64,000 nucleotides of DNA, taken from sequence record DRR723986_623; one strand, written 5' to 3'. The position numbers and the translations under genes were made by a program. This document shows, piece after piece, positions 1 to 64,000 of the stretch. Positions within the stretch are counted from its first letter, which is position 1. Each line of letters opens with the position of its first letter. The notes beneath the pieces were generated by a model. That model saw only the letters and a list, made by a program, of their open reading frames with translations, ran no database searches and was not told where the DNA came from.

Positions 1-25
1 GGTTCGAGTCCTCTCCTGGGCACCA
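1..25 (+). tRNA. 3' end of a tRNA (T-arm, acceptor strand, CCA), probably tRNA-Leu(CAG); truncated by the window start
   Basis: GGTTCGAGTCC T-loop followed by TCTCCTGGGC-A-CCA. This matches my recollection of the alphaproteobacterial tRNA-Leu(CAG) 3' end; the anticodon is outside the window. Confidence 0.85.
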
Positions 26-105
26 AATTCCGGTTTTGGACAGACTGCCAAGGTCCGAAACAACTCAAAAAAGCTCCGGTTCGCCGGGGCTTTTTTCGTT
101 TCTGG
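10..105 (+). repeat. attL direct repeat
   Basis: Manual alignment to 23859-23953 gives 83/96 identical positions, including one gap. Confidence 0.92.
67..96 (+). terminator. Intrinsic terminator downstream of the tRNA
   Basis: A6-GCTCCGG-ttcg-CCGGGGC-T6 hairpin with a U-tract. Confidence 0.85.
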
Positions 106-129
106 CGTCCGGCGTCGTCCGATGGGGGG

Positions 130-223
130 TGTTGGTATCCGGCGCATTTGTTGGTCTTTTTGTTGGTCTTTGGGCCCTTTATGCCGGTAAGCTGTTGGTC
201 TCTTGATCGTTGCGAGACCAACA
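130..223. promoter_or_regulatory. Integrase arm-type binding repeats (TGTTGGTMT)
   Basis: TGTTGGTATC 130-139, TGTTGGTCTTT 149-159 and 161-171, TGTTGGTCTC 193-202 with an inverted copy GAGACCAACA 214-223. The same motif recurs near attR. Confidence 0.75.
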
Positions 224-1408
224 ATGCCGCTGACCGACGTCCAGATTCGCCGGCTGAAAGCGCCGGAAAAAGAGAAAAAGCTGAGCGATAGCGAAGGCTT
301 GTATCTTCTGCTGAAGCCATCGGGCGGACGCTTGTGGCGCATGGCCTACAGGTTCGCCGGCAAGCAGAAGGCTCTGGCGCTGGGCCAGTACCCGCATGTT
401 GGTCTGCTGGAAGCGCGGCGCAAAAGGGATGCGGCAAAGGCTCTGATCGCCAGGGGCCTCGATCCATCCCAGGAAGCGAAGGCGGAAAAAGCTGAGGCCG
501 CGCTCTCGAACGGGAACACGTTCAACCTTATCGCTGACGAGCTTCTGGAAAAGATGGAACGGGAAGGCCTGGCTAAGACCACGTTGACCAAGCGGCGTTG
601 GCTTCTGGACATGGCAAGGGCGGATCTCGGCAATCGCCCGATCAGGGACATCACGGCTTCTGAAATCCTGATCCCTCTGCGCAAGGTGGAGGCGCTGGGC
701 AACTACGAAACGGCCCGCCGGCTCCGCGCGACTATCGGTCAGGTGTTTCGCTATGCGATCGCGACAGCGCGCGCGGACAATGACCCGACCTTCGGCCTCA
801 AGGGCGCGCTGACGACACCAAAAGTGGTCCACAGGGCCGCAATCACCGACTGGCAGCGCCTGGCAGGTCTCATTCGCTGCATCTGGGACTACGAAGGCTC
901 CTACGAGACGCGCGCCGCACTCAAGCTGATGGCGCTTCTCTATCCGCGTCCCGGCGAGCTGAGGTTTGCCGATTGGACCGAATTCGATCTGAAAAAGGCG
1001 ACCTGGACAATCCCGGCACCCCGGACCAAGATGCGCAGGGAACACAAGAAGCCCTTGCCAGGCGCAGCGGTCGAAATCCTGCAGGACTTACATCAGCTGA
1101 CCGGCCACCGGCCGCTCGTCTTCCCGTCCGTTTCATCTCCCAAGCGCCCCATCAGCGAAAACACCATGAACGCCGCTTTAAGGCGGATGGGCTTCACCAA
1201 GGAAGAGATGACCTCCCATGGCTTCCGGGCGACGGCGTCAACCTTGCTGAACGAGAGCGGCAAGTGGAACCCGGATGCCATCGAGGCAGAGCTCGGGCAT
1301 GTGGGCGCTGATGAAGTGCGAAGGGCCTATCACCGGGCGGCCTATTGGGAGGAGAGGGTGCAGATGGGGGAGTGGTGGGCAGAGAGCCTTCTTGGCCAGT
1401 TGGATTGA
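224..1408 (+). CDS. P4-like tyrosine integrase with N-terminal arm-binding domain
   Basis: MPLTD..IR.LK and D..GLYL...G...W arm domain; catalytic R (YPRPGELR), HGFR, LGH, RRAY. Start placed at ATG 224 rather than 203. Confidence 0.95.
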   Translation: MPLTDVQIRRLKAPEKEKKLSDSEGLYLLLKPSGGRLWRMAYRFAGKQKALALGQYPHVGLLEARRKRDAAKALIARGLDPSQEAKAEKAEAALSNGNTFNLIADELLEKMEREGLAKTTLTKRRWLLDMARADLGNRPIRDITASEILIPLRKVEALGNYETARRLRATIGQVFRYAIATARADNDPTFGLKGALTTPKVVHRAAITDWQRLAGLIRCIWDYEGSYETRAALKLMALLYPRPGELRFADWTEFDLKKATWTIPAPRTKMRREHKKPLPGAAVEILQDLHQLTGHRPLVFPSVSSPKRPISENTMNAALRRMGFTKEEMTSHGFRATASTLLNESGKWNPDAIEAELGHVGADEVRRAYHRAAYWEERVQMGEWWAESLLGQLD

Positions 1409-1438
1409 GTTGCGCCAATTCGAATAGGGAGAAAGTTC

Positions 1439-2035
1439 ATGGAATTGGACGTTTTACATTGGTCTTTAAAAGCTTATTGGACGCTTGAAGAAGCTGCCCA
1501 GATTTGTCTTGGTTTGGAGCCATTGCAGGCGCCTGAGGGCGAATACGCGGGCAATTCAGTGGGGCTTCCGCCGGGTGTGCCGATGGCAGTTGAAGAACTC
1601 TACGATTCGATTTGCCGCGCTCAGGTTATGGGTGATCTCGATTGCCGCGAAGTGAATTCGACGTTTGTTGTTAGACCATTGGCATTGCTGGATTGGTGTT
1701 ATCTACATGGCTACGTTTTTGGCGAGGATCTGGCTTACGAAATTGAAGAGCTAGCTCGAATTAAGGCAGGCGGTAGACCAGCCAAGGCAGGCGATAGTCC
1801 AGTCACCGAACCGAAAGGAAATGATCTAGATTTGAGAGAACGCGAGAGCATGGTGACAATGATTATTGGTATGGCCGTCGCGCGCTACGGATATGATCCA
1901 GAGCTTAAACGAACAGAAACTGCAAAAAAGATTGAAACAGATTTATTGCTTTTGGGACTATCACTAAGCGACGAAACAATCCGTAAATATTTGAAAGAAG
2001 GGAAAGATCTTTTGTCGCGGGACTTAGCCAAATAA
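1439..2035 (+). CDS. Hypothetical protein with putative C-terminal HTH, of the type often found between int and alpA
   Basis: 198-aa ORF with WTLEEAA..LGLEP N-terminus and LSDETIRKYLKEG HTH-like C-terminus. Confidence 0.7.
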   Translation: MELDVLHWSLKAYWTLEEAAQICLGLEPLQAPEGEYAGNSVGLPPGVPMAVEELYDSICRAQVMGDLDCREVNSTFVVRPLALLDWCYLHGYVFGEDLAYEIEELARIKAGGRPAKAGDSPVTEPKGNDLDLRERESMVTMIIGMAVARYGYDPELKRTETAKKIETDLLLLGLSLSDETIRKYLKEGKDLLSRDLAK

Positions 2036-2135
2036 ATTGCGCTACCCAAATTGGTTTAAATGTTAGCCGAATTAGGCCTCAATTTCTGAAGGTCTTCCTA
2101 GAACCGCTTCGTGTTCAATTCAACGAGGTTGTTCC

Positions 2136-2339
2136 ATGTCAGACCAGTTCGAACTCCCCCAAACCGGCTTCCTCCGGTTGAAGTCCATACTAGCTCCCAA
2201 CGGCCCTATTCCGGTCAGCAAGTCCACTTGGTGGGCCGGCGTCAAGGACGGACGGTTTCCTGAGCCCGTTAAGCTCGGTGAGCGGATCACTGTCTGGCGG
2301 GTCGAGGATATCCGCGAGCTTCTGGATAAGCGCGCATGA
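2136..2339 (+). CDS. alpA: AlpA-family regulator / recombination directionality factor
   Basis: FLRL...IPVSKSTWWAGVKDGRFPEPVKLGERITVWRVEDI is the classic AlpA signature; RBS GAGG upstream. Confidence 0.92.
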   Translation: MSDQFELPQTGFLRLKSILAPNGPIPVSKSTWWAGVKDGRFPEPVKLGERITVWRVEDIRELLDKRA

Positions 2340-3244
2340 CCTTCCGAGAAAAGTTTACTCAACAGGAAGCACGAGGGAGCTTGAGGGCTTCCGAAATTGT
2401 GCATATCGCCAGGTGCTCGGGAGGTGTGGTCTATCGTGAAAGCGCGCTCATCCCCGGCCCAGGTCACTCACGGGACGATAGGTCTCTTCATGTAACACCC
2501 AATCAAGACGCACCCCGCGGCTTTCTCGTTCATAGCTACGCCGGTGATGATTGGCGCAACTGCCAGGATTACGTTCTGGCTCTCTTGGGGCGCCGTTCAG
2601 TTGATGCGACAAAATGGCGGAGGCCTTCACATGCTCATTTAGACCGGTTCGAGGTAGACAATATCCGTAAGATCCAGTTTGCCCACCAGATTTGGTCGGA
2701 GGGCATCCCAGCGACGGGCTCGCCGGTCGAAACCTATCTGGCATCTCGAGGCTTGATGATCGAGCCCGAAGTCGCATGTCTGCGCCACCACGCTTCATGT
2801 GTGTTCAAGGGGGAGAAGGTCGAAGCAATGATTGCTCCGATCGTGAATATTCGGACAAACTGCTTTCAGGGGGTTCACAGAACGCGATTGAGCCCCAAGG
2901 ACAAGGCAATGCTTGGGCCCTCAAAGGGCGGCTGTGTGAAATTGAGCGGCGATGATGAAGTCACAGAAGGTCTTCACATTTGTGAGGGCATCGAGACAGG
3001 TCTTGCGCTCCTGCAAGCCGGATTTCGCCCGCTCTGGGTTTGCCTCTCTTCAAGCGGCGTAAGCTCTTTTCCAGTCCTCCGGGGCATCGAATGCCTGACG
3101 ATTTTTGGCGACAATGACTTGAATGGCGCCGGCCTGAAAGCGGCAAGCAATTGTGCAAAACGTTGGCACGGTGCCGGTAAACAGGTCCGTGTTCTTCTGC
3201 CGAAGGATGCTGGTACAGACTTTGCTGACGGGAGGGCGACGTGA
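2336..3244 (+). CDS. Toprim-domain primase-like protein
   Basis: ICEGIETGL, IFGDND..G and DFAD Toprim motifs; YLASRG; ATGA overlap with alpA. Confidence 0.85.
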   Translation: MTFREKFTQQEARGSLRASEIVHIARCSGGVVYRESALIPGPGHSRDDRSLHVTPNQDAPRGFLVHSYAGDDWRNCQDYVLALLGRRSVDATKWRRPSHAHLDRFEVDNIRKIQFAHQIWSEGIPATGSPVETYLASRGLMIEPEVACLRHHASCVFKGEKVEAMIAPIVNIRTNCFQGVHRTRLSPKDKAMLGPSKGGCVKLSGDDEVTEGLHICEGIETGLALLQAGFRPLWVCLSSSGVSSFPVLRGIECLTIFGDNDLNGAGLKAASNCAKRWHGAGKQVRVLLPKDAGTDFADGRAT

Positions 3245-4347
3245 CAAAAATGCTTACTCCTGAACAATGGCAAGCAGAAGTTACCGACAACTACACTGCA
3301 AAGGCCTTGGCTATCAGAGACGCAGGTGGAACGAGGCCCAAGCGTTATTTTGAGACTGTAGATACAAGCACACTTCTGGCGACTGAGTATCCCGAGATTC
3401 GCTGGATCGTGCCTGGCTATCTTCCCGAAGGTTTTGCTGTACTAGCCGGTAGGCAAAAGCTCGGCAAAACATGGTTGGCAATAGATTTGTCGATTGCTGT
3501 GGCAACAGGTGGGTATGCCATGGGCAGTATCGCCTGCGATCCGGGCGACGTGCTCTATATCGACATGGAGAACGGTGAACGGCGCATCAAGAAGCGGTTC
3601 GAGACGCTGTTTCCCAATAATCGGCCCAACTTGTCGCGGCTTGAATGGGCAAAGGAGACAATCTTGCTGAACGCGGGATTCATGGATGCGATTGAAGCGT
3701 GGCGCGTCAATGCATCCGATCCAAGGCTTATTGTCATTGATGTGCTAACGCGGATTAAGCCCGCAGGGTTTCGTTCGCGCAATGCCTACGAAAATGACTA
3801 CGCTGCATTTGCGGGCCTGCAGAATTGGGCGATTGAAAACGGTGTCGCATTGTTGGCATTACACCACACTCGAAAAGGTGGCGCTGAAGACCCGCTCGAG
3901 GCTCTGTCCGGATCAAATGGGCTCTCGGCCGTGGCTGATACAACGCTGGTGTTAGATCGGAATTCGAACGGCTTCACACTATATGGTCGAGGTCGTGACG
4001 TACCTGAAAAAGAAACGGCTTTGAGTTTTGACGGTGGTCACTGGACCATACAGGGTGAAGCATCGGACGTTCACCGTTCGGAAGAGCGCTGTAAGATCAT
4101 TTCTGCTCTTCGCAATTCGACAGAAGCTTTAGCGCCAAAAGTCATCTCAGATGTTACCGGCATGAAGCCCGGTAATGTTCGCGTGCTTCTGAACAAGATG
4201 GTGGCGGCCGGCGAGGTGGGGAAAACCGGGCGCGGCATGTATTGTCATCCAGAAAACACACCTCTTGGTGCCGATGGTTCCGATACCTACACCCCCGTTA
4301 ACAACGGTAACTTCAATAACAATTCACCAAACACTGCTGTTCCATGA
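3241..4347 (+). CDS. AAA_25/RepA-type replicative helicase with C-terminal winged helix
   Basis: Walker A GRQKLGKT, VLYIDME, LIVID, HHTRK, SGS motifs; GTGA overlap with the primase gene. Confidence 0.88.
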   Translation: MTKMLTPEQWQAEVTDNYTAKALAIRDAGGTRPKRYFETVDTSTLLATEYPEIRWIVPGYLPEGFAVLAGRQKLGKTWLAIDLSIAVATGGYAMGSIACDPGDVLYIDMENGERRIKKRFETLFPNNRPNLSRLEWAKETILLNAGFMDAIEAWRVNASDPRLIVIDVLTRIKPAGFRSRNAYENDYAAFAGLQNWAIENGVALLALHHTRKGGAEDPLEALSGSNGLSAVADTTLVLDRNSNGFTLYGRGRDVPEKETALSFDGGHWTIQGEASDVHRSEERCKIISALRNSTEALAPKVISDVTGMKPGNVRVLLNKMVAAGEVGKTGRGMYCHPENTPLGADGSDTYTPVNNGNFNNNSPNTAVP

Positions 4348-4444
4348 GCTCAGCCACGGGCAAAGTTAGCGATGTTACCGATGTTATTGCCCTTTGGCCG
4401 CATGCGGGCTGTGGAGAAAACCCCAGAAGCGTGTCTGAGACCTT

Positions 4445-4987
4445 ATGCAAAAGGAAGACAAAGACGTGTCAAAGGATATCGAGAAGCAAGAACCCAAACC
4501 TAGGCGTAAACCGATAACGGTCCTTGATGACGGACACGTAGAAGTCAGAAGTCGGGAGCCAGGTGCGCCTTTGTTTGGTTCGTTTGATGACGATTTCATC
4601 AAGGTATTGACAGTGAACATTCTGGCAATCGCAAACAAGGATACCGATGCTCCACAACAAGGAGTGAGCGCCTTCGTCGCGTCCATAGTCGAGGGTATTG
4701 ACCCGCGGGATCAGGTCGAGGCCATGCTGGCAACGCATATGGCGGCAACACACTTTGCGATCATGCAGGCTAGTCGTTGGCTGCTCCATGGCAATACAGA
4801 CATCAAAAGCGTGGACAGCGCTGAGCGTGCCTTCAACAAGTTATCTCGAACCTACGCCGCGCAAATGGAGGCGTTGAAGCGTTACCGGTCCAATTCTGTC
4901 AGTGTCCGTGATGTCAACGTGGCCGATGGCGGCCAGGCAATCGTCGGCAACGTGACTGTCGGGAAATCCGAAAATGACAAAAGTTGA
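4445..4987 (+). CDS. Conserved-type hypothetical protein (PRDQVEAMLA...GGQAIVGNV family)
   Basis: 180-aa ORF overlapping the downstream HGGxSTG-like gene; a motif pair I recognise from integrative elements. Confidence 0.7.
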   Translation: MQKEDKDVSKDIEKQEPKPRRKPITVLDDGHVEVRSREPGAPLFGSFDDDFIKVLTVNILAIANKDTDAPQQGVSAFVASIVEGIDPRDQVEAMLATHMAATHFAIMQASRWLLHGNTDIKSVDSAERAFNKLSRTYAAQMEALKRYRSNSVSVRDVNVADGGQAIVGNVTVGKSENDKS

Positions 4988-5225
4988 CGTATACCCCATG
5001 CACAGTGCGCCGCGTTGCGCTGCCCGATCGAAGAGAACTGGCAAGCCGTGTCGAAATCCGGCAGTTAATGGATGGTCCGTCTGCCGTATGCACGGCGCTC
5101 GCGGCGGTTCCATGTCTGGAAAGGACTGTCCGGCCTACAAACACGGCGGACGCACCAAAGAAGCCGAGCAATTACGTAAACTGTCAAATGACCTGACGCG
5201 GCTTATGCGAGATTTTGGTCGCTGA
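4974..5225 (+). CDS. HGGxSTG-domain-like small protein
   Basis: RCAARSKRTGKPCRNPAV...CRMHGARGG...YKHG. Confidence 0.8.
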   Translation: MTKVDVYPMHSAPRCAARSKRTGKPCRNPAVNGWSVCRMHGARGGSMSGKDCPAYKHGGRTKEAEQLRKLSNDLTRLMRDFGR

Positions 5226-5312
5226 ACCTTTTTGTCTGAAGTCGGACTACGGGTGGTAAGGGAACTCTGACTTTAGCCAAGCCTCATCTGAATGTCTCAA
5301 CCACTTCCCGCA

Positions 5313-8300
5313 TCACTTCACCACCTTCTCCTCAAATCCCAGCGTATTGGCGTTCTCGATCAGGGTCCGGACCTTTCCGCGATCGAGCCCGGATGAAACC
5401 TCAGCGTCAATTTCAAGGCGCAGGGTAACGTCGGCTCCTGGGAGGGTGGTCAGCTGTTCGATGATGGCTTCCACGATCTGTCCCATATCCCGGGCTGGCC
5501 GGTCCTGGGATAGCAACACGGAACCAATAAAGCGGGTCGGCTTGGTTTCAACAGGTGCCTCGAGCAGAGTTCCACCGCCGAGCGTTGGATGTTGACCGCC
5601 GATGGGCGTTGCACCTTCTTCCCATCCCGACCCGGTAACGGTGTTACCGCCAAACCCTGTCGTGTCGGGAGCTTCCGCCGGCTTCGGACGATGGGCTTCG
5701 GCGACGTCCGGGCGGATGATGACGCTCTCGCTATCGATTGTGACCAACGCAGAGCCGCTTTGGTCGATCGCCAAACCTTCATAGGTCTCGCTTGCCGGGT
5801 CGAAGCGCTCAGCATAGGTGAATTTGCCGCCGACCAGACCGGAAATGGCCGCCTGCACCGCCTTGATCAGGGCGTCGCGGTTTTTGAGGCGCGGCAGATA
5901 AGGATAGCGATTGACGTATTCCCAGACGTCTTTCAGATGCAGGTGCGGCTTGTCGTGCCAGACAAAGGCCTCCAGCTTGCCATTCAGACGGTTGGGGCCG
6001 ATCTCCGGGAACAGCGCTTCTTCTGCGACGAGCTTCTGGCTTGCCTTGAATAGCAGGCCATCCTGGGCAGCAAGCTTTGCAGACGAGAACTCGACATCAG
6101 TCTGTGCGCTTTCCTGGTAAGGGTAGATGAGATAGCACCATGCCTCTTTGAGGCGTGTCTTCACCGTATCCTCAGCCTCGCGCTGTTTGTCTTTCGCCAT
6201 CGCGAGCTGACTGGCTTTGAGATCTAAACGGCCGGTTTCGGCATCACGCAGAATGTGGCCCCAGGCCATCTTTACGCGCATCGCATCCGACAGGAGGTCA
6301 AGCTGCCGTTTGTCGGCTGCAAGAAACACTAGCGTGTTGCGATAGACCCGTGGAGTGCTGCCACGTTGCATGAAGATGTCTTTTGCCAATACCGCAGCGT
6401 CAGAGCCGTCGCGGCCAGCATGCGGGTGCGCAACTCCCAAAACAACGGCGCGAACACCGCCCGGCTCATCTGGAACATCCGCAGAGCTGTCTGGCGCAAC
6501 CTGAACCGTTTCGAAGTGCCCCCGGTCCCCAAGTCCGTTGATGTAGACGCCGAGCGCCTTGTCGATCTCATTCAGGACAAGTGCTTCTTCAAGCTGGCTT
6601 GCACGGTCGGCGGCTGTTCTGTTGAGGCTCGCAGCTGTTGAATACCAGTGGCGCCCGTTATCGGCATGCATGAACCGGGCCTGGTTCGACAGCCGTCTCA
6701 GGGCATCGCTGAATGTGGCGATCCGCTCGCCAGGCTGCACGACCCCGAGATTGATCCTCTTGTCGTCAAGCCCTGCATTCTGCTGGCCTTCCAGCGGGGC
6801 CGTCCCCATGAAGACGGTTCGGGCGACCCGACGCGTGGCAGAGTAGCGGTTCAGCGTGGGCGCGCTTTGGTCGATCCGGTAAGGCACGGAATCGGTGCCG
6901 TCGATGTCGCCGGCGATGATGTTCTGCCATTGGACGGGCAGATAATGAAGCAACTCCGATTCAACACGGGATGCGCCAATGGCGACACTGCCAGGCATGA
7001 TCATGACCGAGGGATCACCTGCCATCCAGAGCTCGTGAATTACCTGAGCCATGAACCGCAACACGCCCCGGGTGCGCTGAAATTTATCCAGAGTGCCCCA
7101 AGTCGTATAGAGCTGATCGAATAGCTCCGGATGGATGGGATAGGCCTTTTCCAGCTTCCGGCGGTAGTCCTCTTCGGTGCAGGATTTTGGAAATTCGTTG
7201 GTGTTGTCTCTGTAGAGCGCAGCAAACTTTTTCAGCGTGTTGTCGCGATGACGGTAGTTCTCGCCCGAGATTTCTTTGAACAGGCGCCTACGGACGATCT
7301 CGTAGCTTTCTTCCTGGCTTGCCGGGCGCCAGGAGCTCTCCACGCGGCTGAAGGTCTGCTTCAGGCGTTCAAGAGCTTCCTGGCCGCCTTCGCCGCCAAC
7401 TTCGATCTGGGACGCCGGCAGCGACGCCACCAGCAACGTGCCTGGGCTGGCCTTCACGGCTTCGGTCAGGGACTGAACAAACGAAATGTTGGAGTCGAAC
7501 GAGCCTGACGGCAGTCCGTCCCGCTTGTAGATCTGCCGGAGATACGCCACCCACTCATCGATCAGAATCAGGCAGGGCGCACATTTGCGGAAGAGATCTT
7601 CCAGAAGGTTCGATCCGGGCGCGATGCCATCCCGGTCGTGCTCAGCGACGAGTGCGTAGCCATCTTCTCCGCCAAGCTGATAGGCCAGCTCACCCCAGGT
7701 CGTGCGGATCTCGCGGCCGTAGTCCTTTTGACGGGCGGCGGTGTCCGCCGGGCCATAAGAGGTGCCGACAAGAACGGCGCGGTTAATCGGGGCAGGGACG
7801 TCCAGCCCCGCTCCGGAAAGCAACTGGTCCAGCCCTGGCAGATCGGCGACCTGCGTTCCGCCTGCCATATGGTAGAGCGCTAACATGGAGTGGGTCTTGC
7901 CACCGCCGAAATTGGTCTGCAATTCGACGACCGGATCGCCTCCTTGCTGCGACAACCGCTTGGCAGCGCCGACAAGAAGACTGCTGAGCCCGTCGGTCAG
8001 ATAGGTGCGGCTGAAGAATTCGCGGGCGTCACGGTATTCAACCGGCGCGCTGCCATTGTGAACCTTGGCAAGATCCGCGGCGAACTCGGCCTGCTGGAAT
8101 TCGCCTGTGGCCACGTCCTGGTGCGGCTCAACCACCTCGCGCCAGGGTTTCAGACCGGCTTCGGTTTCCGTGGCGATGGCCGTTGCCTGGCTTCGCTTGC
8201 GGTCCTCATTGCGGGCAAGCTCGGCAAACTTGGTTCTGAGGATCGCCTCGCGCATCTTGCCGATCTCGGCTGCGCTGTCACCGGCACTGACCGCTTCCAG

Positions 8301-8651
8301 GAGCCGGCGCATGGAATCGAGCGCGCGCTCGGCATCGTCATAGGTGAACTTGCCGTCATGGGCGAGTTTGTTGCGGGCATCAACCAGCTCATTGACGATG
8401 GACCTATGTGTCCGATCCAGCGAATCCCGGAAGCAGTCGTTCCAGAAGCGTTCCATGGTCTTCAGCAGCTTCTGGGTGTCGAAATGGATTTCCTTTTCGA
8501 AATCCCGGCGCCAGTCCGGAAACCGGTCCAGCAGCTCCTTTGACCAGCCATCACCAAGTTTTGCCTTCAGTTCGCGCAGGATGAAGGGCTGAAGCCCTTC
8601 CTGCATATGCTCCATGCCTTCAAAAACATATTGGCGCGCGGTCTTGGCCAT
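5313..8651 (-). CDS. Swt1-like HEPN domain fused to DUF499 AAA+ ATPase
   Basis: N-terminal RNKLAH (HEPN R-X4-H); LKPWREVVEPH.DV..G, FAADL, Walker A LQTNFGGGKTH, Walker B LILIDEW, AYPIHPE, FQRTRGVLR. Confidence 0.9.
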   Translation of the reverse strand: MAKTARQYVFEGMEHMQEGLQPFILRELKAKLGDGWSKELLDRFPDWRRDFEKEIHFDTQKLLKTMERFWNDCFRDSLDRTHRSIVNELVDARNKLAHDGKFTYDDAERALDSMRRLLEAVSAGDSAAEIGKMREAILRTKFAELARNEDRKRSQATAIATETEAGLKPWREVVEPHQDVATGEFQQAEFAADLAKVHNGSAPVEYRDAREFFSRTYLTDGLSSLLVGAAKRLSQQGGDPVVELQTNFGGGKTHSMLALYHMAGGTQVADLPGLDQLLSGAGLDVPAPINRAVLVGTSYGPADTAARQKDYGREIRTTWGELAYQLGGEDGYALVAEHDRDGIAPGSNLLEDLFRKCAPCLILIDEWVAYLRQIYKRDGLPSGSFDSNISFVQSLTEAVKASPGTLLVASLPASQIEVGGEGGQEALERLKQTFSRVESSWRPASQEESYEIVRRRLFKEISGENYRHRDNTLKKFAALYRDNTNEFPKSCTEEDYRRKLEKAYPIHPELFDQLYTTWGTLDKFQRTRGVLRFMAQVIHELWMAGDPSVMIMPGSVAIGASRVESELLHYLPVQWQNIIAGDIDGTDSVPYRIDQSAPTLNRYSATRRVARTVFMGTAPLEGQQNAGLDDKRINLGVVQPGERIATFSDALRRLSNQARFMHADNGRHWYSTAASLNRTAADRASQLEEALVLNEIDKALGVYINGLGDRGHFETVQVAPDSSADVPDEPGGVRAVVLGVAHPHAGRDGSDAAVLAKDIFMQRGSTPRVYRNTLVFLAADKRQLDLLSDAMRVKMAWGHILRDAETGRLDLKASQLAMAKDKQREAEDTVKTRLKEAWCYLIYPYQESAQTDVEFSSAKLAAQDGLLFKASQKLVAEEALFPEIGPNRLNGKLEAFVWHDKPHLHLKDVWEYVNRYPYLPRLKNRDALIKAVQAAISGLVGGKFTYAERFDPASETYEGLAIDQSGSALVTIDSESVIIRPDVAEAHRPKPAEAPDTTGFGGNTVTGSGWEEGATPIGGQHPTLGGGTLLEAPVETKPTRFIGSVLLSQDRPARDMGQIVEAIIEQLTTLPGADVTLRLEIDAEVSSGLDRGKVRTLIENANTLGFEEKVVK

Positions 8652-8719
8652 CCTGAATTCCCGGTCGTTTCAAATCGTTGGTATGATTGCGAAAAGTTGC
8701 AATATCAGTTCGTTGCACG

Positions 8720-9085
8720 TCAGGACTTCGTGGTCCAGACATATTCGTAGGCTAGGCCACTGATGCTGCCGGAGCGAACTTTTGCGACAAGACCTTCATC
8801 CGGAACGGACTTTGCAAAGACGGCAATGTCATAGGCCTTCAGGTAAGGCTGGCCGTGAGGCTTCTTGTCCTTGTGCTTCTGGCAGACCTTCACTGTGGCA
8901 ATGAACCGGGTTCCGATCGGAAACATCTCGCGCAGCTTCCGCGGAAACTCGACACGTGTTTCTGCCCGAAAGCCGGTGAGAGGACGCACCCGAGGACGGG
9001 AGACACTGCTGTCAAGGCAAGTCTCCAGATCAATGTTGCCGAAGAACCGGCCCACATACTGTTCGAGATCCTCTGTTTTCTGCAT
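8720..9085 (-). CDS. Hypothetical protein, beta-rich (possible OB-like fold)
   Basis: 121-aa ORF co-oriented inside the operon, filling the gap between the methylase and DUF499 genes. Confidence 0.7.
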   Translation of the reverse strand: MQKTEDLEQYVGRFFGNIDLETCLDSSVSRPRVRPLTGFRAETRVEFPRKLREMFPIGTRFIATVKVCQKHKDKKPHGQPYLKAYDIAVFAKSVPDEGLVAKVRSGSISGLAYEYVWTTKS

Positions 9086-9122
9086 GACGTCTCACCCCGC
9101 CGTATCTTTCTTTGATCGCGCC

Positions 9123-12059
9123 TCAAACGTCCATCCGGGTCTGAACTTCGCCATCACCCAGGCGAATTGTAGCGGCCTGGCGGGTCAGTTCGGTCCAGAC
9201 GGCGATCAAGCCGTTATAGGCGGTCGCTTCCTTGGCATCCTTCCGTTTGTTGGAGCAGATGTCATAGAGGTAGTAGGCGAGGTCCTTGACCGCCTCGGCC
9301 TTGTCGCTGCCGATCTTCTTCAAAAGTACTGCGGCTTCGTACTCGCCTTCGTTTTCCAGGACCCGGATCAGATGCTGGCAGCATTCCCAGATGGTCAGGT
9401 GATCGTCTGTCGTTGAATCCCATTTTGTCTCGAGCTCTTCGCGCTTCAGGATCCGAACCTTGCCGGCGGCACTGTCGACGATGCCCGCGTGTTTGACGCT
9501 TTCGACGGAGATGCCTCGTGCACGGGCAAGGTTGTCAGCGGCGCCATAGTCGCCCTTGTCGTTGCCGAACTGCTCGAACCAGGTCGCAGCAAAGCGCGTG
9601 TCTGCATCAAACTCGCCGTGGAGGTGGTTCAAATAATCGTCCAGTTCGGCGTTGATCAGCTGGAGCGCGGTCTTGACCATCATGGGGCTGTCATCTGCTT
9701 CAAGCACAGCTGCATAGCGGGAAAAGATTCCCATTCCGGGACCGATAGCCGATTGGGGCATGTCGGCCGGAGCGATGTTGGCGGCCAGAAGTTCGGCGAT
9801 AGCGGAAGGAAGTTCGCGTTTTAGGGCTCGGATGAACTCGGCCCGGGTGATAACCGCGGGCGAGGCTTCCTTCTTGCGGCAAACGAGTACGACTGAATTT
9901 GCGAGGGCGTTAGTACCGGAAGCAACCATGCGGTTCGCCATTTCTGTGCGCATTGGCCAAGTGCCAACAACCGCATAACCAGCCTCAACGACCGCTTGAA
10001 GGAACGTGGCCCAGCCTGTTGAGCTCACCCCCTCTTGCGCAACCTCACTTTGCTTAAAGGCATAATAGATCGTAGCAGGCGCCACATCAGACGACTTTTC
10101 AGCCATGTTCTTGATGGCCCGCCCCATGCCGTCCAAAAAGAAGGCTTCGGCGGATTCACGACCTCCATGCCTGAATGCAGTGGCTACCAGTTCTTCTGCC
10201 TTTGGAGTTGCCAGAACACCGAACAGTTCGGGAAAGAACGGTTTAAGAGAGCCCCTCATCCAGCAAAAGAAAAAGTCCGACAAATCAGCGTAACCGATAT
10301 TGTCGTAGTACGGAGGGTCAGTTGAAATAACCGAAAGCTTAGGAATTTCGACTGACTGAGCATCAAACTGAACTTCGCGTCCTCTATTGCTCGGAACAAA
10401 TCGCTCGACAACCTTATAAACCCATTCAACATTCGCAAGGAAGTTGCCTGTCGCATCAGAGAATGGATTGCCCTCCGCAAAATCCCAAGTCATCGGCAAG
10501 GCTTGACGAGCAAACGTGTTTCTAAGCGCCTCCATCTTCGGGGAAGAGTCCCACGAGCAAATCGTGGAACCGCGGTCAGCAGACCGGTTGATTGCAAACG
10601 CCAAATAGACACAAATGGCGTCGGCATAGGCGGAAGCACTATGACCATCTGCGGCCAAAGACACTGAGTCATTATTCCAACCCGAAGCAACCGCGTCGGC
10701 GACAACCTTCTCCTTTACTTCATGGAGAACACCGGTCAGCGTCTTCAAGGAAATAACCTGCCTGTCGGTGAACAGCTTTCCCCAGTTTTCAAGGCCGAAG
10801 GCGTGACATGTTCCACCTGTCAACCGTGAAGGTGTTGCACCTTGCAAATTGGTCTCCCGAAAGTCCTTGGCTGACTCCTGAAAACCCTCGACCTGCGCCG
10901 CAAATATCTGAGCTGAATCTGGGGCAACATATTGCCGGCCATTCTTTCCTTCCGCAACCACGGCAATTAGCACTTCGCCCATCTCCCCAGCTTGGGCTTT
11001 CTCCCGCACATAATCGGCGGTGATTGCCCCACCCGACATTAAGCAATGAAAATTTGCGCGCGCTGACTTTGTGCCGTCTTTGGCTTTTGCCAGCTCTGCC
11101 TTCGTGCCTCCGCGTCGAACACGATAGTTGATCGTCTTCACAACTCTATCAACAATAGGTTCGATCCAAGCCTCCCTGCCAGGTTTCGAACCGAGAAGAA
11201 AACTTGACGCAATAGGCACATGCACATTGGCAAAGGCCGGGTCCGGGCTCGGCACGGTTCTCGACCAGACCCATGCGATCACTGTTGCCTTGCCCCCCCC
11301 ATACTCCTTCGGAAGGTCCACCTGCGGGTAAAGATGCCCAACGCGCTCCCACGCTCTTTCGCGCATCCATTTGCCGTAGTATTTCACGTCCTCGGCCAGC
11401 CCCTCGGCGTTGCGATAGAACTGTCGATCTTTGACACCCGGATGGATCGGCGACTGATCCTTGAACTTGGGCGGAAACTCGATCATCGCCTTGCCGATCA
11501 TCACCGCAACCGGGTTGAGATCAGACCCATATGCCGGCAGGCCCAGACGCTGCGCTTCCAGCGGGATCGAGCCGCCACCCGAGAACGGATCATAGACCGG
11601 CGGCAGTTCGCCTCCGCAGCTTCGTCGGATCTCTGCCCGCGCGCGCTCCAGTACCTCTTCGTTGGTGGAGTTTTCCCACTTCACCAGATCTTCAATGATG
11701 GCAAAAAGCCGCTTGCGCTCGATATCCGCTGCGCAGTCTTCCAAAGTCGGTTCCGGACCGGCGAGATCCGGATCCTCCGCGGCGGCCTCGCGCTCTTCCC
11801 AAAGCTTGTGTTTGGCGTCCAGGTCTGCCTCGGCCTTGGCCCGGACCTTCGGATCGGCAAGAAGCTGATCGACATATTCCGACGGATCATCGACCAGTTG
11901 CGCAAACAGCACCGCCCGGCAAGCCGCCAGCGGCCGGCGCGCCCACCACAGATGCAGTGTCGACGGATGCCCGTGCCGGATCGACTTCTCCCGCGCCGAC
12001 GCCGCATTGATCGCCTCCAGCGGCAGCGCGACCTCGATGAGTTTCTTTTTGTAAGTCAT
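9123..12059 (-). CDS. DUF1156 adenine-specific DNA methyltransferase
   Basis: KKLIEVALPLEAIN..S.REKS.RHGHPSTLHLWWARRPLAACRA (DUF1156), motif I DPFSGGGSIP, motif IV TDPPYYDN. Start placed at MTYKKK (12059). Confidence 0.93.
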   Translation of the reverse strand: MTYKKKLIEVALPLEAINAASAREKSIRHGHPSTLHLWWARRPLAACRAVLFAQLVDDPSEYVDQLLADPKVRAKAEADLDAKHKLWEEREAAAEDPDLAGPEPTLEDCAADIERKRLFAIIEDLVKWENSTNEEVLERARAEIRRSCGGELPPVYDPFSGGGSIPLEAQRLGLPAYGSDLNPVAVMIGKAMIEFPPKFKDQSPIHPGVKDRQFYRNAEGLAEDVKYYGKWMRERAWERVGHLYPQVDLPKEYGGGKATVIAWVWSRTVPSPDPAFANVHVPIASSFLLGSKPGREAWIEPIVDRVVKTINYRVRRGGTKAELAKAKDGTKSARANFHCLMSGGAITADYVREKAQAGEMGEVLIAVVAEGKNGRQYVAPDSAQIFAAQVEGFQESAKDFRETNLQGATPSRLTGGTCHAFGLENWGKLFTDRQVISLKTLTGVLHEVKEKVVADAVASGWNNDSVSLAADGHSASAYADAICVYLAFAINRSADRGSTICSWDSSPKMEALRNTFARQALPMTWDFAEGNPFSDATGNFLANVEWVYKVVERFVPSNRGREVQFDAQSVEIPKLSVISTDPPYYDNIGYADLSDFFFCWMRGSLKPFFPELFGVLATPKAEELVATAFRHGGRESAEAFFLDGMGRAIKNMAEKSSDVAPATIYYAFKQSEVAQEGVSSTGWATFLQAVVEAGYAVVGTWPMRTEMANRMVASGTNALANSVVLVCRKKEASPAVITRAEFIRALKRELPSAIAELLAANIAPADMPQSAIGPGMGIFSRYAAVLEADDSPMMVKTALQLINAELDDYLNHLHGEFDADTRFAATWFEQFGNDKGDYGAADNLARARGISVESVKHAGIVDSAAGKVRILKREELETKWDSTTDDHLTIWECCQHLIRVLENEGEYEAAVLLKKIGSDKAEAVKDLAYYLYDICSNKRKDAKEATAYNGLIAVWTELTRQAATIRLGDGEVQTRMDV

Positions 12060-12253
12060 GTCAGATTCAATCATCTTGAGCTTGAGGCAGGAACAGACCA
12101 AACATTCCAACGGATAGGTTCTTCTCTGCCCCGTCTCCTAGCATCTGTTCGAATTCTCCAACAGCTCGGATCGGTGAAACATCTCGCATCATTTCAAATG
12201 TTTCTCCTATAGGGATGCCGAACGCTCTTTCGGTAGTTGGCATGAGAGGTCGC

Positions 12254-12820
12254 TTAGCGCTTGTTTCCTGTAGCAAAATAAAGAGCTGTGTGTTTCCCGC
12301 TCCGAGAAGGGAGTAAGGCTGCAGAAAATGTCGGTGGACAGAAGCATCCAAAGACCTGGCAGGCACGCGCGACCGGAATGGCTGTCTTTGGCCTGGATTT
12401 GAGGAGGGCAGGAACACTTGTGTCCAATGTCAATGTCGCCGTTTCCGCGGGGCCGCGAAAGCTGGTTCCCAGATCTGCGGCAGAACAAAACCAACTGTGT
12501 CTGATAATGCAGTCTACGGACGCCGCTTCTTTTGAGTCGGCAGCTTCCGGAAAAACATAGAAAGTGCTGTTTGGGTACCGGGAGGCGATGCGTTTGAGAT
12601 TGCGCCATTGAAATTTTTCGAGACGAAATCTGTCTCGGCTCTTTGCTTTAAACTGAAACAAAACGAGGTGGCCGCCGATTTTCAACATCGTGTCAATGCC
12701 CGAGATACGTTCTTGAGCCTGCGTCATTCCAAACCACTGCGGGTTTCGGTTGAACGGCATCAGTGCGGCCGACAATGCGGCGCAGAACCGTACCTCGAAG
12801 CTTTTTTCAGCGAACCTCAC
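12254..12820 (-). CDS. Putative PD-(D/E)XK-fold nuclease-like protein, possibly truncated by a frameshift
   Basis: E...(QERISG)ID...LFQFK pattern resembles restriction-endonuclease D...QxK motifs; GTG start. Confidence 0.55.
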   Translation of the reverse strand: MRFAEKSFEVRFCAALSAALMPFNRNPQWFGMTQAQERISGIDTMLKIGGHLVLFQFKAKSRDRFRLEKFQWRNLKRIASRYPNSTFYVFPEAADSKEAASVDCIIRHSWFCSAADLGTSFRGPAETATLTLDTSVPALLKSRPKTAIPVARACQVFGCFCPPTFSAALLPSRSGKHTALYFATGNKR

Positions 12821-12981
12821 GTGTTCGCTCCAGGTAGAGATTCTCTTGAAAAGGGCTTATTGAAGTAGCCCGGCATGGCCTTCTTTGCGAACGGCACCTT
12901 GACGCCCTCGAGCAGCCGAAAGCTCGTTGTCTTGAGTACAATGGCGACTTTGATGAGTTTCTTTTTATGGTTGCCTGTCAT
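12817..12981 (-). CDS. 54-aa ORF whose N-terminus is a degenerate copy of the DUF1156 methylase start
   Basis: Manual translation MTGNHKKKLIKVAIVLKTTS... versus methylase MTYKKKLIEVALPLEAIN. It overlaps the sacsin-like gene stop and ends in a GTGA overlap with the 12820 start. It is below the ORF-track size cutoff. Confidence 0.55.
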   Translation of the reverse strand: MTGNHKKKLIKVAIVLKTTSFRLLEGVKVPFAKKAMPGYFNKPFSRESLPGANT

Positions 12982-15900
12982 GATCCATCACCAATCGGTA
13001 GGTTGAAGGGTGTAGCTGAATCACGCCGCTTTCCCTCAAATTTGTCAGCTGATTGCCGGAAACTTCGATCGGGATCTCGGTTGGATCGATCAGGACAAGG
13101 CTATAGGTATCTGCCTCGTGCTCAAGGAGCCCCCAAACATCCGCCTCCATCTGAAGGGGCTCTCTTTCAAGGCAATGTTCCCTTGGAAGATATCGCTTGA
13201 TCACTGTTCCGGCAGCATCGCGTAACTCCCAGGGAAACAGTGAGCCATGTGCCTTGCCTATTACTTCCTGCGCAGCGTTGCTGAAATGACCATCGTTGCT
13301 CTTCCGAAACCCACGGCTCACCGCGAAACGTTCCATGAGAGAAGGTTTTGCCGGGCGGGCAGTGGGCTCGCGCACAGACTGCTGAGGCGGTGTGGTGGGG
13401 GTACTGGTTGTTGAAGCCGAAGCTCCGGGCCCAGGATACGACTGTTCAATGGTCTTTGCTGGCTCAGGTCCTTCGACGTCGGAGATAACGGTCTGCTCGT
13501 TCGGCGCGGCTTCTTCGACGAAAGGGCTAACTGGTGTGTTGACGGAAGATTGTTCGTCGGTGTCTTCCTCAGGGTTAGCGGAAGACGCGGGCACGACGGT
13601 AGAAGATGGTACCTTTACCAGTTCAACGCGCTCTGCCGGAACAAGATCAAAATTCTCGTCCATGTAGCTTTTGATGAACCCGGGGGGGCGATCAAAGCAA
13701 AGTTTGATCGCATCGATGATGTCGGGTCGCCGAAACGTTTTTCCGAGTTCTTGCGCGACGATCCTTGCGAGTTTTGCAAGTGGCTTGTCTTCGACGTAAA
13801 GGCTGCCATCCAGCCACAATGCTTCTGCACGTCGTGGTGTTCCAGCTGGCTTGCCGTCGATATAGGGAATAATCTCCAGATTGGAGGTTGTGATCCACCG
13901 GGTCTCGCAAAGCCGGGCTGCTAGCGTTCGAATGCGAGATGCCTCTTCTTCATCCTCAAGAACGACCCGGGCAAGCTGCAGACCGAGTTCTCGAAGCCAG
14001 TCCAAGCTTTCGCCTGCGCCTTGAGCGCTGGGCTTACGATGGAACTGATCGTCGATCACGCTTGCTAGCGGTGAAAGAGTGGTGAAGGGCTCAGTGAGCG
14101 TGACGGCGCCGGGAACAGTTCGGAAATCTGCTGTTTTCTGTTTTGCCCATTGATGCAGGTTACCCCAGGATGTCAGGGTTTGCATGGCAAGGGAATAGTC
14201 CAGGGTTTCGATGGTTGCCCATTCCCCGGCAAGGTTGAGCCAGTGCCCGCATTCTTCCCAGATACGCGTGGGGTAGCGGCCAAGCAAGCCCCTCACCCGC
14301 CGTATGTCGTCAGCGTCAAGCACTTTTGAAGACGGCAGATTAGACAGCCATTCAATCGCCAGGTCAGGTGTCGGTTGGTCCGCAACGCCGATCTTTCGCC
14401 AAAGGGTGAGATCTCTTACCGACGATCGGACCAGAGGCGCGTCTGGGACTTCTTCAGCATCAGAAGAAAGGAAGATGCCGTACTTGTTTTCCCAGGATCC
14501 CTTTTCAGAGAGGATCAATTCCTTCTTTTCGAAATCGGAACGGATTTTGTGAAACATCTCCGTCGAACACCCGTCGACCAATTGGTCGAGGCGGCGGTAC
14601 CATTTGTCTACCTCATGAGCCGGCGGAATCTCGACACTTGCCAGGGCCTTGAGCCGCAGGAGAAGTTTTTCTGGCCCGGTAGGTCGATCGGAAACACCAA
14701 GCAGCTTCAATAGCGGTCGGTTTCTTTCTGTATCAAGCGTTCCATGGATGAAGGGCTCAACATCCAGGAGAGCCTCTGTCTGCGGAGCTCGCATGAGCAA
14801 TTCTTCAGGTTTCCGATGCATTCCATGGGCGTCTTTGAGACATGGCTTGTTCCGCAACCTCATGACCCATGTCGGTGCGAGCCCGGTTCGCACACATCGG
14901 CTCGTATGCCCATTGGAAGCTTGTTCCTGGACGGTCGCCGTCGCGTGTGACGTCCGGCTAAAGGTCTCTGAAAGGATGCGTTCCGCTACGACAGCCCAAA
15001 TTGATGATAATTCTTCTTCGAGTTTTTCCCAGTGTTGCCAGATAGTTTGCTCGAAATCCCAATCCGTGAGACTGAAACTTGGGTGTGAGTAGCGCGGGGA
15101 GAATGGCCCCTGATAGGCGCGTTTTGACAGCTCGTCGTCAATACTTCTTCGGGTCCAATACCGGCTGTATGTTTCTGTGAACGGCACAAAACTGAGAAGC
15201 CCGGAACGTCCGCTGCTGATCCAATTTTCCCATTCTTCCTTTGAGCAACATTTGAAGTGTTTTGTATAATCGCCATGAAGAAGGCATCTTTCGGCCCAAT
15301 CATCCGGCAAAATAATTTCCAATGAACCGTCATTGTCGAACAGGATAGAATGGCCGAGGCCGCGCAGTTTCCTGTCTTGTGTGGCATACTTGAAGTGATC
15401 TCCAATCTGGGCGCCAAGCTTTGCTGCTATTTGCGTGAAACGAACCATGTCGTGAAGGAGGACTGTGTCAGAACCGAAAAAGTTTTTCGCGACCAGATCA
15501 ATGACAATTCCGGTATCGCTTGGTTCATCGAGACCTATTTCACTTAGTAAGGTGTCTGCCGTTTCGACAATCTTGTTTAGGAACTTGTCCTTTGCTCGTT
15601 CGCCATTCCGGCGCTGCTCTGTCAGATAGCGCAGCCAGTGCTGACTGAGAACGGACAGATGATCTCCAAGAAATTTCCAATCGTCTTCGGATGGCAGAAT
15701 TCGCTTTTCCCCCAAGCGCACCACTTCTGCTGCACAGTGAAGAGTGTCTTTCCCTTGAACAGGCACAATATGGAGAGAACTTTCCGTGCAATCATATTCG
15801 TAGCTCTCCACCAACCGGCCCACGTAATACCAGAGCGTCAGGAGCTTTTTCCAATTTTGCGGTGACGGAAATTTCTTCTCCTGGAGGGTGTCGAGCACAT

Positions 15901-17224
15901 TCTGATGATCCACGTCCTCGACCCAGCCCCAACTTTTGATCTTTTGCAGGTTCCTGTAAGTGATCTCGTGAGAAATCGGGGGGCGACTGCTTTCATCAAA
16001 TGCGCTGATAACAAAATCTCTTTCCCAGACTTCGAACAGTTCCCGTGGTAAGGCTACTGCTGTATTCAGGGGTGTTAAAAAACCTTGATCCGTAAGTAAA
16101 ATAGGTGAGTCATCTTGCGTGATGCTGTTCTCGAAGGCCAGCTCGACATCCGTAGCGCACTTCGATTCGAGGGTGGTGGCATCTCTATCGACATCGGGAA
16201 GCAGGTCATAGGCCGGCGCACGTTCTTTGGATGAAAACTCAGTTTTGCCCAGCCATGCGATCATGGTCTCTCCGGCGAGGGTACCGAGGCATTGCAGAAA
16301 AAAACGGTTTGTGGGGCTTTGTGCAGGATCCTTGATCTTGTATCGGGCTGCGTCCTGCAGAAATGGAGCGTTGCATGCAAACGGCAAATCAGTGGTCACG
16401 CCTGTTGGGAGAACAACAAAAAATCTCCCTTCACTGCCCAGTACCAACTCAACCTCGCAAGGGGGGAGTTCGAGATCCTGAGGATCAGCGAGCATCCGTT
16501 CCTCGCGGATTTCATTTAGGGAATCTTCCGGAAATGGAACGGGCTTGGACCGGACGAACAGGTGTTTCTTCGATTGGTTTCCGTCGAGAGAAAACCATTC
16601 GCTGTTTGCTACCGGACCGCTTCCTCCGCTGGTCCAATGGACCAGGCTCTCACCAATTTTCAGACGTCTGATATTTCGAAAAAAGAGCAGTGAGACAGGG
16701 CTCTTGAGCCACTCGGAAAAGCTGTCTTCCACGGCGTGATGGAGGTGCTCGTCTTTCAATTGGACACGTATGATCGTTGTTTTTTCTGGTGTGCCCGATC
16801 GCGCCACCCATCGAGGTTCCGTAAAACGCTGCCTATTGAATTGCACCGACAACGAAGGTGTTAAGAGATCAACGGTGTCTCCAAGACTGAAGGTGCTTTT
16901 GAAACCAATCCCTCTGAACCCAATCGTGTGAAGTGCACGTTTGTTTGAGTAGCCGAAACGGCACAACGAGGCGAAATGCTCTTCTGCAAAATCTTCCCCG
17001 TTATGACGGAAAATGAAAGCACCATCTTCAACTTTCACTTCCGCCTCGACTGCGCCGGCATCGTCTGCATTTTGCAGAAGCTCTGAGAGCACATGCCGAG
17101 GGCTTTGAACTTGACGAAACAGCTGATGCCAAGGTGCGGCAAGTTCAAGATCAGCTTCCAACTGATCCCAACGTCTTGCCGCCTTATCGCGAACGGCTTC
17201 GAAATAGTCCGGCTTTAGGCTCAT
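12965..17224 (-). CDS. Large sacsin-like GHKL (HATPase) ATPase protein
   Basis: ELLQNADDA, FRHNGEDF, IGFRGIGFKSTF, LPFACNAPF; 1419 aa; ATGA overlap with the helicase gene. Confidence 0.85.
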   Translation of the reverse strand: MSLKPDYFEAVRDKAARRWDQLEADLELAAPWHQLFRQVQSPRHVLSELLQNADDAGAVEAEVKVEDGAFIFRHNGEDFAEEHFASLCRFGYSNKRALHTIGFRGIGFKSTFSLGDTVDLLTPSLSVQFNRQRFTEPRWVARSGTPEKTTIIRVQLKDEHLHHAVEDSFSEWLKSPVSLLFFRNIRRLKIGESLVHWTSGGSGPVANSEWFSLDGNQSKKHLFVRSKPVPFPEDSLNEIREERMLADPQDLELPPCEVELVLGSEGRFFVVLPTGVTTDLPFACNAPFLQDAARYKIKDPAQSPTNRFFLQCLGTLAGETMIAWLGKTEFSSKERAPAYDLLPDVDRDATTLESKCATDVELAFENSITQDDSPILLTDQGFLTPLNTAVALPRELFEVWERDFVISAFDESSRPPISHEITYRNLQKIKSWGWVEDVDHQNVLDTLQEKKFPSPQNWKKLLTLWYYVGRLVESYEYDCTESSLHIVPVQGKDTLHCAAEVVRLGEKRILPSEDDWKFLGDHLSVLSQHWLRYLTEQRRNGERAKDKFLNKIVETADTLLSEIGLDEPSDTGIVIDLVAKNFFGSDTVLLHDMVRFTQIAAKLGAQIGDHFKYATQDRKLRGLGHSILFDNDGSLEIILPDDWAERCLLHGDYTKHFKCCSKEEWENWISSGRSGLLSFVPFTETYSRYWTRRSIDDELSKRAYQGPFSPRYSHPSFSLTDWDFEQTIWQHWEKLEEELSSIWAVVAERILSETFSRTSHATATVQEQASNGHTSRCVRTGLAPTWVMRLRNKPCLKDAHGMHRKPEELLMRAPQTEALLDVEPFIHGTLDTERNRPLLKLLGVSDRPTGPEKLLLRLKALASVEIPPAHEVDKWYRRLDQLVDGCSTEMFHKIRSDFEKKELILSEKGSWENKYGIFLSSDAEEVPDAPLVRSSVRDLTLWRKIGVADQPTPDLAIEWLSNLPSSKVLDADDIRRVRGLLGRYPTRIWEECGHWLNLAGEWATIETLDYSLAMQTLTSWGNLHQWAKQKTADFRTVPGAVTLTEPFTTLSPLASVIDDQFHRKPSAQGAGESLDWLRELGLQLARVVLEDEEEASRIRTLAARLCETRWITTSNLEIIPYIDGKPAGTPRRAEALWLDGSLYVEDKPLAKLARIVAQELGKTFRRPDIIDAIKLCFDRPPGFIKSYMDENFDLVPAERVELVKVPSSTVVPASSANPEEDTDEQSSVNTPVSPFVEEAAPNEQTVISDVEGPEPAKTIEQSYPGPGASASTTSTPTTPPQQSVREPTARPAKPSLMERFAVSRGFRKSNDGHFSNAAQEVIGKAHGSLFPWELRDAAGTVIKRYLPREHCLEREPLQMEADVWGLLEHEADTYSLVLIDPTEIPIEVSGNQLTNLRESGVIQLHPSTYRLVMDHDRQP

Positions 17225-20200
17225 GCTGGAGGCTGACCGAATTGCAGTAGGTGCTTAAGATCAAATTGCTGAGCCGTCACCCCAAAAGCCGGTTCGACGT
17301 CAAATGGCTGGCGGATATAGATGGGCGCTTGAGCAAAGCCTTTAGAAACGTGCACGATAGCCAGGATGAAATCGTCGGGCTTGTTCAAGCTGGTAATGAT
17401 CTCATTGCGCGTGACCATTATTGACGTCGCGCCTTCGACCCTACCTTTCACTTCAATAAAACGAATATGATCGGTTGCTGGATCGTATGAAGCAATGTCA
17501 TAGCCGACTTTTTGCGCCGAAACGTCATCTGGCCGATTGCCCAGTTCGCGTTCGGCTGCCATGACCGCTTCCATTGCTTTCAGCTCGATTTCACGACGCG
17601 CAGCCGGGTCCTCGCTGAAGCCAGTACCGGTATTCTTGGTGTCGGTTGGCATGTTTTCGCGCAACAGTCCGCTAGGAACTACAATCATTCCACCTCGCAC
17701 GCGTGGCGGCTGTCCTGAAATAAACCTCTCTTGTTCTATCAGCTGACAGCGTCGCTTCAGTCTTTCCGCCAAGTCCTCTGCCCGGCGCTGGGCGTTTTGC
17801 CAATTGAGCCGGGTCTTCTTGCCAGCTCGTTCTTCTTCCCTCAATTCGTTGGCACGACTGTCCCAGTGATTAATTTCCTTATTGAGACGTGTCTTTACCT
17901 CGCGTTCCACCTTTTCGATCTCAGGCAGACGTCGCTTGCGCACCTCTGCTACATGAGACTGAGCCAGTTCGACAGTCGCAAACTGAACGACCTTTTTTTC
18001 AAGGTCGGCACGAAGCCATTCCTCATTCAAATTGGTTTCAACGCTCTCCTTTTCTTCGACAGACGCCGGGCGAAGGTTCAGGTGTGGAGCGATACCAGCG
18101 TTTGTAATGTTGCCGTCTTTGTCGACGGCCGCGAACTGAAGCTTTTGAGAGACGATATTGGTATTACCGGTCGTGGTCGGGCGGCCGTCCTGTACGCTAT
18201 GTTCCAAAAGAAAGAGGGCTGAAAGGTCCTGGCCGTCATCAGTGTCATCAACCAGGACAGCGCCCTGCTTCATCAGATGGTCGTTCTGTTCGCGGATCAG
18301 ACTGATTACTGCGTCAAGAAGCGGATGCCCTGGGTAAACGAACGAAGCAACAGGCTGCTGATTGATCTTGCTTTTTTCGAAACAGATCCGTTCGTATTTC
18401 TTTTGCAAGGGTGCGCCTGACCCAACCTGCCGATCTCTCTCGCGCACAGTTAAGGGGACATGAGAAATTTCCCAGCGCCCTTCTTCCCGGGGCTTAATCT
18501 TACCGCCCAGATGCTGGAAGGCCTCTACAAAAAAGCTTTGAATATGGTGGGGTTGCAGGCGCTGGGCATCGGCTCGTTCCATTTCAAGACGGAGCTCGTG
18601 AACACGCGCTTCAGGCATGGTGTCGTTGGTAAGTTGCCGCTTGCGCAAGAGCTGTAGCAAATGACTCTGGTCGACTGCGCCATCCACTGCTTGGAAAAGA
18701 CGAGCCTTTACGTCCTCCTGCTCGCCATACTGGATCGCATCAAACAACAGGTCCTTGAGAGCGCGCTCTTCGAAGAGTTCGCCAAGAACATCATATACTC
18801 GGCCCCCGAGCGCTTCTCTTGCTGCTTCCAGCTTCTCAAGCAGGCGAGCGTATACCTCGCCCTCTCGTGAGTCTTTGGCGACCAGGTTCCAGAGATGGCA
18901 CACTTCTGTCTGGCCAATACGATGAATACGTCCAAAGCGCTGTTCGATCTTGTTTGGATTCCACGGCAGATCGTAGTTCACCATCAAGTGCCCGCGTTGA
19001 AGGTTGACACCTTCGCCGGCCGCGTCGTTGGCGATCAGAACGAGGAGATCGCGATCCTGCATAAAGCGCTCGACCACTTTCCGGCGGTCCTCACGCGACA
19101 CGCCACCGTGGATCACATCGACGGCTTCGGGTTTCCCGATACGTGCAATGACTTTCTGCCTGAGATATTCGAGAGTGTCCTTGGGCTCTGTGAAGATAAT
19201 CAGCTTACGACGGTAACCTTCAGAGTCGAGCATGAGGTCATCATCAAGGATTTTGTCCAGCTGCTGCCATTTGGTATCATTGCCTGACCGCAAGACACCG
19301 AGGGCCTTATCTTCAAGGCTCTTTAGCGTCTCGATTTCCAGTTCCAGCTGCTCAACCGTTTCTGCACTGGTTGCACCCGTAGAAATCAGCTCCTCCAAAT
19401 CGTCCACTTCGTCCTGGCCATATTCATCCAGATTCCGCAGCATTTCTTCATTCAAAGAAGTGTCCGACAAGGAGGGGGAAATTCCCCGAGCAGCAAGGCG
19501 GGCTTCTGCGAGCTCGTTCTCGAGGCGCTCGCGACGGCGCTTGAGTGACTGGTAGATTGCGGCAGGACTTGATGCGAGACGGCGCTGAAGAATCTGAAGT
19601 GCGAAGCCAACATTGTTTCGCTTTTTACCGTCCTGTTCAGCGAAGCGTTGTACGCGGTTCATTTCATTCCGGACATAATCAGTGACCGCGGTATATAACG
19701 CAGCTTCTTCGGTCGAGAGCTCGTATTTCACAGTGTAGGCACGACGTTCGGGAAAGAGTGGCCGCCCGTCGAAGCGTAGCAATTCTTCCTTTGTGAGGCG
19801 GCGCATCATGTCTTCCACGTCAGCGACGTGAACACCATCGCGAAAGCGGCCTTCAAAACGGTCGCCATCCAACAACGCCATAAAGAGTTGGAAGTCTCTT
19901 TCGTGCCCATTGTGTGGGGTTGCCGACATAAGCAGGAAATGACGGCAAACGCGGCTCAGCTGCTGACCGAGTTGATAGCGCTTTGTGTATTTGACTTCAT
20001 TTCCAAAATACGTTGCAGACATTCTGTGGGCTTCGTCTGCAATAATCAGATCCCACTCCGTCGATGAATTTAGCTTGTCCTGAAGATCCTCATTGCGTGA
20101 CAGCACATCGAGGCGTGCTATCAAGCGGTTCTTGTCATTGAACGGATTTCCGGATCGTGAGCTCTCGATCATATCTTTGGTGAGAATGTCGAATTCGAGG

Positions 20201-20727
20201 TCGAACTTCTCGCCGAGTTCATCTTGCCATTGTTCGACGAGGCTACCAGGGGCAACTACCAGGCAACGTTCTAGATCGCTTCTGGCAACGAGTTCTTTGA
20301 TGAAGAGGCCCGCCATGATTGTCTTACCTGCACCCGGATCATCGGCGAGGAGGAAGCGCAATGGCTGACGAGGAAGCATTTCGCCATAAACTGCCGAAAT
20401 TTGGTGCGGGAGCGGATCTACCAGACTTGTGTGGATGGCGAGATAAGGGTCAAAAAAGTGAGCAAGCTTGATCCGGTTTGCTTCCGTCACCAAACGGAGA
20501 AGCCCTCCATCAGCGTCGAAGGACCAATTGCGACCTCGGTTCTCGACCTTCAGCCTGTACTCGTCGTCTCGGTAAAGAGTTGTCTCCGCAGGAGCCCCTG
20601 CAGCGGTGCGATAAACAACATTGATGGCCTGGTCACCAATCCATTCGACGGACAGGACATCTACGGCACTGCCGGGCACGACGCCGGTCAAGGAGCACCC
20701 GGGTTTGATGAGCTCTAACTTGTCCAA
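17221..20727 (-). CDS. SNF2-family helicase with C-terminal DUF3883 (NO VEIN-type) nuclease domain
   Basis: LLADDPGAGKT, DEAH, SATPH, EGVNLQ, QRFGRIHRIGQ; C-terminal GYDI...RFIEVKGR. Confidence 0.93.
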   Translation of the reverse strand: MDKLELIKPGCSLTGVVPGSAVDVLSVEWIGDQAINVVYRTAAGAPAETTLYRDDEYRLKVENRGRNWSFDADGGLLRLVTEANRIKLAHFFDPYLAIHTSLVDPLPHQISAVYGEMLPRQPLRFLLADDPGAGKTIMAGLFIKELVARSDLERCLVVAPGSLVEQWQDELGEKFDLEFDILTKDMIESSRSGNPFNDKNRLIARLDVLSRNEDLQDKLNSSTEWDLIIADEAHRMSATYFGNEVKYTKRYQLGQQLSRVCRHFLLMSATPHNGHERDFQLFMALLDGDRFEGRFRDGVHVADVEDMMRRLTKEELLRFDGRPLFPERRAYTVKYELSTEEAALYTAVTDYVRNEMNRVQRFAEQDGKKRNNVGFALQILQRRLASSPAAIYQSLKRRRERLENELAEARLAARGISPSLSDTSLNEEMLRNLDEYGQDEVDDLEELISTGATSAETVEQLELEIETLKSLEDKALGVLRSGNDTKWQQLDKILDDDLMLDSEGYRRKLIIFTEPKDTLEYLRQKVIARIGKPEAVDVIHGGVSREDRRKVVERFMQDRDLLVLIANDAAGEGVNLQRGHLMVNYDLPWNPNKIEQRFGRIHRIGQTEVCHLWNLVAKDSREGEVYARLLEKLEAAREALGGRVYDVLGELFEERALKDLLFDAIQYGEQEDVKARLFQAVDGAVDQSHLLQLLRKRQLTNDTMPEARVHELRLEMERADAQRLQPHHIQSFFVEAFQHLGGKIKPREEGRWEISHVPLTVRERDRQVGSGAPLQKKYERICFEKSKINQQPVASFVYPGHPLLDAVISLIREQNDHLMKQGAVLVDDTDDGQDLSALFLLEHSVQDGRPTTTGNTNIVSQKLQFAAVDKDGNITNAGIAPHLNLRPASVEEKESVETNLNEEWLRADLEKKVVQFATVELAQSHVAEVRKRRLPEIEKVEREVKTRLNKEINHWDSRANELREEERAGKKTRLNWQNAQRRAEDLAERLKRRCQLIEQERFISGQPPRVRGGMIVVPSGLLRENMPTDTKNTGTGFSEDPAARREIELKAMEAVMAAERELGNRPDDVSAQKVGYDIASYDPATDHIRFIEVKGRVEGATSIMVTRNEIITSLNKPDDFILAIVHVSKGFAQAPIYIRQPFDVEPAFGVTAQQFDLKHLLQFGQPPA

Positions 20728-20750
20728 TTTCCATGCACTCCGATTGATAT

Positions 20751-21116
20751 CTATTTGGGTTCGTAAGCCGGTAGGTGAAGCTTCGTCTTATTGAAACGAA
20801 TGAGCAGTTCTTTGCCTGCAACGGAAAGGCCGAGCTTGTCCGACTGTATTGTTGCTCCGAGTTTCTTCAGTGTTTTGGTGAGTTCAGCCAGCCGCCAGGC
20901 GTCAACCGATATCTCGGTAGCCCAACTCTGCGTGCCTATCACGAGCGTGGACATGACTGGTGTTTGAACAAAAACACCTTCAGGATCAGGTGAAAGAAGC
21001 GTGTCTTTAGGGATATTGCCTCGGACACCTCTCGGGCTCCGTTTCATGGCTGGAAGTCTGCAGACCGCTTCTTGGAAGTCCAAGGCAGAGACTTCGATCT
21101 CTTTCTGGTCATGCAT
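20751..21116 (-). CDS. Hypothetical protein resembling a single sliding-clamp domain
   Basis: First ORF of the minus-strand operon, 23 bp upstream of the helicase; ATG 21116 preferred over TTG 21179. The fold assignment is by eye only. Confidence 0.6.
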   Translation of the reverse strand: MHDQKEIEVSALDFQEAVCRLPAMKRSPRGVRGNIPKDTLLSPDPEGVFVQTPVMSTLVIGTQSWATEISVDAWRLAELTKTLKKLGATIQSDKLGLSVAGKELLIRFNKTKLHLPAYEPK

Positions 21117-21495
21117 TTTGTGCCCCCCCCCCAAGTAGCAGTGCTGAATGTCAGCCCGGCATTTCGCCTCGCGTTTCAACGCAAGGTCGTACTAACCTAG
21201 GTCTATCTTCTCGATAGCTAGTTTTCAACGTGAGATGGGGGATGGCATTGGGACACACTGTGCTAAATTGGACCGGACAGTATGAAGTTCATTGTCAGAA
21301 CGGCATGCTTGCTAACGGCAGAAAATGCTGAGTCATGTCCGCAGAAGGAGAAGCGGGTGTGAAACAACAGTCACGTTGCCTGGTGGCTTTTCAATGAGAT
21401 TGCCAACGGTTCCTCCTTTGCAAAACCGAGTCTATTGCCGTCGCATTGGTCCTTCCAGATCAGCCGGAAATATGCGGCAATAGAGGTCCCGAATA

Positions 21496-22404
21496 ATGAT
21501 TTTTGAAGAAATGTTTCAATACCCACCGGAGCAATACGGATTGCGAGGCGATCCCTACCTGTGGGACGCACTTGGCTGGTACTTAAGTGAACACCATGGC
21601 GACGGTTTTCCGCGTCCGGAAACTGATGTCGAAGGCGTTCTTTGGCGATCACTTTCTGACCTTGTCGGTTGCAATCTAAAAACTCGACGGGAAGATCTTC
21701 AGATCTCTTGGTTGCCGGAGCGTGGTATCTCAGGCGGGTTGGTGTCCCCGGAGGTATGGCAAGCGCGGCTGGTGCCGTTGCTGATCGAACGAGCGTACGC
21801 GATTAGCCATTCAGCGGCGAATGCACCTGACTACCATCCAGCCGAGCACATGTTTCGGCTGGCTGCCTGGGCAGCCTCCACGGCGGCACGCAGCAGCCGA
21901 AAGGTTTGTAGTTTTACCGTCGAATGTGGCGCTGGGCTGTTGCGAGCGACTTCCCTGAAATGGCTTGCTCTTGGGCCGCACTGGCTACCTTGCGCCGACA
22001 GCTTCGACAAGGCGCATCATGCCTGGTGTCGTGAACTACTTACTCATGAAAAGGCCCCAACCGGCATGACCTACGGTGTCGCTGCTAAGCTTCTGAACTG
22101 CTATACGAAAGTTTTGTTTGCATCGATGTCGGGTGGCGGCTGCTTCTTAGCCTGCAAAGATAATAGGACCACTTCTGAAGCGGCTCTGTCTATTAACGCG
22201 CTGCACCCTCCAATTGACAGGGTTCTGTTGGAAACACTTGCGAAGCACGATGTGGGCGGGCTGAGGCGAGATTGGCGCCACCTAAATAATAAGGCATGGT
22301 CGAAATTTGACGAGAACGATTATCGCGAGGCTTTGCGATTGATCCATAAGATCACAAATGGCCGTCCGTGGTCGATCGAAGCCTACTGGCGTGGATTCCG
22401 GTGA
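21496..22404 (+). CDS. Two-domain hypothetical protein; C-terminal HhH/glycosylase-like helical domain
   Basis: N-terminal P.QYGLRGDPYLW domain; C-terminal TYGVAAKLLNCYTK...LHPPIDRVLL...WSKFD motifs; GAGG RBS. Confidence 0.65.
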   Translation: MIFEEMFQYPPEQYGLRGDPYLWDALGWYLSEHHGDGFPRPETDVEGVLWRSLSDLVGCNLKTRREDLQISWLPERGISGGLVSPEVWQARLVPLLIERAYAISHSAANAPDYHPAEHMFRLAAWAASTAARSSRKVCSFTVECGAGLLRATSLKWLALGPHWLPCADSFDKAHHAWCRELLTHEKAPTGMTYGVAAKLLNCYTKVLFASMSGGGCFLACKDNRTTSEAALSINALHPPIDRVLLETLAKHDVGGLRRDWRHLNNKAWSKFDENDYREALRLIHKITNGRPWSIEAYWRGFR

Positions 22405-22557
22405 CAAAAGCTGTGTGCGGGACATCAGATGTGCAAGGATTTGCTTTGGGTGACGACGACGGGCAGGTCAGACTGGAATGAGATTGACCTACAACATTAG
22501 CTATTCAAGGGAGCCCGTCAAAAGGCAAGGCGGTCGCAGACCTGAGTAGCGAGGCGG

Positions 22558-23199
22558 ATGATGAAGCAGCCGGGATCGATGAAGGCACTTGAGGAACTCG
22601 GTAGGGTACGCCTGTCAGAGAACTTCTACATGCGAGATTTCCTCTATTCCGAGATTTCCAATTTCTATGGAATGCCAAATCTCCCGCACCATCCCGATGT
22701 TGCTGTAGAGGCCGGAACACAGCTTTGCGAGCAGCTGCTGGAGCCGCTTCGCTCGGCATTCGGGCATATTGCCATCCGCTCAGCCTACCGTTCGCCTGAA
22801 GTCAACGCCTTCGGCAATGAGAACGGCCATAATTGCGCAAGTAACGAGGCCAACTATGCCGATCACATCTGGGACTATCGCGACGCAGAGGGGCGCTTGG
22901 GGGCAACAGCCTGCGTGGTGGTGCCCTGGTTCTGGGACCGCCATCAGGACAAGGGTGACTGGCAGCGCCTTGCATGGTGGATCCACGATCACCTGCCCTA
23001 TAACACCCTCTGTTTCTTCCCCAGGCTGTGGGCGGTCAACATCAATTGGCGAGAGAACCCGGAGCGCAGGATAGACAGCTACGCCATGCCAAGGGGAGTT
23101 CTCACGAAACCTGGAATGGCCAACCAAGGCGGCAGCCATGGCGAATGGCTGGAGGGGTTGCCACCCGCACCTGTTGCCGGCTCAGGAGGTCTGCTTTGA
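22558..23199 (+). CDS. Peptidase M15-like (Hedgehog/DD-peptidase fold) protein with atypical metal ligands
   Basis: RLSENF...F..S, LLEPLR..FG.I.IRSAYRSPEVN. Confidence 0.65.
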   Translation: MMKQPGSMKALEELGRVRLSENFYMRDFLYSEISNFYGMPNLPHHPDVAVEAGTQLCEQLLEPLRSAFGHIAIRSAYRSPEVNAFGNENGHNCASNEANYADHIWDYRDAEGRLGATACVVVPWFWDRHQDKGDWQRLAWWIHDHLPYNTLCFFPRLWAVNINWRENPERRIDSYAMPRGVLTKPGMANQGGSHGEWLEGLPPAPVAGSGGLL

Positions 23200-23696
23200 A
23201 AACGCCAGACCATTTGACGGACGAGGAGTTGAAGAATCTCATCAGGAATTATCGTCGCCTCAAAAGAACTGACGATACTGCGTATCCGGAGCTATTAGAG
23301 GAGTGGAGCCTCCGGAAAGGCCAGGGCCTCGACTTCGACACGACCATGCGCGCGGTTGCTCGTGCGGCACGGGAAGGTCGCTTCCTGTCCTACAAGCAGC
23401 TCGCTGAGGAAAGCGGCGCCAACTGGTCCAGAGTTCACTATGCAATGAACACCCATCTGGGAGACCTCATTGAATATTCCCATCGACGCGGCTGGCCGCT
23501 GCTAAGCGCGATCGTCGTCAATCAAAGGAATGTCGACACCGGTGACATGGAGCCCCAGACGCTCAAGGGGTTCGTGACTGCTGCCAAGGAGCTTGGCTAC
23601 ACAGTTGCAGATGAGGAAGGCTTTTTGCGCGAGCAGCAGGAGAAGGTTTTCGAATGGGCGAGAAGGCGGGGCGCTTCTGATGATCAATCTCATTGA
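23196..23696 (+). CDS. Hypothetical winged-helix-like protein
   Basis: TTG start overlapping the upstream TGA (TTGA), AGGAGG RBS at 23184-23189; LSYKQLA...LG......GWPLLSAIVV...GF...EQQEKVFEW. Confidence 0.7.
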   Translation: MKTPDHLTDEELKNLIRNYRRLKRTDDTAYPELLEEWSLRKGQGLDFDTTMRAVARAAREGRFLSYKQLAEESGANWSRVHYAMNTHLGDLIEYSHRRGWPLLSAIVVNQRNVDTGDMEPQTLKGFVTAAKELGYTVADEEGFLREQQEKVFEWARRRGASDDQSH

Positions 23697-23777
23697 AGCC
23701 TGCCGGCGTGAATGAGAGCTCGGTGCAACATTTTTCTGATATGTGACTGCGGTTCCTTTTTTCCTCATTTGAAAATT

Positions 23778-23800
23778 TGTTGGTCTTTCTGTTGGTCTTC
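23778..23800. promoter_or_regulatory. Integrase arm-type repeats at attR
   Basis: TGTTGGTCTTT 23778-23788 and TGTTGGTCTTC 23790-23800, same 12-bp period as 149-171; followed by an AT-rich tract. Confidence 0.78.
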
Positions 23801-23858
23801 TGAAAATCAAACTAGCGAATAATTAAATAAAACAATATTTTATTTGTTCAATCACATG

Positions 23859-23953
23859 CCTCTCCTGGCACCAAATTTTGGTTTTGGACACACTACCAAG
23901 GTCCAGAACAATCTAAAAAAGCTCCGGTTTTCCGGAGCTTTTTTCGTTTCTGG
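23859..23953 (+). repeat. attR: displaced tRNA 3' fragment plus terminator
   Basis: CCTCTCCTGG-CACCA...; hairpin A6-GCTCCGG-tttt-CCGGAGC-T6 at 23915-23944. Confidence 0.92.
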
Positions 23954-23973
23954 GGCTGCTACGGCGTTTTGGC

Positions 23974-24321
23974 CTAATGGCCTACCGATTTCGAGAAAAC
24001 ATTGATGATCACCACCCCGCTAAGGATCAGTCCAAGGCCGATCAGGGCCGGCAGGTCGAGTTTCTGGTCGAACACCAGCCAGGCGACCATGGTGATGAGA
24101 ACAATGCCCGCTCCGGACCAGATTGCGTAGACGATTCCCGTCGGCAAAACGCGAATCGGATAGGACAGCAGCCAGAACGAGATCGCATAACCGGCCACGG
24201 TGATGATCGAAGGCAGCAGGCGGGTGAAATTTTCGGTTTTTGCCAGAGCGGAAGTTGCGATCACCTCGGCGACGATGGCCGCGACGAGGAAAAGATAGGT
24301 GGCGGCGAGGCTGTTCGGCAT
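23974..24321 (-). CDS. SMR-family (EmrE/QacE-like) efflux transporter
   Basis: AIVAEVIATSAL, YAIWSGAG, four hydrophobic segments, 115 aa. Confidence 0.92.
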   Translation of the reverse strand: MPNSLAATYLFLVAAIVAEVIATSALAKTENFTRLLPSIITVAGYAISFWLLSYPIRVLPTGIVYAIWSGAGIVLITMVAWLVFDQKLDLPALIGLGLILSGVVIINVFSKSVGH

Positions 24322-24518
24322 CTCTGGCTCTTTAAGGCGGTGAGGGAGCTCCGGATGAAGGTACGCAGGCCTTCCAGGGAGCGAGTGGTTTCCGTTTCGT
24401 CTGTTTATACGAAAAAGGCCCGCGTGCGCGGACCTTTCTGAAGGCTGGGGCTGTATTTGCGGGCAGCTGTCTGGCGCAAATCACGATGCGCGATCCTTCT
24501 GGTTGAACGCGACACGCT

Positions 24519-25334
24519 CTAGAAGGTGTATTTGCTTTCCAGCAGCAGGCCGTAGCGGTGATAGTTCTGGTCGAGAACCACTTTCTCGCCGGTGACGACA
24601 TATCTGCGGTCGAAATTCGAGTGGAGCCACCAGTAGCGGCCGCCGACGCCCAGTTGCCAGTTCTTGGTCAGGTCGACATTCAGCATCGCATCTGCTTCCA
24701 GACCATAGGTCCAGTCGCTTTCCCAGGTTTCTATCTTGTTGTAGCTCCAGGGCACACCTGCGACGTCAACGGACCAGCCGGCGCGTTGGCCGATGTCGCC
24801 TTCAGCAGTCATGCCCAGGCGGATCGCATGCCAGTCGCGGGACTGTTCTACGGTCAGGTTTCCGTATTTCGCCGAAACGTCGTCGGACAGGTACTGGTAG
24901 CCGACGAACCCTTTCAGCCGCACCTGGTTGTTTGCAAATTGCGCAAAGCCCCAGCCGCCGTCGAGAACAACATATCCGAGCGAGGTCTCATCGGTTTCGT
25001 CCATCTCGTAGCCAGAGAAATGCACATCGCCGCCGTCGCTCCTGCCGAGGCCGACATAGCCCCTGAAGAAGGTGTTGGACGTCGTGTCCTCGAGCGTTCC
25101 GACCAGTTCAGCGGTGTGAGAGGTCACATTATCCGTGCTGGAAATGTCGAAGCCACTGTTGTCCAGATCGGAACGCGACTGGCTGTACCAGTATCGCAGA
25201 CCGATGCTGCCGCGCAGCGTCGAAGGCTGATAGAGCTCGCCGGGCCCTGAGTAGACATCCGCGGCGGAGGCAAGGGGCGCCGAAGAAAGCGCAAGGAAGG
25301 CCGCAATCGGAAGGGACTGCAAAAGTCTTTTCAT
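24519..25334 (-). CDS. Outer-membrane beta-barrel protein
   Basis: Signal peptide ending ASA-AD, amphipathic beta-strands (GLRYWYS, GVGGRYWW), terminal Phe (KYTF). Confidence 0.8.
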   Translation of the reverse strand: MKRLLQSLPIAAFLALSSAPLASAADVYSGPGELYQPSTLRGSIGLRYWYSQSRSDLDNSGFDISSTDNVTSHTAELVGTLEDTTSNTFFRGYVGLGRSDGGDVHFSGYEMDETDETSLGYVVLDGGWGFAQFANNQVRLKGFVGYQYLSDDVSAKYGNLTVEQSRDWHAIRLGMTAEGDIGQRAGWSVDVAGVPWSYNKIETWESDWTYGLEADAMLNVDLTKNWQLGVGGRYWWLHSNFDRRYVVTGEKVVLDQNYHRYGLLLESKYTF

Positions 25335-25606
25335 GGCTGAAACACCGCTTGTCTGAATACGCGGGAATGCGCGCTATTGGTGTGTCAGGTATTGCAATTT
25401 ATGGTTAACAGTGCGTGAAAGGCACACCTGATTGAGCCAGGTGACGCAGCGTCCCGCCCGGCGGGCCTTGAAAAGGAAGCAGGCCCCGGCACAGCCCCAG
25501 TGCAGCACCAGCGCAGCCTTGGTGCGGGGCCTCTGGTGAAAAAATGATTTGGCCCACCCGCCTCCCGCACACTTTCGAGGGGAGGCGGCGAGTTACCGGT
25601 GATGGA

Positions 25607-27055
25607 TCAGATCGGATAGCCCTGACCGGGGTCTTCGATGGTGATCCAGCGCAGTTCCGTGAACTCGTTGATGGCTGCCGTACCGCCGAAGCGGCCATAG
25701 CCGGAGGATTTCACACCGCCGAATGGCATCTGCGCTTCGTCAAAGACAGTCGGGCCATTGATGTGGCAGATGCCGGACTGGATGTCCTTGGCAACTTCCA
25801 GAGCCCTGCGGGTATCCTGCCCGAAGACAGCGGCCGAAAGGCCGTAGTCCGTGTCATTGGCGATTTCAATGGCGTGGGCGGTGTCGCGGGCGCGGATCAT
25901 CGTGGTGACAGGACCGAAGCTTTCCTCGCCGTAGATGCGCATCTCCGGTGTTACCAGATCGACGATGGTCGGGGCCATCACGGTGCCTTCCTCCGGCACG
26001 CCGCCGCACAGAACCTTTGCGCCTTTCGCAACGGCGTCGTCAATCAGGGCTTTGACATGGTCGACCGTGTCGCGATCGACAACCGAGCCGATATGAACCT
26101 GTTCGGTTGGCGCGCCCACTTTGAGTGCGCTGGCGCTGGCCGCGAATTTCTCCGCAAAGATGTCTGCAACGGACTGATCGACAACAACTTTTTCCGTGGA
26201 CATGCAGATCTGTCCCTGGTTCATGAAAGCGCCGAACCGGGCCGCATTGACCGCACCGTCGAGATCGGCATCGTCCAGCACCACCAGTGAAGCCTTGCCA
26301 CCAAGTTCCAGAAGGCAGGGTTTCAGGTGCTTGGCAGCACGCTCTGCGATGATCCGGCCAACGCGGGTCGATCCGGTAAAGTTGATCCGGCGCGTCAGCG
26401 GGTGATCGACCAGCGCATTGACCACTTCGGGAGCGTCAGCTGCATCGTGGGTCAGGATGTTCAGGACGCCCTTGGGCAAGCCCGCATCAGCCATGACGTT
26501 ACCCAGAAGCCTGTGCAGGCCAGGGCATTTCTCGGAGGCTTTCATCACCACCGTGTTGCCGCAGGCAATCGGCAGCGCGAAACAGCGGACGCCCAGAATG
26601 GTCGGAGCGTTCCACGGCGCCATGCCGACCAGAACGCCAACGGGCTGGCGGTAACCCATGGAAAAGGATCCGGGCTTGTCGGAGGGGATGATCTCGCCCT
26701 TGATCTGAGTTGTGGAAGCGGCCGCTTCACGCAGGATCTTGGCGGCGAACATGTTGTTGAAACCGAGCCATGGCGCGGTCGCCCCTGTCTCGCGAATGCC
26801 GACCTCGACGAATTGCGGCGTGCGTTCTTCCATGAGATCGGCAGCCTTGTTGAGGATCTTGCGCCGTTCACTCGGGCCTGTCTTCGACCACGCGGCAAAG
26901 GCAGCCTGCGCGGACTGCACAGCTCTATCGACGTCGACCGCCACCGCGGCTGCCGCCACGCTGGCGCGTTCGCCGCTAACAGGGTTCTTGCGTTCGAAGA
27001 CAGCCGCGTTGCTGGCTGCCTGGTCCTCGTTGTCGATGAAAAGGCCGTAGTCCAT
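25607..27055 (-). CDS. Aldehyde dehydrogenase (vanillin/salicylaldehyde dehydrogenase-like)
   Basis: APWNAP, FTGSTRVG, LELGGK, GQICMSTE, EESFGP, MPFGGVKSSGYGRFGG. Confidence 0.9.
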   Translation of the reverse strand: MDYGLFIDNEDQAASNAAVFERKNPVSGERASVAAAAVAVDVDRAVQSAQAAFAAWSKTGPSERRKILNKAADLMEERTPQFVEVGIRETGATAPWLGFNNMFAAKILREAAASTTQIKGEIIPSDKPGSFSMGYRQPVGVLVGMAPWNAPTILGVRCFALPIACGNTVVMKASEKCPGLHRLLGNVMADAGLPKGVLNILTHDAADAPEVVNALVDHPLTRRINFTGSTRVGRIIAERAAKHLKPCLLELGGKASLVVLDDADLDGAVNAARFGAFMNQGQICMSTEKVVVDQSVADIFAEKFAASASALKVGAPTEQVHIGSVVDRDTVDHVKALIDDAVAKGAKVLCGGVPEEGTVMAPTIVDLVTPEMRIYGEESFGPVTTMIRARDTAHAIEIANDTDYGLSAAVFGQDTRRALEVAKDIQSGICHINGPTVFDEAQMPFGGVKSSGYGRFGGTAAINEFTELRWITIEDPGQGYPI

Positions 27056-27090
27056 GGGATCCTCCGTTGTGTTGGTCTTGTTTGGTCCCG

Positions 27091-27792
27091 TCAGTCGTCC
27101 GGGCCTGCGAACAGGGCGGAGTAGACGAGTGTCTGGTTGGCGTGTTCGCGCATGATCGATTCAGCGCGCTGTGGGTCGCGTTTCGAGATCGCGTCGAAGA
27201 TGAGGCGGTGCTGCATGTTGCCCAGGCGCAGGCGCATCATGTCTTCTTCGGCCTTGTCGGCGCTGAACACCACCGTGCCCAGCTTGAGCATCGGGAGGCT
27301 TTCCATGCGATCGAACGCATAGCCGATGTAGTCGTTGCCGCACTGGCGCATGATCGTCTCGTGAAAGGCGACATTGCCGTCCTGATAGCGCGCGATCTTG
27401 TCACCATCCGCCGATGTGTCGGTTAGCGCGATGTCCATGTCCTTGATGACGGATTTCAGCGTCGCCTCGACGTCCTTGCTCATGCCGCTCTTGGCAAGCG
27501 TGCCGGCAGCCAAGCCTTCCAGTACACCACGCACCTCGTAGGCGTGCTTGATGTCGCCCAGATTGAATTCCTGCACCGTGAAGCCGCGACCATCACGCTT
27601 CTTGATGAGACCTTCCACCTCCAACGCGCGCAATGCCAGACGTGCAGGTGTTCGCGACACGTCGAACATGTCGGCGACGCTCACTTCGCTGATCTTCGAG
27701 CCCGGTGCCAGCGAGCCGTCCATGATCATGCGGTGAAGAACTGCCAGCACGCGCTTGTCGGACGGGGCTGTTTCATTTGCCTTGGTCGTCAT
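27091..27792 (-). CDS. GntR/FCD-family regulator (VanR-like)
   Basis: IMDGSLAPGSKISE...VSRTPAR wHTH; YEVRGVLEG, N..FH, QH, MREH FCD motifs. Start moved to MTTKAN. Confidence 0.88.
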   Translation of the reverse strand: MTTKANETAPSDKRVLAVLHRMIMDGSLAPGSKISEVSVADMFDVSRTPARLALRALEVEGLIKKRDGRGFTVQEFNLGDIKHAYEVRGVLEGLAAGTLAKSGMSKDVEATLKSVIKDMDIALTDTSADGDKIARYQDGNVAFHETIMRQCGNDYIGYAFDRMESLPMLKLGTVVFSADKAEEDMMRLRLGNMQHRLIFDAISKRDPQRAESIMREHANQTLVYSALFAGPDD

Positions 27793-27807
27793 CTGTCCTT
27801 GCCATTT

Positions 27808-27955
27808 TCGGATCCATACCAGTTCGAAGGCATGGACCTTATCATGAGCATTTTCATATTTATGTATCCAAAAACAACTGATTGTCATTATAAAATTTCT
27901 GAAATCACTGTTATTGGATGCAATATGTTGCAAAGTTGAAAATTTATGGATACAA
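27808..27955. promoter_or_regulatory. Candidate GntR/VanR operators in the divergent promoter region
   Basis: ATTGGATGCAAT 27913-27924; related TGTATCCA 27863-27870, TGGATACA 27947-27954, CGGATCCA 27809-27816. Confidence 0.65.
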
Positions 27956-28004
27956 AATTGATGCGCGATCAAACGCATGATCTGCGCGACTGGGAGGAGT
28001 TCTG

Positions 28005-29198
28005 ATGCGTAGAATAGTTTTTGGAGCGACCGCGCTTGCCGCGGCGCTGCTGGCCTCCACGGCCTTTGCCGCGGACCCGATCAAGATCGGCCGCGTGGTG
28101 CATATGACCGGTCCGGCGGCAGGAGGTGATGCTGCCAGCCACAGCCCGAATGTGGAGCTCTGGGTTAGCCAGGTAAACGGACGCGGCGGCCTGATGGTCG
28201 GCGGCGAGCGCCGTCCTTTGGAGCTGGTCGAATATGACGACAAATCCAATCCGGCCGAGATGATCAAGGCGGTGCAGCGTCTCGCCACGCAGGATGAAGT
28301 CGATTTTCTGCTGACGCCCTGGGGCACCGGTTTCAACGCGGCAGCCGCGCCGATCTTCGCAAAATACGGTTATCCGCAAATCTCGGTGACCAACATCACC
28401 GACGAGATCGAGGAACTTTCCGAACGGTTTCCGAACATGTTCTTCACCCTCGGCAACACGACCGGTTTTGTCGAGGGCCTGCGCGACACCTTGAACAAGC
28501 TTCGTGACAACGGTGCCATCGGTAACAAGGTGGCCATGGTCAACGTCGCAGATGCCTTCGGCATAGAGCTTGCGGCCGTCGCCCGTGAAGTCCTGCCGGC
28601 GGCTGGCTACGAGATTGTCTTCGACAAGTCCTACCCCCTCGGCACGGCGGATCTGTCCCCGGTGGTCAAGGGAGCCAAGGCGACGGAACCGGATGCGTTC
28701 ATCGCCTTTTCCTATCCGCCGGATACCTTTGCCCTGACGGAGCAGGCGATCATTGAAAATCTCGATGTCGGCGCTTTCTACACGGCGGTTGCGACAGCGT
28801 TTCCCGCCTACGCCGGCAAGTTCGGCAGCAAGATCGAGGGTAATCTCGGGGCAGGTGGCGTCAATCTCGATCTGGAGCCGATGACGGAATACCGCGCGGC
28901 CTTCAACGAGCTTCACGGCAACCAGCCTGAATATTGGGCTGCAGCCACCTACTATGCCAGCCTGCAGGTTCTGGAACAGGCGATCGAAGGGGCTGACAGT
29001 ACGGATCGCGAGGCCGTGACCGAGTACATCAAGGCCAACAGCTTCGACACCGCCCTCGGCACGATCAGCTTCGACAAGCACAATGAATCGAAGCACTACT
29101 GGACGGTGGGCCAATGGCACGACGGCCAGTTCAATGCCGTCGCCGGCGTCGGTGTCCCGGTTGCGGTCGAGCCGGTCGCCAAGGAAGGCTGGAACTGA
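28005..29198 (+). CDS. ABC transporter substrate-binding protein (branched-chain/aromatic, type I)
   Basis: Signal peptide, PIKIG, YDDKS, LivJ-like layout. Confidence 0.9.
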   Translation: MRRIVFGATALAAALLASTAFAADPIKIGRVVHMTGPAAGGDAASHSPNVELWVSQVNGRGGLMVGGERRPLELVEYDDKSNPAEMIKAVQRLATQDEVDFLLTPWGTGFNAAAAPIFAKYGYPQISVTNITDEIEELSERFPNMFFTLGNTTGFVEGLRDTLNKLRDNGAIGNKVAMVNVADAFGIELAAVAREVLPAAGYEIVFDKSYPLGTADLSPVVKGAKATEPDAFIAFSYPPDTFALTEQAIIENLDVGAFYTAVATAFPAYAGKFGSKIEGNLGAGGVNLDLEPMTEYRAAFNELHGNQPEYWAAATYYASLQVLEQAIEGADSTDREAVTEYIKANSFDTALGTISFDKHNESKHYWTVGQWHDGQFNAVAGVGVPVAVEPVAKEGWN

Positions 29199-29206
29199 AG
29201 ACCTTC

Positions 29207-29230
29207 GGACCGGCCGGCTCGGGCCGGTCC
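29207..29230 (+). other. GC-rich stem-loop between binding-protein and permease genes
   Basis: GGACCGGCC...GGCCGGTCC perfect 9-bp stem; typical position for an mRNA-stabilising hairpin. Confidence 0.55.
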
Positions 29231-29257
29231 GGATCGTCTCGCGAGATGGTAGTTTAG

Positions 29258-30121
29258 ATGGACATCCTGATTTCCGGCCTGCTTCTGGGCGGAACCTATG
29301 CGCTCATAGCCATGGGGCTCAATCTGCAATATGGCGTCGCCCGGATCATGAACCTTGCCAATGGCGAGGTTCTGGTCATGGGAGCACTGGCGTCGTTTCT
29401 TGCCTTTACCGCGGCTAGCTTAAGTCCGCTGATCACGGTGTTCCTCGTGGCGCCATTGGCGTTCGCAACCAGCTGGCTGGTTTACCGCGTCCTGCTTCTG
29501 CCGCTTGTCCGGCGGGCAAAAACGCAGGGCCAGCTGGAGGTGGACTCCATTCTGGCAACCTTCGGAATGGCTTTCATTCTGGTGGGCACCATGGTGTTGA
29601 TCTATCCGGAACTGTTTGCCTATTCCTTCCTTGCCGTTCCGGTGGACGTTGCCGGAACGACGGTTGCCGCCAACCGGCTGGTTGCCTTCGGCGGGGCCGT
29701 GGCCATCAGTCTGGCGCTTTATCTCTGGCTGAACCGGTCCAACGCCGGATTGGCTGTCCGGGCTGTTGCCGTCAGTCCGATGGCCGCCGGTCTTGTCGGC
29801 ATCAACGTCGAACGCATCAGCGCGCTGGCCTTTGCCATCGGTGGCACGATCACGGCGATGGGGGGCGTGCTGATTTCAACCTTCGTCACGCTGGATCCGT
29901 CGTTCGGTGTCATCTTCACCATGAAGGCGTTGATCATCGTGATCATGGGCGGGGTCGGCGACATTCGCGGGGCGATTGTAGCTGCGCTGATCCTGGGCGT
30001 GGTGGAAACCGCCGTGGCGACGCTGATCGATCCGGGGCTGACCCTGGCTGCTGCCTACACGATCTTTCTGCTTGTTCTCCTGTTTCGGCCCCAGGGTCTG
30101 TTTGGCAGGAGACCCGCATGA
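29258..30121 (+). CDS. ABC permease (LivH-like)
   Basis: YALIAMGLNL.YGV..IMNLANGE, IMGGVG. Confidence 0.9.
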   Translation: MDILISGLLLGGTYALIAMGLNLQYGVARIMNLANGEVLVMGALASFLAFTAASLSPLITVFLVAPLAFATSWLVYRVLLLPLVRRAKTQGQLEVDSILATFGMAFILVGTMVLIYPELFAYSFLAVPVDVAGTTVAANRLVAFGGAVAISLALYLWLNRSNAGLAVRAVAVSPMAAGLVGINVERISALAFAIGGTITAMGGVLISTFVTLDPSFGVIFTMKALIIVIMGGVGDIRGAIVAALILGVVETAVATLIDPGLTLAAAYTIFLLVLLFRPQGLFGRRPA

Positions 30122-31041
30122 ACAATTCAGCCCTTGCGATGCCCGGCGCGGCAGCGCTTCTGGTCGCCGCCGCATGCGTTCCCTTTGTTGCAGACGGCTA
30201 CTGGCTGTCGATCGCCGTAACCGTTCTGATGTATGCCGCCCTTGCCACTTCATGGTCTCTGTTTTCCGGGCCGACCCATTACATTGCCCTGTCGACGGGC
30301 GCCTTTTTCGGCATTGGCGGTTATCTGGTCGGCCTCGGCATGAGCGACTACGACCAGAGCTTCTGGGCCATGGCAGCACTCGCTCCCGTTGTCGCGACAG
30401 CGCTCGCCGCGCTGATCGGCTGGGCAACCCTGCGCCTGTCCGGTGTCTATTTCGTCATCTTCACGCTCGGTCTTGCGGAAATGGTCCGCAACCTCGTCAG
30501 CTGGGTGCAGAACAATTTCCTCGGCAGCCGCGGGCTCTATGTGCTCACCGACCTGGATGAAACGCATATCTACTGGATGTTGCTTGCCGTTCTTGCGGCC
30601 GTGTTCGCGTTCGGCTGGTGGCTTGGGCGGTCGCGGCTCGGGTTCGCGCTGCGCATTCTTGGCAATGACGAGGCCGTGGCGCGTCATGTCGGCATCAACA
30701 CCGCGCGCACCAAGGTCCTGATGTTCATGACCACCGGCTTCGTCGCCGCTCTCGTCGGCGCCATCGTCGCACCGCGCTACTACTACATCGAACCCAATGT
30801 CGTGTTCTCGCCGGAACTCAGTTTTGTCGTTGTCATCATGGCTCTTCTGGGCGGCACGCGGAAACTTTACGGCCCGCTTCTGGGCGTTCTTCCCTTCACG
30901 CTCCTGTGGGAGGTGATTTCTGTCTCTTTCCCCAATGCCACCACGCTGGTTCTGGGGCTCGCCTTTCTTTTGATCGTCTATTTCCTGCCGAATGGTGTCA
31001 CCGGTCTTTTCGGCAAGCTTCTGGCAGGGAGGTCGTCATGA
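30118..31041 (+). CDS. ABC permease (LivM-like)
   Basis: LRLSGVYFVIFTLG, SRLGFALR, LLGG. Confidence 0.9.
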   Translation: MNNSALAMPGAAALLVAAACVPFVADGYWLSIAVTVLMYAALATSWSLFSGPTHYIALSTGAFFGIGGYLVGLGMSDYDQSFWAMAALAPVVATALAALIGWATLRLSGVYFVIFTLGLAEMVRNLVSWVQNNFLGSRGLYVLTDLDETHIYWMLLAVLAAVFAFGWWLGRSRLGFALRILGNDEAVARHVGINTARTKVLMFMTTGFVAALVGAIVAPRYYYIEPNVVFSPELSFVVVIMALLGGTRKLYGPLLGVLPFTLLWEVISVSFPNATTLVLGLAFLLIVYFLPNGVTGLFGKLLAGRSS

Positions 31042-31769
31042 CACCAGGACAACCGATCCTTCACGTGGAAAGCCTCAGCAAGCGCTTCGGCGGTCTTGTT
31101 GCAGTCAACAATGTCAGTTTCCAGGTACTCGAGCATGAGGTGATGGGGCTGATCGGGCCGAACGGATCCGGCAAGTCCACGACCATGAACATGATTTCCG
31201 GCGCCCTGAAGCCGAGCTCCGGGGCGATCATTCTCAAGGGGCAGGATCTGACCAGGAAAAAGCCCCACGAAATTGCCCGCTCTGGCGTTTCCAGAACCTT
31301 TCAGCTTGTCCGCATTCTGCCGGAGCTGACCGTGCTGGAAAACGTCATCGCCGGCGGCGTCTTCGGCCACGCCAGGCGCTGGGGCAATGAGGTGGAAACC
31401 TACGCGGCGGAGCTTCTGGCAAGGGTCGGTCTGGAAGGGCAAAGTGGCAAGCCGGTCTCCGCGCTGACCTACATCGACCAGAAGCGGCTGGAACTTGCCC
31501 GCGCGCTCGCCAGTGAACCGGAAGTCCTTCTTCTGGACGAGTGGCTCGCCGGTCTCAATCCTTCCGAACTGACGGTCGGCATCGATCTGATTGCCAGCCT
31601 GCGCCAGGAGGGGCGGACGATCATTCTTGTCGAACATGTCATGGACGCCATCCGCTCGCTATGCGACCGGTGCCTTGTGATCAACTCCGGCGCCCGGATT
31701 GCCGAAGGCACACCGGAAGACGTGCTTTCCGACCCGGAAGTCATCCGGGCCTACCTGGGGGACGGCTGA
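31038..31769 (+). CDS. ABC ATP-binding protein (LivG-like)
   Basis: GPNGSGKST, RTFQ, LLLDE, VEH; ATGA overlap. Confidence 0.92.
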   Translation: MTPGQPILHVESLSKRFGGLVAVNNVSFQVLEHEVMGLIGPNGSGKSTTMNMISGALKPSSGAIILKGQDLTRKKPHEIARSGVSRTFQLVRILPELTVLENVIAGGVFGHARRWGNEVETYAAELLARVGLEGQSGKPVSALTYIDQKRLELARALASEPEVLLLDEWLAGLNPSELTVGIDLIASLRQEGRTIILVEHVMDAIRSLCDRCLVINSGARIAEGTPEDVLSDPEVIRAYLGDG

Positions 31770-32479
31770 TGCTGGATATCAACGGGCTCACCGTCACCTA
31801 TGGTCTTCATGCAGCCCTTCAGGGTGTCAGCCTGACCGCATCGAAAGGCGAGATCGTCGTCATTCTGGGTGCAAACGGGGCCGGCAAGAGTTCGCTGTTG
31901 CGGGCCATCGCCGGGATCAGTGAAGGAACGGTCAGTGGTGAGGCAGCACTCGCTGGCCAATCCCTTCGCCAGATGAAAGCGGACAGGATCGTCGAGGCTG
32001 GAATAGCCTTCGTGCCGGAAGGCCGAGGCATATTCGGCGATCTCAGTGTCTGGGAAAACCTGATGCTGGGCGCCTATCCGGAGCGGGCGCGAGCAAGCCG
32101 GCAGGAAAATCTGGAAAAGGTGGTTGCTCTCTTTCCGAAGCTGGCACAGCGGCGCAACCAGACCGCCCGAACCATGTCGGGTGGAGAACAGCAGATGGTG
32201 GCCATCGGCCGCGCCATGATGTCGAACCCGGACATCCTGATGCTGGACGAGCCGTCCCTTGGCCTGTCGCCACTCCTGTCGGGCGAACTCTTCGAGAACC
32301 TGTCGCGCATCCGGGAAACCGGCATCGGCGTCCTTCTGGTCGAACAGAACGCCAAGCGAAGCCTGGCGATCGCGGACAGGGGTTATCTGATTGAAAACGG
32401 CCTGATCACAGGCGCTGATACGGCATCTGCCCTGCTCAATGATCCGGCCGTACAGAAAGCCTATCTCGGATCGGGATAA
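31769..32479 (+). CDS. ABC ATP-binding protein (LivF-like)
   Basis: GANGAGKSS, MSGGEQQM, LDEPSLGL, VEQN; TGATG overlap. Confidence 0.92.
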   Translation: MLDINGLTVTYGLHAALQGVSLTASKGEIVVILGANGAGKSSLLRAIAGISEGTVSGEAALAGQSLRQMKADRIVEAGIAFVPEGRGIFGDLSVWENLMLGAYPERARASRQENLEKVVALFPKLAQRRNQTARTMSGGEQQMVAIGRAMMSNPDILMLDEPSLGLSPLLSGELFENLSRIRETGIGVLLVEQNAKRSLAIADRGYLIENGLITGADTASALLNDPAVQKAYLGSG

Positions 32480-32511
32480 ACACCGGGCCGGAGAATAAGC
32501 AATTGTCCGCC

Positions 32512-32542
32512 TTGACCTTCCAGCAACTGGAGGGCCTATCTG
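32512..32542 (+). promoter_or_regulatory. CueR-dependent promoter of copA
   Basis: -35 TTGACC, 19-bp spacer, -10-like TATCTG, with dyad CCTTCCAG-caa-CTGGAGGG: MerR-type architecture. Confidence 0.85.
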
Positions 32543-32576
32543 ATGAGGAGATCGAAGATCCATCAGGGCGAACATC

Positions 32577-34934
32577 ATGCAGGATACAGCGATCCAGCCG
32601 AACCAGACTGGCGAGGCAGGCAAGGTTAGGGACCCGGTCTGCGGCATGTCGGTTACTCTTGGAAAAGGCAAGCCGAGCCTGAAATACAAGGGCGAGGAGT
32701 TCCACTTCTGCAGTCCGAAGTGTCACGACAAGTTCGAGGCTGATCCCTATTTCTATGTGTCCGGCAATAGCAGGACGAAAAAGGCGATGGAGGCGGAACA
32801 GTCCGCCAAGGGCGCGCTTTATACCTGCCCCATGCACCCGCAAATCGTCCAGGAAGGTCCGGGAACCTGCCCGATTTGCGGGATGGCACTGGAACCGCAG
32901 AGCGGCGTTTCCGACGAACCCAATCATGAGCTGATCGATTTTACCCGCAGGCTCTGGGTTAGTGCCCTGGCGGCTGTCCCGCTTCTGATCCTGACCATGG
33001 GGCCGATGGTCGGCGTGCCGATCCGCGACTGGATCGGCGAAGGCGTTGCGATCTACCTGGAAGTCCTGCTGGCTACGCCGGTAGTCCTTTGGGCAGCCTT
33101 GCCTTTTTTCCAGCGGGGCTGGGCGTCTCTGGTCACTCGCAATTTCAACATGTGGACACTGATCATGATCGGTGTCGGTGCAGCCTATCTCTATTCCATG
33201 ATAGCCGCTTTCCTGCCTTTCCTGTTTCCGGATGCGCTGAAGGGACCGGAAGGCCATATGCCGGTTTATTTCGAGGCGGCGGTGGTGATTATCGCGCTGG
33301 TCTTCGTCGGCCAGGTGCTGGAACTGAGCGCCCGCGAACGCACGGGCGACGCGATCCGCGCCCTGCTGGACCTTGCCCCCAAGACAGCCCGGCGGATCAC
33401 GCCGGAGGGTGACGAATACGACGCACCGCTTGAGAATATCCTCGCAGGGGATCTGTTGCGCGTTCGCCCAGGCGAGGCTGTTCCGGTCGACGGCGTGGTC
33501 AAGGAGGGTGGTTCATCCGTCGATGAAAGCCTTGTCACCGGGGAACCGGTTCCGGTTGAAAAGAACCCGGGAGACAAGGTTACCGGCGGAACGCTCAACA
33601 AGACCGGGTCCTTCACCATGGAGGCGAAGCTGGTCGGTGCGGACACCATGCTGTCCAAGATCGTCGACATGGTCGCCTCCGCGCAACGTTCACGCGCCCC
33701 GATCCAGGGGCTGGCCGATCGCGTTGCAGGATATTTCGTGCCTGCGGTACTCGGTGTGGCGGTGCTTGCTTTCGTGATGTGGCTGTTCGTAGGTCCAAGC
33801 CCTGCATTCGTTCACGCGGTTGTCGCGGCCGTCTCGGTGCTCATTATCGCTTGTCCGTGTGCACTCGGCCTTGCCACCCCGATGTCGATCATGACGGCGA
33901 CAGGCAGAGGCGCGCAGGCCGGCGTTCTGGTAAAGACCGCCGAAGGTCTGGAACGGCTAGCAGCGGTGGATACGATCGTCGTTGACAAGACGGGAACCCT
34001 TACCGAAGGCAAACCGGTTGTCGATGAGATTGTTCCGGCCGCCGGCAAAAGCGAAATGGAGCTTCTGCGGCTGGCCGGCGCGCTTGAAAAAGGCTCGGAA
34101 CACCCGCTTGCCGAAGCGATCCTCGGGGCGGTTAAAAGCCAGGATCTGGATCTGCCCAGGGCAGAAAACTTCGAAGCCGTCACGGGGAAAGGCGTGCGTG
34201 CACGGGTCGATGATGCAGTCGTTCTTTTTGGCAACGCCGCTTTTGCCAGCGAAAGTGGCGCCGATTTGTCCGATCTTGGCGATCGTGCCGAAGAACTGGC
34301 TGAGCTGGGCAAGACGGTGATGTATCTGGTGCAGGAGGCTGGTGAGACAGCGCAGCTTCTTGGGCTCATCGCCGTTGCGGATCCGGTCAAGGCAAATGCC
34401 AGGGCAGCCATCAGCGCCCTGCATGACGACGGTATCAGGATCGTCATGGCGACGGGCGATGCGCCCCGCACGGCAGACGCCGTAGCCAAGCTGCTGGGGA
34501 TTGACGAGGTTCACGCCGGTGTGTTGCCGGAAGGCAAGAAAAAGCTCATTGAAGACCTGAAGTCCAGGGGAGCAACGGTTGCCATGGCTGGTGACGGTGT
34601 CAACGATGCGCCCGCATTGGCTGCTGCCGATGTTGGTCTTGCCATGGGCACGGGGGCCGATGTCGCGGTGGAAAGCGCCGGACTGACGCTGCTCAAGGGC
34701 GACCTGGAAGGCATCCTGCGCGCCCGGAAGCTCGCCCGCGAGACGGTCCGCAACATCCGGCAGAACCTCTTCTTCGCCTTCGTCTATAATGCGGTCGGTG
34801 TGCCTGTGGCGGCCGGTGTGCTCTATCCGGTCTTCGGCATACTGCTGTCGCCGATGCTGGCCGCCGCCGCCATGAGCCTGTCTTCGGTTTCGGTTATCAG
34901 CAACGCGCTGCGTCTGCGCACGCTGAAGCTTTAA
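32577..34934 (+). CDS. copA: Cu(I)-translocating P1B-type ATPase with YHS and heavy-metal-binding domains
   Basis: DPVCGM..FCS..C, YTCPMHP..CPICGM, TGE, CPCALG, DKTGT, HP, GDGVND, YN, MSLSS. Confidence 0.95.
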
Positions 34935-34945
34935 GGAAAAGAAAA

Positions 34946-35371
34946 ATGAATATCGGTGAAGCCTCCGAACAGAGCGGACTGCCGGTCAAGACGATCCGCT
35001 ACTACGAGGATATCGGCCTCGTCCGCCCTCTGCGCAGCGAGAACGGATATCGCGATTTTATCGACGCGGATCTCCAGCGGCTGAAGTTCCTTCAAAGGTC
35101 GCGCAGCCTTGGATTTTCCATCGACGAGTGCCGTGAACTTCTGTCTCTCTACGAGGACCGCAACCGGGCAAGTGCCGACGTCAAGGCGATCACCCGGGCG
35201 AAAATCAAGGAAGTGGATCGCAAGATCGAGGAACTGCGCTCACTCAAGAAGGTTCTGTCAGAGCTGGTGACCGCCTGCCATGGTGACGATCGGCCCAACT
35301 GTCCGATCATCGACGATTTGTCCGGCCAGCATGACCACGATCAGCTGGATGAAGATAGCAGGCAGGCTTGA
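34946..35371 (+). CDS. cueR: Cu(I)-responsive MerR regulator
   Basis: MNIGEAS..SGL..KTIRYYE; C-terminal CHGDDRPNCPI. Confidence 0.95.
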   Translation: MNIGEASEQSGLPVKTIRYYEDIGLVRPLRSENGYRDFIDADLQRLKFLQRSRSLGFSIDECRELLSLYEDRNRASADVKAITRAKIKEVDRKIEELRSLKKVLSELVTACHGDDRPNCPIIDDLSGQHDHDQLDEDSRQA

Positions 35372-35796
35372 TGAGCAGGATCTTTCTGACAGTTTCAGCG
35401 ATCTTGTCCGTAATTGTGCTGGGCATTCTGTTCTGGGGGCTCGTGTCCGGAAAGGAACAACCGCCTGCCGCCAGTGGAGCCGCACTGGTGTCGGTGCAAG
35501 TCCCGGCCCTGGAAGGAGACGCCCTGGCTGGCGAAACTCTTTTTCGCGAAAACTGCGCGAGTTGTCATGGCGACAACGCTGCCGGGCGCGATGGCATCGC
35601 GCCTCCGCTGGTACACAAGATTTACGAGCCTGGCCATCACGCCGACGGGGCCTTTCTACTCGCAGTCTCCCGTGGCGTGCGTGCGCACCACTGGCCATTT
35701 GGCGATATGCCGCCCGTGGATGGCGTCAGCCAGGAGGATGTACAAAAGATCGTTGCCTATGTGCGTGCGCTTCAGCGGGCAAACGGGATCAACTGA
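35368..35796 (+). CDS. Membrane-anchored monoheme cytochrome c
   Basis: N-terminal TM helix, CASCH, HHW.FG.MP; overlaps the cueR stop. Confidence 0.88.
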   Translation: MMSRIFLTVSAILSVIVLGILFWGLVSGKEQPPAASGAALVSVQVPALEGDALAGETLFRENCASCHGDNAAGRDGIAPPLVHKIYEPGHHADGAFLLAVSRGVRAHHWPFGDMPPVDGVSQEDVQKIVAYVRALQRANGIN

Positions 35797-36272
35797 ACTC
35801 GAGGGGCGGGCGCGAGCTTTGAACCTGAGGGGTGTTTGTTGGCCTCGGCTGTCGCGCCATCTTTCCGAACCGGTCATGAAAGAGGGATGGCCGGCGGCCG
35901 AGTGTCTGGTGCATTGATTGCGACTTGGGACTGGAATTGCAATGAGCTGCCACCAGGCAATTCGTATCAAGAAATAGCATTCTCTTCACGTATCGGCATG
36001 GTTCTGCGGTCAACCGGCTTGCCTCATCCCGCCGCATGTTTTACCTGACGGAAAACTTATTCGAAAAAGCGGCCTGTCGTTTGCCTGTTGCGGGCAGTCG
36101 GCAGGCAATAACATTTGCGGTCGTTCAACCTGTGTTCATGTGTCTTGGCATATGTCTTGGCATAAATGCAGGTGCGGTCATTGAAGATAAGAAACAGGTG
36201 TCCTGCTGGATCAGTATGGCAGGAGCATCGACAGAAATTGTGCTCGGGACAGGCCAGAGGAGACGAAACGTC

Positions 36273-36893
36273 ATGACCATCCGCTATCACAAGGGCGATT
36301 TGCCCGATCTGAAAGCCTATGAAACGGCAAGTGCGGTAGCGGTCGATTCCGAGACCCTGGGCCTCAACCCGCATCGTGACCGGCTCTGTGTTGTGCAGCT
36401 TTCACCGGGCGATGGCAGCGCCGATGTGGTCCAGATCGCACGCGGCCAGAGCGAAGCGCCAAACCTCGCTGCGCTGATGACCGATACGGCCAAACCGAAA
36501 ATATTCCACTTCGCCCGGTTTGATGTTGCGGTGCTTCAGCACTATCTGAACATCCAGGTCTCGCCGATCTGGTGTACGAAAATCGCCTCCAAACTGGTTC
36601 GGACCTATACGGATCGCCACGGACTGAAGGATATCACGCGCGAACTTCTCGGGGTTGAATTGTCCAAGCAGCAGCAGAGCTCGGATTGGGCTGCAGAAAC
36701 CTTGAGCGACGCCCAGCTGGCCTACGCGGCTTCGGACGTGCTTCATCTGCACGCCTTGAAGGAACGGCTGGAAATGATGCTGGAGCGTGAAGAACGTAGT
36801 CATATTGCCCGGGCCTGTTTCGATTTCCTGCCGACGCGGGCGGAACTCGATCTGAAGGGCTGGGAAGAAAACGATATTTTCGCCCACTCGTAA
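36273..36893 (+). CDS. RNase D-like DEDDy 3'-5' exonuclease
   Basis: AVDSETLGL, RDRLCVVQ, FHFARFD, YAASDV; RBS GAGGAG before MTIRYH. Confidence 0.92.
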   Translation: MTIRYHKGDLPDLKAYETASAVAVDSETLGLNPHRDRLCVVQLSPGDGSADVVQIARGQSEAPNLAALMTDTAKPKIFHFARFDVAVLQHYLNIQVSPIWCTKIASKLVRTYTDRHGLKDITRELLGVELSKQQQSSDWAAETLSDAQLAYAASDVLHLHALKERLEMMLEREERSHIARACFDFLPTRAELDLKGWEENDIFAHS

Positions 36894-36938
36894 TGGCTTA
36901 GGTGCCAGGAGATCGGGCACACGATTTCGGAGAATGGA

Positions 36939-37589
36939 TTGAGCGCTGTTGGCGATCATATGCACGGAAATGCGGCCAGGCGACCATTGACCCGCGCCCA
37001 ACGAGCCGCGCGCCGGCACAGCCTGATGGTGCGCATAATGCGCTGGCTGTTTCCTGGCGTCGGGCTGTTGATTCTGGCAGTCATGGTCGGGCTTGTGGTC
37101 TTGTTCAACGTGCTCAGCGGGCTTGGTGCCACCAACATGATGCTGACCAGCGAGGGGCTGGTGATGGATCATCCCGAACTGTCGGGTCATGATGGTGACC
37201 GCTCCTACCGGGTAACCGCCTACAGGGCGATCCAGCGCCTCAGTGACCCGCGCGTCATCGATCTTGAGACCATTCGGGCCGACATCACGCTCAGCAAGGA
37301 CCAGAGCGCGCAGATTGTGGCGCTGAAAGGTACCTACAACAACGCGACGGAGAGCTTGCGGCTCTATGAAGGCATTCAGCTTGAATGGAGTGAAGGCTAC
37401 ACGGTCGACCTGTCCGAAGTGGAAATCGACCTCAGCAACGGGGCTCTGAAGACCTCGCAGGTCGTGTCCATTCGTTCCGATCAGGGCCGTGTCGTGGCGG
37501 GCAAACTCGACTATGATAAAGCCAAGGGAATCGTCAGGTTTTCCGACGGTATCAAGATGACCCTCAATCCTGCTTCGCAAGGACAGTAA
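36939..37589 (+). CDS. lptC: LPS export protein LptC-like (start uncertain, alternative ATG 36960)
   Basis: Single TM helix then a beta-jellyroll-type region; position upstream of lptA-lptB. Confidence 0.8.
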   Translation: MSAVGDHMHGNAARRPLTRAQRAARRHSLMVRIMRWLFPGVGLLILAVMVGLVVLFNVLSGLGATNMMLTSEGLVMDHPELSGHDGDRSYRVTAYRAIQRLSDPRVIDLETIRADITLSKDQSAQIVALKGTYNNATESLRLYEGIQLEWSEGYTVDLSEVEIDLSNGALKTSQVVSIRSDQGRVVAGKLDYDKAKGIVRFSDGIKMTLNPASQGQ

Positions 37590-37592
37590 GAG

Positions 37593-38171
37593 ATGACTTT
37601 TCTGAAACGCATGACGATTGCCGCCGCCGCAGCCCTTCTTGCCGGTTCGGCCCATGCCCAGACCTTCTCCGATGCCTTCGCCGGCTTCGGGTCGAACGAT
37701 GGTGAGCCTATCGAGATCGAGGCGAGTGAACTGAGGGTCGAAGACAACAACAACACCGCAACCTTCGTTGGCGATGTGCTGGTCACGCAGGGCGAAACCA
37801 GCCTCAAGACGCAGCGGCTCAAGGTGTTCTACGTCGGCTCAGGTGCTGAGAAGACCGAAGAAAGCGCCGTCCAGCAGAAGATTTCGAAGCTGGAAGCGGC
37901 GGGAGGCGTGTTCATCACCTCCAAGGACCAGACCGCGAAGGGCGACGAAGCCAGCTTCGACATGAACAAGGAAGTCATGGTGATGACCGGCAAGGAAGTC
38001 GTGCTCAGCCAGGGACCGAATGTTGTCGTCGGGAACAGGCTGACCGTCAATCTGAAGACCGGCCAGGCCAATCTGAGCGCCGGCAATGGCAAGGTGTCCG
38101 GCCAGGGCAGCGGCCGCGTCAAGGTGCGCATTCAGCCCAACAGTGTGAACAACGACCAAAACGGCAACTGA
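37593..38171 (+). CDS. lptA: LPS transport periplasmic protein LptA
   Basis: Signal peptide, PIEIEA..L, ATFVGDV.VTQG, GRVKV.I.P. Confidence 0.88.
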   Translation: MTFLKRMTIAAAAALLAGSAHAQTFSDAFAGFGSNDGEPIEIEASELRVEDNNNTATFVGDVLVTQGETSLKTQRLKVFYVGSGAEKTEESAVQQKISKLEAAGGVFITSKDQTAKGDEASFDMNKEVMVMTGKEVVLSQGPNVVVGNRLTVNLKTGQANLSAGNGKVSGQGSGRVKVRIQPNSVNNDQNGN

Positions 38172-38238
38172 TATTGACGGCTGGTTCGACTCGACAGTGT
38201 CGGCCTCAGACCTTATGTGAAGCCGCGGCAATGATCGG

Positions 38239-39051
38239 ATGGACGGCGCGCCAGTGAAGAGAACGTCTTCGGAGTATAACGGATTGCAGGGAAGCATGCC
38301 GGAAACGGGCCACGATGGCGAAGAACTGTCGCAGGCGCTGGTCGTCGATGGCATCGGCAAGACCTATGGCCGCCGCCAGGTGGTGAAATATGTGAGCCTG
38401 TCCGTGAAGCCTGGCGAAGCCGTCGGCCTTTTGGGGCCGAACGGTGCCGGCAAGACCACGACCTTCTACATGATCACCGGGTTGATCCGGCCGGATCAGG
38501 GCAAGATCTCGCTGGAAGGCTTTGACATCACCCGTATGCCCATGTACCGGCGCGCCCGGCTCGGCATCGGCTATCTGCCCCAGGAAGCGTCCATCTTCCG
38601 TGGCCTGACGGTGGAAGAGAATATCCGCGCCGTTCTGGAAGTGATCGAGCCGAACCGGCAGAAACGCCGGGAGGAGCTCGACGAGCTGCTGGCTGAATTC
38701 GGCCTCACCCACTTGCGGAAATCGCCGAGTATCGCCCTTTCCGGTGGTGAACGCCGCCGCGTGGAAATTGCCCGCGCACTTGCAAGCCGCCCGTCCTTCA
38801 TGCTGCTCGATGAACCTTTCGCAGGTATCGACCCCATCGCGGTAGGGGATATTCAGCAGCTCGTGCGTCACCTGACCCAGCGTGGCATTGGCGTTCTGAT
38901 AACGGACCACAATGTTCGCGAGACGCTTGGCCTCATCGACCGCGCCTACATCATCGCTTCGGGCGAGGTTCTGACGGAAGGGCTCCCCCAGGAAATTGTA
39001 ACCAATCCGGATGTGCGCCGGCTTTATCTGGGTGAACAGTTTACGCTTTGA
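38239..39051 (+). CDS. lptB: LPS export ABC ATPase LptB (start uncertain, alternative 38296)
   Basis: [51 protein letters not shown]. Confidence 0.95.
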
Positions 39052-39140
39052 TGACACGCCGCCAGCTACGTTATACACTCGGTCTGCAATCAAGAAGCAA
39101 AAAGCAGACCAACTTGAAATAACGCTTGCCTGGGAACTCA

Positions 39141-40694
39141 ATGGCCATTTCAACCAAGCTGGAGATGCGACAAAGTCAGTCGCTGATCATGACGCCGCAA
39201 CTGATGCAGGCGATCAAGCTTTTGCAAATGTCCAATCTCGATCTCGTTGCCTATGTCGAAGCCGAGTTGGAACGAAATCCGCTTCTGGAAAAGAACGACA
39301 TCGCCGAAGGCGGAGGCGAGGGGGATGGCGGCAGGGATGCCGCTGCAGACGCGTTCGGCGATGGCGCGGACAATCAGACCCGCCAGGGCGACGAGCCCGA
39401 TACCGGCGACTGGATGCAGAACGATCTGGAAACCGGGTCGGAGGCCATTGCCTCACGCATGGATACCGACCTGGGCAACGTCTTTCCTGACGAGCCCGGC
39501 GTGCCTGCATCGCCGGACCCGGCTCTTCTGAAGGCCGGTGACAGTTACAAGAACGCCGGCAGCAGTGGTGCTTCTGAAGATTACAATCTGGAGGCCTTCG
39601 TTGCCGACGAAGCCTCTCTGGTCACGTCTCTTGAAGAACAGATGCATCTGGCGATCGGCGATGAAGCCGACAAGCTGATCGCGACCCACCTGATCAACTC
39701 GCTTGATGAAAACGGCTACCTTTACCTGGATTTCGATGAGACGGCGGAGCAGCTCGGGGTCGAAACCGAACGGCTGGAAAGCGTTCTGGCCATCTTGCAA
39801 ACCTTTGAGCCCGCAGGCGTGTTTGCGCGTAACCTGGCCGAATGCCTGAAGTTGCAGCTTATTGACAAGAACCGCTACGATCCGGCCATGGAAGCGCTGA
39901 TCGACAATATTGAACTGCTGGCCAGACGTGATCTGCCGGGGCTTCGCAAGGTTTGCGGTGTCGATGATGAGGATCTGGTCGAGATGATTGCGGAAATCCG
40001 CGCACTCGATCCCAAGCCCGGCAGTCTCTTCGGATCGGCACTGGTGCAGCCGGTGGTGCCGGATGTCTTCGTGCGCCCGGCCAACGACGGCACCTGGGCG
40101 ATCGAGTTGAATTCGGACACCCTGCCGAAAGTGCTCGTCAATCAGACCTATTATGCCAAGGTCATTAAGACGGCCCGAAACGAGACGGAGAAGGAATATC
40201 TCACCGACTCGTTGCAGACGGCCAACTGGCTGGCCAAGAGCCTTGATCAGCGCGCCCGTACGATCCTCAAGGTATCGACAGAAATTGTCCGGCAGCAGGA
40301 CGGGTTTCTCACCTACGGCATCGCCCATTTGCGTCCGCTCAATCTGAAGACCGTCGCGGAAGCAATCGGCATGCACGAATCGACGGTCAGCCGGGTGACG
40401 TCGAACAAATTCATGGCGACCCCGCGCGGCATCTACGAGCTCAAGTACTTCTTCTCTTCCGCCATCTCCGCAACGGTGGGCGGCGATGCCCATTCGGCGG
40501 AGTCGGTCCGGCACCGGATCAAGCAGATGATCGATGCCGAAGATCCGAAGTCGATCCTGTCGGACGATACGATTGTCAAAATTCTGAAGGACGACGGCGT
40601 CGATATTGCCCGCAGGACGGTCGCCAAATACCGCGAAGCCATGAAGATCGGTTCGTCTGTTCAGCGCCGGCGTGAAAAAAACGTGCGACTTTAA
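39141..40694 (+). CDS. rpoN: RNA polymerase sigma-54
   Basis: QSLIMTPQLMQAIKLLQ, HESTVSR, RpoN box ARRTVAKYRE. Confidence 0.97.
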   Translation: MAISTKLEMRQSQSLIMTPQLMQAIKLLQMSNLDLVAYVEAELERNPLLEKNDIAEGGGEGDGGRDAAADAFGDGADNQTRQGDEPDTGDWMQNDLETGSEAIASRMDTDLGNVFPDEPGVPASPDPALLKAGDSYKNAGSSGASEDYNLEAFVADEASLVTSLEEQMHLAIGDEADKLIATHLINSLDENGYLYLDFDETAEQLGVETERLESVLAILQTFEPAGVFARNLAECLKLQLIDKNRYDPAMEALIDNIELLARRDLPGLRKVCGVDDEDLVEMIAEIRALDPKPGSLFGSALVQPVVPDVFVRPANDGTWAIELNSDTLPKVLVNQTYYAKVIKTARNETEKEYLTDSLQTANWLAKSLDQRARTILKVSTEIVRQQDGFLTYGIAHLRPLNLKTVAEAIGMHESTVSRVTSNKFMATPRGIYELKYFFSSAISATVGGDAHSAESVRHRIKQMIDAEDPKSILSDDTIVKILKDDGVDIARRTVAKYREAMKIGSSVQRRREKNVRL

Positions 40695-40985
40695 GTCCTG
40701 ATGTGATCTGCCGTTAGGGCTCGATGGTGCAATATTTAAAATGTTTCAGAGATTTCCACTGAAACAATACAAGGCAATTACACGGCTCTTTTTCAACTTT
40801 GTTTCTTTAATTCATAATCAATTGACTCTTTGAGCGAGCGCAATTATAGCACCGCCCTCGTGACGTAAACAGGGGATGGCGCTTCGGCGCTGACTGGTCC
40901 ATTCTGTAAGCTTGAAACGTCTCGCGTTTCAACACCGGCGGCAACGCCGGTGACCTATCGGTCAATAGAAAAAGAAGAGGTCCCC

Positions 40986-41573
40986 ATGGCTTTGCGGATT
41001 TCGGGTAAGAATGTCGATGTAGGCGATGCACTGCGCGTCCACGTCACAGACCGAATCGAAGACGCTCTGGAAAAATATTTCACAGGCGGCTTCACAGGCC
41101 ACGTTACGCTCAGCAGGGAGGGCACAGGCTTCAAGTCTGAATGCAGCCTGCATTTGGACACCGGTATTGTACTTCAAGTGTCCGCGCAGGATCAGGACCC
41201 GCGCGCCAGTTTCGATATGGCTGCGGAAAAGATCGAAAAGCGGCTTCGCCGCTACAAGCGCAAGCTGAAGGACCATCATGGCCCCAACGGCCACGACCGG
41301 GAGGCTCTGGAAGCAGCATCTTATGTGCTGGCTTCGCCCGAGGAAGACGAGGAAGTGCCGGTGGATTTCAATCCGCTGGTGATTGCCGAAACTTCCGCGA
41401 AAGTTAAAACGATGACCGTCGGTATGGCGGTAATGGAGCTGGATCTGACCGAAGCGCCGGTCGTGTTGTTCAAAAACGCGGCAAATGGCGGTGTCAATGT
41501 TGTCTATCGCAGGCCAGACGGCAATATTGGCTGGATAGATCCAGCATTGGTAGCCAATCAGGCTGCCGAATAA
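40986..41573 (+). CDS. hpf: Ribosome hibernation promoting factor (long HPF)
   Basis: ISGKNVDVGDAL, KRLRRYKRKLK, C-terminal VVYRRPDGNIGWIDP. Confidence 0.93.
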   Translation: MALRISGKNVDVGDALRVHVTDRIEDALEKYFTGGFTGHVTLSREGTGFKSECSLHLDTGIVLQVSAQDQDPRASFDMAAEKIEKRLRRYKRKLKDHHGPNGHDREALEAASYVLASPEEDEEVPVDFNPLVIAETSAKVKTMTVGMAVMELDLTEAPVVLFKNAANGGVNVVYRRPDGNIGWIDPALVANQAAE

Positions 41574-41633
41574 GGATGCGGATGGGGTCGGCTTCCTCAG
41601 GGAAGCCGGCTTCTGAAACTTGTAGGCGGACTA

Positions 41634-42101
41634 ATGGATCTTGGTGATCTTCTGGGTAAAGACGCGGTAATTGCCGGGCTCAAGGCCAAAAGCAAAAAAC
41701 AGGCAATTCAGGAACTCGCCGGTAAGGCGTCTGAACTGACCGGTCTTTCCGAACGGGAAATCTTCGACACGCTTCTTCAGCGCGAACGTTTGGGCTCTAC
41801 AGGTGTCGGCCACGGCATTGCGATCCCGCATGGCAAGCTGACACGGCTCGACCGTCTGGTAGGACTGTTCGCGAAGCTGGAAAAACCAGTCGATTTCGAT
41901 GCTCTCGATGATGAGCCGGTTGACCTGGTGTTTCTGCTTCTGGCACCGGAAGGCGCTGGTGCCGACCATTTGAAAGCTCTGGCCCGTATCGCACGCCAGC
42001 TCCGCGACGGCGCCGTCACCCAGGGCATTCGCGCGTCCCATGATGCGCAAGAGATCTACGATCTTCTGACCCAGCCGTTGGCTTCTTCCAACGCGGCTTA
42101 A
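41634..42101 (+). CDS. ptsN: PTS IIA-Ntr
   Basis: RERLGSTGVGHGIAIPHG, PVDLVFLLLAPE, HLKALARIAR. Confidence 0.95.
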   Translation: MDLGDLLGKDAVIAGLKAKSKKQAIQELAGKASELTGLSEREIFDTLLQRERLGSTGVGHGIAIPHGKLTRLDRLVGLFAKLEKPVDFDALDDEPVDLVFLLLAPEGAGADHLKALARIARQLRDGAVTQGIRASHDAQEIYDLLTQPLASSNAA

Positions 42102-42124
42102 TCCGTTTCAAAGTCTCTGACGCA

Positions 42125-42152
42125 AAAAGACCGGCTGCGAGGCCGGTCTTTT
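42125..42152. terminator. Bidirectional intrinsic terminator between ptsN and mdoH
   Basis: AAAAGACCGGC-tgcgag-GCCGGTCTTTT. Confidence 0.85.
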
Positions 42153-42260
42153 GGTTCGTATGCGCCACCTTACGCCAGCAAGGAGGCTATGGACGGTTCA
42201 CCTGGTGTCACCCAGCCCTCAATGGACTTGGCAGGTCCCAGTGCGCGAGCCTGATCCGTT

Positions 42261-44096
42261 TCAGGCCTTCGCCGGATTGGCATCGCCCTGAACGAGCCCT
42301 TGCTGCTGGACGGCAACCGCACCTTTGGTAAGCGCCGGCAGATGAAGGTCTGCGAGCTCTGCAGGGGGATTGGTCTCTTCGGGAATACGCCACAGGGTCG
42401 AACGGATCGCGATCTGGCCAAGTGTTCTGGTAGAGGTTGTCACCGCGATGACAGCTGCCAGAAGCGGCCCGATGGCCACGGGAATGACCGGCCACACCAG
42501 ATCGATAGGCTGGGTGGAAAGCCAGGCAAGACCTGCAAGTCCGAAGAGTGTCTGTGGCCAGAGTTTGCGGGCCGCCAGCAAGACCGGCAGTCGTTGGACA
42601 CCACGTGCCTGCGCACCCCAGCCGATGGTTTTGCCGAACAGGAGCCCGCCCATGAACAGCGAGTGCGCCACGGCCATGATCGGTGCCAGCATTGCCGAAT
42701 AGACGATTTCCGCAAGAACGCTCACGACGACACGTATCGGCCCGCCGAAGGCCTTGCGAAGGTCCGGACGGGCGAGCACGTCGGCGACGGTTGCCAGTTT
42801 CGGCGCGAACACCATCGTCAGGACGGTGAAGAAGAGCAGGGCACCAGTGTCAGGGCGATATGGCATGTAGTCGGTGACCATGCCGAGGATGGCCGCCGAT
42901 GTCATGAAGCCCAGCCACGCAGGAGAGCCAAGGAACATCAGGATAGCCAGCACAAGCTGCATCCGGCTAACGGGTTTGAGGCCAGGAAGCCCGATCAGCC
43001 GGCGGTATTGCAGGTTGCCCTGGCACCAGCGCAGGTCACGGCGGATAAACTCCAGCAGATGAGGCGGATTGGCTTCATAGCTGCCCGTTTCGAGCGGCAG
43101 TACGCGCACTTCGTAGCCGGCGCGGCGCATCAGGACGGCTTCCACCTGATCATGGGAAAGAATTGTTCCCGAGAGCGGGCCCTTCCCAGGCAGTTCCGGC
43201 AGACGGCAGCTTTCCTTGAACGGTTTGATCCGCAAGATGGCGTTGTGTCCCCAGTAGGGGCCGCAGTCACCCTGCCACCAGGCACTGCCGATGGTGTAGG
43301 AACGCATGCCAAGCCGCATGCCGAACTGGAAGACGCGGGCAAAGGCGCTATCTGTCGGAAGGCCAACCACAAGACTTTGCAGAATGCCGAGCCGGGGATT
43401 GGCTTCCATGCGCCGCACCAGTCCGACAATGGCGTCGGCCGACATGTAGCTGTCGGCATCCAGCACCAGTGCAAACTCGTGTCGATCGCCCCAACGTTCG
43501 CAGAAGTCTTCGATGTTGCCGGCCTTGAAACCGCGATTGTCCGTGCGCCGCCGATAGACCACCTCCATCTGGCCTTCGAAGCGATCTTTCAGCCGGGACG
43601 TCATCTGCTGCTCCTGAAGGGCAACGTCGTCCATATTGGTGTCGCTGAGCACATAAAGGGTGAACCGGTCTGCTTCGCCTGCGCGTATCAAGTGAGACAC
43701 GATGGCGTTCAGATTGGTTTCCAGGCTTTCAGTATCTTCGTTGCGGACACAGGACAGCAGCGCTGTCGAGCTTCGTAGCGGCTGTGTGGGGTCGCCGTGC
43801 TCGATCGGGCAGACTGCATCAGCAGGGTTTCTGGAAAGCCGCATGATGAGGAGGCCGATCACCGCATTCCAGAAACCTATGATGGTCCAGGGCAGGGTGA
43901 TCATGAAGCAGACAAGAATGAAAAGGTCGAGCGCCGTATATCCACCAGGAGAAAGCGTCAGCGTCATCAAGGTGGCAAGGCCGGCAAAACTGAGCCCGAT
44001 AAGGGCCGCGAACGTCAAACGCCGTGCGGTCATAGGAGCAATTGATCCATTGAATTTTGGCATGTCAAAGACCCGAAACATTTTTTTGACTTCCAA
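42261..44096 (-). CDS. mdoH: Glucan biosynthesis glucosyltransferase H (GT2), short form; start uncertain
   Basis: LSDT, YRRR..N.GFKAGNI.DFC..WG, LDADS, YWGHNAI.R, ILSHDQVEA.LMRRAG, RRDLRWCQGNLQ. Confidence 0.9.
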   Translation of the reverse strand: MEVKKMFRVFDMPKFNGSIAPMTARRLTFAALIGLSFAGLATLMTLTLSPGGYTALDLFILVCFMITLPWTIIGFWNAVIGLLIMRLSRNPADAVCPIEHGDPTQPLRSSTALLSCVRNEDTESLETNLNAIVSHLIRAGEADRFTLYVLSDTNMDDVALQEQQMTSRLKDRFEGQMEVVYRRRTDNRGFKAGNIEDFCERWGDRHEFALVLDADSYMSADAIVGLVRRMEANPRLGILQSLVVGLPTDSAFARVFQFGMRLGMRSYTIGSAWWQGDCGPYWGHNAILRIKPFKESCRLPELPGKGPLSGTILSHDQVEAVLMRRAGYEVRVLPLETGSYEANPPHLLEFIRRDLRWCQGNLQYRRLIGLPGLKPVSRMQLVLAILMFLGSPAWLGFMTSAAILGMVTDYMPYRPDTGALLFFTVLTMVFAPKLATVADVLARPDLRKAFGGPIRVVVSVLAEIVYSAMLAPIMAVAHSLFMGGLLFGKTIGWGAQARGVQRLPVLLAARKLWPQTLFGLAGLAWLSTQPIDLVWPVIPVAIGPLLAAVIAVTTSTRTLGQIAIRSTLWRIPEETNPPAELADLHLPALTKGAVAVQQQGLVQGDANPAKA

Positions 44097-44180
44097 TCGG
44101 AGCGATCATCGCAATAGTGCGCATGTCAAAATGTCCTAACGTTGACAAAGGCAAGGGTTGATGACCGCAGAGGATAAAGG

Positions 44181-45203
44181 ATGACCGCAGACGTACCGGT
44201 GACGCGCGACACAGGTAAACCGCAGGCGCTGTGGTACACCGAGCCCGGTCGATGCGGACTGGAGACTGTTTCCTTGAATGAGATGCAAACCGGCGAAGTG
44301 CTGGTCGAAACGCTCTTTAGCGGTATAAGCCGGGGAACGGAAGGCCTTGTCTTTCGCGGCGACGTTCCGTCGAGTGAATGGCAGCGCATGCGGGCGCCGT
44401 ATCAAGAGGGAGATTTCCCGTTTCCGGTTAAATACGGATACGCAAACGTCGGCAGGGTCATTGCAGGAGACCCGGATCTCAACGGCTGTCTTGTGTTTTC
44501 TCTCTTCCCTCATCAAAGCGTCTTTACGCTCCCCTCCATGTCGTGCGTGCCGGTTCCCCAGGGTGTTTCCGCCGAAAGAGCCGTCCTGGCGGCCAACATG
44601 GAAACGGCACTTAATGCGTTATGGGACGGAAAACCATCACCGGGGGATCACATCTGCGTGGTCGGCGGCGGTGTCGTCGGTCTCTTGACCGCATACGTTG
44701 CCGGACGGTTACCCGGATCAAAAGTAACTGTCGTGGATACAAACCCTGACCGAGCGGAAGTTGCCATCGGGCTGGGTCTGGAATTTGCTCTGCCGGAAGA
44801 TGCGCCGGCTAACCAGGATCTGGTGTTTCACACAAGCGCCACGTCGGCGGGACTGGCGACGGCGCTTGCCTGTGCCGGCGACGGCACGTCCATCTTCGAG
44901 CTGAGCTGGTACGGCGCGCATGCAGTCACGGCTCCGCTGGGAGCAGACTTTCACTGCCGCCGCCTGAAGCTTGTTTCCAGTCAGGTTGGAACGATCCCGA
45001 TCGATCGGCAGGCCCGCTGGACTTACCGCCGCAGGCTGGAAACGGCTCTTGGCCTCCTGGCCGATCCTGCCCTCGACCGTCTCATCACCCACAAGGTGGC
45101 GTTTGCCGAGCTTCCGGATCGTCTTCCCGATTTGTTGAACAAGGCGTCAGATGTGCTTGCCGCCCTCGTCGTATATGACGGAACCAACCAAGCCGTCGTT
45201 TGA
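44181..45203 (+). CDS. MDR-family dehydrogenase lacking the canonical catalytic Zn ligands
   Basis: SGISRGTE, GYANVG (in place of C/GHE), Rossmann GGGVVG, SSQVG. Confidence 0.85.
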   Translation: MTADVPVTRDTGKPQALWYTEPGRCGLETVSLNEMQTGEVLVETLFSGISRGTEGLVFRGDVPSSEWQRMRAPYQEGDFPFPVKYGYANVGRVIAGDPDLNGCLVFSLFPHQSVFTLPSMSCVPVPQGVSAERAVLAANMETALNALWDGKPSPGDHICVVGGGVVGLLTAYVAGRLPGSKVTVVDTNPDRAEVAIGLGLEFALPEDAPANQDLVFHTSATSAGLATALACAGDGTSIFELSWYGAHAVTAPLGADFHCRRLKLVSSQVGTIPIDRQARWTYRRRLETALGLLADPALDRLITHKVAFAELPDRLPDLLNKASDVLAALVVYDGTNQAVV

Positions 45204-45241
45204 AAAGCTCTCAATTTTCCTCATGATTTCAGGATGATAAG

Positions 45242-45640
45242 ATGTATGCAGTTGAAGTACGCGATCACGTCATGATTGCCCACTCCTTCAAGGGAGAACT
45301 GTTCGGTCCGGCCCAGGCATTGCACGGCGCCACGTTTGTTATCGATGCCGCGTTTCTGGCCGACAGCCTTGACGCCAATGGCGTGGTGATCGACATCGGC
45401 CGGGCGCATGAAGCGTTGAAGGAGGTCCTGCAGCCTCTGAATTACAAGAACCTCGACGAGGTGCCGGAGTTTGCGGGCATCAACACTACGACCGAGTTTC
45501 TGACAAAGCACATCCATGATCACCTGGCCAAGGCTGCCAGAGCGGACAAGCTCGGACGTCCGGGATCTGAACTGAAGGCGATCCGCGTGACGATTTCCGA
45601 ATCCCACGTCGCGCGCGCCTGGTACGAAGCCGGGATCTGA
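45242..45640 (+). CDS. PTPS/QueD-family (COG0720) protein, FGPAQ subtype
   Basis: MIAHS..GE.FGPAQ.LHGAT, NTTTE, ESH. Confidence 0.88.
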   Translation: MYAVEVRDHVMIAHSFKGELFGPAQALHGATFVIDAAFLADSLDANGVVIDIGRAHEALKEVLQPLNYKNLDEVPEFAGINTTTEFLTKHIHDHLAKAARADKLGRPGSELKAIRVTISESHVARAWYEAGI

Positions 45641-45646
45641 AAGCTC

Positions 45647-46699
45647 ATGCCCGCGCTTGTCTTTGCCTATCCGGGAGATTTCAACACACCGACCGGCGGT
45701 TACGGCTACGATCGCAGGATCGTCGCCGGTCTGCGCACGCTAGGCTGGGAAGTTGATCTGGTTTCGCTTGGGGACGGCTTTCCGTTTCCCACCGAAGAAA
45801 CGCTTCGGCAAGCCGAAGCCCGGCTGTCGTCGGTGCCGGAAGGGTCGCTTGTTGTCGTCGACGGTCTCGCACTTGGTGTAATGGCGGGAGCCATGGAAAG
45901 ACTGCAGGACCGGATCACTCTCATTGCGCTTGTGCACCACCCGCTCTGTGTCGAAAACGGTTTGTCGAAGGAACAGGCTGAAGCTCTTTTCCAGAGCGAA
46001 AACAAAGTGCTGGCTTTTGCCCGTCATATCATCGTGACCAGTCCCGCAACAGGCACCCAGGTTGAAGAGCTTTTCGGCATATCTTCGGACCGCATCACCG
46101 CCGTTCTGCCCGGCACGGAAAAGCCTGAGCCGTATGAACGCCCACAGAACGACGTCACGAGGCTGCTGTCGGTCGGCACCTTGCTGCCACGCAAGGGCTA
46201 CGATCTCTTGCTGACCGCTCTTGCAAGCCTCAAGGAGTTGCGCTGGCATCTGGATATCGTCGGCGGGCTTGAGGCGGATCCTGAATGTTACCAGGCGCTC
46301 TTAGGCCAGGCGCGTGAGCTGGAACTTCTCGACAGGATTACCTTTCACGGGGCTGTTCCGGCGCAAGACCTTGGCGACTTTTATCGCTCGGCAGAGGTAT
46401 TCGTGCTCGCAAGCCGGTATGAGGGCTACGGTATGGCTTATACCGAAGCGCTTGCCCACGGTTTGCCGGTAATCGGTAGCGGTGGCGGCGCGGTGAAGGA
46501 AACGCTTCCGGAGAAGGCTGCCATCTACTGCGGCGTAGAGGATGTCGATGCTTTGCGTGACGCGCTCGAAACACTCATCTCCGACCGCGAGAAACGTGCG
46601 GGATTGAGCACTGAAGCCAGAAAGGCCGCTGAACTATTGCCGGACTGGACGGATGCGGCACGGAAGTTTGCAGACCTGTTGCAGGATAATGGCCGATGA
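45647..46699 (+). CDS. GT4 glycosyltransferase
   Basis: TGGYGYDR, VHHP, RKG, EGYGMAYTEA. Confidence 0.9.
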   Translation: MPALVFAYPGDFNTPTGGYGYDRRIVAGLRTLGWEVDLVSLGDGFPFPTEETLRQAEARLSSVPEGSLVVVDGLALGVMAGAMERLQDRITLIALVHHPLCVENGLSKEQAEALFQSENKVLAFARHIIVTSPATGTQVEELFGISSDRITAVLPGTEKPEPYERPQNDVTRLLSVGTLLPRKGYDLLLTALASLKELRWHLDIVGGLEADPECYQALLGQARELELLDRITFHGAVPAQDLGDFYRSAEVFVLASRYEGYGMAYTEALAHGLPVIGSGGGAVKETLPEKAAIYCGVEDVDALRDALETLISDREKRAGLSTEARKAAELLPDWTDAARKFADLLQDNGR

Positions 46700-47478
46700 G
46701 TGGTTTTTCACCAGCATGGCTTGCCTTGCGCGAACCGGTCGATCTGGCGGCTCGCAATGAGGACGTTGAAACCGCATTCTTCACGGCTCTCGGCAGTCAG
46801 CCGATGCGCATAATGGATCTCGCAAGTGGAGCAGGCTCGACTGTCTCGGCTCTTGCTCGGCATCGAGGCACTTCGATCGAATGGCTTTTGACCGACTACG
46901 ATCCGGCTCTGTTGGAAGTTGCCGGGCAGCGCTGGCAGGACAGGGTAACAACGCGGCAGATCGACCTTGCGAGCGATCTGGAGGAGCTGCCGTTTGCCGA
47001 GGTTGACGCGGTGACTACATCCGCTTTTCTGGACTTGGTCGCAGAGCCGTTTCTTGTCCGGCTGGTCGATCAGGTCGTGAAGGCGCGAAAACCGTTTCTG
47101 GCAAGCCTTACCTACGATGGCCGCGCGCTTTTCACCCCGCAACTTCCCTTTGATGCCGCGTTGTTGGCCGCACACAACACGCATCAGCTGTCTGACAAGG
47201 GGTTCGGTCCGGCTCTCGGTCCATCCGCTGCCATGCGTGCCATCGAACTGTTTCGGGATCGAGGCTACAAGGTGGTGCAGGGCCGGTCTGACTGGCAGGC
47301 AGACAGTTCGTCAGCGGATTTCCTGAAAGAGCTTCTCGGAGGCTGGTGCAACGTCGGCAGGGAAGTCGCGCTGGACGAGGCGGAACTGGCGCGATGGTGG
47401 TCGCTGCGGCAGGAACACATCACTTCCGGTCAACTCACTCTCAGCGTCGGTCACGTCGATTTCACTGCCTTGCCGTAA
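46696..47478 (+). CDS. SAM-dependent methyltransferase-like protein
   Basis: WLALREPVD.AAR, MDLASGAGS, DYDPALL, SAFLDL; ATGA overlap. Confidence 0.82.
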   Translation: MSGFSPAWLALREPVDLAARNEDVETAFFTALGSQPMRIMDLASGAGSTVSALARHRGTSIEWLLTDYDPALLEVAGQRWQDRVTTRQIDLASDLEELPFAEVDAVTTSAFLDLVAEPFLVRLVDQVVKARKPFLASLTYDGRALFTPQLPFDAALLAAHNTHQLSDKGFGPALGPSAAMRAIELFRDRGYKVVQGRSDWQADSSSADFLKELLGGWCNVGREVALDEAELARWWSLRQEHITSGQLTLSVGHVDFTALP

Positions 47479-47565
47479 GACACAGGTATCCGGCATCCTC
47501 CCGGGACTTGTTGAAACCGGGTGGTCTGCCTAAACTGTGTGCAGGCAGGAGAGGAGAGGTGCGAT

Positions 47566-48096
47566 ATGGGCGCAAGTGATGAACGCTATAGCCCGATTGC
47601 ACGGCTGATCCATTGGCTGACCGCCATTCTGGTGCTGACAATGGTGCCTGCCGGCCTTGTCATGATCCGGATCGACAGCGGCCCCTTGCAGAACCAGCTG
47701 TTTGATTACCATCGCTCGGTCGGCATCGTGTTGATGATATTGACCCTGATACGTCTCGGTTACCGGCTGACCCACAAACCCGCCCCCTTGCCGAAAGGTA
47801 TGCCGCTCTGGCAGCAATTTGCCGCCAAGGCTACCCATGCCTTTCTGTACGGGTTTCTGCTGGTCAATCCCTTCATCGGGTGGGTGGCTACCTCCGCCTA
47901 CGGTGCGGCAATCTCGGTCTTCGGCCTGTTCACCATGCCGGCGATTGTTGCCAAGGACCGTGCGTTGGCAGACCAGCTTTTTCAGATTCATCTTGTGCTT
48001 GGGCTGCTCTTCACTGCCGCCGTGGTGCTGCATATTGCCGCCGCGCTATATCACGGTCTTGTGCGCAAGGACGGTGTTCTCGGTAGAATGATTTAA
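47566..48096 (+). CDS. Cytochrome b561
   Basis: RLIHWL, HRSVG, H.FLY, H...LHIAAAL.H; four TM helices. Confidence 0.9.
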   Translation: MGASDERYSPIARLIHWLTAILVLTMVPAGLVMIRIDSGPLQNQLFDYHRSVGIVLMILTLIRLGYRLTHKPAPLPKGMPLWQQFAAKATHAFLYGFLLVNPFIGWVATSAYGAAISVFGLFTMPAIVAKDRALADQLFQIHLVLGLLFTAAVVLHIAAALYHGLVRKDGVLGRMI

Positions 48097-48307
48097 GTTT
48101 TTGGAATGAATACTCTGCGGTAATGTTGAGTGTCTTGAAAGATTTTTTATGATTGAGGAAGTGTTAACTTAACAAACTTTAATAGTTCCTGTTTTGTAAT
48201 TTTTTACCATGCCCTTTAATTACAGTTTATCGTTTTTTGGCCTAAATGACGTCTCGGAACCCAAGGACCGGTTCAAGTGTAACCGTTAGAAAATGGTAAG
48301 GACTAAA

Positions 48308-48556
48308 ATGAAACAGACCATTCGGACCCTGCTGGCAAAACACGGTAATCTGCCGGTTTCTATCGACGACGTCGCGGACGGTGCTGACCTCTACGATGCC
48401 GGTCTGTCTTCGTTTGCATCCGTCCAGGTGATGCTGGCGCTCGAGGAAGAGTTCGATATCGAATTTCCGGAGCATTTGCTGAACCGCAAGTCTTTCTCCT
48501 CCATTGATGCGATCGACGCAGCTCTTACCGAAATCCTGAAAGAGCAGGCTGCGTAA
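48308..48556 (+). CDS. Acyl/aminoacyl carrier protein
   Basis: DLYDAGLSSFASVQVMLALEEEFDIEFP (phosphopantetheinyl Ser motif). Confidence 0.9.
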   Translation: MKQTIRTLLAKHGNLPVSIDDVADGADLYDAGLSSFASVQVMLALEEEFDIEFPEHLLNRKSFSSIDAIDAALTEILKEQAA

Positions 48557-48559
48557 TCC

Positions 48560-49741
48560 ATGACCGCCGCAGCCAAGATCACTGCCATGGGGTTGGCAGA
48601 TCGCGCCAAGCGGGCCGCCAAGGTCGCTTCCGAGTTTGCCGACAAGGTTGATGTGGAAGGCCGCTTTCCTGTTGAAGGCATGAACGCCCTGAAAGCGGAA
48701 CGCCTGATGGGTGTCATGATCCGTCCGGAATTCGGCGGGGAAGGTGCAACGCTGACCGAGATTGCTGATGTTTGCGCAATTCTTGGACAAGCCTGCGCGG
48801 CCACCGCGATGACTTATGCCATGCACCAGATCCAGATTGCCAGCCTGGCGGATTACGCCGTAGGCAGTGCCTGGCACGAAGGTTTCCAGAAGCGGATCTG
48901 CGATGAGCAGCTTCTGATCGCCTCAGCAACCAGTGAGGCGGGTATCGGCGGCAACTTGCGCAATTCGATCTGTGCGGTCGAGGTCGAGGGCGACACCGTG
49001 CGCCTGACCAAGGATGCGACCGTGATTTCCTACGGCGCCAATGCGGACGCCATCATGGTGACCTCCCGCCGGCATGTCGACGCGGCTCATTCCGACCAGG
49101 TTGCGACCATTTTCCTGAAGGATCAGTACACGCTTGAGCAGACCAGCAAATGGGATACGCTCGGCATGCGTGGAACCTGCTCCGACGGCTATATTTTCAA
49201 GGCGGAAGCTCCGGCTGACCAGATCCTGCCGCGCCCGTTTGCGGAGATTGCGGCCCAATCCATGCTGGCCGTTTCCCATCTTCTTTGGGGCGCGCTCTGG
49301 TATGGCATCGCTGCTGATGCGGTTGCCCGAGGGCAGGCATTCGTGAAGAACGCTGCGCGCAAGGCTCCCGGCCAGGTTCCTCCGGGAGCACTGCGTCTGG
49401 CGGAGGCGTCAAGCCTGCTGCAGCTGGTCAAGGCCAACGTCGTTGCCGGCCTGAAACAGTTCGAAGGCTGCAAGGGCGACAGTGATGCGCTCAATGCCAT
49501 GAGCTTCTCCGTTGCCATGAACAACGTGAAGATCGGCACGTCACAGACGATCCTGACAATCATCAACCACTGCATGCTGATCTGCGGGATCGCAGGCTAC
49601 AAGAACGGTACGCCGTTCAGCCTCGGACGCCACCTGCGTGACGCCCATTCGGCGCAGCTGATGATTTCCAACGACCGTATTCTGGGCAACACGTCCACGA
49701 TGCTCCTGGTCAACAAACAAGACACCAGTCTTTTGGGGTAA
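48560..49741 (+). CDS. Acyl-CoA dehydrogenase-fold flavoprotein
   Basis: [41 protein letters not shown]. Confidence 0.9.
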
Positions 49742-50652
49742 TGATGGACGCGCAAGTCTCTTTTCTGGATCAGCTCTTTGCCAAAGGCGTCCTGCATGAC
49801 AGCGGCGTCGACGGCCTTTATGCCCGCAGCGGCGAATTTGAAGACGTTATTGCCCGTTTCGAAAAATTTGCCCTCACATACGGTCAGGACGAGATCTCCG
49901 AAGCAATGGTGTTCCCGCCGGGAATGACCATGCAGGATTTCGAAACCAGCGGTTACATGAAGAACTTCCCGCAGTTGGCAGGAACAGTGCATGCCTTTTG
50001 CGGCAACGACCATGACCACATGGGGCTGTTGCAATGCATGGCGGCTGGCGACGACTGGTCCAAGGATCAGAAACCGACCCAGGTGGCTCTGACGCCCGCT
50101 GCCTGCTATCCGCTTTATCCGATCCTCTCGCGCCGTGGTGCATTGCCGGCAGAGGGAGCCTACGTAGCGCTGCAGTCCTATTGCTTCCGCCACGAGCCTT
50201 CCAAGGACCCGGCTAGGATGCAGATGTTCCGCCAGCGTGAATACGTGCGTGTCGGTTCCGCCGAACAGACCATGGATTTTCGCGAGACCTGGAAACAGCG
50301 CGGCTCGGACATGATGGAGCGGCTGCAGCTCCCGCATAACGTTGATGTCGCCAACGATCCCTTCTTCGGCCGAGCTGGCAAGATCATGGCGTCCGGCCAG
50401 CGTGAACAGGAATTGAAGTTCGAAATGCTTGTGCCGATCACGTCGGAAGAAAAGCCGACGGCCTGCATGAGCTTCAATTACCACATGGACAATTTCGGCA
50501 AGGCCTGGAACATCCGTCAGGCTGATGGAACGCCTGCCCACACCGCCTGTGTCGGCTTCGGTCTGGAACGACTGGCGCTGGCGCTCTTCCGCCATCATGG
50601 TTTCGACACGTCCAAATGGCCTGAAGGCGTCCGTGCCACGCTTTGGGGATGA
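49741..50652 (+). CDS. Amino acid:[carrier protein] ligase (atypical SerRS homologue lacking the tRNA-binding domain)
   Basis: [32 protein letters not shown] (motif 2), [24 protein letters not shown] (motif 3); adjacent ACP. Confidence 0.92.
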
Positions 50653-50663
50653 GGGGACGCAAC

Positions 50664-51686
50664 ATGACGCAAGCCGTGTTTGACCGCTTCAATGCGGCGA
50701 CCTACGTGCGTAGCCCGCTCCATTCCCAGGACCGGGACTGGCCCGAAACCAATTGCTATCTTGATGTCTGGATCGAGGTGTTGCCGTCGCTTGGTCTGCC
50801 GGCAGAGGCTTGTCTGTCCTATTCGGTCACCCAGGATTTTGAAGGGGACCAGTTCACCTTCTTCAAGGTGCCGCTGGAGGATCTGGAAGCGCTTTATGGC
50901 CTCAAGGTCACGGAACTTGCGATCTACGACCGGGTGGAAGCCCACGTCCGGCAACAGATCGAACGCGGCCGCTTGTCACTGGTCGAAGTCGACAGCTATT
51001 TCCTGCCGGACACACACGGTGTCGGTTATCACGAGGCCCACGGCAAGACCACGATCGCAGTCAACTGGATGGATTTTGAAGCCAGGACAATGGAATATTT
51101 CCATGGTCTGGGCCTGCACCGGCTGGAAGGTGACGATTTCGACGGGGTGTTCCAGCGCGGCGCACATGAAAAGCCGACGCCGTTCCTGCCATACACGGAA
51201 TTCGTGAAGGTTCCGGACACACTGCCAACGCCGGCTCACATCCTGAACGTTTCGGAAGGCCTTCTGCGCCATCACCTGAAGCGCCGCCCAAAGCAGAACC
51301 CGATTGCTGCCTTTGCACAGGTCTTCCCGGCACAGGTGGAAAAGATCTGCGAACGCGAGTTCGGCTTCTTCCATTTGTATGCCTTCAACACGCTGCGCCA
51401 GCTTGGTGCGAATTTCGAGCTGTTTTCGTCCTATCTCGAATGGCTGGTTGCGGAAGGCAGGGACGATCTGACCGAGGGTGTGCAAATGGCCAAGACCATT
51501 TCCTCCACCTGCAAGATGGTGCAGTTCAAACTGGCGCGCGCCGTCATGCGCAAGAAGTTTCAGGGGTTGGACGAAGGTTTGCTGCCGGCGGTCAACGCCT
51601 GGGACAACCTGATGCAACTTCTCGACACCCACTACGGTGATCAGGACGCACGTTTTACCCCCGTAGTCAGCGCTGCCGGGGCTTGA
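50664..51686 (+). CDS. DUF1839-family protein
   Basis: WPETNCYLDVWIE, DFEGDQFTFFK, EVDSYFLPDT, YAFNTLRQLG; directly follows the aa:CP ligase. Confidence 0.8.
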   Translation: MTQAVFDRFNAATYVRSPLHSQDRDWPETNCYLDVWIEVLPSLGLPAEACLSYSVTQDFEGDQFTFFKVPLEDLEALYGLKVTELAIYDRVEAHVRQQIERGRLSLVEVDSYFLPDTHGVGYHEAHGKTTIAVNWMDFEARTMEYFHGLGLHRLEGDDFDGVFQRGAHEKPTPFLPYTEFVKVPDTLPTPAHILNVSEGLLRHHLKRRPKQNPIAAFAQVFPAQVEKICEREFGFFHLYAFNTLRQLGANFELFSSYLEWLVAEGRDDLTEGVQMAKTISSTCKMVQFKLARAVMRKKFQGLDEGLLPAVNAWDNLMQLLDTHYGDQDARFTPVVSAAGA

Positions 51687-54137
51687 ATGATCGACCTGGG
51701 TGAAGTGACCTGGGCGCTGTCAATGACAGAGCCCGGTGCCTTTGAAACACCGCTTTCGACGGGGCATCAGTGGGATTTCGTTCCGGCGCACGTTCCGGGA
51801 ACCGTCGCCGGTGCTCTGACGGATGCAGGACTTTACGACCCGGAAAATCCCGTTCCCCTTCATGGCAAGGACGTCTGGTATGAAGCCTGGTTCGACGCCC
51901 CGCCGGGCCGATATCGCTTGCACCTGGAGGGGTTGGCGACCATTGCCGAGGTTTACCTGAACGACGTTGAGGTGCTGTCCAGCCGGAACATGTTCCGCAA
52001 ATACAATGTTCCCGTGGAACTGGCCGATCGCAACGTTCTGAAAATCTGCTTTCGTGCGCTAGAGCCGCACTTGAATGCAAAGGGACCGCGCGCCCGGTGG
52101 AAGCCACAGTTGGCAACCAGCCAGGGGCTGAGGCTCGTGCGGACGACGCTTCTCGGTCACATGCCCGGTTGGTGCCCGGAAATCCATGCAGTTGGCCCAT
52201 ACCGCCCGATCTGGCTCGAACCCCAGACGACACCGCGTATTGTTGAAAAGCATATCCTTGCGGACCTGGCTCCGGATGGCACAGCCGCGCTGGCAGTTAC
52301 GGTCAGGCTCGAAAATACGGATGCGGTTCCGGTGCTGACTTGCGCGGGAGCATCGGCGAAGATGAGCCTTCAGGACGACGGTTGCTATGCGGCTACCGTC
52401 CGTCCTGAGGGCGCCAAGCCCTGGATGCCGCACACACACGGCAAGCCTGCTCTTTACGACGTAACCGTTCAGGTCGCTGACAATACTCTTTCGCTGGGCA
52501 AGACAGGCTTTCGCCGGATCGAGGTGGACCACGGTGCTGATGGACGCGGCTTCGGTCTGAAGATCAACGGTGTGCCGGTCTTCTGCCGGGGCGCTGTCTG
52601 GACCAATGCGGATCTCCTGAACCTCTCGTCCAGCCGCGAAACCTATCGCCCGCTGTTGGAAAAAGCCCGGGACGCAGGCATGAACATGCTGCGCATCGGT
52701 GGGACGATGCTTTACGAGAGCCGCGCCTTCTTTGAGCTATGTGACGAATTGGGCCTTCTGGTCTCGCAGGACTTTCAGTTCGCCAACTACGATTATCCAG
52801 TGAAGGATGCCGTCTTCGTCGCGGAGGTTGAGGCGGAGCTGCGCGATCAGCTGGATGAAAGCATGGGCTGCCCCTCACTTGCCGTTCTGTGCGGTGGAAG
52901 CGAGATCTACCAGCAGGGCGCCATGATGGGGCTTTCCGAGGACCGCTGGAAGGGGCCGCTGTGCGAGGAGATCTTGCCGGCTATTGCCACACAGCTGCGG
53001 CCGGATGTGCCCTATGCAGCAAATTCGCCCTGCGGCGGGGTCTTGCCGTTCTCCCCCAACGAAGGCATCGCCCACTATTACGGCGTCGGGGCGTATCTGC
53101 GGCCTCTGGAAGACGCAAGACGAGCCGATGTCCGCTTTGCAGGTGAGTGCCTCGCGTTTTCCAATATTCCTGTCCAGCAAAGCCTGGAAGAAGGATTGCC
53201 GGTGAAACCGGGGCATGATCCACGCTGGAAGGCACGGGTGCCGCGGGACCGCGGCGCCGGCTGGGACTTCGAGGATGTGCGCGATCACTATCTGAAGCTG
53301 CTCTATGATGTCGATCCAGCCGCGCTTCGCTACGGCGATCCGGACAGATACCTCGACCTCGGACGGGCGGTCACCGGTGAAGTCATGGCCGAGACCTTTT
53401 CCGAATGGCGACGGCCCGGGTCCAATTGCCAGGGCGCACTGGCCTGGACCCTTGCCGACTTCTCGATTGGTGCCGGGTGGGGACTTGTTGATGCAGCCGG
53501 ACGGCCCAAACCCGCGTGGTATGCCCTCAAGCGCGCATTCAGGCCGGTAATTGCCTGTGTCACCGATGAAGGCACGAACGGCCTTGCCATTCACGTCCTC
53601 AATGAAAGGGCAGAGGAAAAGCCGGTCAGGATAAGTATTGCCTGCCTGAGGGATGGCCAGCTGCCGGTGGTTACAGGAGACAAGGAGCTGTTGTTGGCTC
53701 CGAACAGTGCGCAGACGCTCAATGCGGTGGACCTGATCGGAGCCTTCTTCGACGTCACCTACGCCTATCGTTTCGGCCCACCCTCGCATGATGTAACCGT
53801 GGTACGTCTGTTCGATACGCAAACCGGAGAACTCATATCCGAGGTGCATCATTTCCCGCTCGGCCGAGCACTGCATCGCCATTTCGATGCGCCCGAGGTG
53901 AGTGTGGAACAGGACGAGGCCGGCAGTTGGTCACTGATGATCCGCGCCAGGCGCTTCCTGCAATCGACCGTCGTTGCCATTCCCGGATTTGAGGCGGAGG
54001 ATAACTGGTTCCATCTGGCTCCGGGCGAGGCGAAGTGCATTCAACTGCAACAAACGCCAGACGAAGAACGCGATGATCAGGCAGCCCCCAAGGGGCAACT
54101 TACGGCCTTGAACTTCGCCGGGCGCGTGCCCTTCTGA
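51687..54137 (+). CDS. GH2 beta-mannosidase-like glycoside hydrolase, no obvious signal peptide
   Basis: VPGTV, EGLAT.A.V.LN, NMF, INGVPVFCRG, MNMLR.GG...YE...F..LCDELGLLV.QDF.FAN, LCGGSE, FAGE. Confidence 0.88.
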   Translation: MIDLGEVTWALSMTEPGAFETPLSTGHQWDFVPAHVPGTVAGALTDAGLYDPENPVPLHGKDVWYEAWFDAPPGRYRLHLEGLATIAEVYLNDVEVLSSRNMFRKYNVPVELADRNVLKICFRALEPHLNAKGPRARWKPQLATSQGLRLVRTTLLGHMPGWCPEIHAVGPYRPIWLEPQTTPRIVEKHILADLAPDGTAALAVTVRLENTDAVPVLTCAGASAKMSLQDDGCYAATVRPEGAKPWMPHTHGKPALYDVTVQVADNTLSLGKTGFRRIEVDHGADGRGFGLKINGVPVFCRGAVWTNADLLNLSSSRETYRPLLEKARDAGMNMLRIGGTMLYESRAFFELCDELGLLVSQDFQFANYDYPVKDAVFVAEVEAELRDQLDESMGCPSLAVLCGGSEIYQQGAMMGLSEDRWKGPLCEEILPAIATQLRPDVPYAANSPCGGVLPFSPNEGIAHYYGVGAYLRPLEDARRADVRFAGECLAFSNIPVQQSLEEGLPVKPGHDPRWKARVPRDRGAGWDFEDVRDHYLKLLYDVDPAALRYGDPDRYLDLGRAVTGEVMAETFSEWRRPGSNCQGALAWTLADFSIGAGWGLVDAAGRPKPAWYALKRAFRPVIACVTDEGTNGLAIHVLNERAEEKPVRISIACLRDGQLPVVTGDKELLLAPNSAQTLNAVDLIGAFFDVTYAYRFGPPSHDVTVVRLFDTQTGELISEVHHFPLGRALHRHFDAPEVSVEQDEAGSWSLMIRARRFLQSTVVAIPGFEAEDNWFHLAPGEAKCIQLQQTPDEERDDQAAPKGQLTALNFAGRVPF

Positions 54138-54158
54138 CGCCTTTCTGGAAGCGACGGA

Positions 54159-55466
54159 TCAGCCTGCGGTTTCGTCTGGTTCGTGCGCAGGTGCCTTTGT
54201 CCAGAAAATGAAGAACCAGGTGCCCGCGGTCAAAGCAATCTGGACGCCAAAGCGGAAAAGCGCTGCGCCGGCCAAGCCTCCTAACGCAGCGCCAAGGCTG
54301 ACGACGGGTATCAGCAGGAGGCTGGTGCTGATGAGCAGCGCCATCCGCACGCGTTGACGACCGGTGGCTCGCAAGATGTCCGCCCCTACACCGGAAAGCC
54401 CCATCAGGAGCGGATAAAACGCAAGGCACATAACGACTGTCGGTGTTTCTGCGAAATCTTCACCCAGAACAAGGGGAATGAAACCGGCGATCAGCAACAG
54501 GAAAACAGCGACCGGCAGGGCGAGGAATACCGTCACCGGCAACAGCTTGACGCCGAAAGCGAGGCTGCTTGCCTGCCCATCTTGTGCCTGGCGAAAATGG
54601 CGGGTGTAGGTCGCATAGAGAAACGCTCTGACGGGCGCTGAGGCTGCGTCGATGATGCGGAACCCGGCTGCGTACTGCCCGCCTGCATCTGCGCTCAAAG
54701 TGTGAACGACCACCGGCTTGTCCAGATCCTTCATGCCGCCAATGGCAAAAAACTCGATGCAATAGAGAAGGCTGAGTTTCAGGTCGTCCCGGATCAGGGT
54801 GAAGGTCGGCCGGCCGAGATCACGCAGAACAAGCCAGCAAGCCGCAAGAGCAGACAGAATTCCGGCGGCGAAATACCACCACGCCCATTCCTGGAGCGTG
54901 AGACTTCCGGGGAGAAGCGTGGCAACGAAAAGGAAAGCGAGTTTCAACGAAGCAGCCAGAACATTGATGACGATCTGTTTTCTTGCCCGGTCGAAGGCCA
55001 TGTAGGACTGCGCGGACAAGATCACCAGCTTTGTGAGGAGCAGATCCGAAACAGTGACAATCGCGATAGTCGATAGCGGAACGGTATCGCCGATGAGGAC
55101 GTACAACAAAGCGATTGTCCCGGGCAGGACAAACGGAAAGGTAATCCCCATCATGATCAGGGAATGCCCGAGGTATCTGCCGAAAGACTGAGGCTCAACC
55201 GCGACCCGCTGGAGGAGAAGGTATTCACTGCCCAACCCGACCAGGAAACCGGCCATGATTGAGACGCTGACGATGGTGATGAACAGACCATAGTCTGCTG
55301 CCCCCAAAGCGCGCGAAATGAACAGGAAAAAGACGAGCTGAATGACGAGCAAGAGACCAAAATTGATCGTGTAGGAAATTGTATTGGCAACAAGCGGGCG
55401 TCTTGAGAGGCCAAGGGCCTTGTCATAAAGCGCGCGAAATTTTCTCGATGCCGAACTGGAATTCAT
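54159..55466 (-). CDS. Wzx-type polysaccharide flippase
   Basis: Multi-TM; SRALGAADYG, D......GQYAAGFR; start at MNSSS preferred. Confidence 0.82.
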   Translation of the reverse strand: MNSSSASRKFRALYDKALGLSRRPLVANTISYTINFGLLLVIQLVFFLFISRALGAADYGLFITIVSVSIMAGFLVGLGSEYLLLQRVAVEPQSFGRYLGHSLIMMGITFPFVLPGTIALLYVLIGDTVPLSTIAIVTVSDLLLTKLVILSAQSYMAFDRARKQIVINVLAASLKLAFLFVATLLPGSLTLQEWAWWYFAAGILSALAACWLVLRDLGRPTFTLIRDDLKLSLLYCIEFFAIGGMKDLDKPVVVHTLSADAGGQYAAGFRIIDAASAPVRAFLYATYTRHFRQAQDGQASSLAFGVKLLPVTVFLALPVAVFLLLIAGFIPLVLGEDFAETPTVVMCLAFYPLLMGLSGVGADILRATGRQRVRMALLISTSLLLIPVVSLGAALGGLAGAALFRFGVQIALTAGTWFFIFWTKAPAHEPDETAG

Positions 55467-55701
55467 TGACACGAAATTGCCTCGAGGCGTGGGCCGTTGA
55501 TCGAAAAAAGCGGGATCCGTGGCCGCTGGCCTTGGACCGCAGGAGCGGATTTTGTGTATCTGCCCCCCGGATAAGTCACAACAGAAACTAGGTGCCAAAC
55601 CTGACTGCGCCGTTAATAGGTAGGCAACGCGAACCTGCACAAACTATTTTAACTTCCCTGCGTCAAGGATCTGGCGTCCTGTTCGAAAAGGCGGAGAAAA
55701 A

Positions 55702-56382
55702 ATGCTGGCAAAAACGCAGGTTCTCACTTTCCACGGTATTGGTGTACCAGCGGTGCCTGTTTCGCCGGAAGAGCGCCATTACTTCGTCCCGATAGAGACT
55801 TACCAGCGCACAATTGAACGCCTTCCTGCACTTGAGCAGAAACACGGAGTGAAGCTGGAAATCACCTTTGATGATGGCAACCTGTCTGATTTCGAGGTTG
55901 GGCTGCCAGCCCTAGTGGAGGCGGGCCGGCCAGGTCGTTTTTTCGTTCTGGCTTCACGTATCGGGGCAAAGGGCTATCTGACCGCGGAACAGATGCGGGA
56001 GATTGTTTCGTCGGGATCGGTCATCGGCAGCCACGGCCACGACCATGTCGACTGGCGCAAGCTGGATGCTGCTGGCTTTCAACGGGAACTTTACGACGCT
56101 CGAAAGAAAATCGAGGATGCGGTAGGGGCTGCTGTCACAGAAGCGGCGATCCCCTTCGGTGCTCTGGACGCGAACGTTTTGCATCGTCTCAAGGAAGCCG
56201 GGTACGGGCGGGTCTTCACAAGCACACCGGGACTTGCCTATCAGACGGCATGGTTCTGTCCGCGCTTTTCGCCTGCAAATGGCTTTGACCCGGATCGTGA
56301 CATCCCGCCGATGTTTTCCGCCAAGAAACGCCTGAAAAGCTCCCTCTATGCCTTCGCACGGCGCGCGAAATTCCGCATTTGA
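55702..56382 (+). CDS. CE4 polysaccharide deacetylase
   Basis: LTFH, ITFDDG, GSHGHDH, IPFG. Confidence 0.9.
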   Translation: MLAKTQVLTFHGIGVPAVPVSPEERHYFVPIETYQRTIERLPALEQKHGVKLEITFDDGNLSDFEVGLPALVEAGRPGRFFVLASRIGAKGYLTAEQMREIVSSGSVIGSHGHDHVDWRKLDAAGFQRELYDARKKIEDAVGAAVTEAAIPFGALDANVLHRLKEAGYGRVFTSTPGLAYQTAWFCPRFSPANGFDPDRDIPPMFSAKKRLKSSLYAFARRAKFRI

Positions 56383-56413
56383 AGGCATGCCCGAGGCGTA
56401 GGCGCCAGCTGGT

Positions 56414-57322
56414 TCAATCCGGTTTTCTATAGAGCTCTGCAAGAGGCAGGTTGAATACAGCGCGCAGCTTGCCTGTGTTGAGCGCAAGTTTTTGCCGCAT
56501 CCGGAAAGAACGCCCCCTGTCGAGAAGCCGGAATGCGAGCGCTAAAACACCGGCAACGGCACATTTTGCCAGTGCTCCAAATGCGAAAAAAACGTGCCAG
56601 AAAGGGTCTGGATGCCGGGCGAGGCGCATCTGGCCATAGGATTGGCCTGACCTTGTCGCGCGGCTGAGAATGAACTTCGTCGACAATCGGTCTTGTGGAA
56701 CATGTTCGTGGGCAATCGCATCGTCCGTGGCAAAGATACGTGCCCCGCGTTCGGCTGCTTGAGCAAAGAAGATGGTGTCTTCGCCACCCGTCCGGCCATA
56801 GGCTTCATCAAATCTCAGTTCCAGCGCACGAACAAAACCAACCCGCACCAGCGTGTTGCCGCCCCGGCCGGTGTAAAGCCGTTTTCCCCTGTGCCCCCAG
56901 TCGGTATAGAGCGGGTTCGCACGCCGCATCCACTCGGGCGTATTGTCCGGATAACGTGGTTTTACCGGGCCGATCACGACGTCTGCGTTGAAGTCTTTCT
57001 GGCAGGCGAAGAGTTTTTCCAGCCAATCGCGTTCCACCCATTCGTCGTCATCGACAAATATCAGCCAGTCGCCATCAGCTGCGTCGAGCAATGCGTTGCG
57101 GGCTGAAGAGATATTACCGCTCGCCACGGCAAGACAGGTCACGTCCAGCGACTTGATGGGATGACGGGCAACGAGTTTGGTCGCCGCACCGGATTTGGAA
57201 TCATCGGCCACCAGCACGTTGAGCTCCATCCCGACCGGTTTGGTCACCGCCGCCAGGGAACGTAACGTATCGAGCAAGGTTTCACGGCCAATGCTCGCTA
57301 TGGCGACGGAAACTTTTTCCAT
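56414..57322 (-). CDS. GT2 glycosyltransferase (ExoM-like)
   Basis: VADD, NISSARN, FVDDDE, GGEDT.FF. Confidence 0.9.
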   Translation of the reverse strand: MEKVSVAIASIGRETLLDTLRSLAAVTKPVGMELNVLVADDSKSGAATKLVARHPIKSLDVTCLAVASGNISSARNALLDAADGDWLIFVDDDEWVERDWLEKLFACQKDFNADVVIGPVKPRYPDNTPEWMRRANPLYTDWGHRGKRLYTGRGGNTLVRVGFVRALELRFDEAYGRTGGEDTIFFAQAAERGARIFATDDAIAHEHVPQDRLSTKFILSRATRSGQSYGQMRLARHPDPFWHVFFAFGALAKCAVAGVLALAFRLLDRGRSFRMRQKLALNTGKLRAVFNLPLAELYRKPD

Positions 57323-57474
57323 TCAGACTGGGCTCCGAAGCAGAGTTGGAAGCAATCAACAGGATGTGAGACGATCTTTTAATGCACCAGAAGTTCCTGC
57401 AGCATTATTAAACAATGGCTTAGAAAAAAGGCGCAAGATGCCCCGGAATTTGGAAGGACCGCCTTTCACCCGCC

Positions 57475-59292
57475 ATGAAGCTGGAGCTCGCACGTGATAT
57501 GAACCGGCAAGGTTTTGATACCTCCTCTGCCACACCTGTTGCCGGAACGTCTGCTGTGGCCTTGCCGATCTCGTTCGATGGGCTTGCTGGTTATTTTCAT
57601 CCAGCTGCGGGGGGCACAGCAATCCTGCTTTTGAGCCCCTGGGGGTATGAAGAGCTGTGTTCCCGGAAAAGCTACAGGATGCTCGGCGAAAAATTCGCTG
57701 CATCCGGGTACCCATGTCTGCGGTTCGACTATCCGGCAACCGCGAATTCACACGGTGACAGCGCGGACATTCAGGACAAGTCGGCATGGCAGGCTTCCGT
57801 TCGAACAGCCCTTTCCGAACTCAAGAGATTGGCAAACCCGGATCGGGTTGTCGTGGTCGGACAGGGGATAGGTGCAAGTCTCGCAAGCAACCTGGCAGCA
57901 GACGGAGAGATTGCAGGACAAGTGCTACTGGCGCCGGTTGCCCAGGGACGAGCTTATCTGCGGGAACTCGCAGCCTGGACTGCGTTGACGCAGCCGACGT
58001 TCCTGGTCAGTGCGTCGGATGGTCCCGAAGGCGGGTTGATGGCTGGTGGTTTCGTGCTCTCGGCCGCAACGGCCGACGAAATCAAATCGCTCAATCTCTA
58101 CAAGACGGAATTGCCCTCCGGATTGAAAACATTGCTTGTTCAAAGGGCCGACCATCCGGGCGATCAGAAACTTGCAGATCACTACGTCGAAAACGGTTTG
58201 CAGTTCGAGAGCCTGTCGTTTGAGGGGTACGTCGACTACGTCTCCGACCCGACCCTGTCCGTCCCCCCGGTTCAAACGCTGGATCGGATCGTAGCCTGGG
58301 TGAAGGCCAATTTCCCGGCAGGGCAATTGGAGACTACAGCTCTTGCCGAAATCTCTGCCGTGTCGGAGCCATTGCCAGGTGTCGAGGAGGAAGCGCTGCG
58401 TTTCGGGCCCGACAAAATGTTCTTCGGCGTGCTCGCGTGCCCTCGTGGCAAATGTGCGGAAACGGCGGTGATCATGCTCAATTCCGGATATGACCATTCC
58501 ATTGGCTGGGCACGCATGTCGGTCGGCTTTGCCAGGTCTCTTGCAGAAAGCGGCTGCGCGGTCCTGCGCACGGATCTGGCTGGTATCGGTGAGAGCTGTT
58601 ATTGGCCGGATCAGTCGTCCCAGGTTCTTTATTCCGACAGGCAACAGGAGGATGTCAGAGCCGCCGTCGGGTTCGTCAAGGAACGAACCGGGGCGAAGAA
58701 CATTATCCTGTTCGGCCGTTGCAGCGGTGCCTATCTCGCCCTTCTGGCGGCTGCAGACGATGACCGCGTCACTGCGGCCTTTCTGGTGAACTCACGCAAA
58801 CTGGTCTGGGATCCGGACGAAAACGTGGACAAGGCTATCCGTGAGCCGATACAGACGCTGTCCAGCTATGGACGCAAGGCGGTCGATTCAGAGACACTGA
58901 AACGGGTTCTGTCAGGGGAAATCAATCTGGTCTCCGCTCTGAAAAAGGTAACCCGGCCCGTGAAGTTGAAGGTCGACCGAACCCTGGCACCTGTTCTAGG
59001 CAATTTGTCACGCCATTACCGGCTCTTCAAGGTCCTGACCGGTCGCCTTCAGAAACTCGAGCAGCGTGATGTCCCAGTGTCTCTCGTTTATAGCGATAAC
59101 GACCGGGGGCTTCTTGAGTTACACAACTGGTTCGGCGTCGACCGGCATGGATTGAAAGCCTATCCGAACATCGAGATGCACGGCCTGCAGGATGCGGATC
59201 ATAACCTGACTCCTATCGCCGCCCGTCAACAGATGTTCGCCCTGTTGACTGACTTCGTTGCGAAAGTTTCCGCTTCAAGATCTCGCAAGTGA
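57475..59292 (+). CDS. Tandem alpha/beta-hydrolase-fold protein
   Basis: Domain 1 LRFDYPATANS.G with elbow GQGIG; domain 2 RTDLAGIGES with elbow GRCSG and C-terminal ADHNL. Confidence 0.82.
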   Translation: MKLELARDMNRQGFDTSSATPVAGTSAVALPISFDGLAGYFHPAAGGTAILLLSPWGYEELCSRKSYRMLGEKFAASGYPCLRFDYPATANSHGDSADIQDKSAWQASVRTALSELKRLANPDRVVVVGQGIGASLASNLAADGEIAGQVLLAPVAQGRAYLRELAAWTALTQPTFLVSASDGPEGGLMAGGFVLSAATADEIKSLNLYKTELPSGLKTLLVQRADHPGDQKLADHYVENGLQFESLSFEGYVDYVSDPTLSVPPVQTLDRIVAWVKANFPAGQLETTALAEISAVSEPLPGVEEEALRFGPDKMFFGVLACPRGKCAETAVIMLNSGYDHSIGWARMSVGFARSLAESGCAVLRTDLAGIGESCYWPDQSSQVLYSDRQQEDVRAAVGFVKERTGAKNIILFGRCSGAYLALLAAADDDRVTAAFLVNSRKLVWDPDENVDKAIREPIQTLSSYGRKAVDSETLKRVLSGEINLVSALKKVTRPVKLKVDRTLAPVLGNLSRHYRLFKVLTGRLQKLEQRDVPVSLVYSDNDRGLLELHNWFGVDRHGLKAYPNIEMHGLQDADHNLTPIAARQQMFALLTDFVAKVSASRSRK

Positions 59293-59310
59293 TGCCTCAG
59301 CTGATCCGTT

Positions 59311-61659
59311 TCACGCGTATTTACGGCGTGATGGCGGCGGAGTGCCGGTCATCGTTCGCACGAGACCGGAAGGTCGACCTTCTGCGATCGTAAGCAGGTC
59401 ACGCGACAGGATCGGCATCGAGATCTGATCTTCTTCACGCTCGGCAACCGTGACCAGGAATTGCGTCGAAAGGCCTGCGAGCGGATCATCTTCGACAAGT
59501 TGTGGCAGGGCAACGCCATCGATGATTACAAGATCGTAGTCACGCGCGATGTCTGCGAAATCGAAAGCTTCGCGGATGTTCATCCGGTGGTGCTTGTACT
59601 TCGGCAATCCGGAGACCAGCGACAGAAAGGAAATATCCAGCTCGTCGTAGTCGACAACCCTTTCGCGAAGCGTTCCGCCAATGTCTTCCATATCGTCGAT
59701 GCTCAGGTCGTGGCTGAGCATGCGCTGTTTCGGTTCACCATCGGCGAGGAGCACGTGCAATCCGCGCTGGGCCGCCCCGAGGGCGAGGGCAAGGGCAGCA
59801 ATGGTCTGGCCATGGCCAAGGGCGGGAGAGGTCAGAAAGACGATCCGCGTGCCGTTTTGGGCAGGCGCGCTCTGGATCGATGCAATGATCTGGTCAACGC
59901 CTTGTCCGAAAGACCATCCAGGTCCGGCTTCGTCTGAATAAAACTGCTCGATCGCATCTTGTACGGCAGAGATGGCGTCGGAGCTGAGCGGACGGACACT
60001 GCCGTTTTCGTCGGTTTCCGTCAGCCAGGGCAGCTGGCTGATAACTTTCAGCCCGGGTTCTGATTGGGGCACCTGCCTGGAGGGAGTGCGTTTGCTTTTC
60101 GTCCGCGATCCCGGCAAGCCCACTGATGAGCGTGCATTGTGGGCGGTGTCGACAGCCGTGGTTACGGGAGCAAGCGACTGTGCAGGGCCGGCGACGGCCA
60201 TTGCAGGTTCGGGGTTCTGCAGGAACTCCGGCAACAGGTGTTTTTTGGCAATGCGAATGGCTTCGCCGCCAACGGCGATTATGGTGCCGAACAGCAGACC
60301 CAGGATTCCGGCCAGTACCACCATGATCTTCCGTTTCGGGTAGACCGGGCTTTCCGGTGGAATGGCAGGCGAAATGATGCGGGCATTGGGTAGAACAACT
60401 TGGTCGAGCTGCGAAATTTCCTTGGCCCGGCTCAGTGCTATCTCATAAAGCTGCCGTGTTGCCTGTGCTTCCGTTTCCAATTCACGCAACCTGATGGAAG
60501 CCGCCTGGTCGACGTCGGAAAGGTTTCGCGTGGAATCGAGCTGCTGCTCGAGCCTGGAAACCCGTTCCTGATTGACCTGGACATCGATGCGTGTGGATTC
60601 CGCAATCCGCCTGATTTCGTCCCGGATGAGATTGCGCAACCGTTCCAGCTGGGATCTTGCCTGCACGACAGACGGATGTGAGGGCAGAAGATCGGCCATC
60701 AGCTGAGCTTCCGTGCGTGCAGCCGTGGCATATTGCTGGCGAAGTGAGGAGATCGTGGGGGAATTGACCACATCTCCGATGGATTCCGCGTCGACACCGC
60801 TTTGCAGAACCCGCTGGATCTCATCGTATTTGGCGGTTGCTTCCGCCAGTGCCGCTCGGGCATCGATGAGCCTGGAATTCAGTCCGGTCAGTTCCTGTCC
60901 GGTCAGCAGCGACCCCTCGTCGGAGTTCTGCAGCTTGTTGGCCGCGCGGAATTTCTGGATTTCTTCTTCGGCTTGCCTCAGGCGTTCCCGCAAATCCACC
61001 AGCCGATCATCGATCTGGGCGGCGGCTTCGTCCGAGGCCAGGTCAACTTGCCGTTTCTGGTCGGACAGATAGCTTTCGGCGATCGAATTCGCCAGAACGG
61101 CTGCCTGGACCGGTGAAGGAGATTCCGCGGCAATATTGATGACGAAGGTTTGACCAACGCGCTTGACGCTGGTTGCATCTGCAAGAGCTTCGACCGCGGC
61201 GGTCTCCTGCGCTTCAAGCGTTGCCGCGTCCTTCTTGGTTGCCCCGAAGATCAGGCTTTTGAACTGGCTCATCAGACCCGGCTTGCCTTCGCCGAAATGA
61301 GGGTCTTCAGCCAGGTTGTTTTCCCGGGCGACGGGTCGCAGCACTGTGTCGGAATGGATGACCGACATCTGACTGTCGATCACTTCCGAGCCTTGTCCCG
61401 TGCGGCTCGGGCGGTTCGGGTCATCGAAAGGCTGGCGCACAGTTGGGTCGAACAGGACTTGCGAGGACGCTCTGAAGATCGGTGTGATGGTCAGGGAGTA
61501 GGCGGCAGTCAACGCTGCAAAAACAAATGCAATTGCCGCGATCAGGAAGATGCGGCGGCGCAAGACCTGAAAAATGGACAGGATGTCCAGAGCAATGGCG
61601 TCGCGGCCTTGAAGGGCCGCCTTATCGTAAGCCGGGTTTTCTACCTGTCTGGGGTCCAC
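59311..61659 (-). CDS. Wzc/ExoP/GumC-like polysaccharide co-polymerase
   Basis: N-terminal TM, coiled-coil periplasmic region, PSHP, IISPA.PP..P.YP, second TM, degenerate P-loop domain. Confidence 0.9.
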   Translation of the reverse strand: MDPRQVENPAYDKAALQGRDAIALDILSIFQVLRRRIFLIAAIAFVFAALTAAYSLTITPIFRASSQVLFDPTVRQPFDDPNRPSRTGQGSEVIDSQMSVIHSDTVLRPVARENNLAEDPHFGEGKPGLMSQFKSLIFGATKKDAATLEAQETAAVEALADATSVKRVGQTFVINIAAESPSPVQAAVLANSIAESYLSDQKRQVDLASDEAAAQIDDRLVDLRERLRQAEEEIQKFRAANKLQNSDEGSLLTGQELTGLNSRLIDARAALAEATAKYDEIQRVLQSGVDAESIGDVVNSPTISSLRQQYATAARTEAQLMADLLPSHPSVVQARSQLERLRNLIRDEIRRIAESTRIDVQVNQERVSRLEQQLDSTRNLSDVDQAASIRLRELETEAQATRQLYEIALSRAKEISQLDQVVLPNARIISPAIPPESPVYPKRKIMVVLAGILGLLFGTIIAVGGEAIRIAKKHLLPEFLQNPEPAMAVAGPAQSLAPVTTAVDTAHNARSSVGLPGSRTKSKRTPSRQVPQSEPGLKVISQLPWLTETDENGSVRPLSSDAISAVQDAIEQFYSDEAGPGWSFGQGVDQIIASIQSAPAQNGTRIVFLTSPALGHGQTIAALALALGAAQRGLHVLLADGEPKQRMLSHDLSIDDMEDIGGTLRERVVDYDELDISFLSLVSGLPKYKHHRMNIREAFDFADIARDYDLVIIDGVALPQLVEDDPLAGLSTQFLVTVAEREEDQISMPILSRDLLTIAEGRPSGLVRTMTGTPPPSRRKYA

Positions 61660-61803
61660 AAAAAGTCACCTTATGTCCTCGCGGGCATGCGTCTTATTGC
61701 TTGTAAGCACTTATGGTTAGTGAACTGCTAATTTGCGGCAAGACTACGGTGCTCAGACACCACGAAGCCCGCTGTCATTTGCCTGCGTTCAGAGAGGACG
61801 GCA

Positions 61804-63117
61804 CTAGTTCTGCGGACGATTGTCCCAGGTGCGAACCACTGCATGCGGCAGCAGCGCGGCAAGCAGGAAAATCAGCCAGTTCAGGGAAAAGGAACGAAAC
61901 CAGGCGCTTTCCAGCATGTTGTGACAGGTGACGAAGAGGATTAACGAATAGCAGAGAAAGGCTATCCGGTAGTCCAGCGAAACGACCCGGGCTGCGGAAA
62001 ACAGAGCGGTCAGGATAACCAGGAACAATAGCGAAATTCCGACAATGCCGAGTTCGAGCATGACATCGAGATAACCGTTATGAGCTTGGATCAGCAAAAT
62101 GACGAAACCCGGCGCTTCACGGAAGGCAATTGAATCGGACCCCGTGGCCCAGAAAGACGCATAGCCCTGGCCAAGTACCGGGGCTCTGGAAATCACATCC
62201 ACGACAAACGCCCAGATGAACGTCCGGCCGGTGTAGGTCTCGTCATTGAACAGGAACAGAGACAGGTCCGAGAACCCGAACCGCGTAAGGAGCGAGAGGA
62301 AGGACAGAAGAACGGCGCCGGTAACCGCTCCGAAAATCAGCAGCAATGCCGCATTGATACGGAAGAGGAACGCCATGCCGACTGCAATATAGGCGATGAC
62401 CGGCATGAGGACGGCAAGCCCGAGGGATGTTTTCGACTGACTGAGAACAAGCAGGCCAAAAGCCAGTGCCGAAATGATCAGCATGCCGAAACGTTTCAGA
62501 AAACCGCGCGAAACCAGAAACCCGTAGATATTGAACATCATGGCCAAAGCCATGACCGCGCCCAGATTGTTTTTCTGGGTGTAGATGCCTGCGTGACCGA
62601 TAGGTGTCGGCGGTAGCAGGACGACTGCAACCGCATTCATCAGAACAACGGTATTCATCAGCAGCATCAGTCGGCTTAGCAGTGAGCGGGCGTCGTCCGT
62701 AAAAGAAACCGAAATCACAAGGCTCATCACAATGATGATCTGCAAGACCACGCGGCGAAACGCAATTCCGGGTGCATGAGACCAGAGCACACTCGTGACA
62801 GCGAGCAGCAGATAAAGCATCAGGATCCAGATAAGCGGACTTTTCAGAACCGTAAACGCGTTAAGCAAGCGCCGCCCCGCCGATACCAGCAGAACCATGA
62901 ACAGGCAGATCCAGAACAACTGGTTCAGTGCGTTGGACTTTGACGCGCTGATGTTGGCCGCGGTGTCTTCACCTCCGGACGACACCAGAAAGAATGGGCT
63001 GATCAACATCGGATAGGCGAGCAGCAGCACCGGAATCCAGTTGAAGATCCTGTCCAGCAACGTTTGCCCGTGCATGGCGGCCTGTGGCCCGGACTGTTCA
63101 ACGGGGTGAACTGTCAA
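61804..63117 (-). CDS. Wzy polymerase / O-antigen ligase family (ExoQ-like); start uncertain
   Basis: GIYTQKNNLG, SQSKTS, TYTGRTFIW, GQGY..FW, QAHNGYLD...ELGIVG. Confidence 0.9.
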   Translation of the reverse strand: MTVHPVEQSGPQAAMHGQTLLDRIFNWIPVLLLAYPMLISPFFLVSSGGEDTAANISASKSNALNQLFWICLFMVLLVSAGRRLLNAFTVLKSPLIWILMLYLLLAVTSVLWSHAPGIAFRRVVLQIIIVMSLVISVSFTDDARSLLSRLMLLMNTVVLMNAVAVVLLPPTPIGHAGIYTQKNNLGAVMALAMMFNIYGFLVSRGFLKRFGMLIISALAFGLLVLSQSKTSLGLAVLMPVIAYIAVGMAFLFRINAALLLIFGAVTGAVLLSFLSLLTRFGFSDLSLFLFNDETYTGRTFIWAFVVDVISRAPVLGQGYASFWATGSDSIAFREAPGFVILLIQAHNGYLDVMLELGIVGISLLFLVILTALFSAARVVSLDYRIAFLCYSLILFVTCHNMLESAWFRSFSLNWLIFLLAALLPHAVVRTWDNRPQN

Positions 63118-63281
63118 ATCCCAGTCTCCAGATCAATTGCAGCTGCAGAAGCTTTCTGCCGGCCCGCACCGCTAGGTCAGTTACTAGGCATGATTCGCAG
63201 CTGTCAGCTCAATCTATCAGTCACGATTTCGCACAGTCGACTGCAAATTCCGCATCAACTGTCGTGCCTGGATGACGCGGT

Positions 63282-64000
63282 TCATAGCGCGTCTGCGTTG
63301 AGCCCCAAGGTATCGACCATAGCCGGCTCGACGGTTCTTTTGACGTTGTCGGTCATCAGACCGAAGCCCTCGTAGTAGTCCCACAACGCCCAGCCAAAGC
63401 CGCGTTCCTCCACCACTGTGCGGACGTCCTTGATCCAGGCAAGCCTGCTTCCATCGTCCGGAAGTCCTTTCGGGGGACGGATAGCACTGAATTCGCCAAG
63501 CACGATCTGGTCAGGGGAAATGTCATGTTTTTCCGCCCACTGCGAGATCGTGTCAAAGCGGCTTTCAATGAAATTCCGGTCGGGCCTTTCACGTTTATAG
63601 TAGTCCCTGACACCGTCCATCGCCTTGTCGAAGGCATAGTCGGGAACGTCGACATCGGCTGCCTTTAGGGCGGCGATATGCTGACGTGTCCTCTCTTCGG
63701 CAGTCTCCACGTCACCCGCTGTCCAGGGATAGCTGAGGCCCGCGATATAGCGGAGAGGGTCCAGTACCCAGGGGAGGGATTGATGGGTGAAATAGAAGGG
63801 CTCGTAGAAATGGAAGTCGACGATGATCTTGTCGTCATAGCCGTCGAGACTCATGTACTCGAGGCCTTCCATGGACCGCCAGCAGCCCGGGGTAAGGACA
63901 ATCGGCAGGTCTGGCGCAACACTGCGCGCCCTGTCATACAGCTGCTTTTGAGAGACAGACCAGTCCTGGCTGTCTTCTTCGAAACAGACGCCCTGCGGCT
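63282..64000 (-). CDS. GH5 glycoside hydrolase (5' part outside the window)
   Basis: Frame open to the window edge; (E)P at the edge, DFHFYEP, VLGEFS, GWALWDY. Confidence 0.85.
   Translation of the reverse strand, partial: PQGVCFEEDSQDWSVSQKQLYDRARSVAPDLPIVLTPGCWRSMEGLEYMSLDGYDDKIIVDFHFYEPFYFTHQSLPWVLDPLRYIAGLSYPWTAGDVETAEERTRQHIAALKAADVDVPDYAFDKAMDGVRDYYKRERPDRNFIESRFDTISQWAEKHDISPDQIVLGEFSAIRPPKGLPDDGSRLAWIKDVRTVVEERGFGWALWDYYEGFGLMTDNVKRTVEPAMVDTLGLNADAL

What the first reader, a model, noticed from the sequence alone, without database searches (positions are those of the whole stretch)
5313..21116. Expanded DUF499-DUF1156-SNF2 defence operon with a HEPN effector and an embedded sacsin-like ATPase
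Seen: a ~16-kb co-oriented operon of small protein, SNF2-DUF3883, GHKL ATPase, PD-(D/E)XK-like, DUF1156 methylase, small protein and Swt1-HEPN-DUF499, with intact helicase, DPPY, Walker and R-X4-H motifs. Established: DUF499 ATPase + DUF1156 methylase + SNF2 helicase-nuclease is the core of 'restriction-like'/BREX-related anti-phage systems; the tested form, as I recall, has DUF3780 and a PLD nuclease. Neither is recognisable here. Inference: a distinct subtype combining methylation-based self/non-self discrimination, DUF3883 DNase restriction and a HEPN RNase backup (dormancy or abortive infection), with four accessory genes in variable slots.
Basis: partly seen in the sequence, partly recalled or inferred. 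Interest (0 to 1): 0.85.

Follow-up and report, generated by a model that had tools for sequence, protein, structure and literature searches.

The report
Hma defence operon with conserved GHKL partner
This is a mobile-island copy of the already described Hma (type-1 BREX-related) anti-phage operon; its one less ordinary feature is a large Tiamat-like ATPase gene that in relatives almost always sits directly behind the helicase gene.

Summary
The seven co-oriented minus-strand genes at 5313-21116 exist, and the helicase, DPPY, Walker and R-x4-H motifs are intact. The core is not a new subtype. PADLOC profiles identify HmaA (SNF2-DUF3883), HmaB (DUF1156 methylase) and HmaC (HEPN-DUF499) at 965-1594 bits. 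This architecture, including the HEPN fusion, was described in 2013, named Hma in 2021 and renamed type-1 BR in 2026. That last paper finds the HEPN-fused form in 1370 of 2446 taxa. Embedded guest genes are also a published Hma hallmark.

What I add concerns the 1419-aa "sacsin-like" protein. It is a Tiamat-like GHKL ATPase without a recognisable NOV_C nuclease. In 75 of its 80 best genomic relatives, which include archaea, it lies next to hmaA, usually with overlapping stop and start. Known guest systems occupy a separate slot after it. It therefore looks like an Hma-dependent fourth component, not a random guest. A 2026 Tiamat preprint may already list this neighbourhood (its "Type II-C").

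The "PD-(D/E)XK-like" gene is frameshifted and its fold is unassigned. The two other small genes belong to real but unnamed families that are absent from all relatives examined. The operon sits on a ~23.8-kb integrase-bearing island.

The parts
17221..20727 (-). hmaA: SNF2 helicase with a C-terminal NOV_C/DUF3883 PD-(D/E)xK nuclease (nuclease domain about 17344-17589)
   Evidence: PADLOC HmaA PDLC00659, 1594 bits, residues 1-1162. Pfam SNF2-rel_dom, Helicase_C and NOV_C. E1059, D1077 and E1092-V-K1094 are invariant in 39 sequences. DEAH in 60 of 60 relatives and E[VIL]KG in 60 of 60.
12965..17224 (-). Tiamat-like (sacsin-type) GHKL ATPase, 1419 aa. Its start overlaps the hmaA stop by 4 nt. ATPase about 16193-17107; low-complexity linker about residues 1195-1284; C-terminal domain 12968-13372.
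   Evidence: PADLOC TmtA profiles match only the N-terminal part (best 1.6e-44 for residues 40-344; another covers 47-599). NCBIfam P_loop_sacsin. No Pfam hit in residues 342-1419 at E<=10, apart from one chance-level match (BPTI_nem, E 0.16). More than 1658 homologues; the 120 listed are 1271-1446 aa. Next to hmaA in 75 of 80 relatives.
12067..12820 (-). Frameshifted gene of an unnamed ~250-aa family (pieces 12254-12820 and 12067-~12275).
   Evidence: 79 homologue clusters, all 'hypothetical'. The alignment shows divergence after residue ~182. The DNA at ~12274 lacks about 11 nt relative to the reading of P0121, inferred from the protein. The profile hits both pieces. No fold assignment.
12944..12966 (-). 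23-nt remnant copy of the hmaB 5' end, lying across the GHKL stop codon. It marks the ancestral GHKL/hmaB junction.
   Evidence: Direct repeat D6, 12028-12050 and 12944-12966, 91% identical, spacing 916 nt. The remnant reads MTGNHKKKLIKVA against hmaB MTYKKKLIEVA.
9123..12074 (-). hmaB: DUF1156 N6-adenine methyltransferase. The likely start is ATG 12074 or 12059; the longest ORF starts at TTG 12110.
   Evidence: PADLOC HmaB PDLC00660, 1180 bits. Pfam DUF1156. DPPY and DPFSGGG present. [DN]PP[YF] in 47 of 47 relatives.
8720..9085 (-). 121-aa protein of an unnamed conserved family, in the hmaB-hmaC slot
   Evidence: 175 homologue clusters, 56-94% identical among the 120 listed, no names. No Pfam, PADLOC, NCBIfam or PHROG hit. 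Atlas neighbours are all 'hypothetical'. Absent from 83 related loci.
5313..8651 (-). hmaC: N-terminal Swt1-type HEPN (about 8286-8618) fused to a DUF499 AAA+ ATPase
   Evidence: PADLOC HmaC PDLC00662, 965 bits, residues 167-1108. Pfam HEPN_Swt1 and DUF499. R93-x4-H98. R[ND]xxxH in 48 of 48 relatives and the Walker A motif in 43 of 43.
20751..21116 (-). 121-aa first gene of the operon, from a small unnamed family with a possible beta-clamp-domain-like fold
   Evidence: 44 representative clusters at E<=1e-3. The Atlas's own model (pLDDT 0.68) matches DNA_pol3_beta-domain clusters at TM 0.72-0.76. No family hit. Absent from 83 related loci.
19..23953 (.). Integrative island carrying the operon, bounded by 87-nt imperfect direct repeats (19-105 and 23867-23953). 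It also carries an integrase (203-1408), a Toprim primase-like gene (2336-3244) and an AAA_25 gene (3241-4347).
   Evidence: Repeats D1 (86% identical) and D4 (25-nt arm-like copies at 146-170 and 23775-23799). Pfam and PHROG hits. GC is 0.52-0.54 at 12-24 kb, against 0.55-0.61 in every 2-kb window from 24 kb to the end.

Best explanation
This is an Hma (type-1 BREX-related) restriction-modification-like anti-phage operon carried on a ~23.8-kb integrative island. It belongs to a four-gene variant: hmaA - GHKL ATPase - hmaB - hmaC.

Inferred roles from the families:
- HmaB methylates adenines in host DNA as the self mark.
- HmaC, an ORC/STAND-like DUF499 ATPase, scans for or senses invader DNA. 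Its N-terminal HEPN RNase is a last-resort abortive effector.
- HmaA translocates on DNA and nicks it with its DUF3883 nuclease. Of all these activities, only this one has been shown experimentally, and that was in a Halomonas homologue.

My own inference concerns the Tiamat-like GHKL protein. It is not an independent guest. It is an Hma-dependent partner that is co-translated with HmaA. I propose it is an ATP-gated dimerising clamp of the GHL type. It has no recognisable catalytic nuclease of its own. It would capture or license DNA for HmaA's helicase-nickase. In that sense, HmaA plus the GHKL protein would do in two genes what canonical Tiamat (GHKL + middle region + NOV_C nuclease) does in one.

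The three small genes are lineage-specific add-ons in the variable slots, and one of them is inactivated.
For: Identity as Hma:
- Full-length PADLOC matches for all three core genes, with matching Pfam domains.
- All catalytic motifs are present here.
- In relatives the motifs are kept in 48 of 48 (HEPN), 47 of 47 ([DN]PP[YF]), 43 of 43 (Walker A), 60 of 60 (DEAH), 60 of 60 (E[VIL]KG) and 65 of 65 (GHKL N-box).

GHKL protein as a partner of HmaA:
- Of the 80 best genome loci, out of 461 relatives found, 75 have hmaA. Two of the other five (L057, L062) have hmaC or hmaB beside the GHKL gene.
- The loci span Proteobacteria, Chloroflexi, Planctomycetes, Acidobacteria, Bacillota, Actinomycetota and Methanobacteriota.
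- The hmaA-to-GHKL gap is at most 60 nt in 64 of 72 loci. It is an inferred 4-nt overlap in 42 of 72, as it is in the window.
- Linkage survives changed gene orders (L049, L060, L064, L062, L080).
- Insertions instead lie after the GHKL gene. The GHKL-to-hmaB gap exceeds 300 nt in 24 of 58 loci. Those gaps hold known guests: IetAS, CBASS, PDC-M38 and GmrSD-like genes (54 of 108 candidate ORFs were scanned).
- All 4 plasmid records with a GHKL relative also carry hmaA.
- GHKL and HmaA distances correlate: Mantel r = 0.68, p = 2e-4, on 35 loci plus the window.

No own nuclease:
- No NOV_C or other Pfam hit beyond the ATPase.
- A profile comparison of its C-terminal domain with HmaA's NOV_C gave probability 0.3%.

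Literature:
- HmaA protects against T4 and needs its helicase and nickase residues (PMC11232893, abstract).
[quoted passage not shown] Tiamat-like proteins without a nuclease neighbour helicase-nuclease fusions and methylases (preprint 10.64898/2026.09.30.754977; abstract and sections 21 and 23 read).
Against: - The GHKL protein is optional for Hma. Only 4 of 69 plasmid records with a near-full-length hmaA have it.
- A 76%-identical hmaA on a Rhodobacter plasmid is followed by a 210-aa gene and then hmaB, with no GHKL gene.
- The window's GHKL protein is only 47-57% identical to those of loci whose HmaA is 72-78% identical. GHKL distances track HmaA (r = 0.68) much less well than HmaC does (r = 0.97). 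So it is exchanged between systems or evolves faster.
- Three of the 80 loci have no Hma gene. L043 pairs the GHKL gene with a UvrD-like helicase, a Cas4-like gene and a type III methylase. L067 pairs hmaA-GHKL with a type I methylase.
- The C-terminal domain keeps conserved acidic and His residues. Its weak fold hits are nucleases. An unconventional nuclease activity therefore cannot be excluded.
- In Halomonas, phage grown with HmaB overexpression did not change its infectivity (PMC11232893, section 18). The self-marking role is unproven.
- No experiment exists for this locus.
Confidence: 0.6

Rival explanations
1. The GHKL protein is a self-contained Tiamat-type defence gene. It is merely parked in Hma's known insertion hotspot and works on its own as a second layer.
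For: - 931 of 1485 Hma systems carry embedded genes, many of them known defences (preprint 10.1101/2024.01.29.577857, passages).
- Canonical Tiamat is a single-gene system (recalled; PADLOC lists only TmtA).
- Hma exists without the GHKL gene at 76% HmaA identity.
- GHKL co-divergence with HmaA is modest.
- The C-terminal domain has weak nuclease-like fold hits.
Against: - 75 of 80 relatives are hmaA-adjacent, mostly with overlapping or near-abutting stop and start. Known guests such as Septu also occur widely on their own.
- The true guests occupy a different slot.
- No recognisable effector domain.
- No PADLOC candidate (HEC/PDC) profile matches it.
Confidence: 0.3
2. One reading: a new, distinct subtype of DUF499-DUF1156-SNF2 systems, defined by the HEPN effector, the DUF3883 DNase and four variable accessory genes.
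For: DUF3780 and the PLD nuclease are indeed absent, and the NCBIfam equivalogs of that form are far below cut-off.
Against: - The HEPN-DUF499 + methylase + SNF2-DUF3883 operon was described in 2013 (PMC3710099).
- It was named Hma in 2021 (PMC8565338).
- It was classed as type-1 BR, with the HEPN fusion in 1370 of 2446 taxa (PMC12839542).
- PADLOC profiles match it full length.
Confidence: 0.05
3. The cluster is not defence. It would be a DNA-repair, chromatin or element-maintenance module of the integrative island.
For: It sits on a mobile island with replication genes. GHKL and SNF2 proteins also act in repair and chromatin.
Against: - An HmaA homologue protects against T4 (PMC11232893, abstract).
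- Relatives host known defence guests inside the operon.
- WYL (BrxR-like) regulators lie upstream in 21 of 59 relatives.
Confidence: 0.03

Closest known systems
Hma system (PADLOC; Payne 2021), also called type-1 BREX-related (BR) system (NAR 2026, PMC12839542); first noted as the Ava_2192-type R-M operon (Anantharaman 2013)
   Same: All three core genes with the same domain architecture, including the N-terminal Swt1-type HEPN on the DUF499 ATPase and DUF3883 on the SNF2 helicase. Co-oriented, with embedded genes between the core genes.
   Different: It carries the GHKL ATPase directly after hmaA. None of the main texts of the three Hma/BR papers I searched mentions a GHKL, MORC, sacsin, Hsp90 or Tiamat component. 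It has three small unnamed genes. It lacks the WYL regulator that lies upstream in 21 of 59 relatives.
Tiamat (TmtA) and 'Tiamat-like Type II' proteins (preprint 10.64898/2026.09.30.754977)
   Same: An N-terminal sacsin/Hsp90-like GHKL ATPase with the catalytic Glu and Asn. Homology to TmtA profiles runs to about residue 600. It is ~1400 aa long, with a small C-terminal domain on a flexible linker. The preprint says the Tiamat nuclease is often tethered in this way.
   Different: No NOV_C/DUF3883 nuclease and no Pfam DUF3684 hit. It is not stand-alone. The preprint's 'Type II-C' neighbourhood (helicase-nuclease plus methylase) may be this arrangement, but I could not see its Figure 6 or its data files.
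Type-2 BR system: DUF499 + DUF1156 + PLD-helicase + DUF3780. I recall the name 'Gao RL' for it; that name comes from no call.
   Same: Homologous ATPase, methylase and helicase cores.
   Different: No DUF3780 and no HKD/PLD nuclease. NCBIfam equivalog scores are 7- to 8-fold below cut-off.
Prokaryotic MORC/paraMORC GHKL ATPases in R-M-like operons. I saw Iyer 2008 only as a reference-list entry; the content is recalled, and the Tiamat preprint discusses it.
   Same: A GHKL ATPase genetically linked to a helicase, a nuclease and a DNA methylase.
   Different: A different GHKL clade. The only PDB sequence hits are weak: MORC3 E 0.023 and sacsin E 0.79. The methylase here is an adenine methylase.

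Membership tests
Hma / type-1 BR | SNF2 helicase fused to a C-terminal DUF3883/NOV_C nuclease (HmaA) | tested here: met
   PADLOC HmaA 1594 bits, full length. Pfam NOV_C 6.9e-21. Catalytic E, D and ExK invariant.
Hma / type-1 BR | DUF1156 N6-adenine methyltransferase (HmaB) | tested here: met
   PADLOC HmaB 1180 bits. DUF1156. DPPY and motif I present.
Hma / type-1 BR | DUF499 AAA+ ATPase (HmaC), often with an N-terminal HEPN | tested here: met
   PADLOC HmaC 965 bits. HEPN_Swt1 and DUF499. Walker A and B. R-x4-H.
Hma / type-1 BR | All hma genes on one strand, with at most three embedded genes between neighbours (rule quoted in preprint 10.1101/2024.01.29.577857) | tested here: met
   Two genes lie between hmaA and hmaB and one between hmaB and hmaC, all on the minus strand.
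Hma / type-1 BR | Protection against phage; hmaB-dependent DNA methylation | not testable with these tools
   Needs a phage challenge and a methylome.
Type-2 BR (the form with DUF3780 and PLD) | Stand-alone DUF3780 gene and an HKD/PLD nuclease on the helicase | tested here: not met
   No such Pfam hit in any of the 7 operon ORFs. NCBIfam phospholipD_antiphage scores 160.7 against a cut-off of 1100 and matches the helicase part only. DUF499_antiphage scores 168.6 against 1200. DUF1156_antiphage scores 135.3 against 1000.
Tiamat (TmtA) | N-terminal GHKL (Hsp90/sacsin-like) ATPase with a catalytic Glu | tested here: met
   TmtA profiles up to 1.6e-44. P_loop_sacsin 73.5 bits against a cut-off of 50. 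E48 and N52 invariant in 15 sequences. N-box in 65 of 65 relatives.
Tiamat (TmtA) | Central DUF3684 region | tested here: inconclusive
   No Pfam hit in residues 342-1419 at E<=10, apart from one chance-level match (BPTI_nem, E 0.16). One TmtA profile does align residues 47-599.
Tiamat (TmtA) | C-terminal NOV_C/DUF3883 PD-(D/E)xK nuclease | tested here: not met
   No NOV_C hit. hhalign of the C-terminal domain against HmaA NOV_C gives probability 0.3%. Foldseek finds only weak nuclease-fold hits (best E 0.015). No conserved D...ExK.
Tiamat (TmtA) | Stand-alone single-gene system | tested here: not met
   Embedded behind hmaA here and in 75 of 80 relatives.
BREX (type 3) / DISARM | PglZ (BREX); DrmA, DrmB and DrmC (DISARM) | tested here: not met
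   No such hits among the operon ORFs. HmaA hits DrmD and BrxH profiles only as a related SNF2 helicase. NCBIfam DISARM_DrmD scores 380 against a cut-off of 610.

The most novel reading that the evidence does not exclude
The ~1400-aa sacsin/Tiamat-clade GHKL ATPase is an obligate, Hma-dependent subunit. It would be an ATP-gated clamp carrying a tethered, degenerate nuclease-like domain, and it would load, license or direct HmaA's SNF2-DUF3883 nickase. HmaA plus the GHKL protein would then be a 'Tiamat split over two genes'. Together with HmaB and HmaC they would define a four-component Hma subtype spread across bacteria and archaea. The main texts of the Hma/BR papers do not describe such a subtype.
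Probability: 0.35. Interest if true: 0.65.

Novelty: new variant of a known kind. Interest (0 to 1): 0.42.

Why it matters
The operon itself is ordinary. It is one more Hma / type-1 BR system on a mobile island.

The GHKL gene is worth a follow-up. Tiamat's mechanism is unsettled, and its relatives include plant NO VEIN and human sacsin. Here a nuclease-less Tiamat relative is genetically tied to one defined helicase-nickase, with its catalytic motifs conserved across phyla. That gives a simple genetic system to ask two things: what the GHKL module does when it carries no nuclease, and whether it acts through a partner helicase.

The result also refines 'guilt by embedding'. Not every gene inside Hma is a guest. 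One family behaves as a conditional core component.

Tried and rejected
1. Complex prediction with HmaA residues 310-1168 and the GHKL C-terminal domain: no verdict, score 0.00. The tool's own note says it did not use my alignments. This counts neither for nor against binding.
2. GHKL C-terminal domain as a diverged DUF3883: hhalign probability 0.3%. Rejected at this sensitivity.
3. PD-(D/E)xK fold for the 188-aa gene family: Foldseek against the PDB gave nothing better than E 0.1, and the weak hits were clamps and Hsp90. Unassigned.
4. Context of the two small-gene families through plasmids: tblastn found no match. A profile search of 83 loci found hits only in the window.
Exact-sequence look-ups and source names were therefore not obtained.
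The one supplement file of PMC11232893 held 178 'HATPase' strings. Both passages shown were HATPase_c_4, which is a different family.
7. Promoter and terminator scan of 4900-21600: fewer sites than in shuffles.
8. Rfam on 1-26000 and a tRNA scan of the window: nothing. The island's integration target is not identified.
9. WYL regulator in the window: no tblastn hit better than E 0.15.
10. PDB sequence search with the GHKL profile: only weak N-terminal MORC3 and sacsin hits.

Full report
OBSERVATION

The window holds seven co-oriented minus-strand ORFs between 5313 and 21179. In the order they are transcribed:
- a small ORF, 20751-21179, with an ATG at 21116;
- a 1168-aa SNF2 protein, 17221-20727;
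- a 1419-aa GHKL protein, 12965-17224, whose start overlaps the previous stop by 4 nt;
- a 188-aa ORF, 12254-12820;
- a 995-aa DUF1156 protein, 9123-12110;
- a 121-aa ORF, 8720-9085;
- a 1112-aa HEPN-DUF499 protein, 5313-8651.

WHAT THE CORE IS

PADLOC profiles HmaA, HmaB and HmaC match at 1594, 1180 and 965 bits, essentially end to end. The NCBIfam equivalogs for the DUF3780/PLD form score 7- to 8-fold below their cut-offs.

The literature describes this operon already.
- Anantharaman et al. [quoted passage not shown]
- Payne et al. 2021 named the system Hma (PMC8565338, passages).
- Liu et al. 2024 showed that a Halomonas HmaA protects against T4 through its helicase and DUF3883 nickase. They found insertions in 66.5% of hma loci (PMC11232893, abstract and section 18).
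- Payne et al. 2024 found embedded genes in 931 of 1485 Hma systems (preprint 10.1101/2024.01.29.577857, passages).
- A 2026 NAR paper renames the system 'type-1 BR'. [quoted passage not shown]

Its mechanistic inference (methylation, DUF3883 DNase, HEPN backup) is already in print.

THE GHKL PROTEIN

It matches PADLOC TmtA (Tiamat) profiles only in its N-terminal part. The best hit is 1.6e-44 for residues 40-344, and one profile reaches residue 599. It also matches NCBIfam's sacsin-type ATP-binding domain. Pfam finds nothing in residues 342-1419 even at E<=10, apart from one chance-level match (BPTI_nem, E 0.16). So there is no DUF3684 and no NOV_C.

It belongs to a large family. More than 1658 homologues were found. 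The 120 listed are 1271-1446 aa long and 119 of them align over 99-100% of the query. The best hit is 95% identical, from Roseibium aggregatum.

With an alignment of 15 members (14 of the 120 listed hits plus the window) I scanned one genome per GTDB species. The scan found 461 relatives, and the best 80 loci were kept. A tblastn search with the window's proteins (E<=1e-4) gave these counts:
- hmaA in 75 of 80 loci;
- hmaB in 61 of 80;
- the hmaC core in 52 of 80;
- the HEPN part in 49 of 80;
- each of the three small genes and the divergent 302-aa ORF in 0 of 80.

Many loci end at contig edges, so the first four counts are lower bounds. Of the five loci without hmaA, two (L057, L062) have hmaC or hmaB beside the GHKL gene.

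The junctions are informative.
- hmaA to GHKL: at most 60 nt in 64 of 72 loci; an inferred 4-nt overlap in 42 of 72.
- GHKL to hmaB: more than 300 nt in 24 of 58 loci.
- hmaB to hmaC: at most 60 nt in 42 of 50 loci.

PADLOC scans of 54 of the 108 candidate ORFs from those gaps and from downstream regions show known guests in the GHKL-to-hmaB gap. These are IetAS (L034), CBASS with E1-E2 (L079), PDC-M38 (L007, L044) and GmrSD-like HEC-05/PDC-M55C (L051, L059, L070). The published 'embedding slot' thus lies after the GHKL gene, and the GHKL gene itself stays fixed to hmaA. Linkage also survives altered orders: divergent in L049, GHKL before hmaA in L060 and L064, and after hmaC in L062 and L080.

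Catalytic motifs of all four proteins are kept in essentially all relatives. GHKL and HmaA pairwise distances correlate (Mantel r = 0.68, p = 2e-4; 35 loci plus the window, those with all four proteins intact). This is far weaker than the HmaA-HmaC correlation (r = 0.97).

EVIDENCE THAT THE GHKL GENE IS OPTIONAL

In the plasmid collection, hmaA covers at least 80% of the query in 69 records. GHKL relatives occur in 4 records, and all 4 of those carry hmaA. A Rhodobacter plasmid has an HmaA 76% identical to the window's. It is followed by a 210-aa gene, hmaB and hmaC, with no GHKL gene. A Bradyrhizobium plasmid has three small genes between hmaA and the GHKL gene. L067 couples hmaA-GHKL to a type I methylase and specificity subunit. 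L043 couples the GHKL gene to a UvrD-like helicase, a Cas4-like gene and a type III methylase.

In short, this GHKL family is nearly always with Hma, but Hma is mostly without it. That is the behaviour of a dependent accessory module. It is not the behaviour of a universal core gene, nor of a free-standing guest.

THE C-TERMINAL DOMAIN OF THE GHKL PROTEIN

Residues 1285-1419 follow a ~90-residue low-complexity linker. An AF2 model was built from 48 sequences, which is 47 of the 60 loci with a complete domain plus the window. It is confident (pLDDT 88.5). Foldseek against the PDB gives no hit at E<=0.001. The weak top hits are PD-(D/E)xK-fold nucleases: NhoI at E 0.015, D212 at probability 0.98 and TM 0.49, and Hjc.

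A profile comparison with HmaA's NOV_C domain finds nothing (probability 0.3%). HmaA's NOV_C keeps E1059, D1077 and E1092-V-K1094 invariant. The conserved charged residues of the GHKL C-terminal domain are E1298, E1333, D/E1349-H1350, E1387 and R1410. They do not form an evident D...ExK pattern.

The Tiamat preprint states that Tiamat's nuclease is often tethered by a flexible linker and is predicted to dimerise (section 8). This domain is positionally equivalent to that nuclease. Its catalytic status is open, and I lean towards a degenerate, non-catalytic role.

MECHANISM

Shown elsewhere: HmaA defends against T4 through its helicase and nickase. [quoted passage not shown]

Inferred from the families: HmaB marks self DNA, HmaC senses or scans, and its HEPN is an abortive backup.

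My inference: the GHKL protein is an ATP-gated clamp acting with HmaA, and is probably made in step with it through coupled translation.

One caveat applies to the self-marking step. In the Halomonas study, overexpressing HmaB did not change the infectivity of the T4 phage produced (section 18).

THE SMALL GENES

The 188-aa ORF:
- It belongs to a ~250-aa family of 79 clusters. The named ones are mostly Alphaproteobacteria, and all are 'hypothetical'.
- The window's copy shifts frame after residue ~182, where a 99%-identical homologue reads on.
- The missing tail lies in ORF 12067-12417. Comparison with the homologue's protein suggests the DNA lacks about 11 nt. A family profile hits both pieces.
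- A model of an intact member was built from 52 of the 79 homologues (pLDDT 82.6). It has no convincing PDB match.
- Invariant residues include E5, E9, D43 and Q56-x-K58. The PD-(D/E)xK idea is therefore not excluded, but it is unsupported.

The 121-aa ORF has 175 homologue clusters and no annotation.

The first gene has 44 representative relatives. The Atlas's own model of it resembles one domain of the beta sliding clamp, at TM 0.72-0.76 with a model pLDDT of 0.68. This is a lead only.

None of the three families occurs in the 83 related loci.

Homologues of the 188-aa and 121-aa families co-occur elsewhere. Four contig lengths are shared between the two hit tables. In two named genomes the locus tags are two apart: REQ54_02099 and REQ54_02101, and LNKW23_44580 and LNKW23_44600. 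That is the same spacing as here, where hmaB lies between them. Whether the middle gene there is an hmaB could not be checked.

HISTORY OF THE LOCUS

A 23-nt copy of the hmaB 5' end sits right at the GHKL stop codon (12944-12966, against 12028-12050; 91% identical, 916 nt apart). It reads as a remnant hmaB start that overlaps the GHKL stop, as in relatives. The 188-aa gene therefore entered an ancestral GHKL/hmaB junction.

GC content steps from 0.53 (hmaA) and 0.52 (GHKL) to 0.56 (hmaB) and 0.60 (hmaC). In the 20 relatives checked, hmaA, GHKL and hmaC generally have similar GC. The operon may be a recombinant.

The operon lies on a ~23.8-kb element bounded by 87-nt imperfect direct repeats. 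The element carries an integrase, a primase-like gene and an AAA_25 gene.

NOVELTY

The core and the HEPN fusion are already known. Embedding is already known.

I searched the main texts of the three Hma/BR papers for GHKL, MORC, sacsin, Tiamat, Hsp90 and HATPase. None of these terms occurs. Full-text searches for DUF1156 with GHKL gave 0 papers. DUF499 with MORC gave only the 2013 HEPN paper.

The 2026 Tiamat preprint reports nuclease-less 'Type II' Tiamat-like proteins. Its 'Type II-C' neighbourhood has a helicase-nuclease and a methylase (section 23). This may be the same arrangement. I could not see its figures or data, nor the supplements of the NAR paper.

I rate the locus as a new variant of a known kind, of moderate interest.

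Noticed in passing
window 19-105 and 23867-23953; 146-170 and 23775-23799; 203-4347: The operon rides on a ~23.8-kb integrative element. The element has 87-nt imperfect direct repeats (86% identical) and 25-nt arm-like repeats just inside each end. It also carries a tyrosine integrase with an Arm-DNA-binding domain, a Toprim primase-like gene and an AAA_25 gene. No tRNA or Rfam RNA was found at the ends.
   Followed up: partly
window 21123-21132 (minus strand): A G10 run lies 6 nt upstream of the ATG of the operon's first gene. It is the only run of 9 or more G in 64 kb. This is not statistically unusual: 21 of 100 shuffles do as well. Its position would suit slipped-strand phase variation of the operon.
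   Followed up: partly
window 12944-12966 versus 12028-12050; GC of 5313-12074 versus 12965-20727: A remnant hmaB start overlaps the GHKL stop, and the real hmaB start lies 916 nt downstream. GC steps from 0.52-0.53 (hmaA, GHKL) to 0.56-0.60 (hmaB, hmaC), unlike most of the 20 relatives checked. This suggests an insertion or recombination joint inside the operon.
   Followed up: partly
window 20751-21116: The Atlas's own model of the first small protein resembles a single beta-sliding-clamp domain (TM 0.72-0.76 to DNA_pol3_beta clusters, some of them viral). The model pLDDT is only 0.68.
   Followed up: no
window 12067-12820 and 8720-9085; homologues P0142/P0211 and P0155/P0257: The two small-gene families that flank hmaB here also co-occur in other genomes. 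Their locus tags there are two apart (REQ54_02099 and _02101; LNKW23_44580 and _44600). This hints at a recurrent 'small gene - X - small gene' cassette. The identity of X was not checked.
   Followed up: partly
loci L001, L002, L005, L008, L010, L013, L017-L021, L023, L026, L027, L029, L031-L033, L036, L052, L058; L082, L083: A WYL-domain (BrxR-like) gene is the nearest co-oriented ORF upstream of hmaA in 21 of 59 relatives. I scanned 59 of 103 candidate upstream ORFs. The same gene is upstream in two plasmid loci. The window has none.
   Followed up: yes
L067:14365-19796; L043:14401-20441; L072:14224-17121: The hmaA-GHKL pair, or the GHKL gene alone, also occurs with other methylases. These are a type I MTase plus S subunit (L067), a type III MTase with a UvrD-like helicase and a Cas4-like gene (L043), and a mad2-like MTase (L072).
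   Followed up: partly
L081 (Burkholderia sp. PAMC 26561 plasmid), record 137658-141231: The hmaA next to the GHKL 'ATPase' gene matches in three pieces and has no CDS in the plasmid table, so it is probably disrupted. An ABC-three-component system lies upstream, and an AAA ATPase plus a UvrD-like pair lies downstream.
   Followed up: no
window 21496-25334: The ORFs at the right end of the island have no family. These include a divergent 302-aa ORF at 21496-22404. The one exception is a weak endolysin-like N-terminal hit for 22558-23199 (phrog_894, 2e-08).
   Followed up: no

Follow-up and report, generated by a model that had tools for sequence, protein, structure and literature searches.

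A conserved carrier-protein cassette in a Wzx/Wzy locus of Roseibium/Labrenzia and its putative role in cytoplasmic aminoacyl decoration of a polysaccharide repeat unit

Introduction

DltABCD and AlmEFG decorate cell-surface polymers: a small carrier protein receives Ala or Gly from an ATP-dependent ligase of the ANL adenylating type, and membrane proteins then carry out the transfer. AlmEFG places glycine onto Vibrio lipid A via its carrier protein. A different ligase is found in the Bll0957 pair of Bradyrhizobium, and Atu2573 of Agrobacterium represents another aa:CP ligase/carrier protein pair. The biological role of these pairs is described as unknown in a 2022 review (PMC9437257).

Carrier-protein-dependent transfer has been described for CcbD, which takes the acyl group for an amino sugar from a carrier protein. 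The CtaG fold and a Cys-His-Asp triad are common to BtrH and AsbE, and AziU3/U2 is called functionally unrelated despite the same fold (PMC12865890). In the supplement of Ozhelvaci and Steczkiewicz (2023), DUF1839 genes of proteobacteria consistently adjoin GH2, aa:CP ligase, ACAD and ACP genes, and in the same paper the DUF1839 active site was read as Cys-(Thr/Ser)-His (PMC10318531). This neighbourhood is the same cassette as the one analysed here and has been in print since 2023. That paper makes no mention of the tandem hydrolase, of Wzx/Wzy linkage or of a CcbD/CtaG-type transfer reading. New in the present work are the DUF1839 fold match, the ACAD-fold protein without its Glu, the retained GH2 catalytic pair, the Cys triad of the hydrolase together with its fusion to Wzx, and the predicted cytoplasmic location.

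Results

The window is a stretch of 64,000 nucleotides (record DRR723986_623), with Roseibium/Labrenzia as the source organism. Profile searches with Pfam and NCBIfam recovered in place all twelve genes named in an earlier note on this DNA:

48308..48556, plus strand: ACP, dedicated carrier protein (alternative start 48293; PP-binding, NF005480)
48560..49741, plus strand: ACAD-fold flavoprotein without catalytic Glu (Acyl-CoA_dh_N)
49741..50652, plus strand: aa:CP ligase, SerRS-like class II core, no tRNA-binding domain (NF005479)
50643..51686, plus strand: DUF1839 protein, papain-like and helical domains, predicted carrier-protein-dependent transacylase (PF08893)
51687..54137, plus strand: GH2 protein, beta-mannosidase-like, apparently cytoplasmic (Glyco_hydro_2_N2, PDB beta-mannosidases)
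54159..55640, minus strand: Wzx-type flippase (Polysacc_synt, hydrophobic windows)
55702..56382, plus strand: CE4 polysaccharide deacetylase, apparently cytoplasmic (Polysacc_deac_1, motifs)
56414..57322, minus strand: GT2 glycosyltransferase (Glycos_transf_2)
57475..59292, plus strand: tandem alpha/beta-hydrolase-fold protein (TIGR03101, TIGR03100, model)
59311..61659, minus strand: polysaccharide co-polymerase, Wzz and GNVR (GNVR, Wzz, TIGR01005)
61804..63117, minus strand: Wzy-type polymerase (Wzy_C, hydrophobic windows)
63282..64000, minus strand: GH5 glycoside hydrolase, truncated by the window end (Cellulase)

By their coordinates the five core genes are tightly packed: the successive junctions are a gap of 3 bases, overlaps of 1 and then 10 bases, and a direct join. 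The absence of NRPS and PKS genes was confirmed for the 22 ORFs scanned between 39 and 64 kb of the window. Neither Wza nor a priming transferase was found in this part or in the 20 kb past the window end in the nearest genome.

The ACP matched PP-binding (E 2.4e-7) and NF005480 (120 bits, cut-off 72); since the latter match begins at residue 6, 48308 is the likelier start. Its phosphopantetheine serine, Ser40 of the 87-aa form (motif GLSS), was conserved in 74 of 77 relatives and invariant across the 29-row alignment A3. The ligase scored 492.5 bits against NF005479 (cut-off 357), and residues 9-300 matched the Bll0957 structures 3mey and 4h2w with E 7e-87 and 3e-89. Cys122, Glu167 and Cys270 were each conserved in at least 97% of 81 sequences. 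Both NCBIfam matches above cut-off and the similarity to Bll0957 agree with the earlier reading as a SerRS-like ligase that loads a dedicated carrier protein. ATP-dependent loading of the dedicated carrier has been shown for relatives and we infer it for the present ligase, with Gly or Ala as the expected amino acid because of the homology to Bll0957.

The flavoprotein matched Acyl-CoA_dh_N (E 1.5e-8). Among solved proteins its nearest relatives were KijD3, ORF36 and DnmZ, all of them amino-sugar N-oxygenases (E 1.5e-12 to 1.4e-10), and butyryl-CoA dehydrogenase also matched (E 2e-9). At the ACAD base position, mapped by hand, Ile369 was found in 75 of 76 relatives; without the catalytic Glu, the protein is therefore not a normal alpha,beta-dehydrogenase. 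It is predicted to act as an oxidase or oxygenase on the aminoacyl group while this is bound to the carrier. The ACP-ACAD-ligase triad was present at 15/15 DUF1839 loci and at 8/8 ligase loci without DUF1839, and this constancy fits a flavoenzyme acting on the loaded carrier. BtrO, previously named as its counterpart, is luciferase-like, whereas the present enzyme has an ACAD fold, and that comparison is not supported.

The DUF1839 protein was assigned to PF08893 with E 7e-128. Neither a single-sequence nor a profile search linked it to solved structures at the sequence level. Comparison of its structure model (pLDDT 88.6) with CcbD gave Z 19.1 and rmsd 3.6 over 290 aligned residues, followed by AziU3/U2 (Z 17.9) and CtaG (Z 17.4), with the next unrelated structure at 8.3. 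As AziU3/U2 share the fold, the fold alone is no proof of transacylation by DUF1839. Cys38 was found in 72 of 74 relatives and His154 in all 74, and Asp165 was at least 97% conserved among 74 sequences and invariant in alignment A1. BtrH_N was the sole recurring second Pfam match, seen in 10 of 35 DUF1839 members and weak in all. The modelled fold match to CcbD and the weak BtrH_N matches favour the BtrH-like off-loading role that had been suggested for this protein.

The GH2 protein matched Glyco_hydro_2_N2 (E 4e-16) and PDB beta-mannosidases (E 3e-42 and 4e-39). Glu406, which lies in GGSE and aligns with NNE of BtMan2A, and Glu487 were invariant (73/73). A hydropathy scan detected no hydrophobic segment in it.

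Among the flanking genes, Wzx matched Polysacc_synt slightly below the cut-off (E 2.1e-6; 27.8 bits, cut-off 28.2) and had ten hydrophobic windows, and Wzy matched Wzy_C (E 4e-13) and had twelve. CE4 (Polysacc_deac_1, E 5e-19) has readable TFDDG and HGHDH motifs and lacks a hydrophobic N-terminus, and GT2 matched Glycos_transf_2 (E 2.8e-17). The protein earlier called Wzc does have GNVR (E 8e-10) and Wzz (E 1.4e-9) domains and a TIGR01005 match below the cut-off (210 bits, cut-off 412), but no kinase or ATPase domain was found at E 0.01, and we refer to it as a co-polymerase. The GH5 fragment matched Cellulase (E 2.3e-7), as did its complete counterpart of 437 aa in the nearest genome (E 5.7e-18).

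Residues 43-208 of the tandem hydrolase matched TIGR03101 (70.5 bits) and residues 314-595 matched TIGR03100 (110.7 bits), both below cut-off. The model (pLDDT 86) has two alpha/beta domains. In correction of the earlier description, the first half lacks a nucleophile, with Gly or Arg at that position, and the second half has Cys and not Ser. In this second half Cys416, Asp543, Asp575 and His576 were kept in 39/39 sequences. In Rhizobium-type genomes the hydrolase is fused to Wzx, as in L030 (1103 aa, no stop), P0001 (1101 aa) and L101-L103. A simple hydropathy scan gave no signal peptide or membrane segment for the cassette proteins, CE4 or the tandem hydrolase; the chemistry is therefore expected in the cytoplasm, before flipping, with the cytoplasmic assignments coming solely from this crude scan.

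ACP, ACAD-fold protein, aa:CP ligase, DUF1839 and GH2 form a fixed cassette. It was intact at 15/15 loci of an even sample of Pseudomonadota, with GH2 present at every DUF1839 locus. Eight of 24 ligase-positive genomes carried the triad in other settings without DUF1839 or GH2, and the reading proposed here would not extend to all aa:CP ligase clusters, as the earlier note had suggested it might. DUF1839 and GH2 were missing beside the triad in two large genomes that belong to one genus (family f29). An actinobacterial polysaccharide locus that has no DUF1839, ACAD or GH2 combined ligase and ACP with a phosphopantetheinyl transferase and a hydrolase of GxCSG type.

Linkage across genomes, which the earlier note had proposed as a check, was defined by Wzx, Wzy, co-polymerase or priming-transferase genes near the cassette. 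It proved real but partial: such genes were found near 66/73 loci of a pattern-found set and near 7/15 loci of the even sample. CE4 was near 23/73 and 1/15 loci, respectively; the deacetylase, earlier placed tentatively in the pathway, is present here but is a local add-on. In Burkholderia cenocepacia one replicon carries the cassette flanked by a Crp-like regulator and a sigma-54 activator and next to ManC, GT4s, Wzc, Wzx, a tandem hydrolase and Wza, an order that fits the published map berA, 'genes in between', berB, bepL, bepK.

Discussion

We propose a cytoplasmic transfer reaction in which a sugar of the lipid-linked repeat unit receives a small, probably oxidised aminoacyl group, a reading to which we give an even chance. 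The five genes at 48308-54137 and the tandem hydrolase at 57475-59292 would form a self-contained cytoplasmic thiotemplate module. At the expense of ATP the ligase would charge the phosphopantetheine arm of its ACP with a small amino acid. The flavoenzyme would then modify the tethered group; N-oxygenation or oxidation of its amine is most likely. Judging from the fold, Cys38 of DUF1839 may then accept the group and pass it to a sugar amine to give an amide, in parallel with CcbD, BtrH and CtaG. The Cys416-Asp543-His576 domain could be a second thioester-handling enzyme, either a second transferase or an editing thioesterase, which the fusions would place at the membrane beside Wzx. GH2 might supply or trim a beta-manno-type sugar, the weakest step of the scheme. 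In the present genome the acceptor would most likely be the repeat unit of the flanking Wzx/Wzy polysaccharide while it is linked to undecaprenyl diphosphate, its amine freed by the cytoplasmic CE4 and the transfer preceding flipping. Against this reading stand the 8/15 even-sample loci and the stand-alone cassettes that have no polysaccharide assembly genes close by, the low frequency of CE4 near the cassette, the fold shared with AziU3/U2, and the lack of Wza and a priming transferase in the parts covered.

The cassette could instead make a separate small glycoconjugate or aminoacyl sugar by lincosamide or butirosin logic, which we consider unlikely. GH2 would release or shape the acceptor, a free or nucleotide-linked sugar, and the polysaccharide neighbours would be incidental or only regulatory. 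Such a product would suit the 8/15 even-sample loci that lack polysaccharide assembly genes over a distance of about 7-10 kb, one of them with a lone GH5 and another with a lone GT2. It would also suit the five- or six-gene units that occur by themselves on replicons of Rhizobium, Azospirillum, Mycetohabitans and Caballeronia, including a Rhizobium and a Caballeronia plasmid. The closest folds, CcbD and CtaG, belong to small-molecule pathways, and the GH2 catalytic residues are kept. However, in the annotated loci no exporter or further tailoring gene was conserved with the cassette. The fusion of the hydrolase to Wzx also speaks against it, as do the polysaccharide genes near 7/15 loci, where chance alone would presumably give a few percent.

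For stand-alone cassettes the target must be encoded elsewhere, and this would suit decoration of another envelope glycan (lipopolysaccharide, capsule, periplasmic glucans or a peptidoglycan precursor) and not of the flanking polymer, an explanation that we regard as rather improbable. It would agree with glycine addition to lipid A by AlmEFG and with mdoH, which lies 4 kb upstream in Roseibium genomes. The mdoH block was absent outside Stappiaceae, however, while the order cassette-Wzx-CE4-GT2-hydrolase-co-polymerase was kept across Stappiaceae and in two further Hyphomicrobiales, at ligase identities from 98% to 77%, and the Wzx fusion likewise favours the flanking polymer.

That GH2 and the hydrolase remove or recycle an aminoacylated sugar, as an editing or salvage module, is very improbable: intact GH2 residues and two hydrolase-fold proteins would allow it, but an ATP-consuming ligase with a dedicated carrier and, in genomes other than this one, a neighbouring phosphopantetheinyl transferase are biosynthetic hallmarks, and the hydrolase has Cys in place of Ser and a dead first half. 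The Dlt-like decoration suggested earlier, in which the group crosses the membrane and the completed polymer is modified outside the cytoplasm, has next to no likelihood, since its support is the general ligase and carrier analogy, with DltC as a weak second NCBIfam match of the ACP (27.5 bits, cut-off 68), while no MBOAT- or DltD-like protein was found in the ORFs scanned or in the other annotated loci, and the candidate transferases all lack signal peptides and membrane segments in the hydropathy scan.

The proposed cytoplasmic decoration of the repeat unit differs from DltABCD and AlmEFG in its aaRS-like ligase, the added flavoenzyme step and soluble Cys enzymes as predicted transferases. 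With the Bll0957 pair the locus shares the SerRS-like core without a tRNA-binding domain, the Cys/Glu/Cys positions and a nearby carrier gene, but the present ligase and ACP belong to a DUF1839-GH2 cassette inside a Wzx/Wzy locus. Exosortase-A-associated hydrolases 2 (TIGR03101) and 1 (TIGR03100) are matched in that order by the tandem halves, which differ in scoring below both curated cut-offs and in being fused in one chain. Exosortase loci appear to pair these two hydrolases with an AMP-forming ligase and an ACP. Bcam1334, a TIGR03100-type hypothetical protein, belongs to the experimentally studied Bep polysaccharide cluster of Burkholderia cenocepacia (PMC3584217). CcbD/LmbD, CtaG, BtrH and AsbE have the same papain-like and helical fold, N-terminal Cys and predicted carrier-protein donor as DUF1839, and CcbD forms an amide with an amino sugar. 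In contrast, identity to CcbD/CtaG-type transacylases is 9-15% with no detectable sequence relation, and those systems use another carrier-loading enzyme and an antibiotic-precursor acceptor in place of the presumed glycan here.

Organisation of the locus

The ORF listing and the Pfam and NCBIfam searches recovered every gene named in the earlier note, each in the place it had been assigned. The window ligase was 98% identical to the ligases of Roseibium aggregatum IAM 12614 and two related isolates, and the source is a Roseibium/Labrenzia-type alphaproteobacterium. The five cassette genes are tightly packed on the plus strand of the window:

48293/48308-48556, plus strand, ACP (NF005480, 120 bits against a cut-off of 72)
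48560-49741, plus strand, ACAD-fold flavoprotein
49741-50652, plus strand, aa:CP ligase (NF005479, 492.5 bits, passing the curated equivalog cut-off of 357)
50643-51686, plus strand, DUF1839 protein (E 7e-128)
51687-54137, plus strand, GH2-like protein

Position 48308 is the likelier start of the ACP, because the NF005480 match begins at residue 6. The DUF1839 and GH2 genes share a reading frame, with one stop codon between them and an ATG immediately after the stop (51684-51689). Since tblastn reads across this single stop it mimics a fusion, and apparent DUF1839-GH2 fusions in four other loci (L021, L026, L036 and L037) were discarded as artefacts, with one in-frame stop between the genes in each.

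The cassette is followed by Wzx (-), a CE4 polysaccharide deacetylase (+), a GT2 (-), a tandem hydrolase of 605 aa with two alpha/beta-hydrolase-fold halves (57475-59292, +), a Wzz/GNVR co-polymerase (-), Wzy (-) and a GH5 gene cut by the window end. Pfam detected the components that define a Wzx/Wzy locus, namely a flippase (Polysacc_synt, marginal), a polymerase (Wzy_C) and a co-polymerase (Wzz and GNVR). The Wzy was found to be 100% identical in the nearest genome, G001, where the remainder of GH5 is succeeded beyond the window end by a GT4, a hexapeptide transferase, a WecG/TagA-family glycosyltransferase and then cobalamin genes. No priming transferase or outer-membrane export protein was found at 39-64 kb of the window or in the 20 kb past its end in G001, and these may be encoded elsewhere. 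The co-polymerase (59311-61659, -) is Wzc-sized with its 782 aa, yet just the Wzz and GNVR domains were detected; its C-terminal part reads as a degenerate P-loop without the usual Walker A lysine.

Upstream of the cassette are rpoN, hpf, ptsN, mdoH (-) and genes for Zn-dehydrogenase-like, PTPS-family, GT4, methyltransferase and cytochrome b561 proteins. Between mdoH and the cassette, the block at 44181-47478 (+; Zn-dehydrogenase/BchC-like, 6-pyruvoyl-tetrahydropterin-synthase-family, GT4, methyltransferase) shows synteny with the cassette across most Roseibium and Stappia loci and is missing elsewhere. Its product could be a glycosylated pterin-like or other small sugar conjugate. The promoter scan gave a sigma-70-like site at 48126-48153, with a number of sites (3) not above that in shuffled sequences (mean 3.8). 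A sigma-54 -24/-12 pattern matched 78 times where 77 matches were expected, and no match lay upstream of the ACP gene.

Carrier protein, ligase and flavoprotein

The ACP has a PP-binding domain in which the attachment serine is Ser40, part of a GLSS motif; 74 of 77 relatives keep this residue. The ligase (303 aa) consists of a class II SerRS-like core without the tRNA-binding domain, and aligned with residues 311-503 of archaeal-type SerRS models. Its residues 9-300 matched the whole of Bll0957, the solved Bradyrhizobium aa:CP ligase (E 7e-87). Cys122, Glu167 and Cys270 were at least 97% conserved among 81 sequences and identical in the Bll0957 alignment; they correspond to the zinc ligands of that structure.

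Among solved structures the best relatives of the flavoprotein were the ACAD-fold amino-sugar N-oxygenases KijD3, ORF36 and DnmZ (E 1.5e-12 to 1.4e-10), with butyryl-CoA dehydrogenase next (E 2e-9). A look-up in the ESM Atlas returned solely clusters named 'acyl-CoA dehydrogenase family'. In the butyryl-CoA dehydrogenase alignment, extended by hand, the position of the ACAD catalytic Glu (YEG-equivalent) is occupied by Ile369, and by Ile in 75 of 76 relatives. By our own reading of this alignment there is no Glu at the helix-G position either. As judged from these alignments, the flavoprotein lacks the catalytic base of an acyl-CoA dehydrogenase, and a usual alpha,beta-dehydrogenation would anyway be improbable for a carrier loaded with Gly or Ala.

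DUF1839 and the GH2-like and CE4 proteins

Searches of DUF1839 against solved structures by sequence, with a single sequence or a profile, gave nothing below E 0.8. We describe its fold from an AlphaFold model, which was built on 35 relatives and reached a pLDDT of 88.6. The model matched three families over nearly its whole length (271-292 residues, Z 19.1 to 16.4, Foldseek E 6e-7 to 3e-3). CcbD was the closest (Z 19.1, rmsd 3.6 Å, 290 residues), followed by AziU3/U2 (Z 17.9) and CtaG (Z 17.4), and the next unrelated match had a Z of 8.3. According to the model, DUF1839 has the bipartite papain-like and helical fold of CtaG/CcbD/BtrH-type transacylases. BtrH_N was also the only recurrent second Pfam match of DUF1839, in 10 of 35 relatives with a best E of 0.09.

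Excerpts of one paper describe CtaG as a papain-like ligase that handles carrier-protein-attached substrates via a Cys-His-Asp triad, state that BtrH and AsbE have the same fold and triad, and call AziU2/U3 functionally unrelated (PMC12865890). In DUF1839 Cys38 is kept in 72 and His154 in all of 74 sequences, and Asp165 is also conserved; in sequence position their spacing resembles that of CtaG Cys11, His128 and Asp144. A 2023 classification of papain-like proteins reads the DUF1839 active site as Cys-(Thr/Ser)-His, and terms DUF6005, a family from the AsbE neighbourhood, a remote homologue (PMC10318531). In Ralstonia and many Cupriavidus a locus carries a pair of DUF1839 paralogues, of which one follows GH2 on the opposite strand (for example L040, 3124-4257 and 13585-14853).

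The GH2-like protein aligned with beta-mannosidases (E 3e-42 and 4e-39). Its Glu406 and Glu487 line up with the glutamates in NNE and SEF of BtMan2A, the acid/base and nucleophile of that enzyme, and neither residue varies among 73 relatives. A Ser takes the place, in all 73, of the Asn usually found just before the acid/base. From these residues the invariant GH2 looks catalytically competent. The CE4 keeps the TFDDG and HGHDH motifs. With a simple hydropathy scan, no signal peptide or membrane segment was detected in the cassette proteins, the tandem hydrolase or the CE4.

The tandem hydrolase and its fusion to Wzx

The two halves of the tandem hydrolase matched the models for exosortase-A-associated 'hydrolase 2' and 'hydrolase 1', in that order, with scores under the curated cut-offs (TIGR03101, 70.5 against 202.75; TIGR03100, 110.7 against 168.45). 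By these scores the protein is related to both families but a member of neither. Among 39 tandem hydrolase sequences, 26 have Gly and 11 have Arg where the first half would carry its nucleophile, and the second half has G-x-Cys416-Ser-Gly, Asp543 and Asp575-His576 in every one. The AlphaFold model (pLDDT 86) has two alpha/beta domains. A fold search with this model returned just generic alpha/beta hydrolases (E ~1e-10) and was uninformative on the job of the Cys enzyme.

In Rhizobium-type genomes the tandem hydrolase occurs fused to the C terminus of Wzx, giving proteins of ~1100 aa. The fusion in Rhizobium sp. L43 (L030, 15689-19000) comprises 1103 aa without an internal stop, and a second one (P0001, from a large protein collection) has 1101 aa; the GxCSG motif is kept in both. 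Three more (L101, L102 and L103) come from three of the four genomes of one genus in the even sample of loci described below.

Distribution of the cassette and linkage to polysaccharide genes

Two sets of loci were compared. The first contained 76 loci found by peptide patterns, five plasmid loci and the window (82 sources), and was dominated by Stappiaceae (28) and Cupriavidus/Ralstonia (35). ACAD, ligase, DUF1839 and GH2 occurred together in 73 of these sources. A polysaccharide assembly gene, counted as such if the available flanks encoded Wzx, Wzy, a priming transferase or a co-polymerase of 350 aa or more, was present at 66 of the 73 cassette loci, and the tandem hydrolase at 37. In the Cupriavidus and Ralstonia loci the ACP comes after a PAP2 protein and a priming transferase; a Crp-like regulator, ManC, Wzc and often a second DUF1839 are also present.

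The second set was drawn evenly from Pseudomonadota, where DUF1839 was found in 16 of 401 genomes and 12 of 212 genera. Fifteen of 17 DUF1839 matches were used, leaving out G001 as the window's own relative and one contig of 2.5 kb. ACP, ACAD, ligase and GH2 adjoined DUF1839 in 15 of 15 loci, and the tandem hydrolase was present in 10. Polysaccharide assembly genes were found in seven loci (L101-L103, L105 and L107-L109), and the link was seen in three of seven families. The flanks of the other eight contained no assembly genes by Pfam; one of these had a GH5 alone, another just a GT2 and a thioesterase, and in a third the ACP was immediately preceded by a phosphopantetheinyl transferase. In plasmid records, the five cassette genes stood alone in Rhizobium leguminosarum and Caballeronia, and six genes, hydrolase included, were found in Azospirillum and Mycetohabitans.

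The cross-genome linkage to polysaccharide genes expected in the earlier note was seen in both sets and is partial, being absent from 8 of the 15 evenly drawn loci. In our judgement the linkage is far above chance. Given its spread over the even sample and the plasmids, the cassette is therefore an autonomous unit, which roughly half the sampled lineages carry within a polysaccharide locus. The proposal that CE4 frees the acceptor amines was kept for Stappiaceae-type loci and not beyond them, as a CE4 was near 23 of the 73 cassette loci and 1 of the 15 in the even sample. In three Rhizobium-type loci (L104, L106 and L030) the cassette is near efp, a PoxA/EpmA-like class II synthetase paralogue and a radical SAM gene, a nearness that is probably coincidental.

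The triad with other partners

The ligase scored above its cut-off in 24 of the same 401 genomes. Eight of these were without DUF1839, and all eight keep the ACP-ACAD-ligase triad with other partners. Three of these loci adjoin sulfate-assimilation genes, and there the triad is accompanied by a Cys/Met-metabolism PLP enzyme, a homoserine O-succinyltransferase-family protein and a GNAT. Two have Abhydrolase_3, an AMP-binding enzyme, an SDR and a GINT1_N-domain protein, one has AMP-binding and TPP enzymes, and two have unknown proteins. The ORFs after the ligase in L131 and L132 were not DUF1839-like (hhalign probability 0.1%).

These varied partners make the triad look like a general generator of a modified aminoacyl thioester, of which DUF1839 and GH2, with or without the tandem hydrolase, look like the sugar-directed branch. 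The ligase family is wider than the cassette, and this reading would not assign a function to every aa:CP ligase cluster.

A Steroidobacteraceae locus resembles the PLP enzyme/homoserine O-succinyltransferase/GNAT type. This type adjoins cysH and cysNC-type genes in L129, L130 and L136, and in L070 the triad is found instead with an AMP-binding enzyme and a PLP decarboxylase. These four loci are a different, sulfur- or amino-acid-related branch of the triad.

A minimal system was found on a plasmid of Tsukamurella tyrosinosolvens (L081, 10068-18909), where ligase, ACP, a phosphopantetheinyl transferase and a tandem-type hydrolase with GxCSG lie inside a polysaccharide cluster, without ACAD, DUF1839 or GH2.

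The cassette in a probable bep region of Burkholderia cenocepacia

In a B. cenocepacia replicon (L116, 13370-21858, with L139) a priming transferase (-) and a Crp-like regulator are followed by ACP, ACAD, ligase, DUF1839 and GH2. After GH2 come a sigma-54 activator with a VpsR domain (-), two small ORFs, ManC and two GT4 genes, and then Wzc, GH5, Wzx, a GT4, the tandem hydrolase (with one internal stop) and Wza, all on the minus strand. Published excerpts place berB (Bcam1342, a sigma-54 activator) and berA (Bcam1349, CRP/FNR type) next to the bepA-L polysaccharide cluster (PMC5552954, PMC9684580). The 'genes in between' berA and berB are mentioned and left unnamed in the excerpted text (PMC5552954), and in a further paper Bcam1334 is entered as a hypothetical protein of the TIGR03100 type (PMC3584217, Table 2). 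Among the tags Bcam1342-1347, Bcam1342 alone was found in the literature searched. The gene order fits the published berA/berB/bep map, so the cassette is probably the block in between.

Proposed pathway and comparison with known systems

In the pathway that we propose, Gly, Ala or another small amino acid would be loaded onto the ACP, as shown for homologues of the ligase. A flavin-dependent change at the amine of the tethered group would follow, a step suggested by the lack of a catalytic base, by the closest relatives and by the constancy of the triad. Through Cys38, DUF1839 would then transfer the group to a sugar amine, as suggested by its modelled fold; in the window genome this amine would be freed by the cytoplasmic CE4. 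The second Cys enzyme may act at the flippase, in keeping with the Wzx fusions and the Tsukamurella locus. More speculatively, GH2 might act on a beta-manno-type residue. The sole hints for this step are the beta-mannosidase likeness, ManC in 18 of 73 loci and the WecG/TagA-type transferase at the window-type locus of G001 and three other Roseibium loci.

The reading in full is that a glycyl or alanyl group is N-oxidised on its carrier, that the Cys-type tandem hydrolase, a single chain with Wzx in Rhizobium, then passes it at the flippase to the repeat unit, as a new mark on a lipid-linked glycan, that this decoration licenses export, and that in Burkholderia it belongs to the biofilm matrix programme. 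We regard this combination as a long shot. If it is true, the position of the Burkholderia cassette between two c-di-GMP-responsive regulators of the Bep biofilm polysaccharide would make the mark part of that programme.

The role of aa:CP ligases has reportedly been open since their description in 2010. A 2022 review, in its excerpts, still calls it unknown (PMC9437257). In the window locus, from a culturable and non-pathogenic marine bacterium, flippase, cytoplasmic deacetylase and polymerase genes form a single block with the cassette, and therefore one set of knock-outs combined with polymer chemistry could answer the question. The experiments are narrowed by the CcbD-like predicted fold of DUF1839, a Cys-nucleophile hydrolase that is fused to Wzx elsewhere, the base-less flavoprotein and the invariant GH2.

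The neighbourhood of the cassette is already in print (PMC10318531, supplement), in the one paper of the literature searched that names DUF1839. New here are the make-up of the tandem hydrolase, with its dead first half and its Cys-type second half, the Wzx fusion, a minimal version in an actinobacterium, the counts from the even sample that speak for linkage and against it, the branches of the triad that are not glycan-related and the placement beside bep-like genes, between berA-like and berB-like regulators. None of these additions was found in the literature searched.

The Dlt-like aminoacyl decoration put forward in the earlier note does not survive. No MBOAT (DltB)- or DltD-type protein was found among the 22 ORFs scanned at 39-64 kb of the window, and the comparison fails because everything points to the cytoplasmic face. 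In B. cenocepacia, the berA-like and berB-like flanks beside a bep-like cluster point to a polysaccharide that has already been studied genetically.
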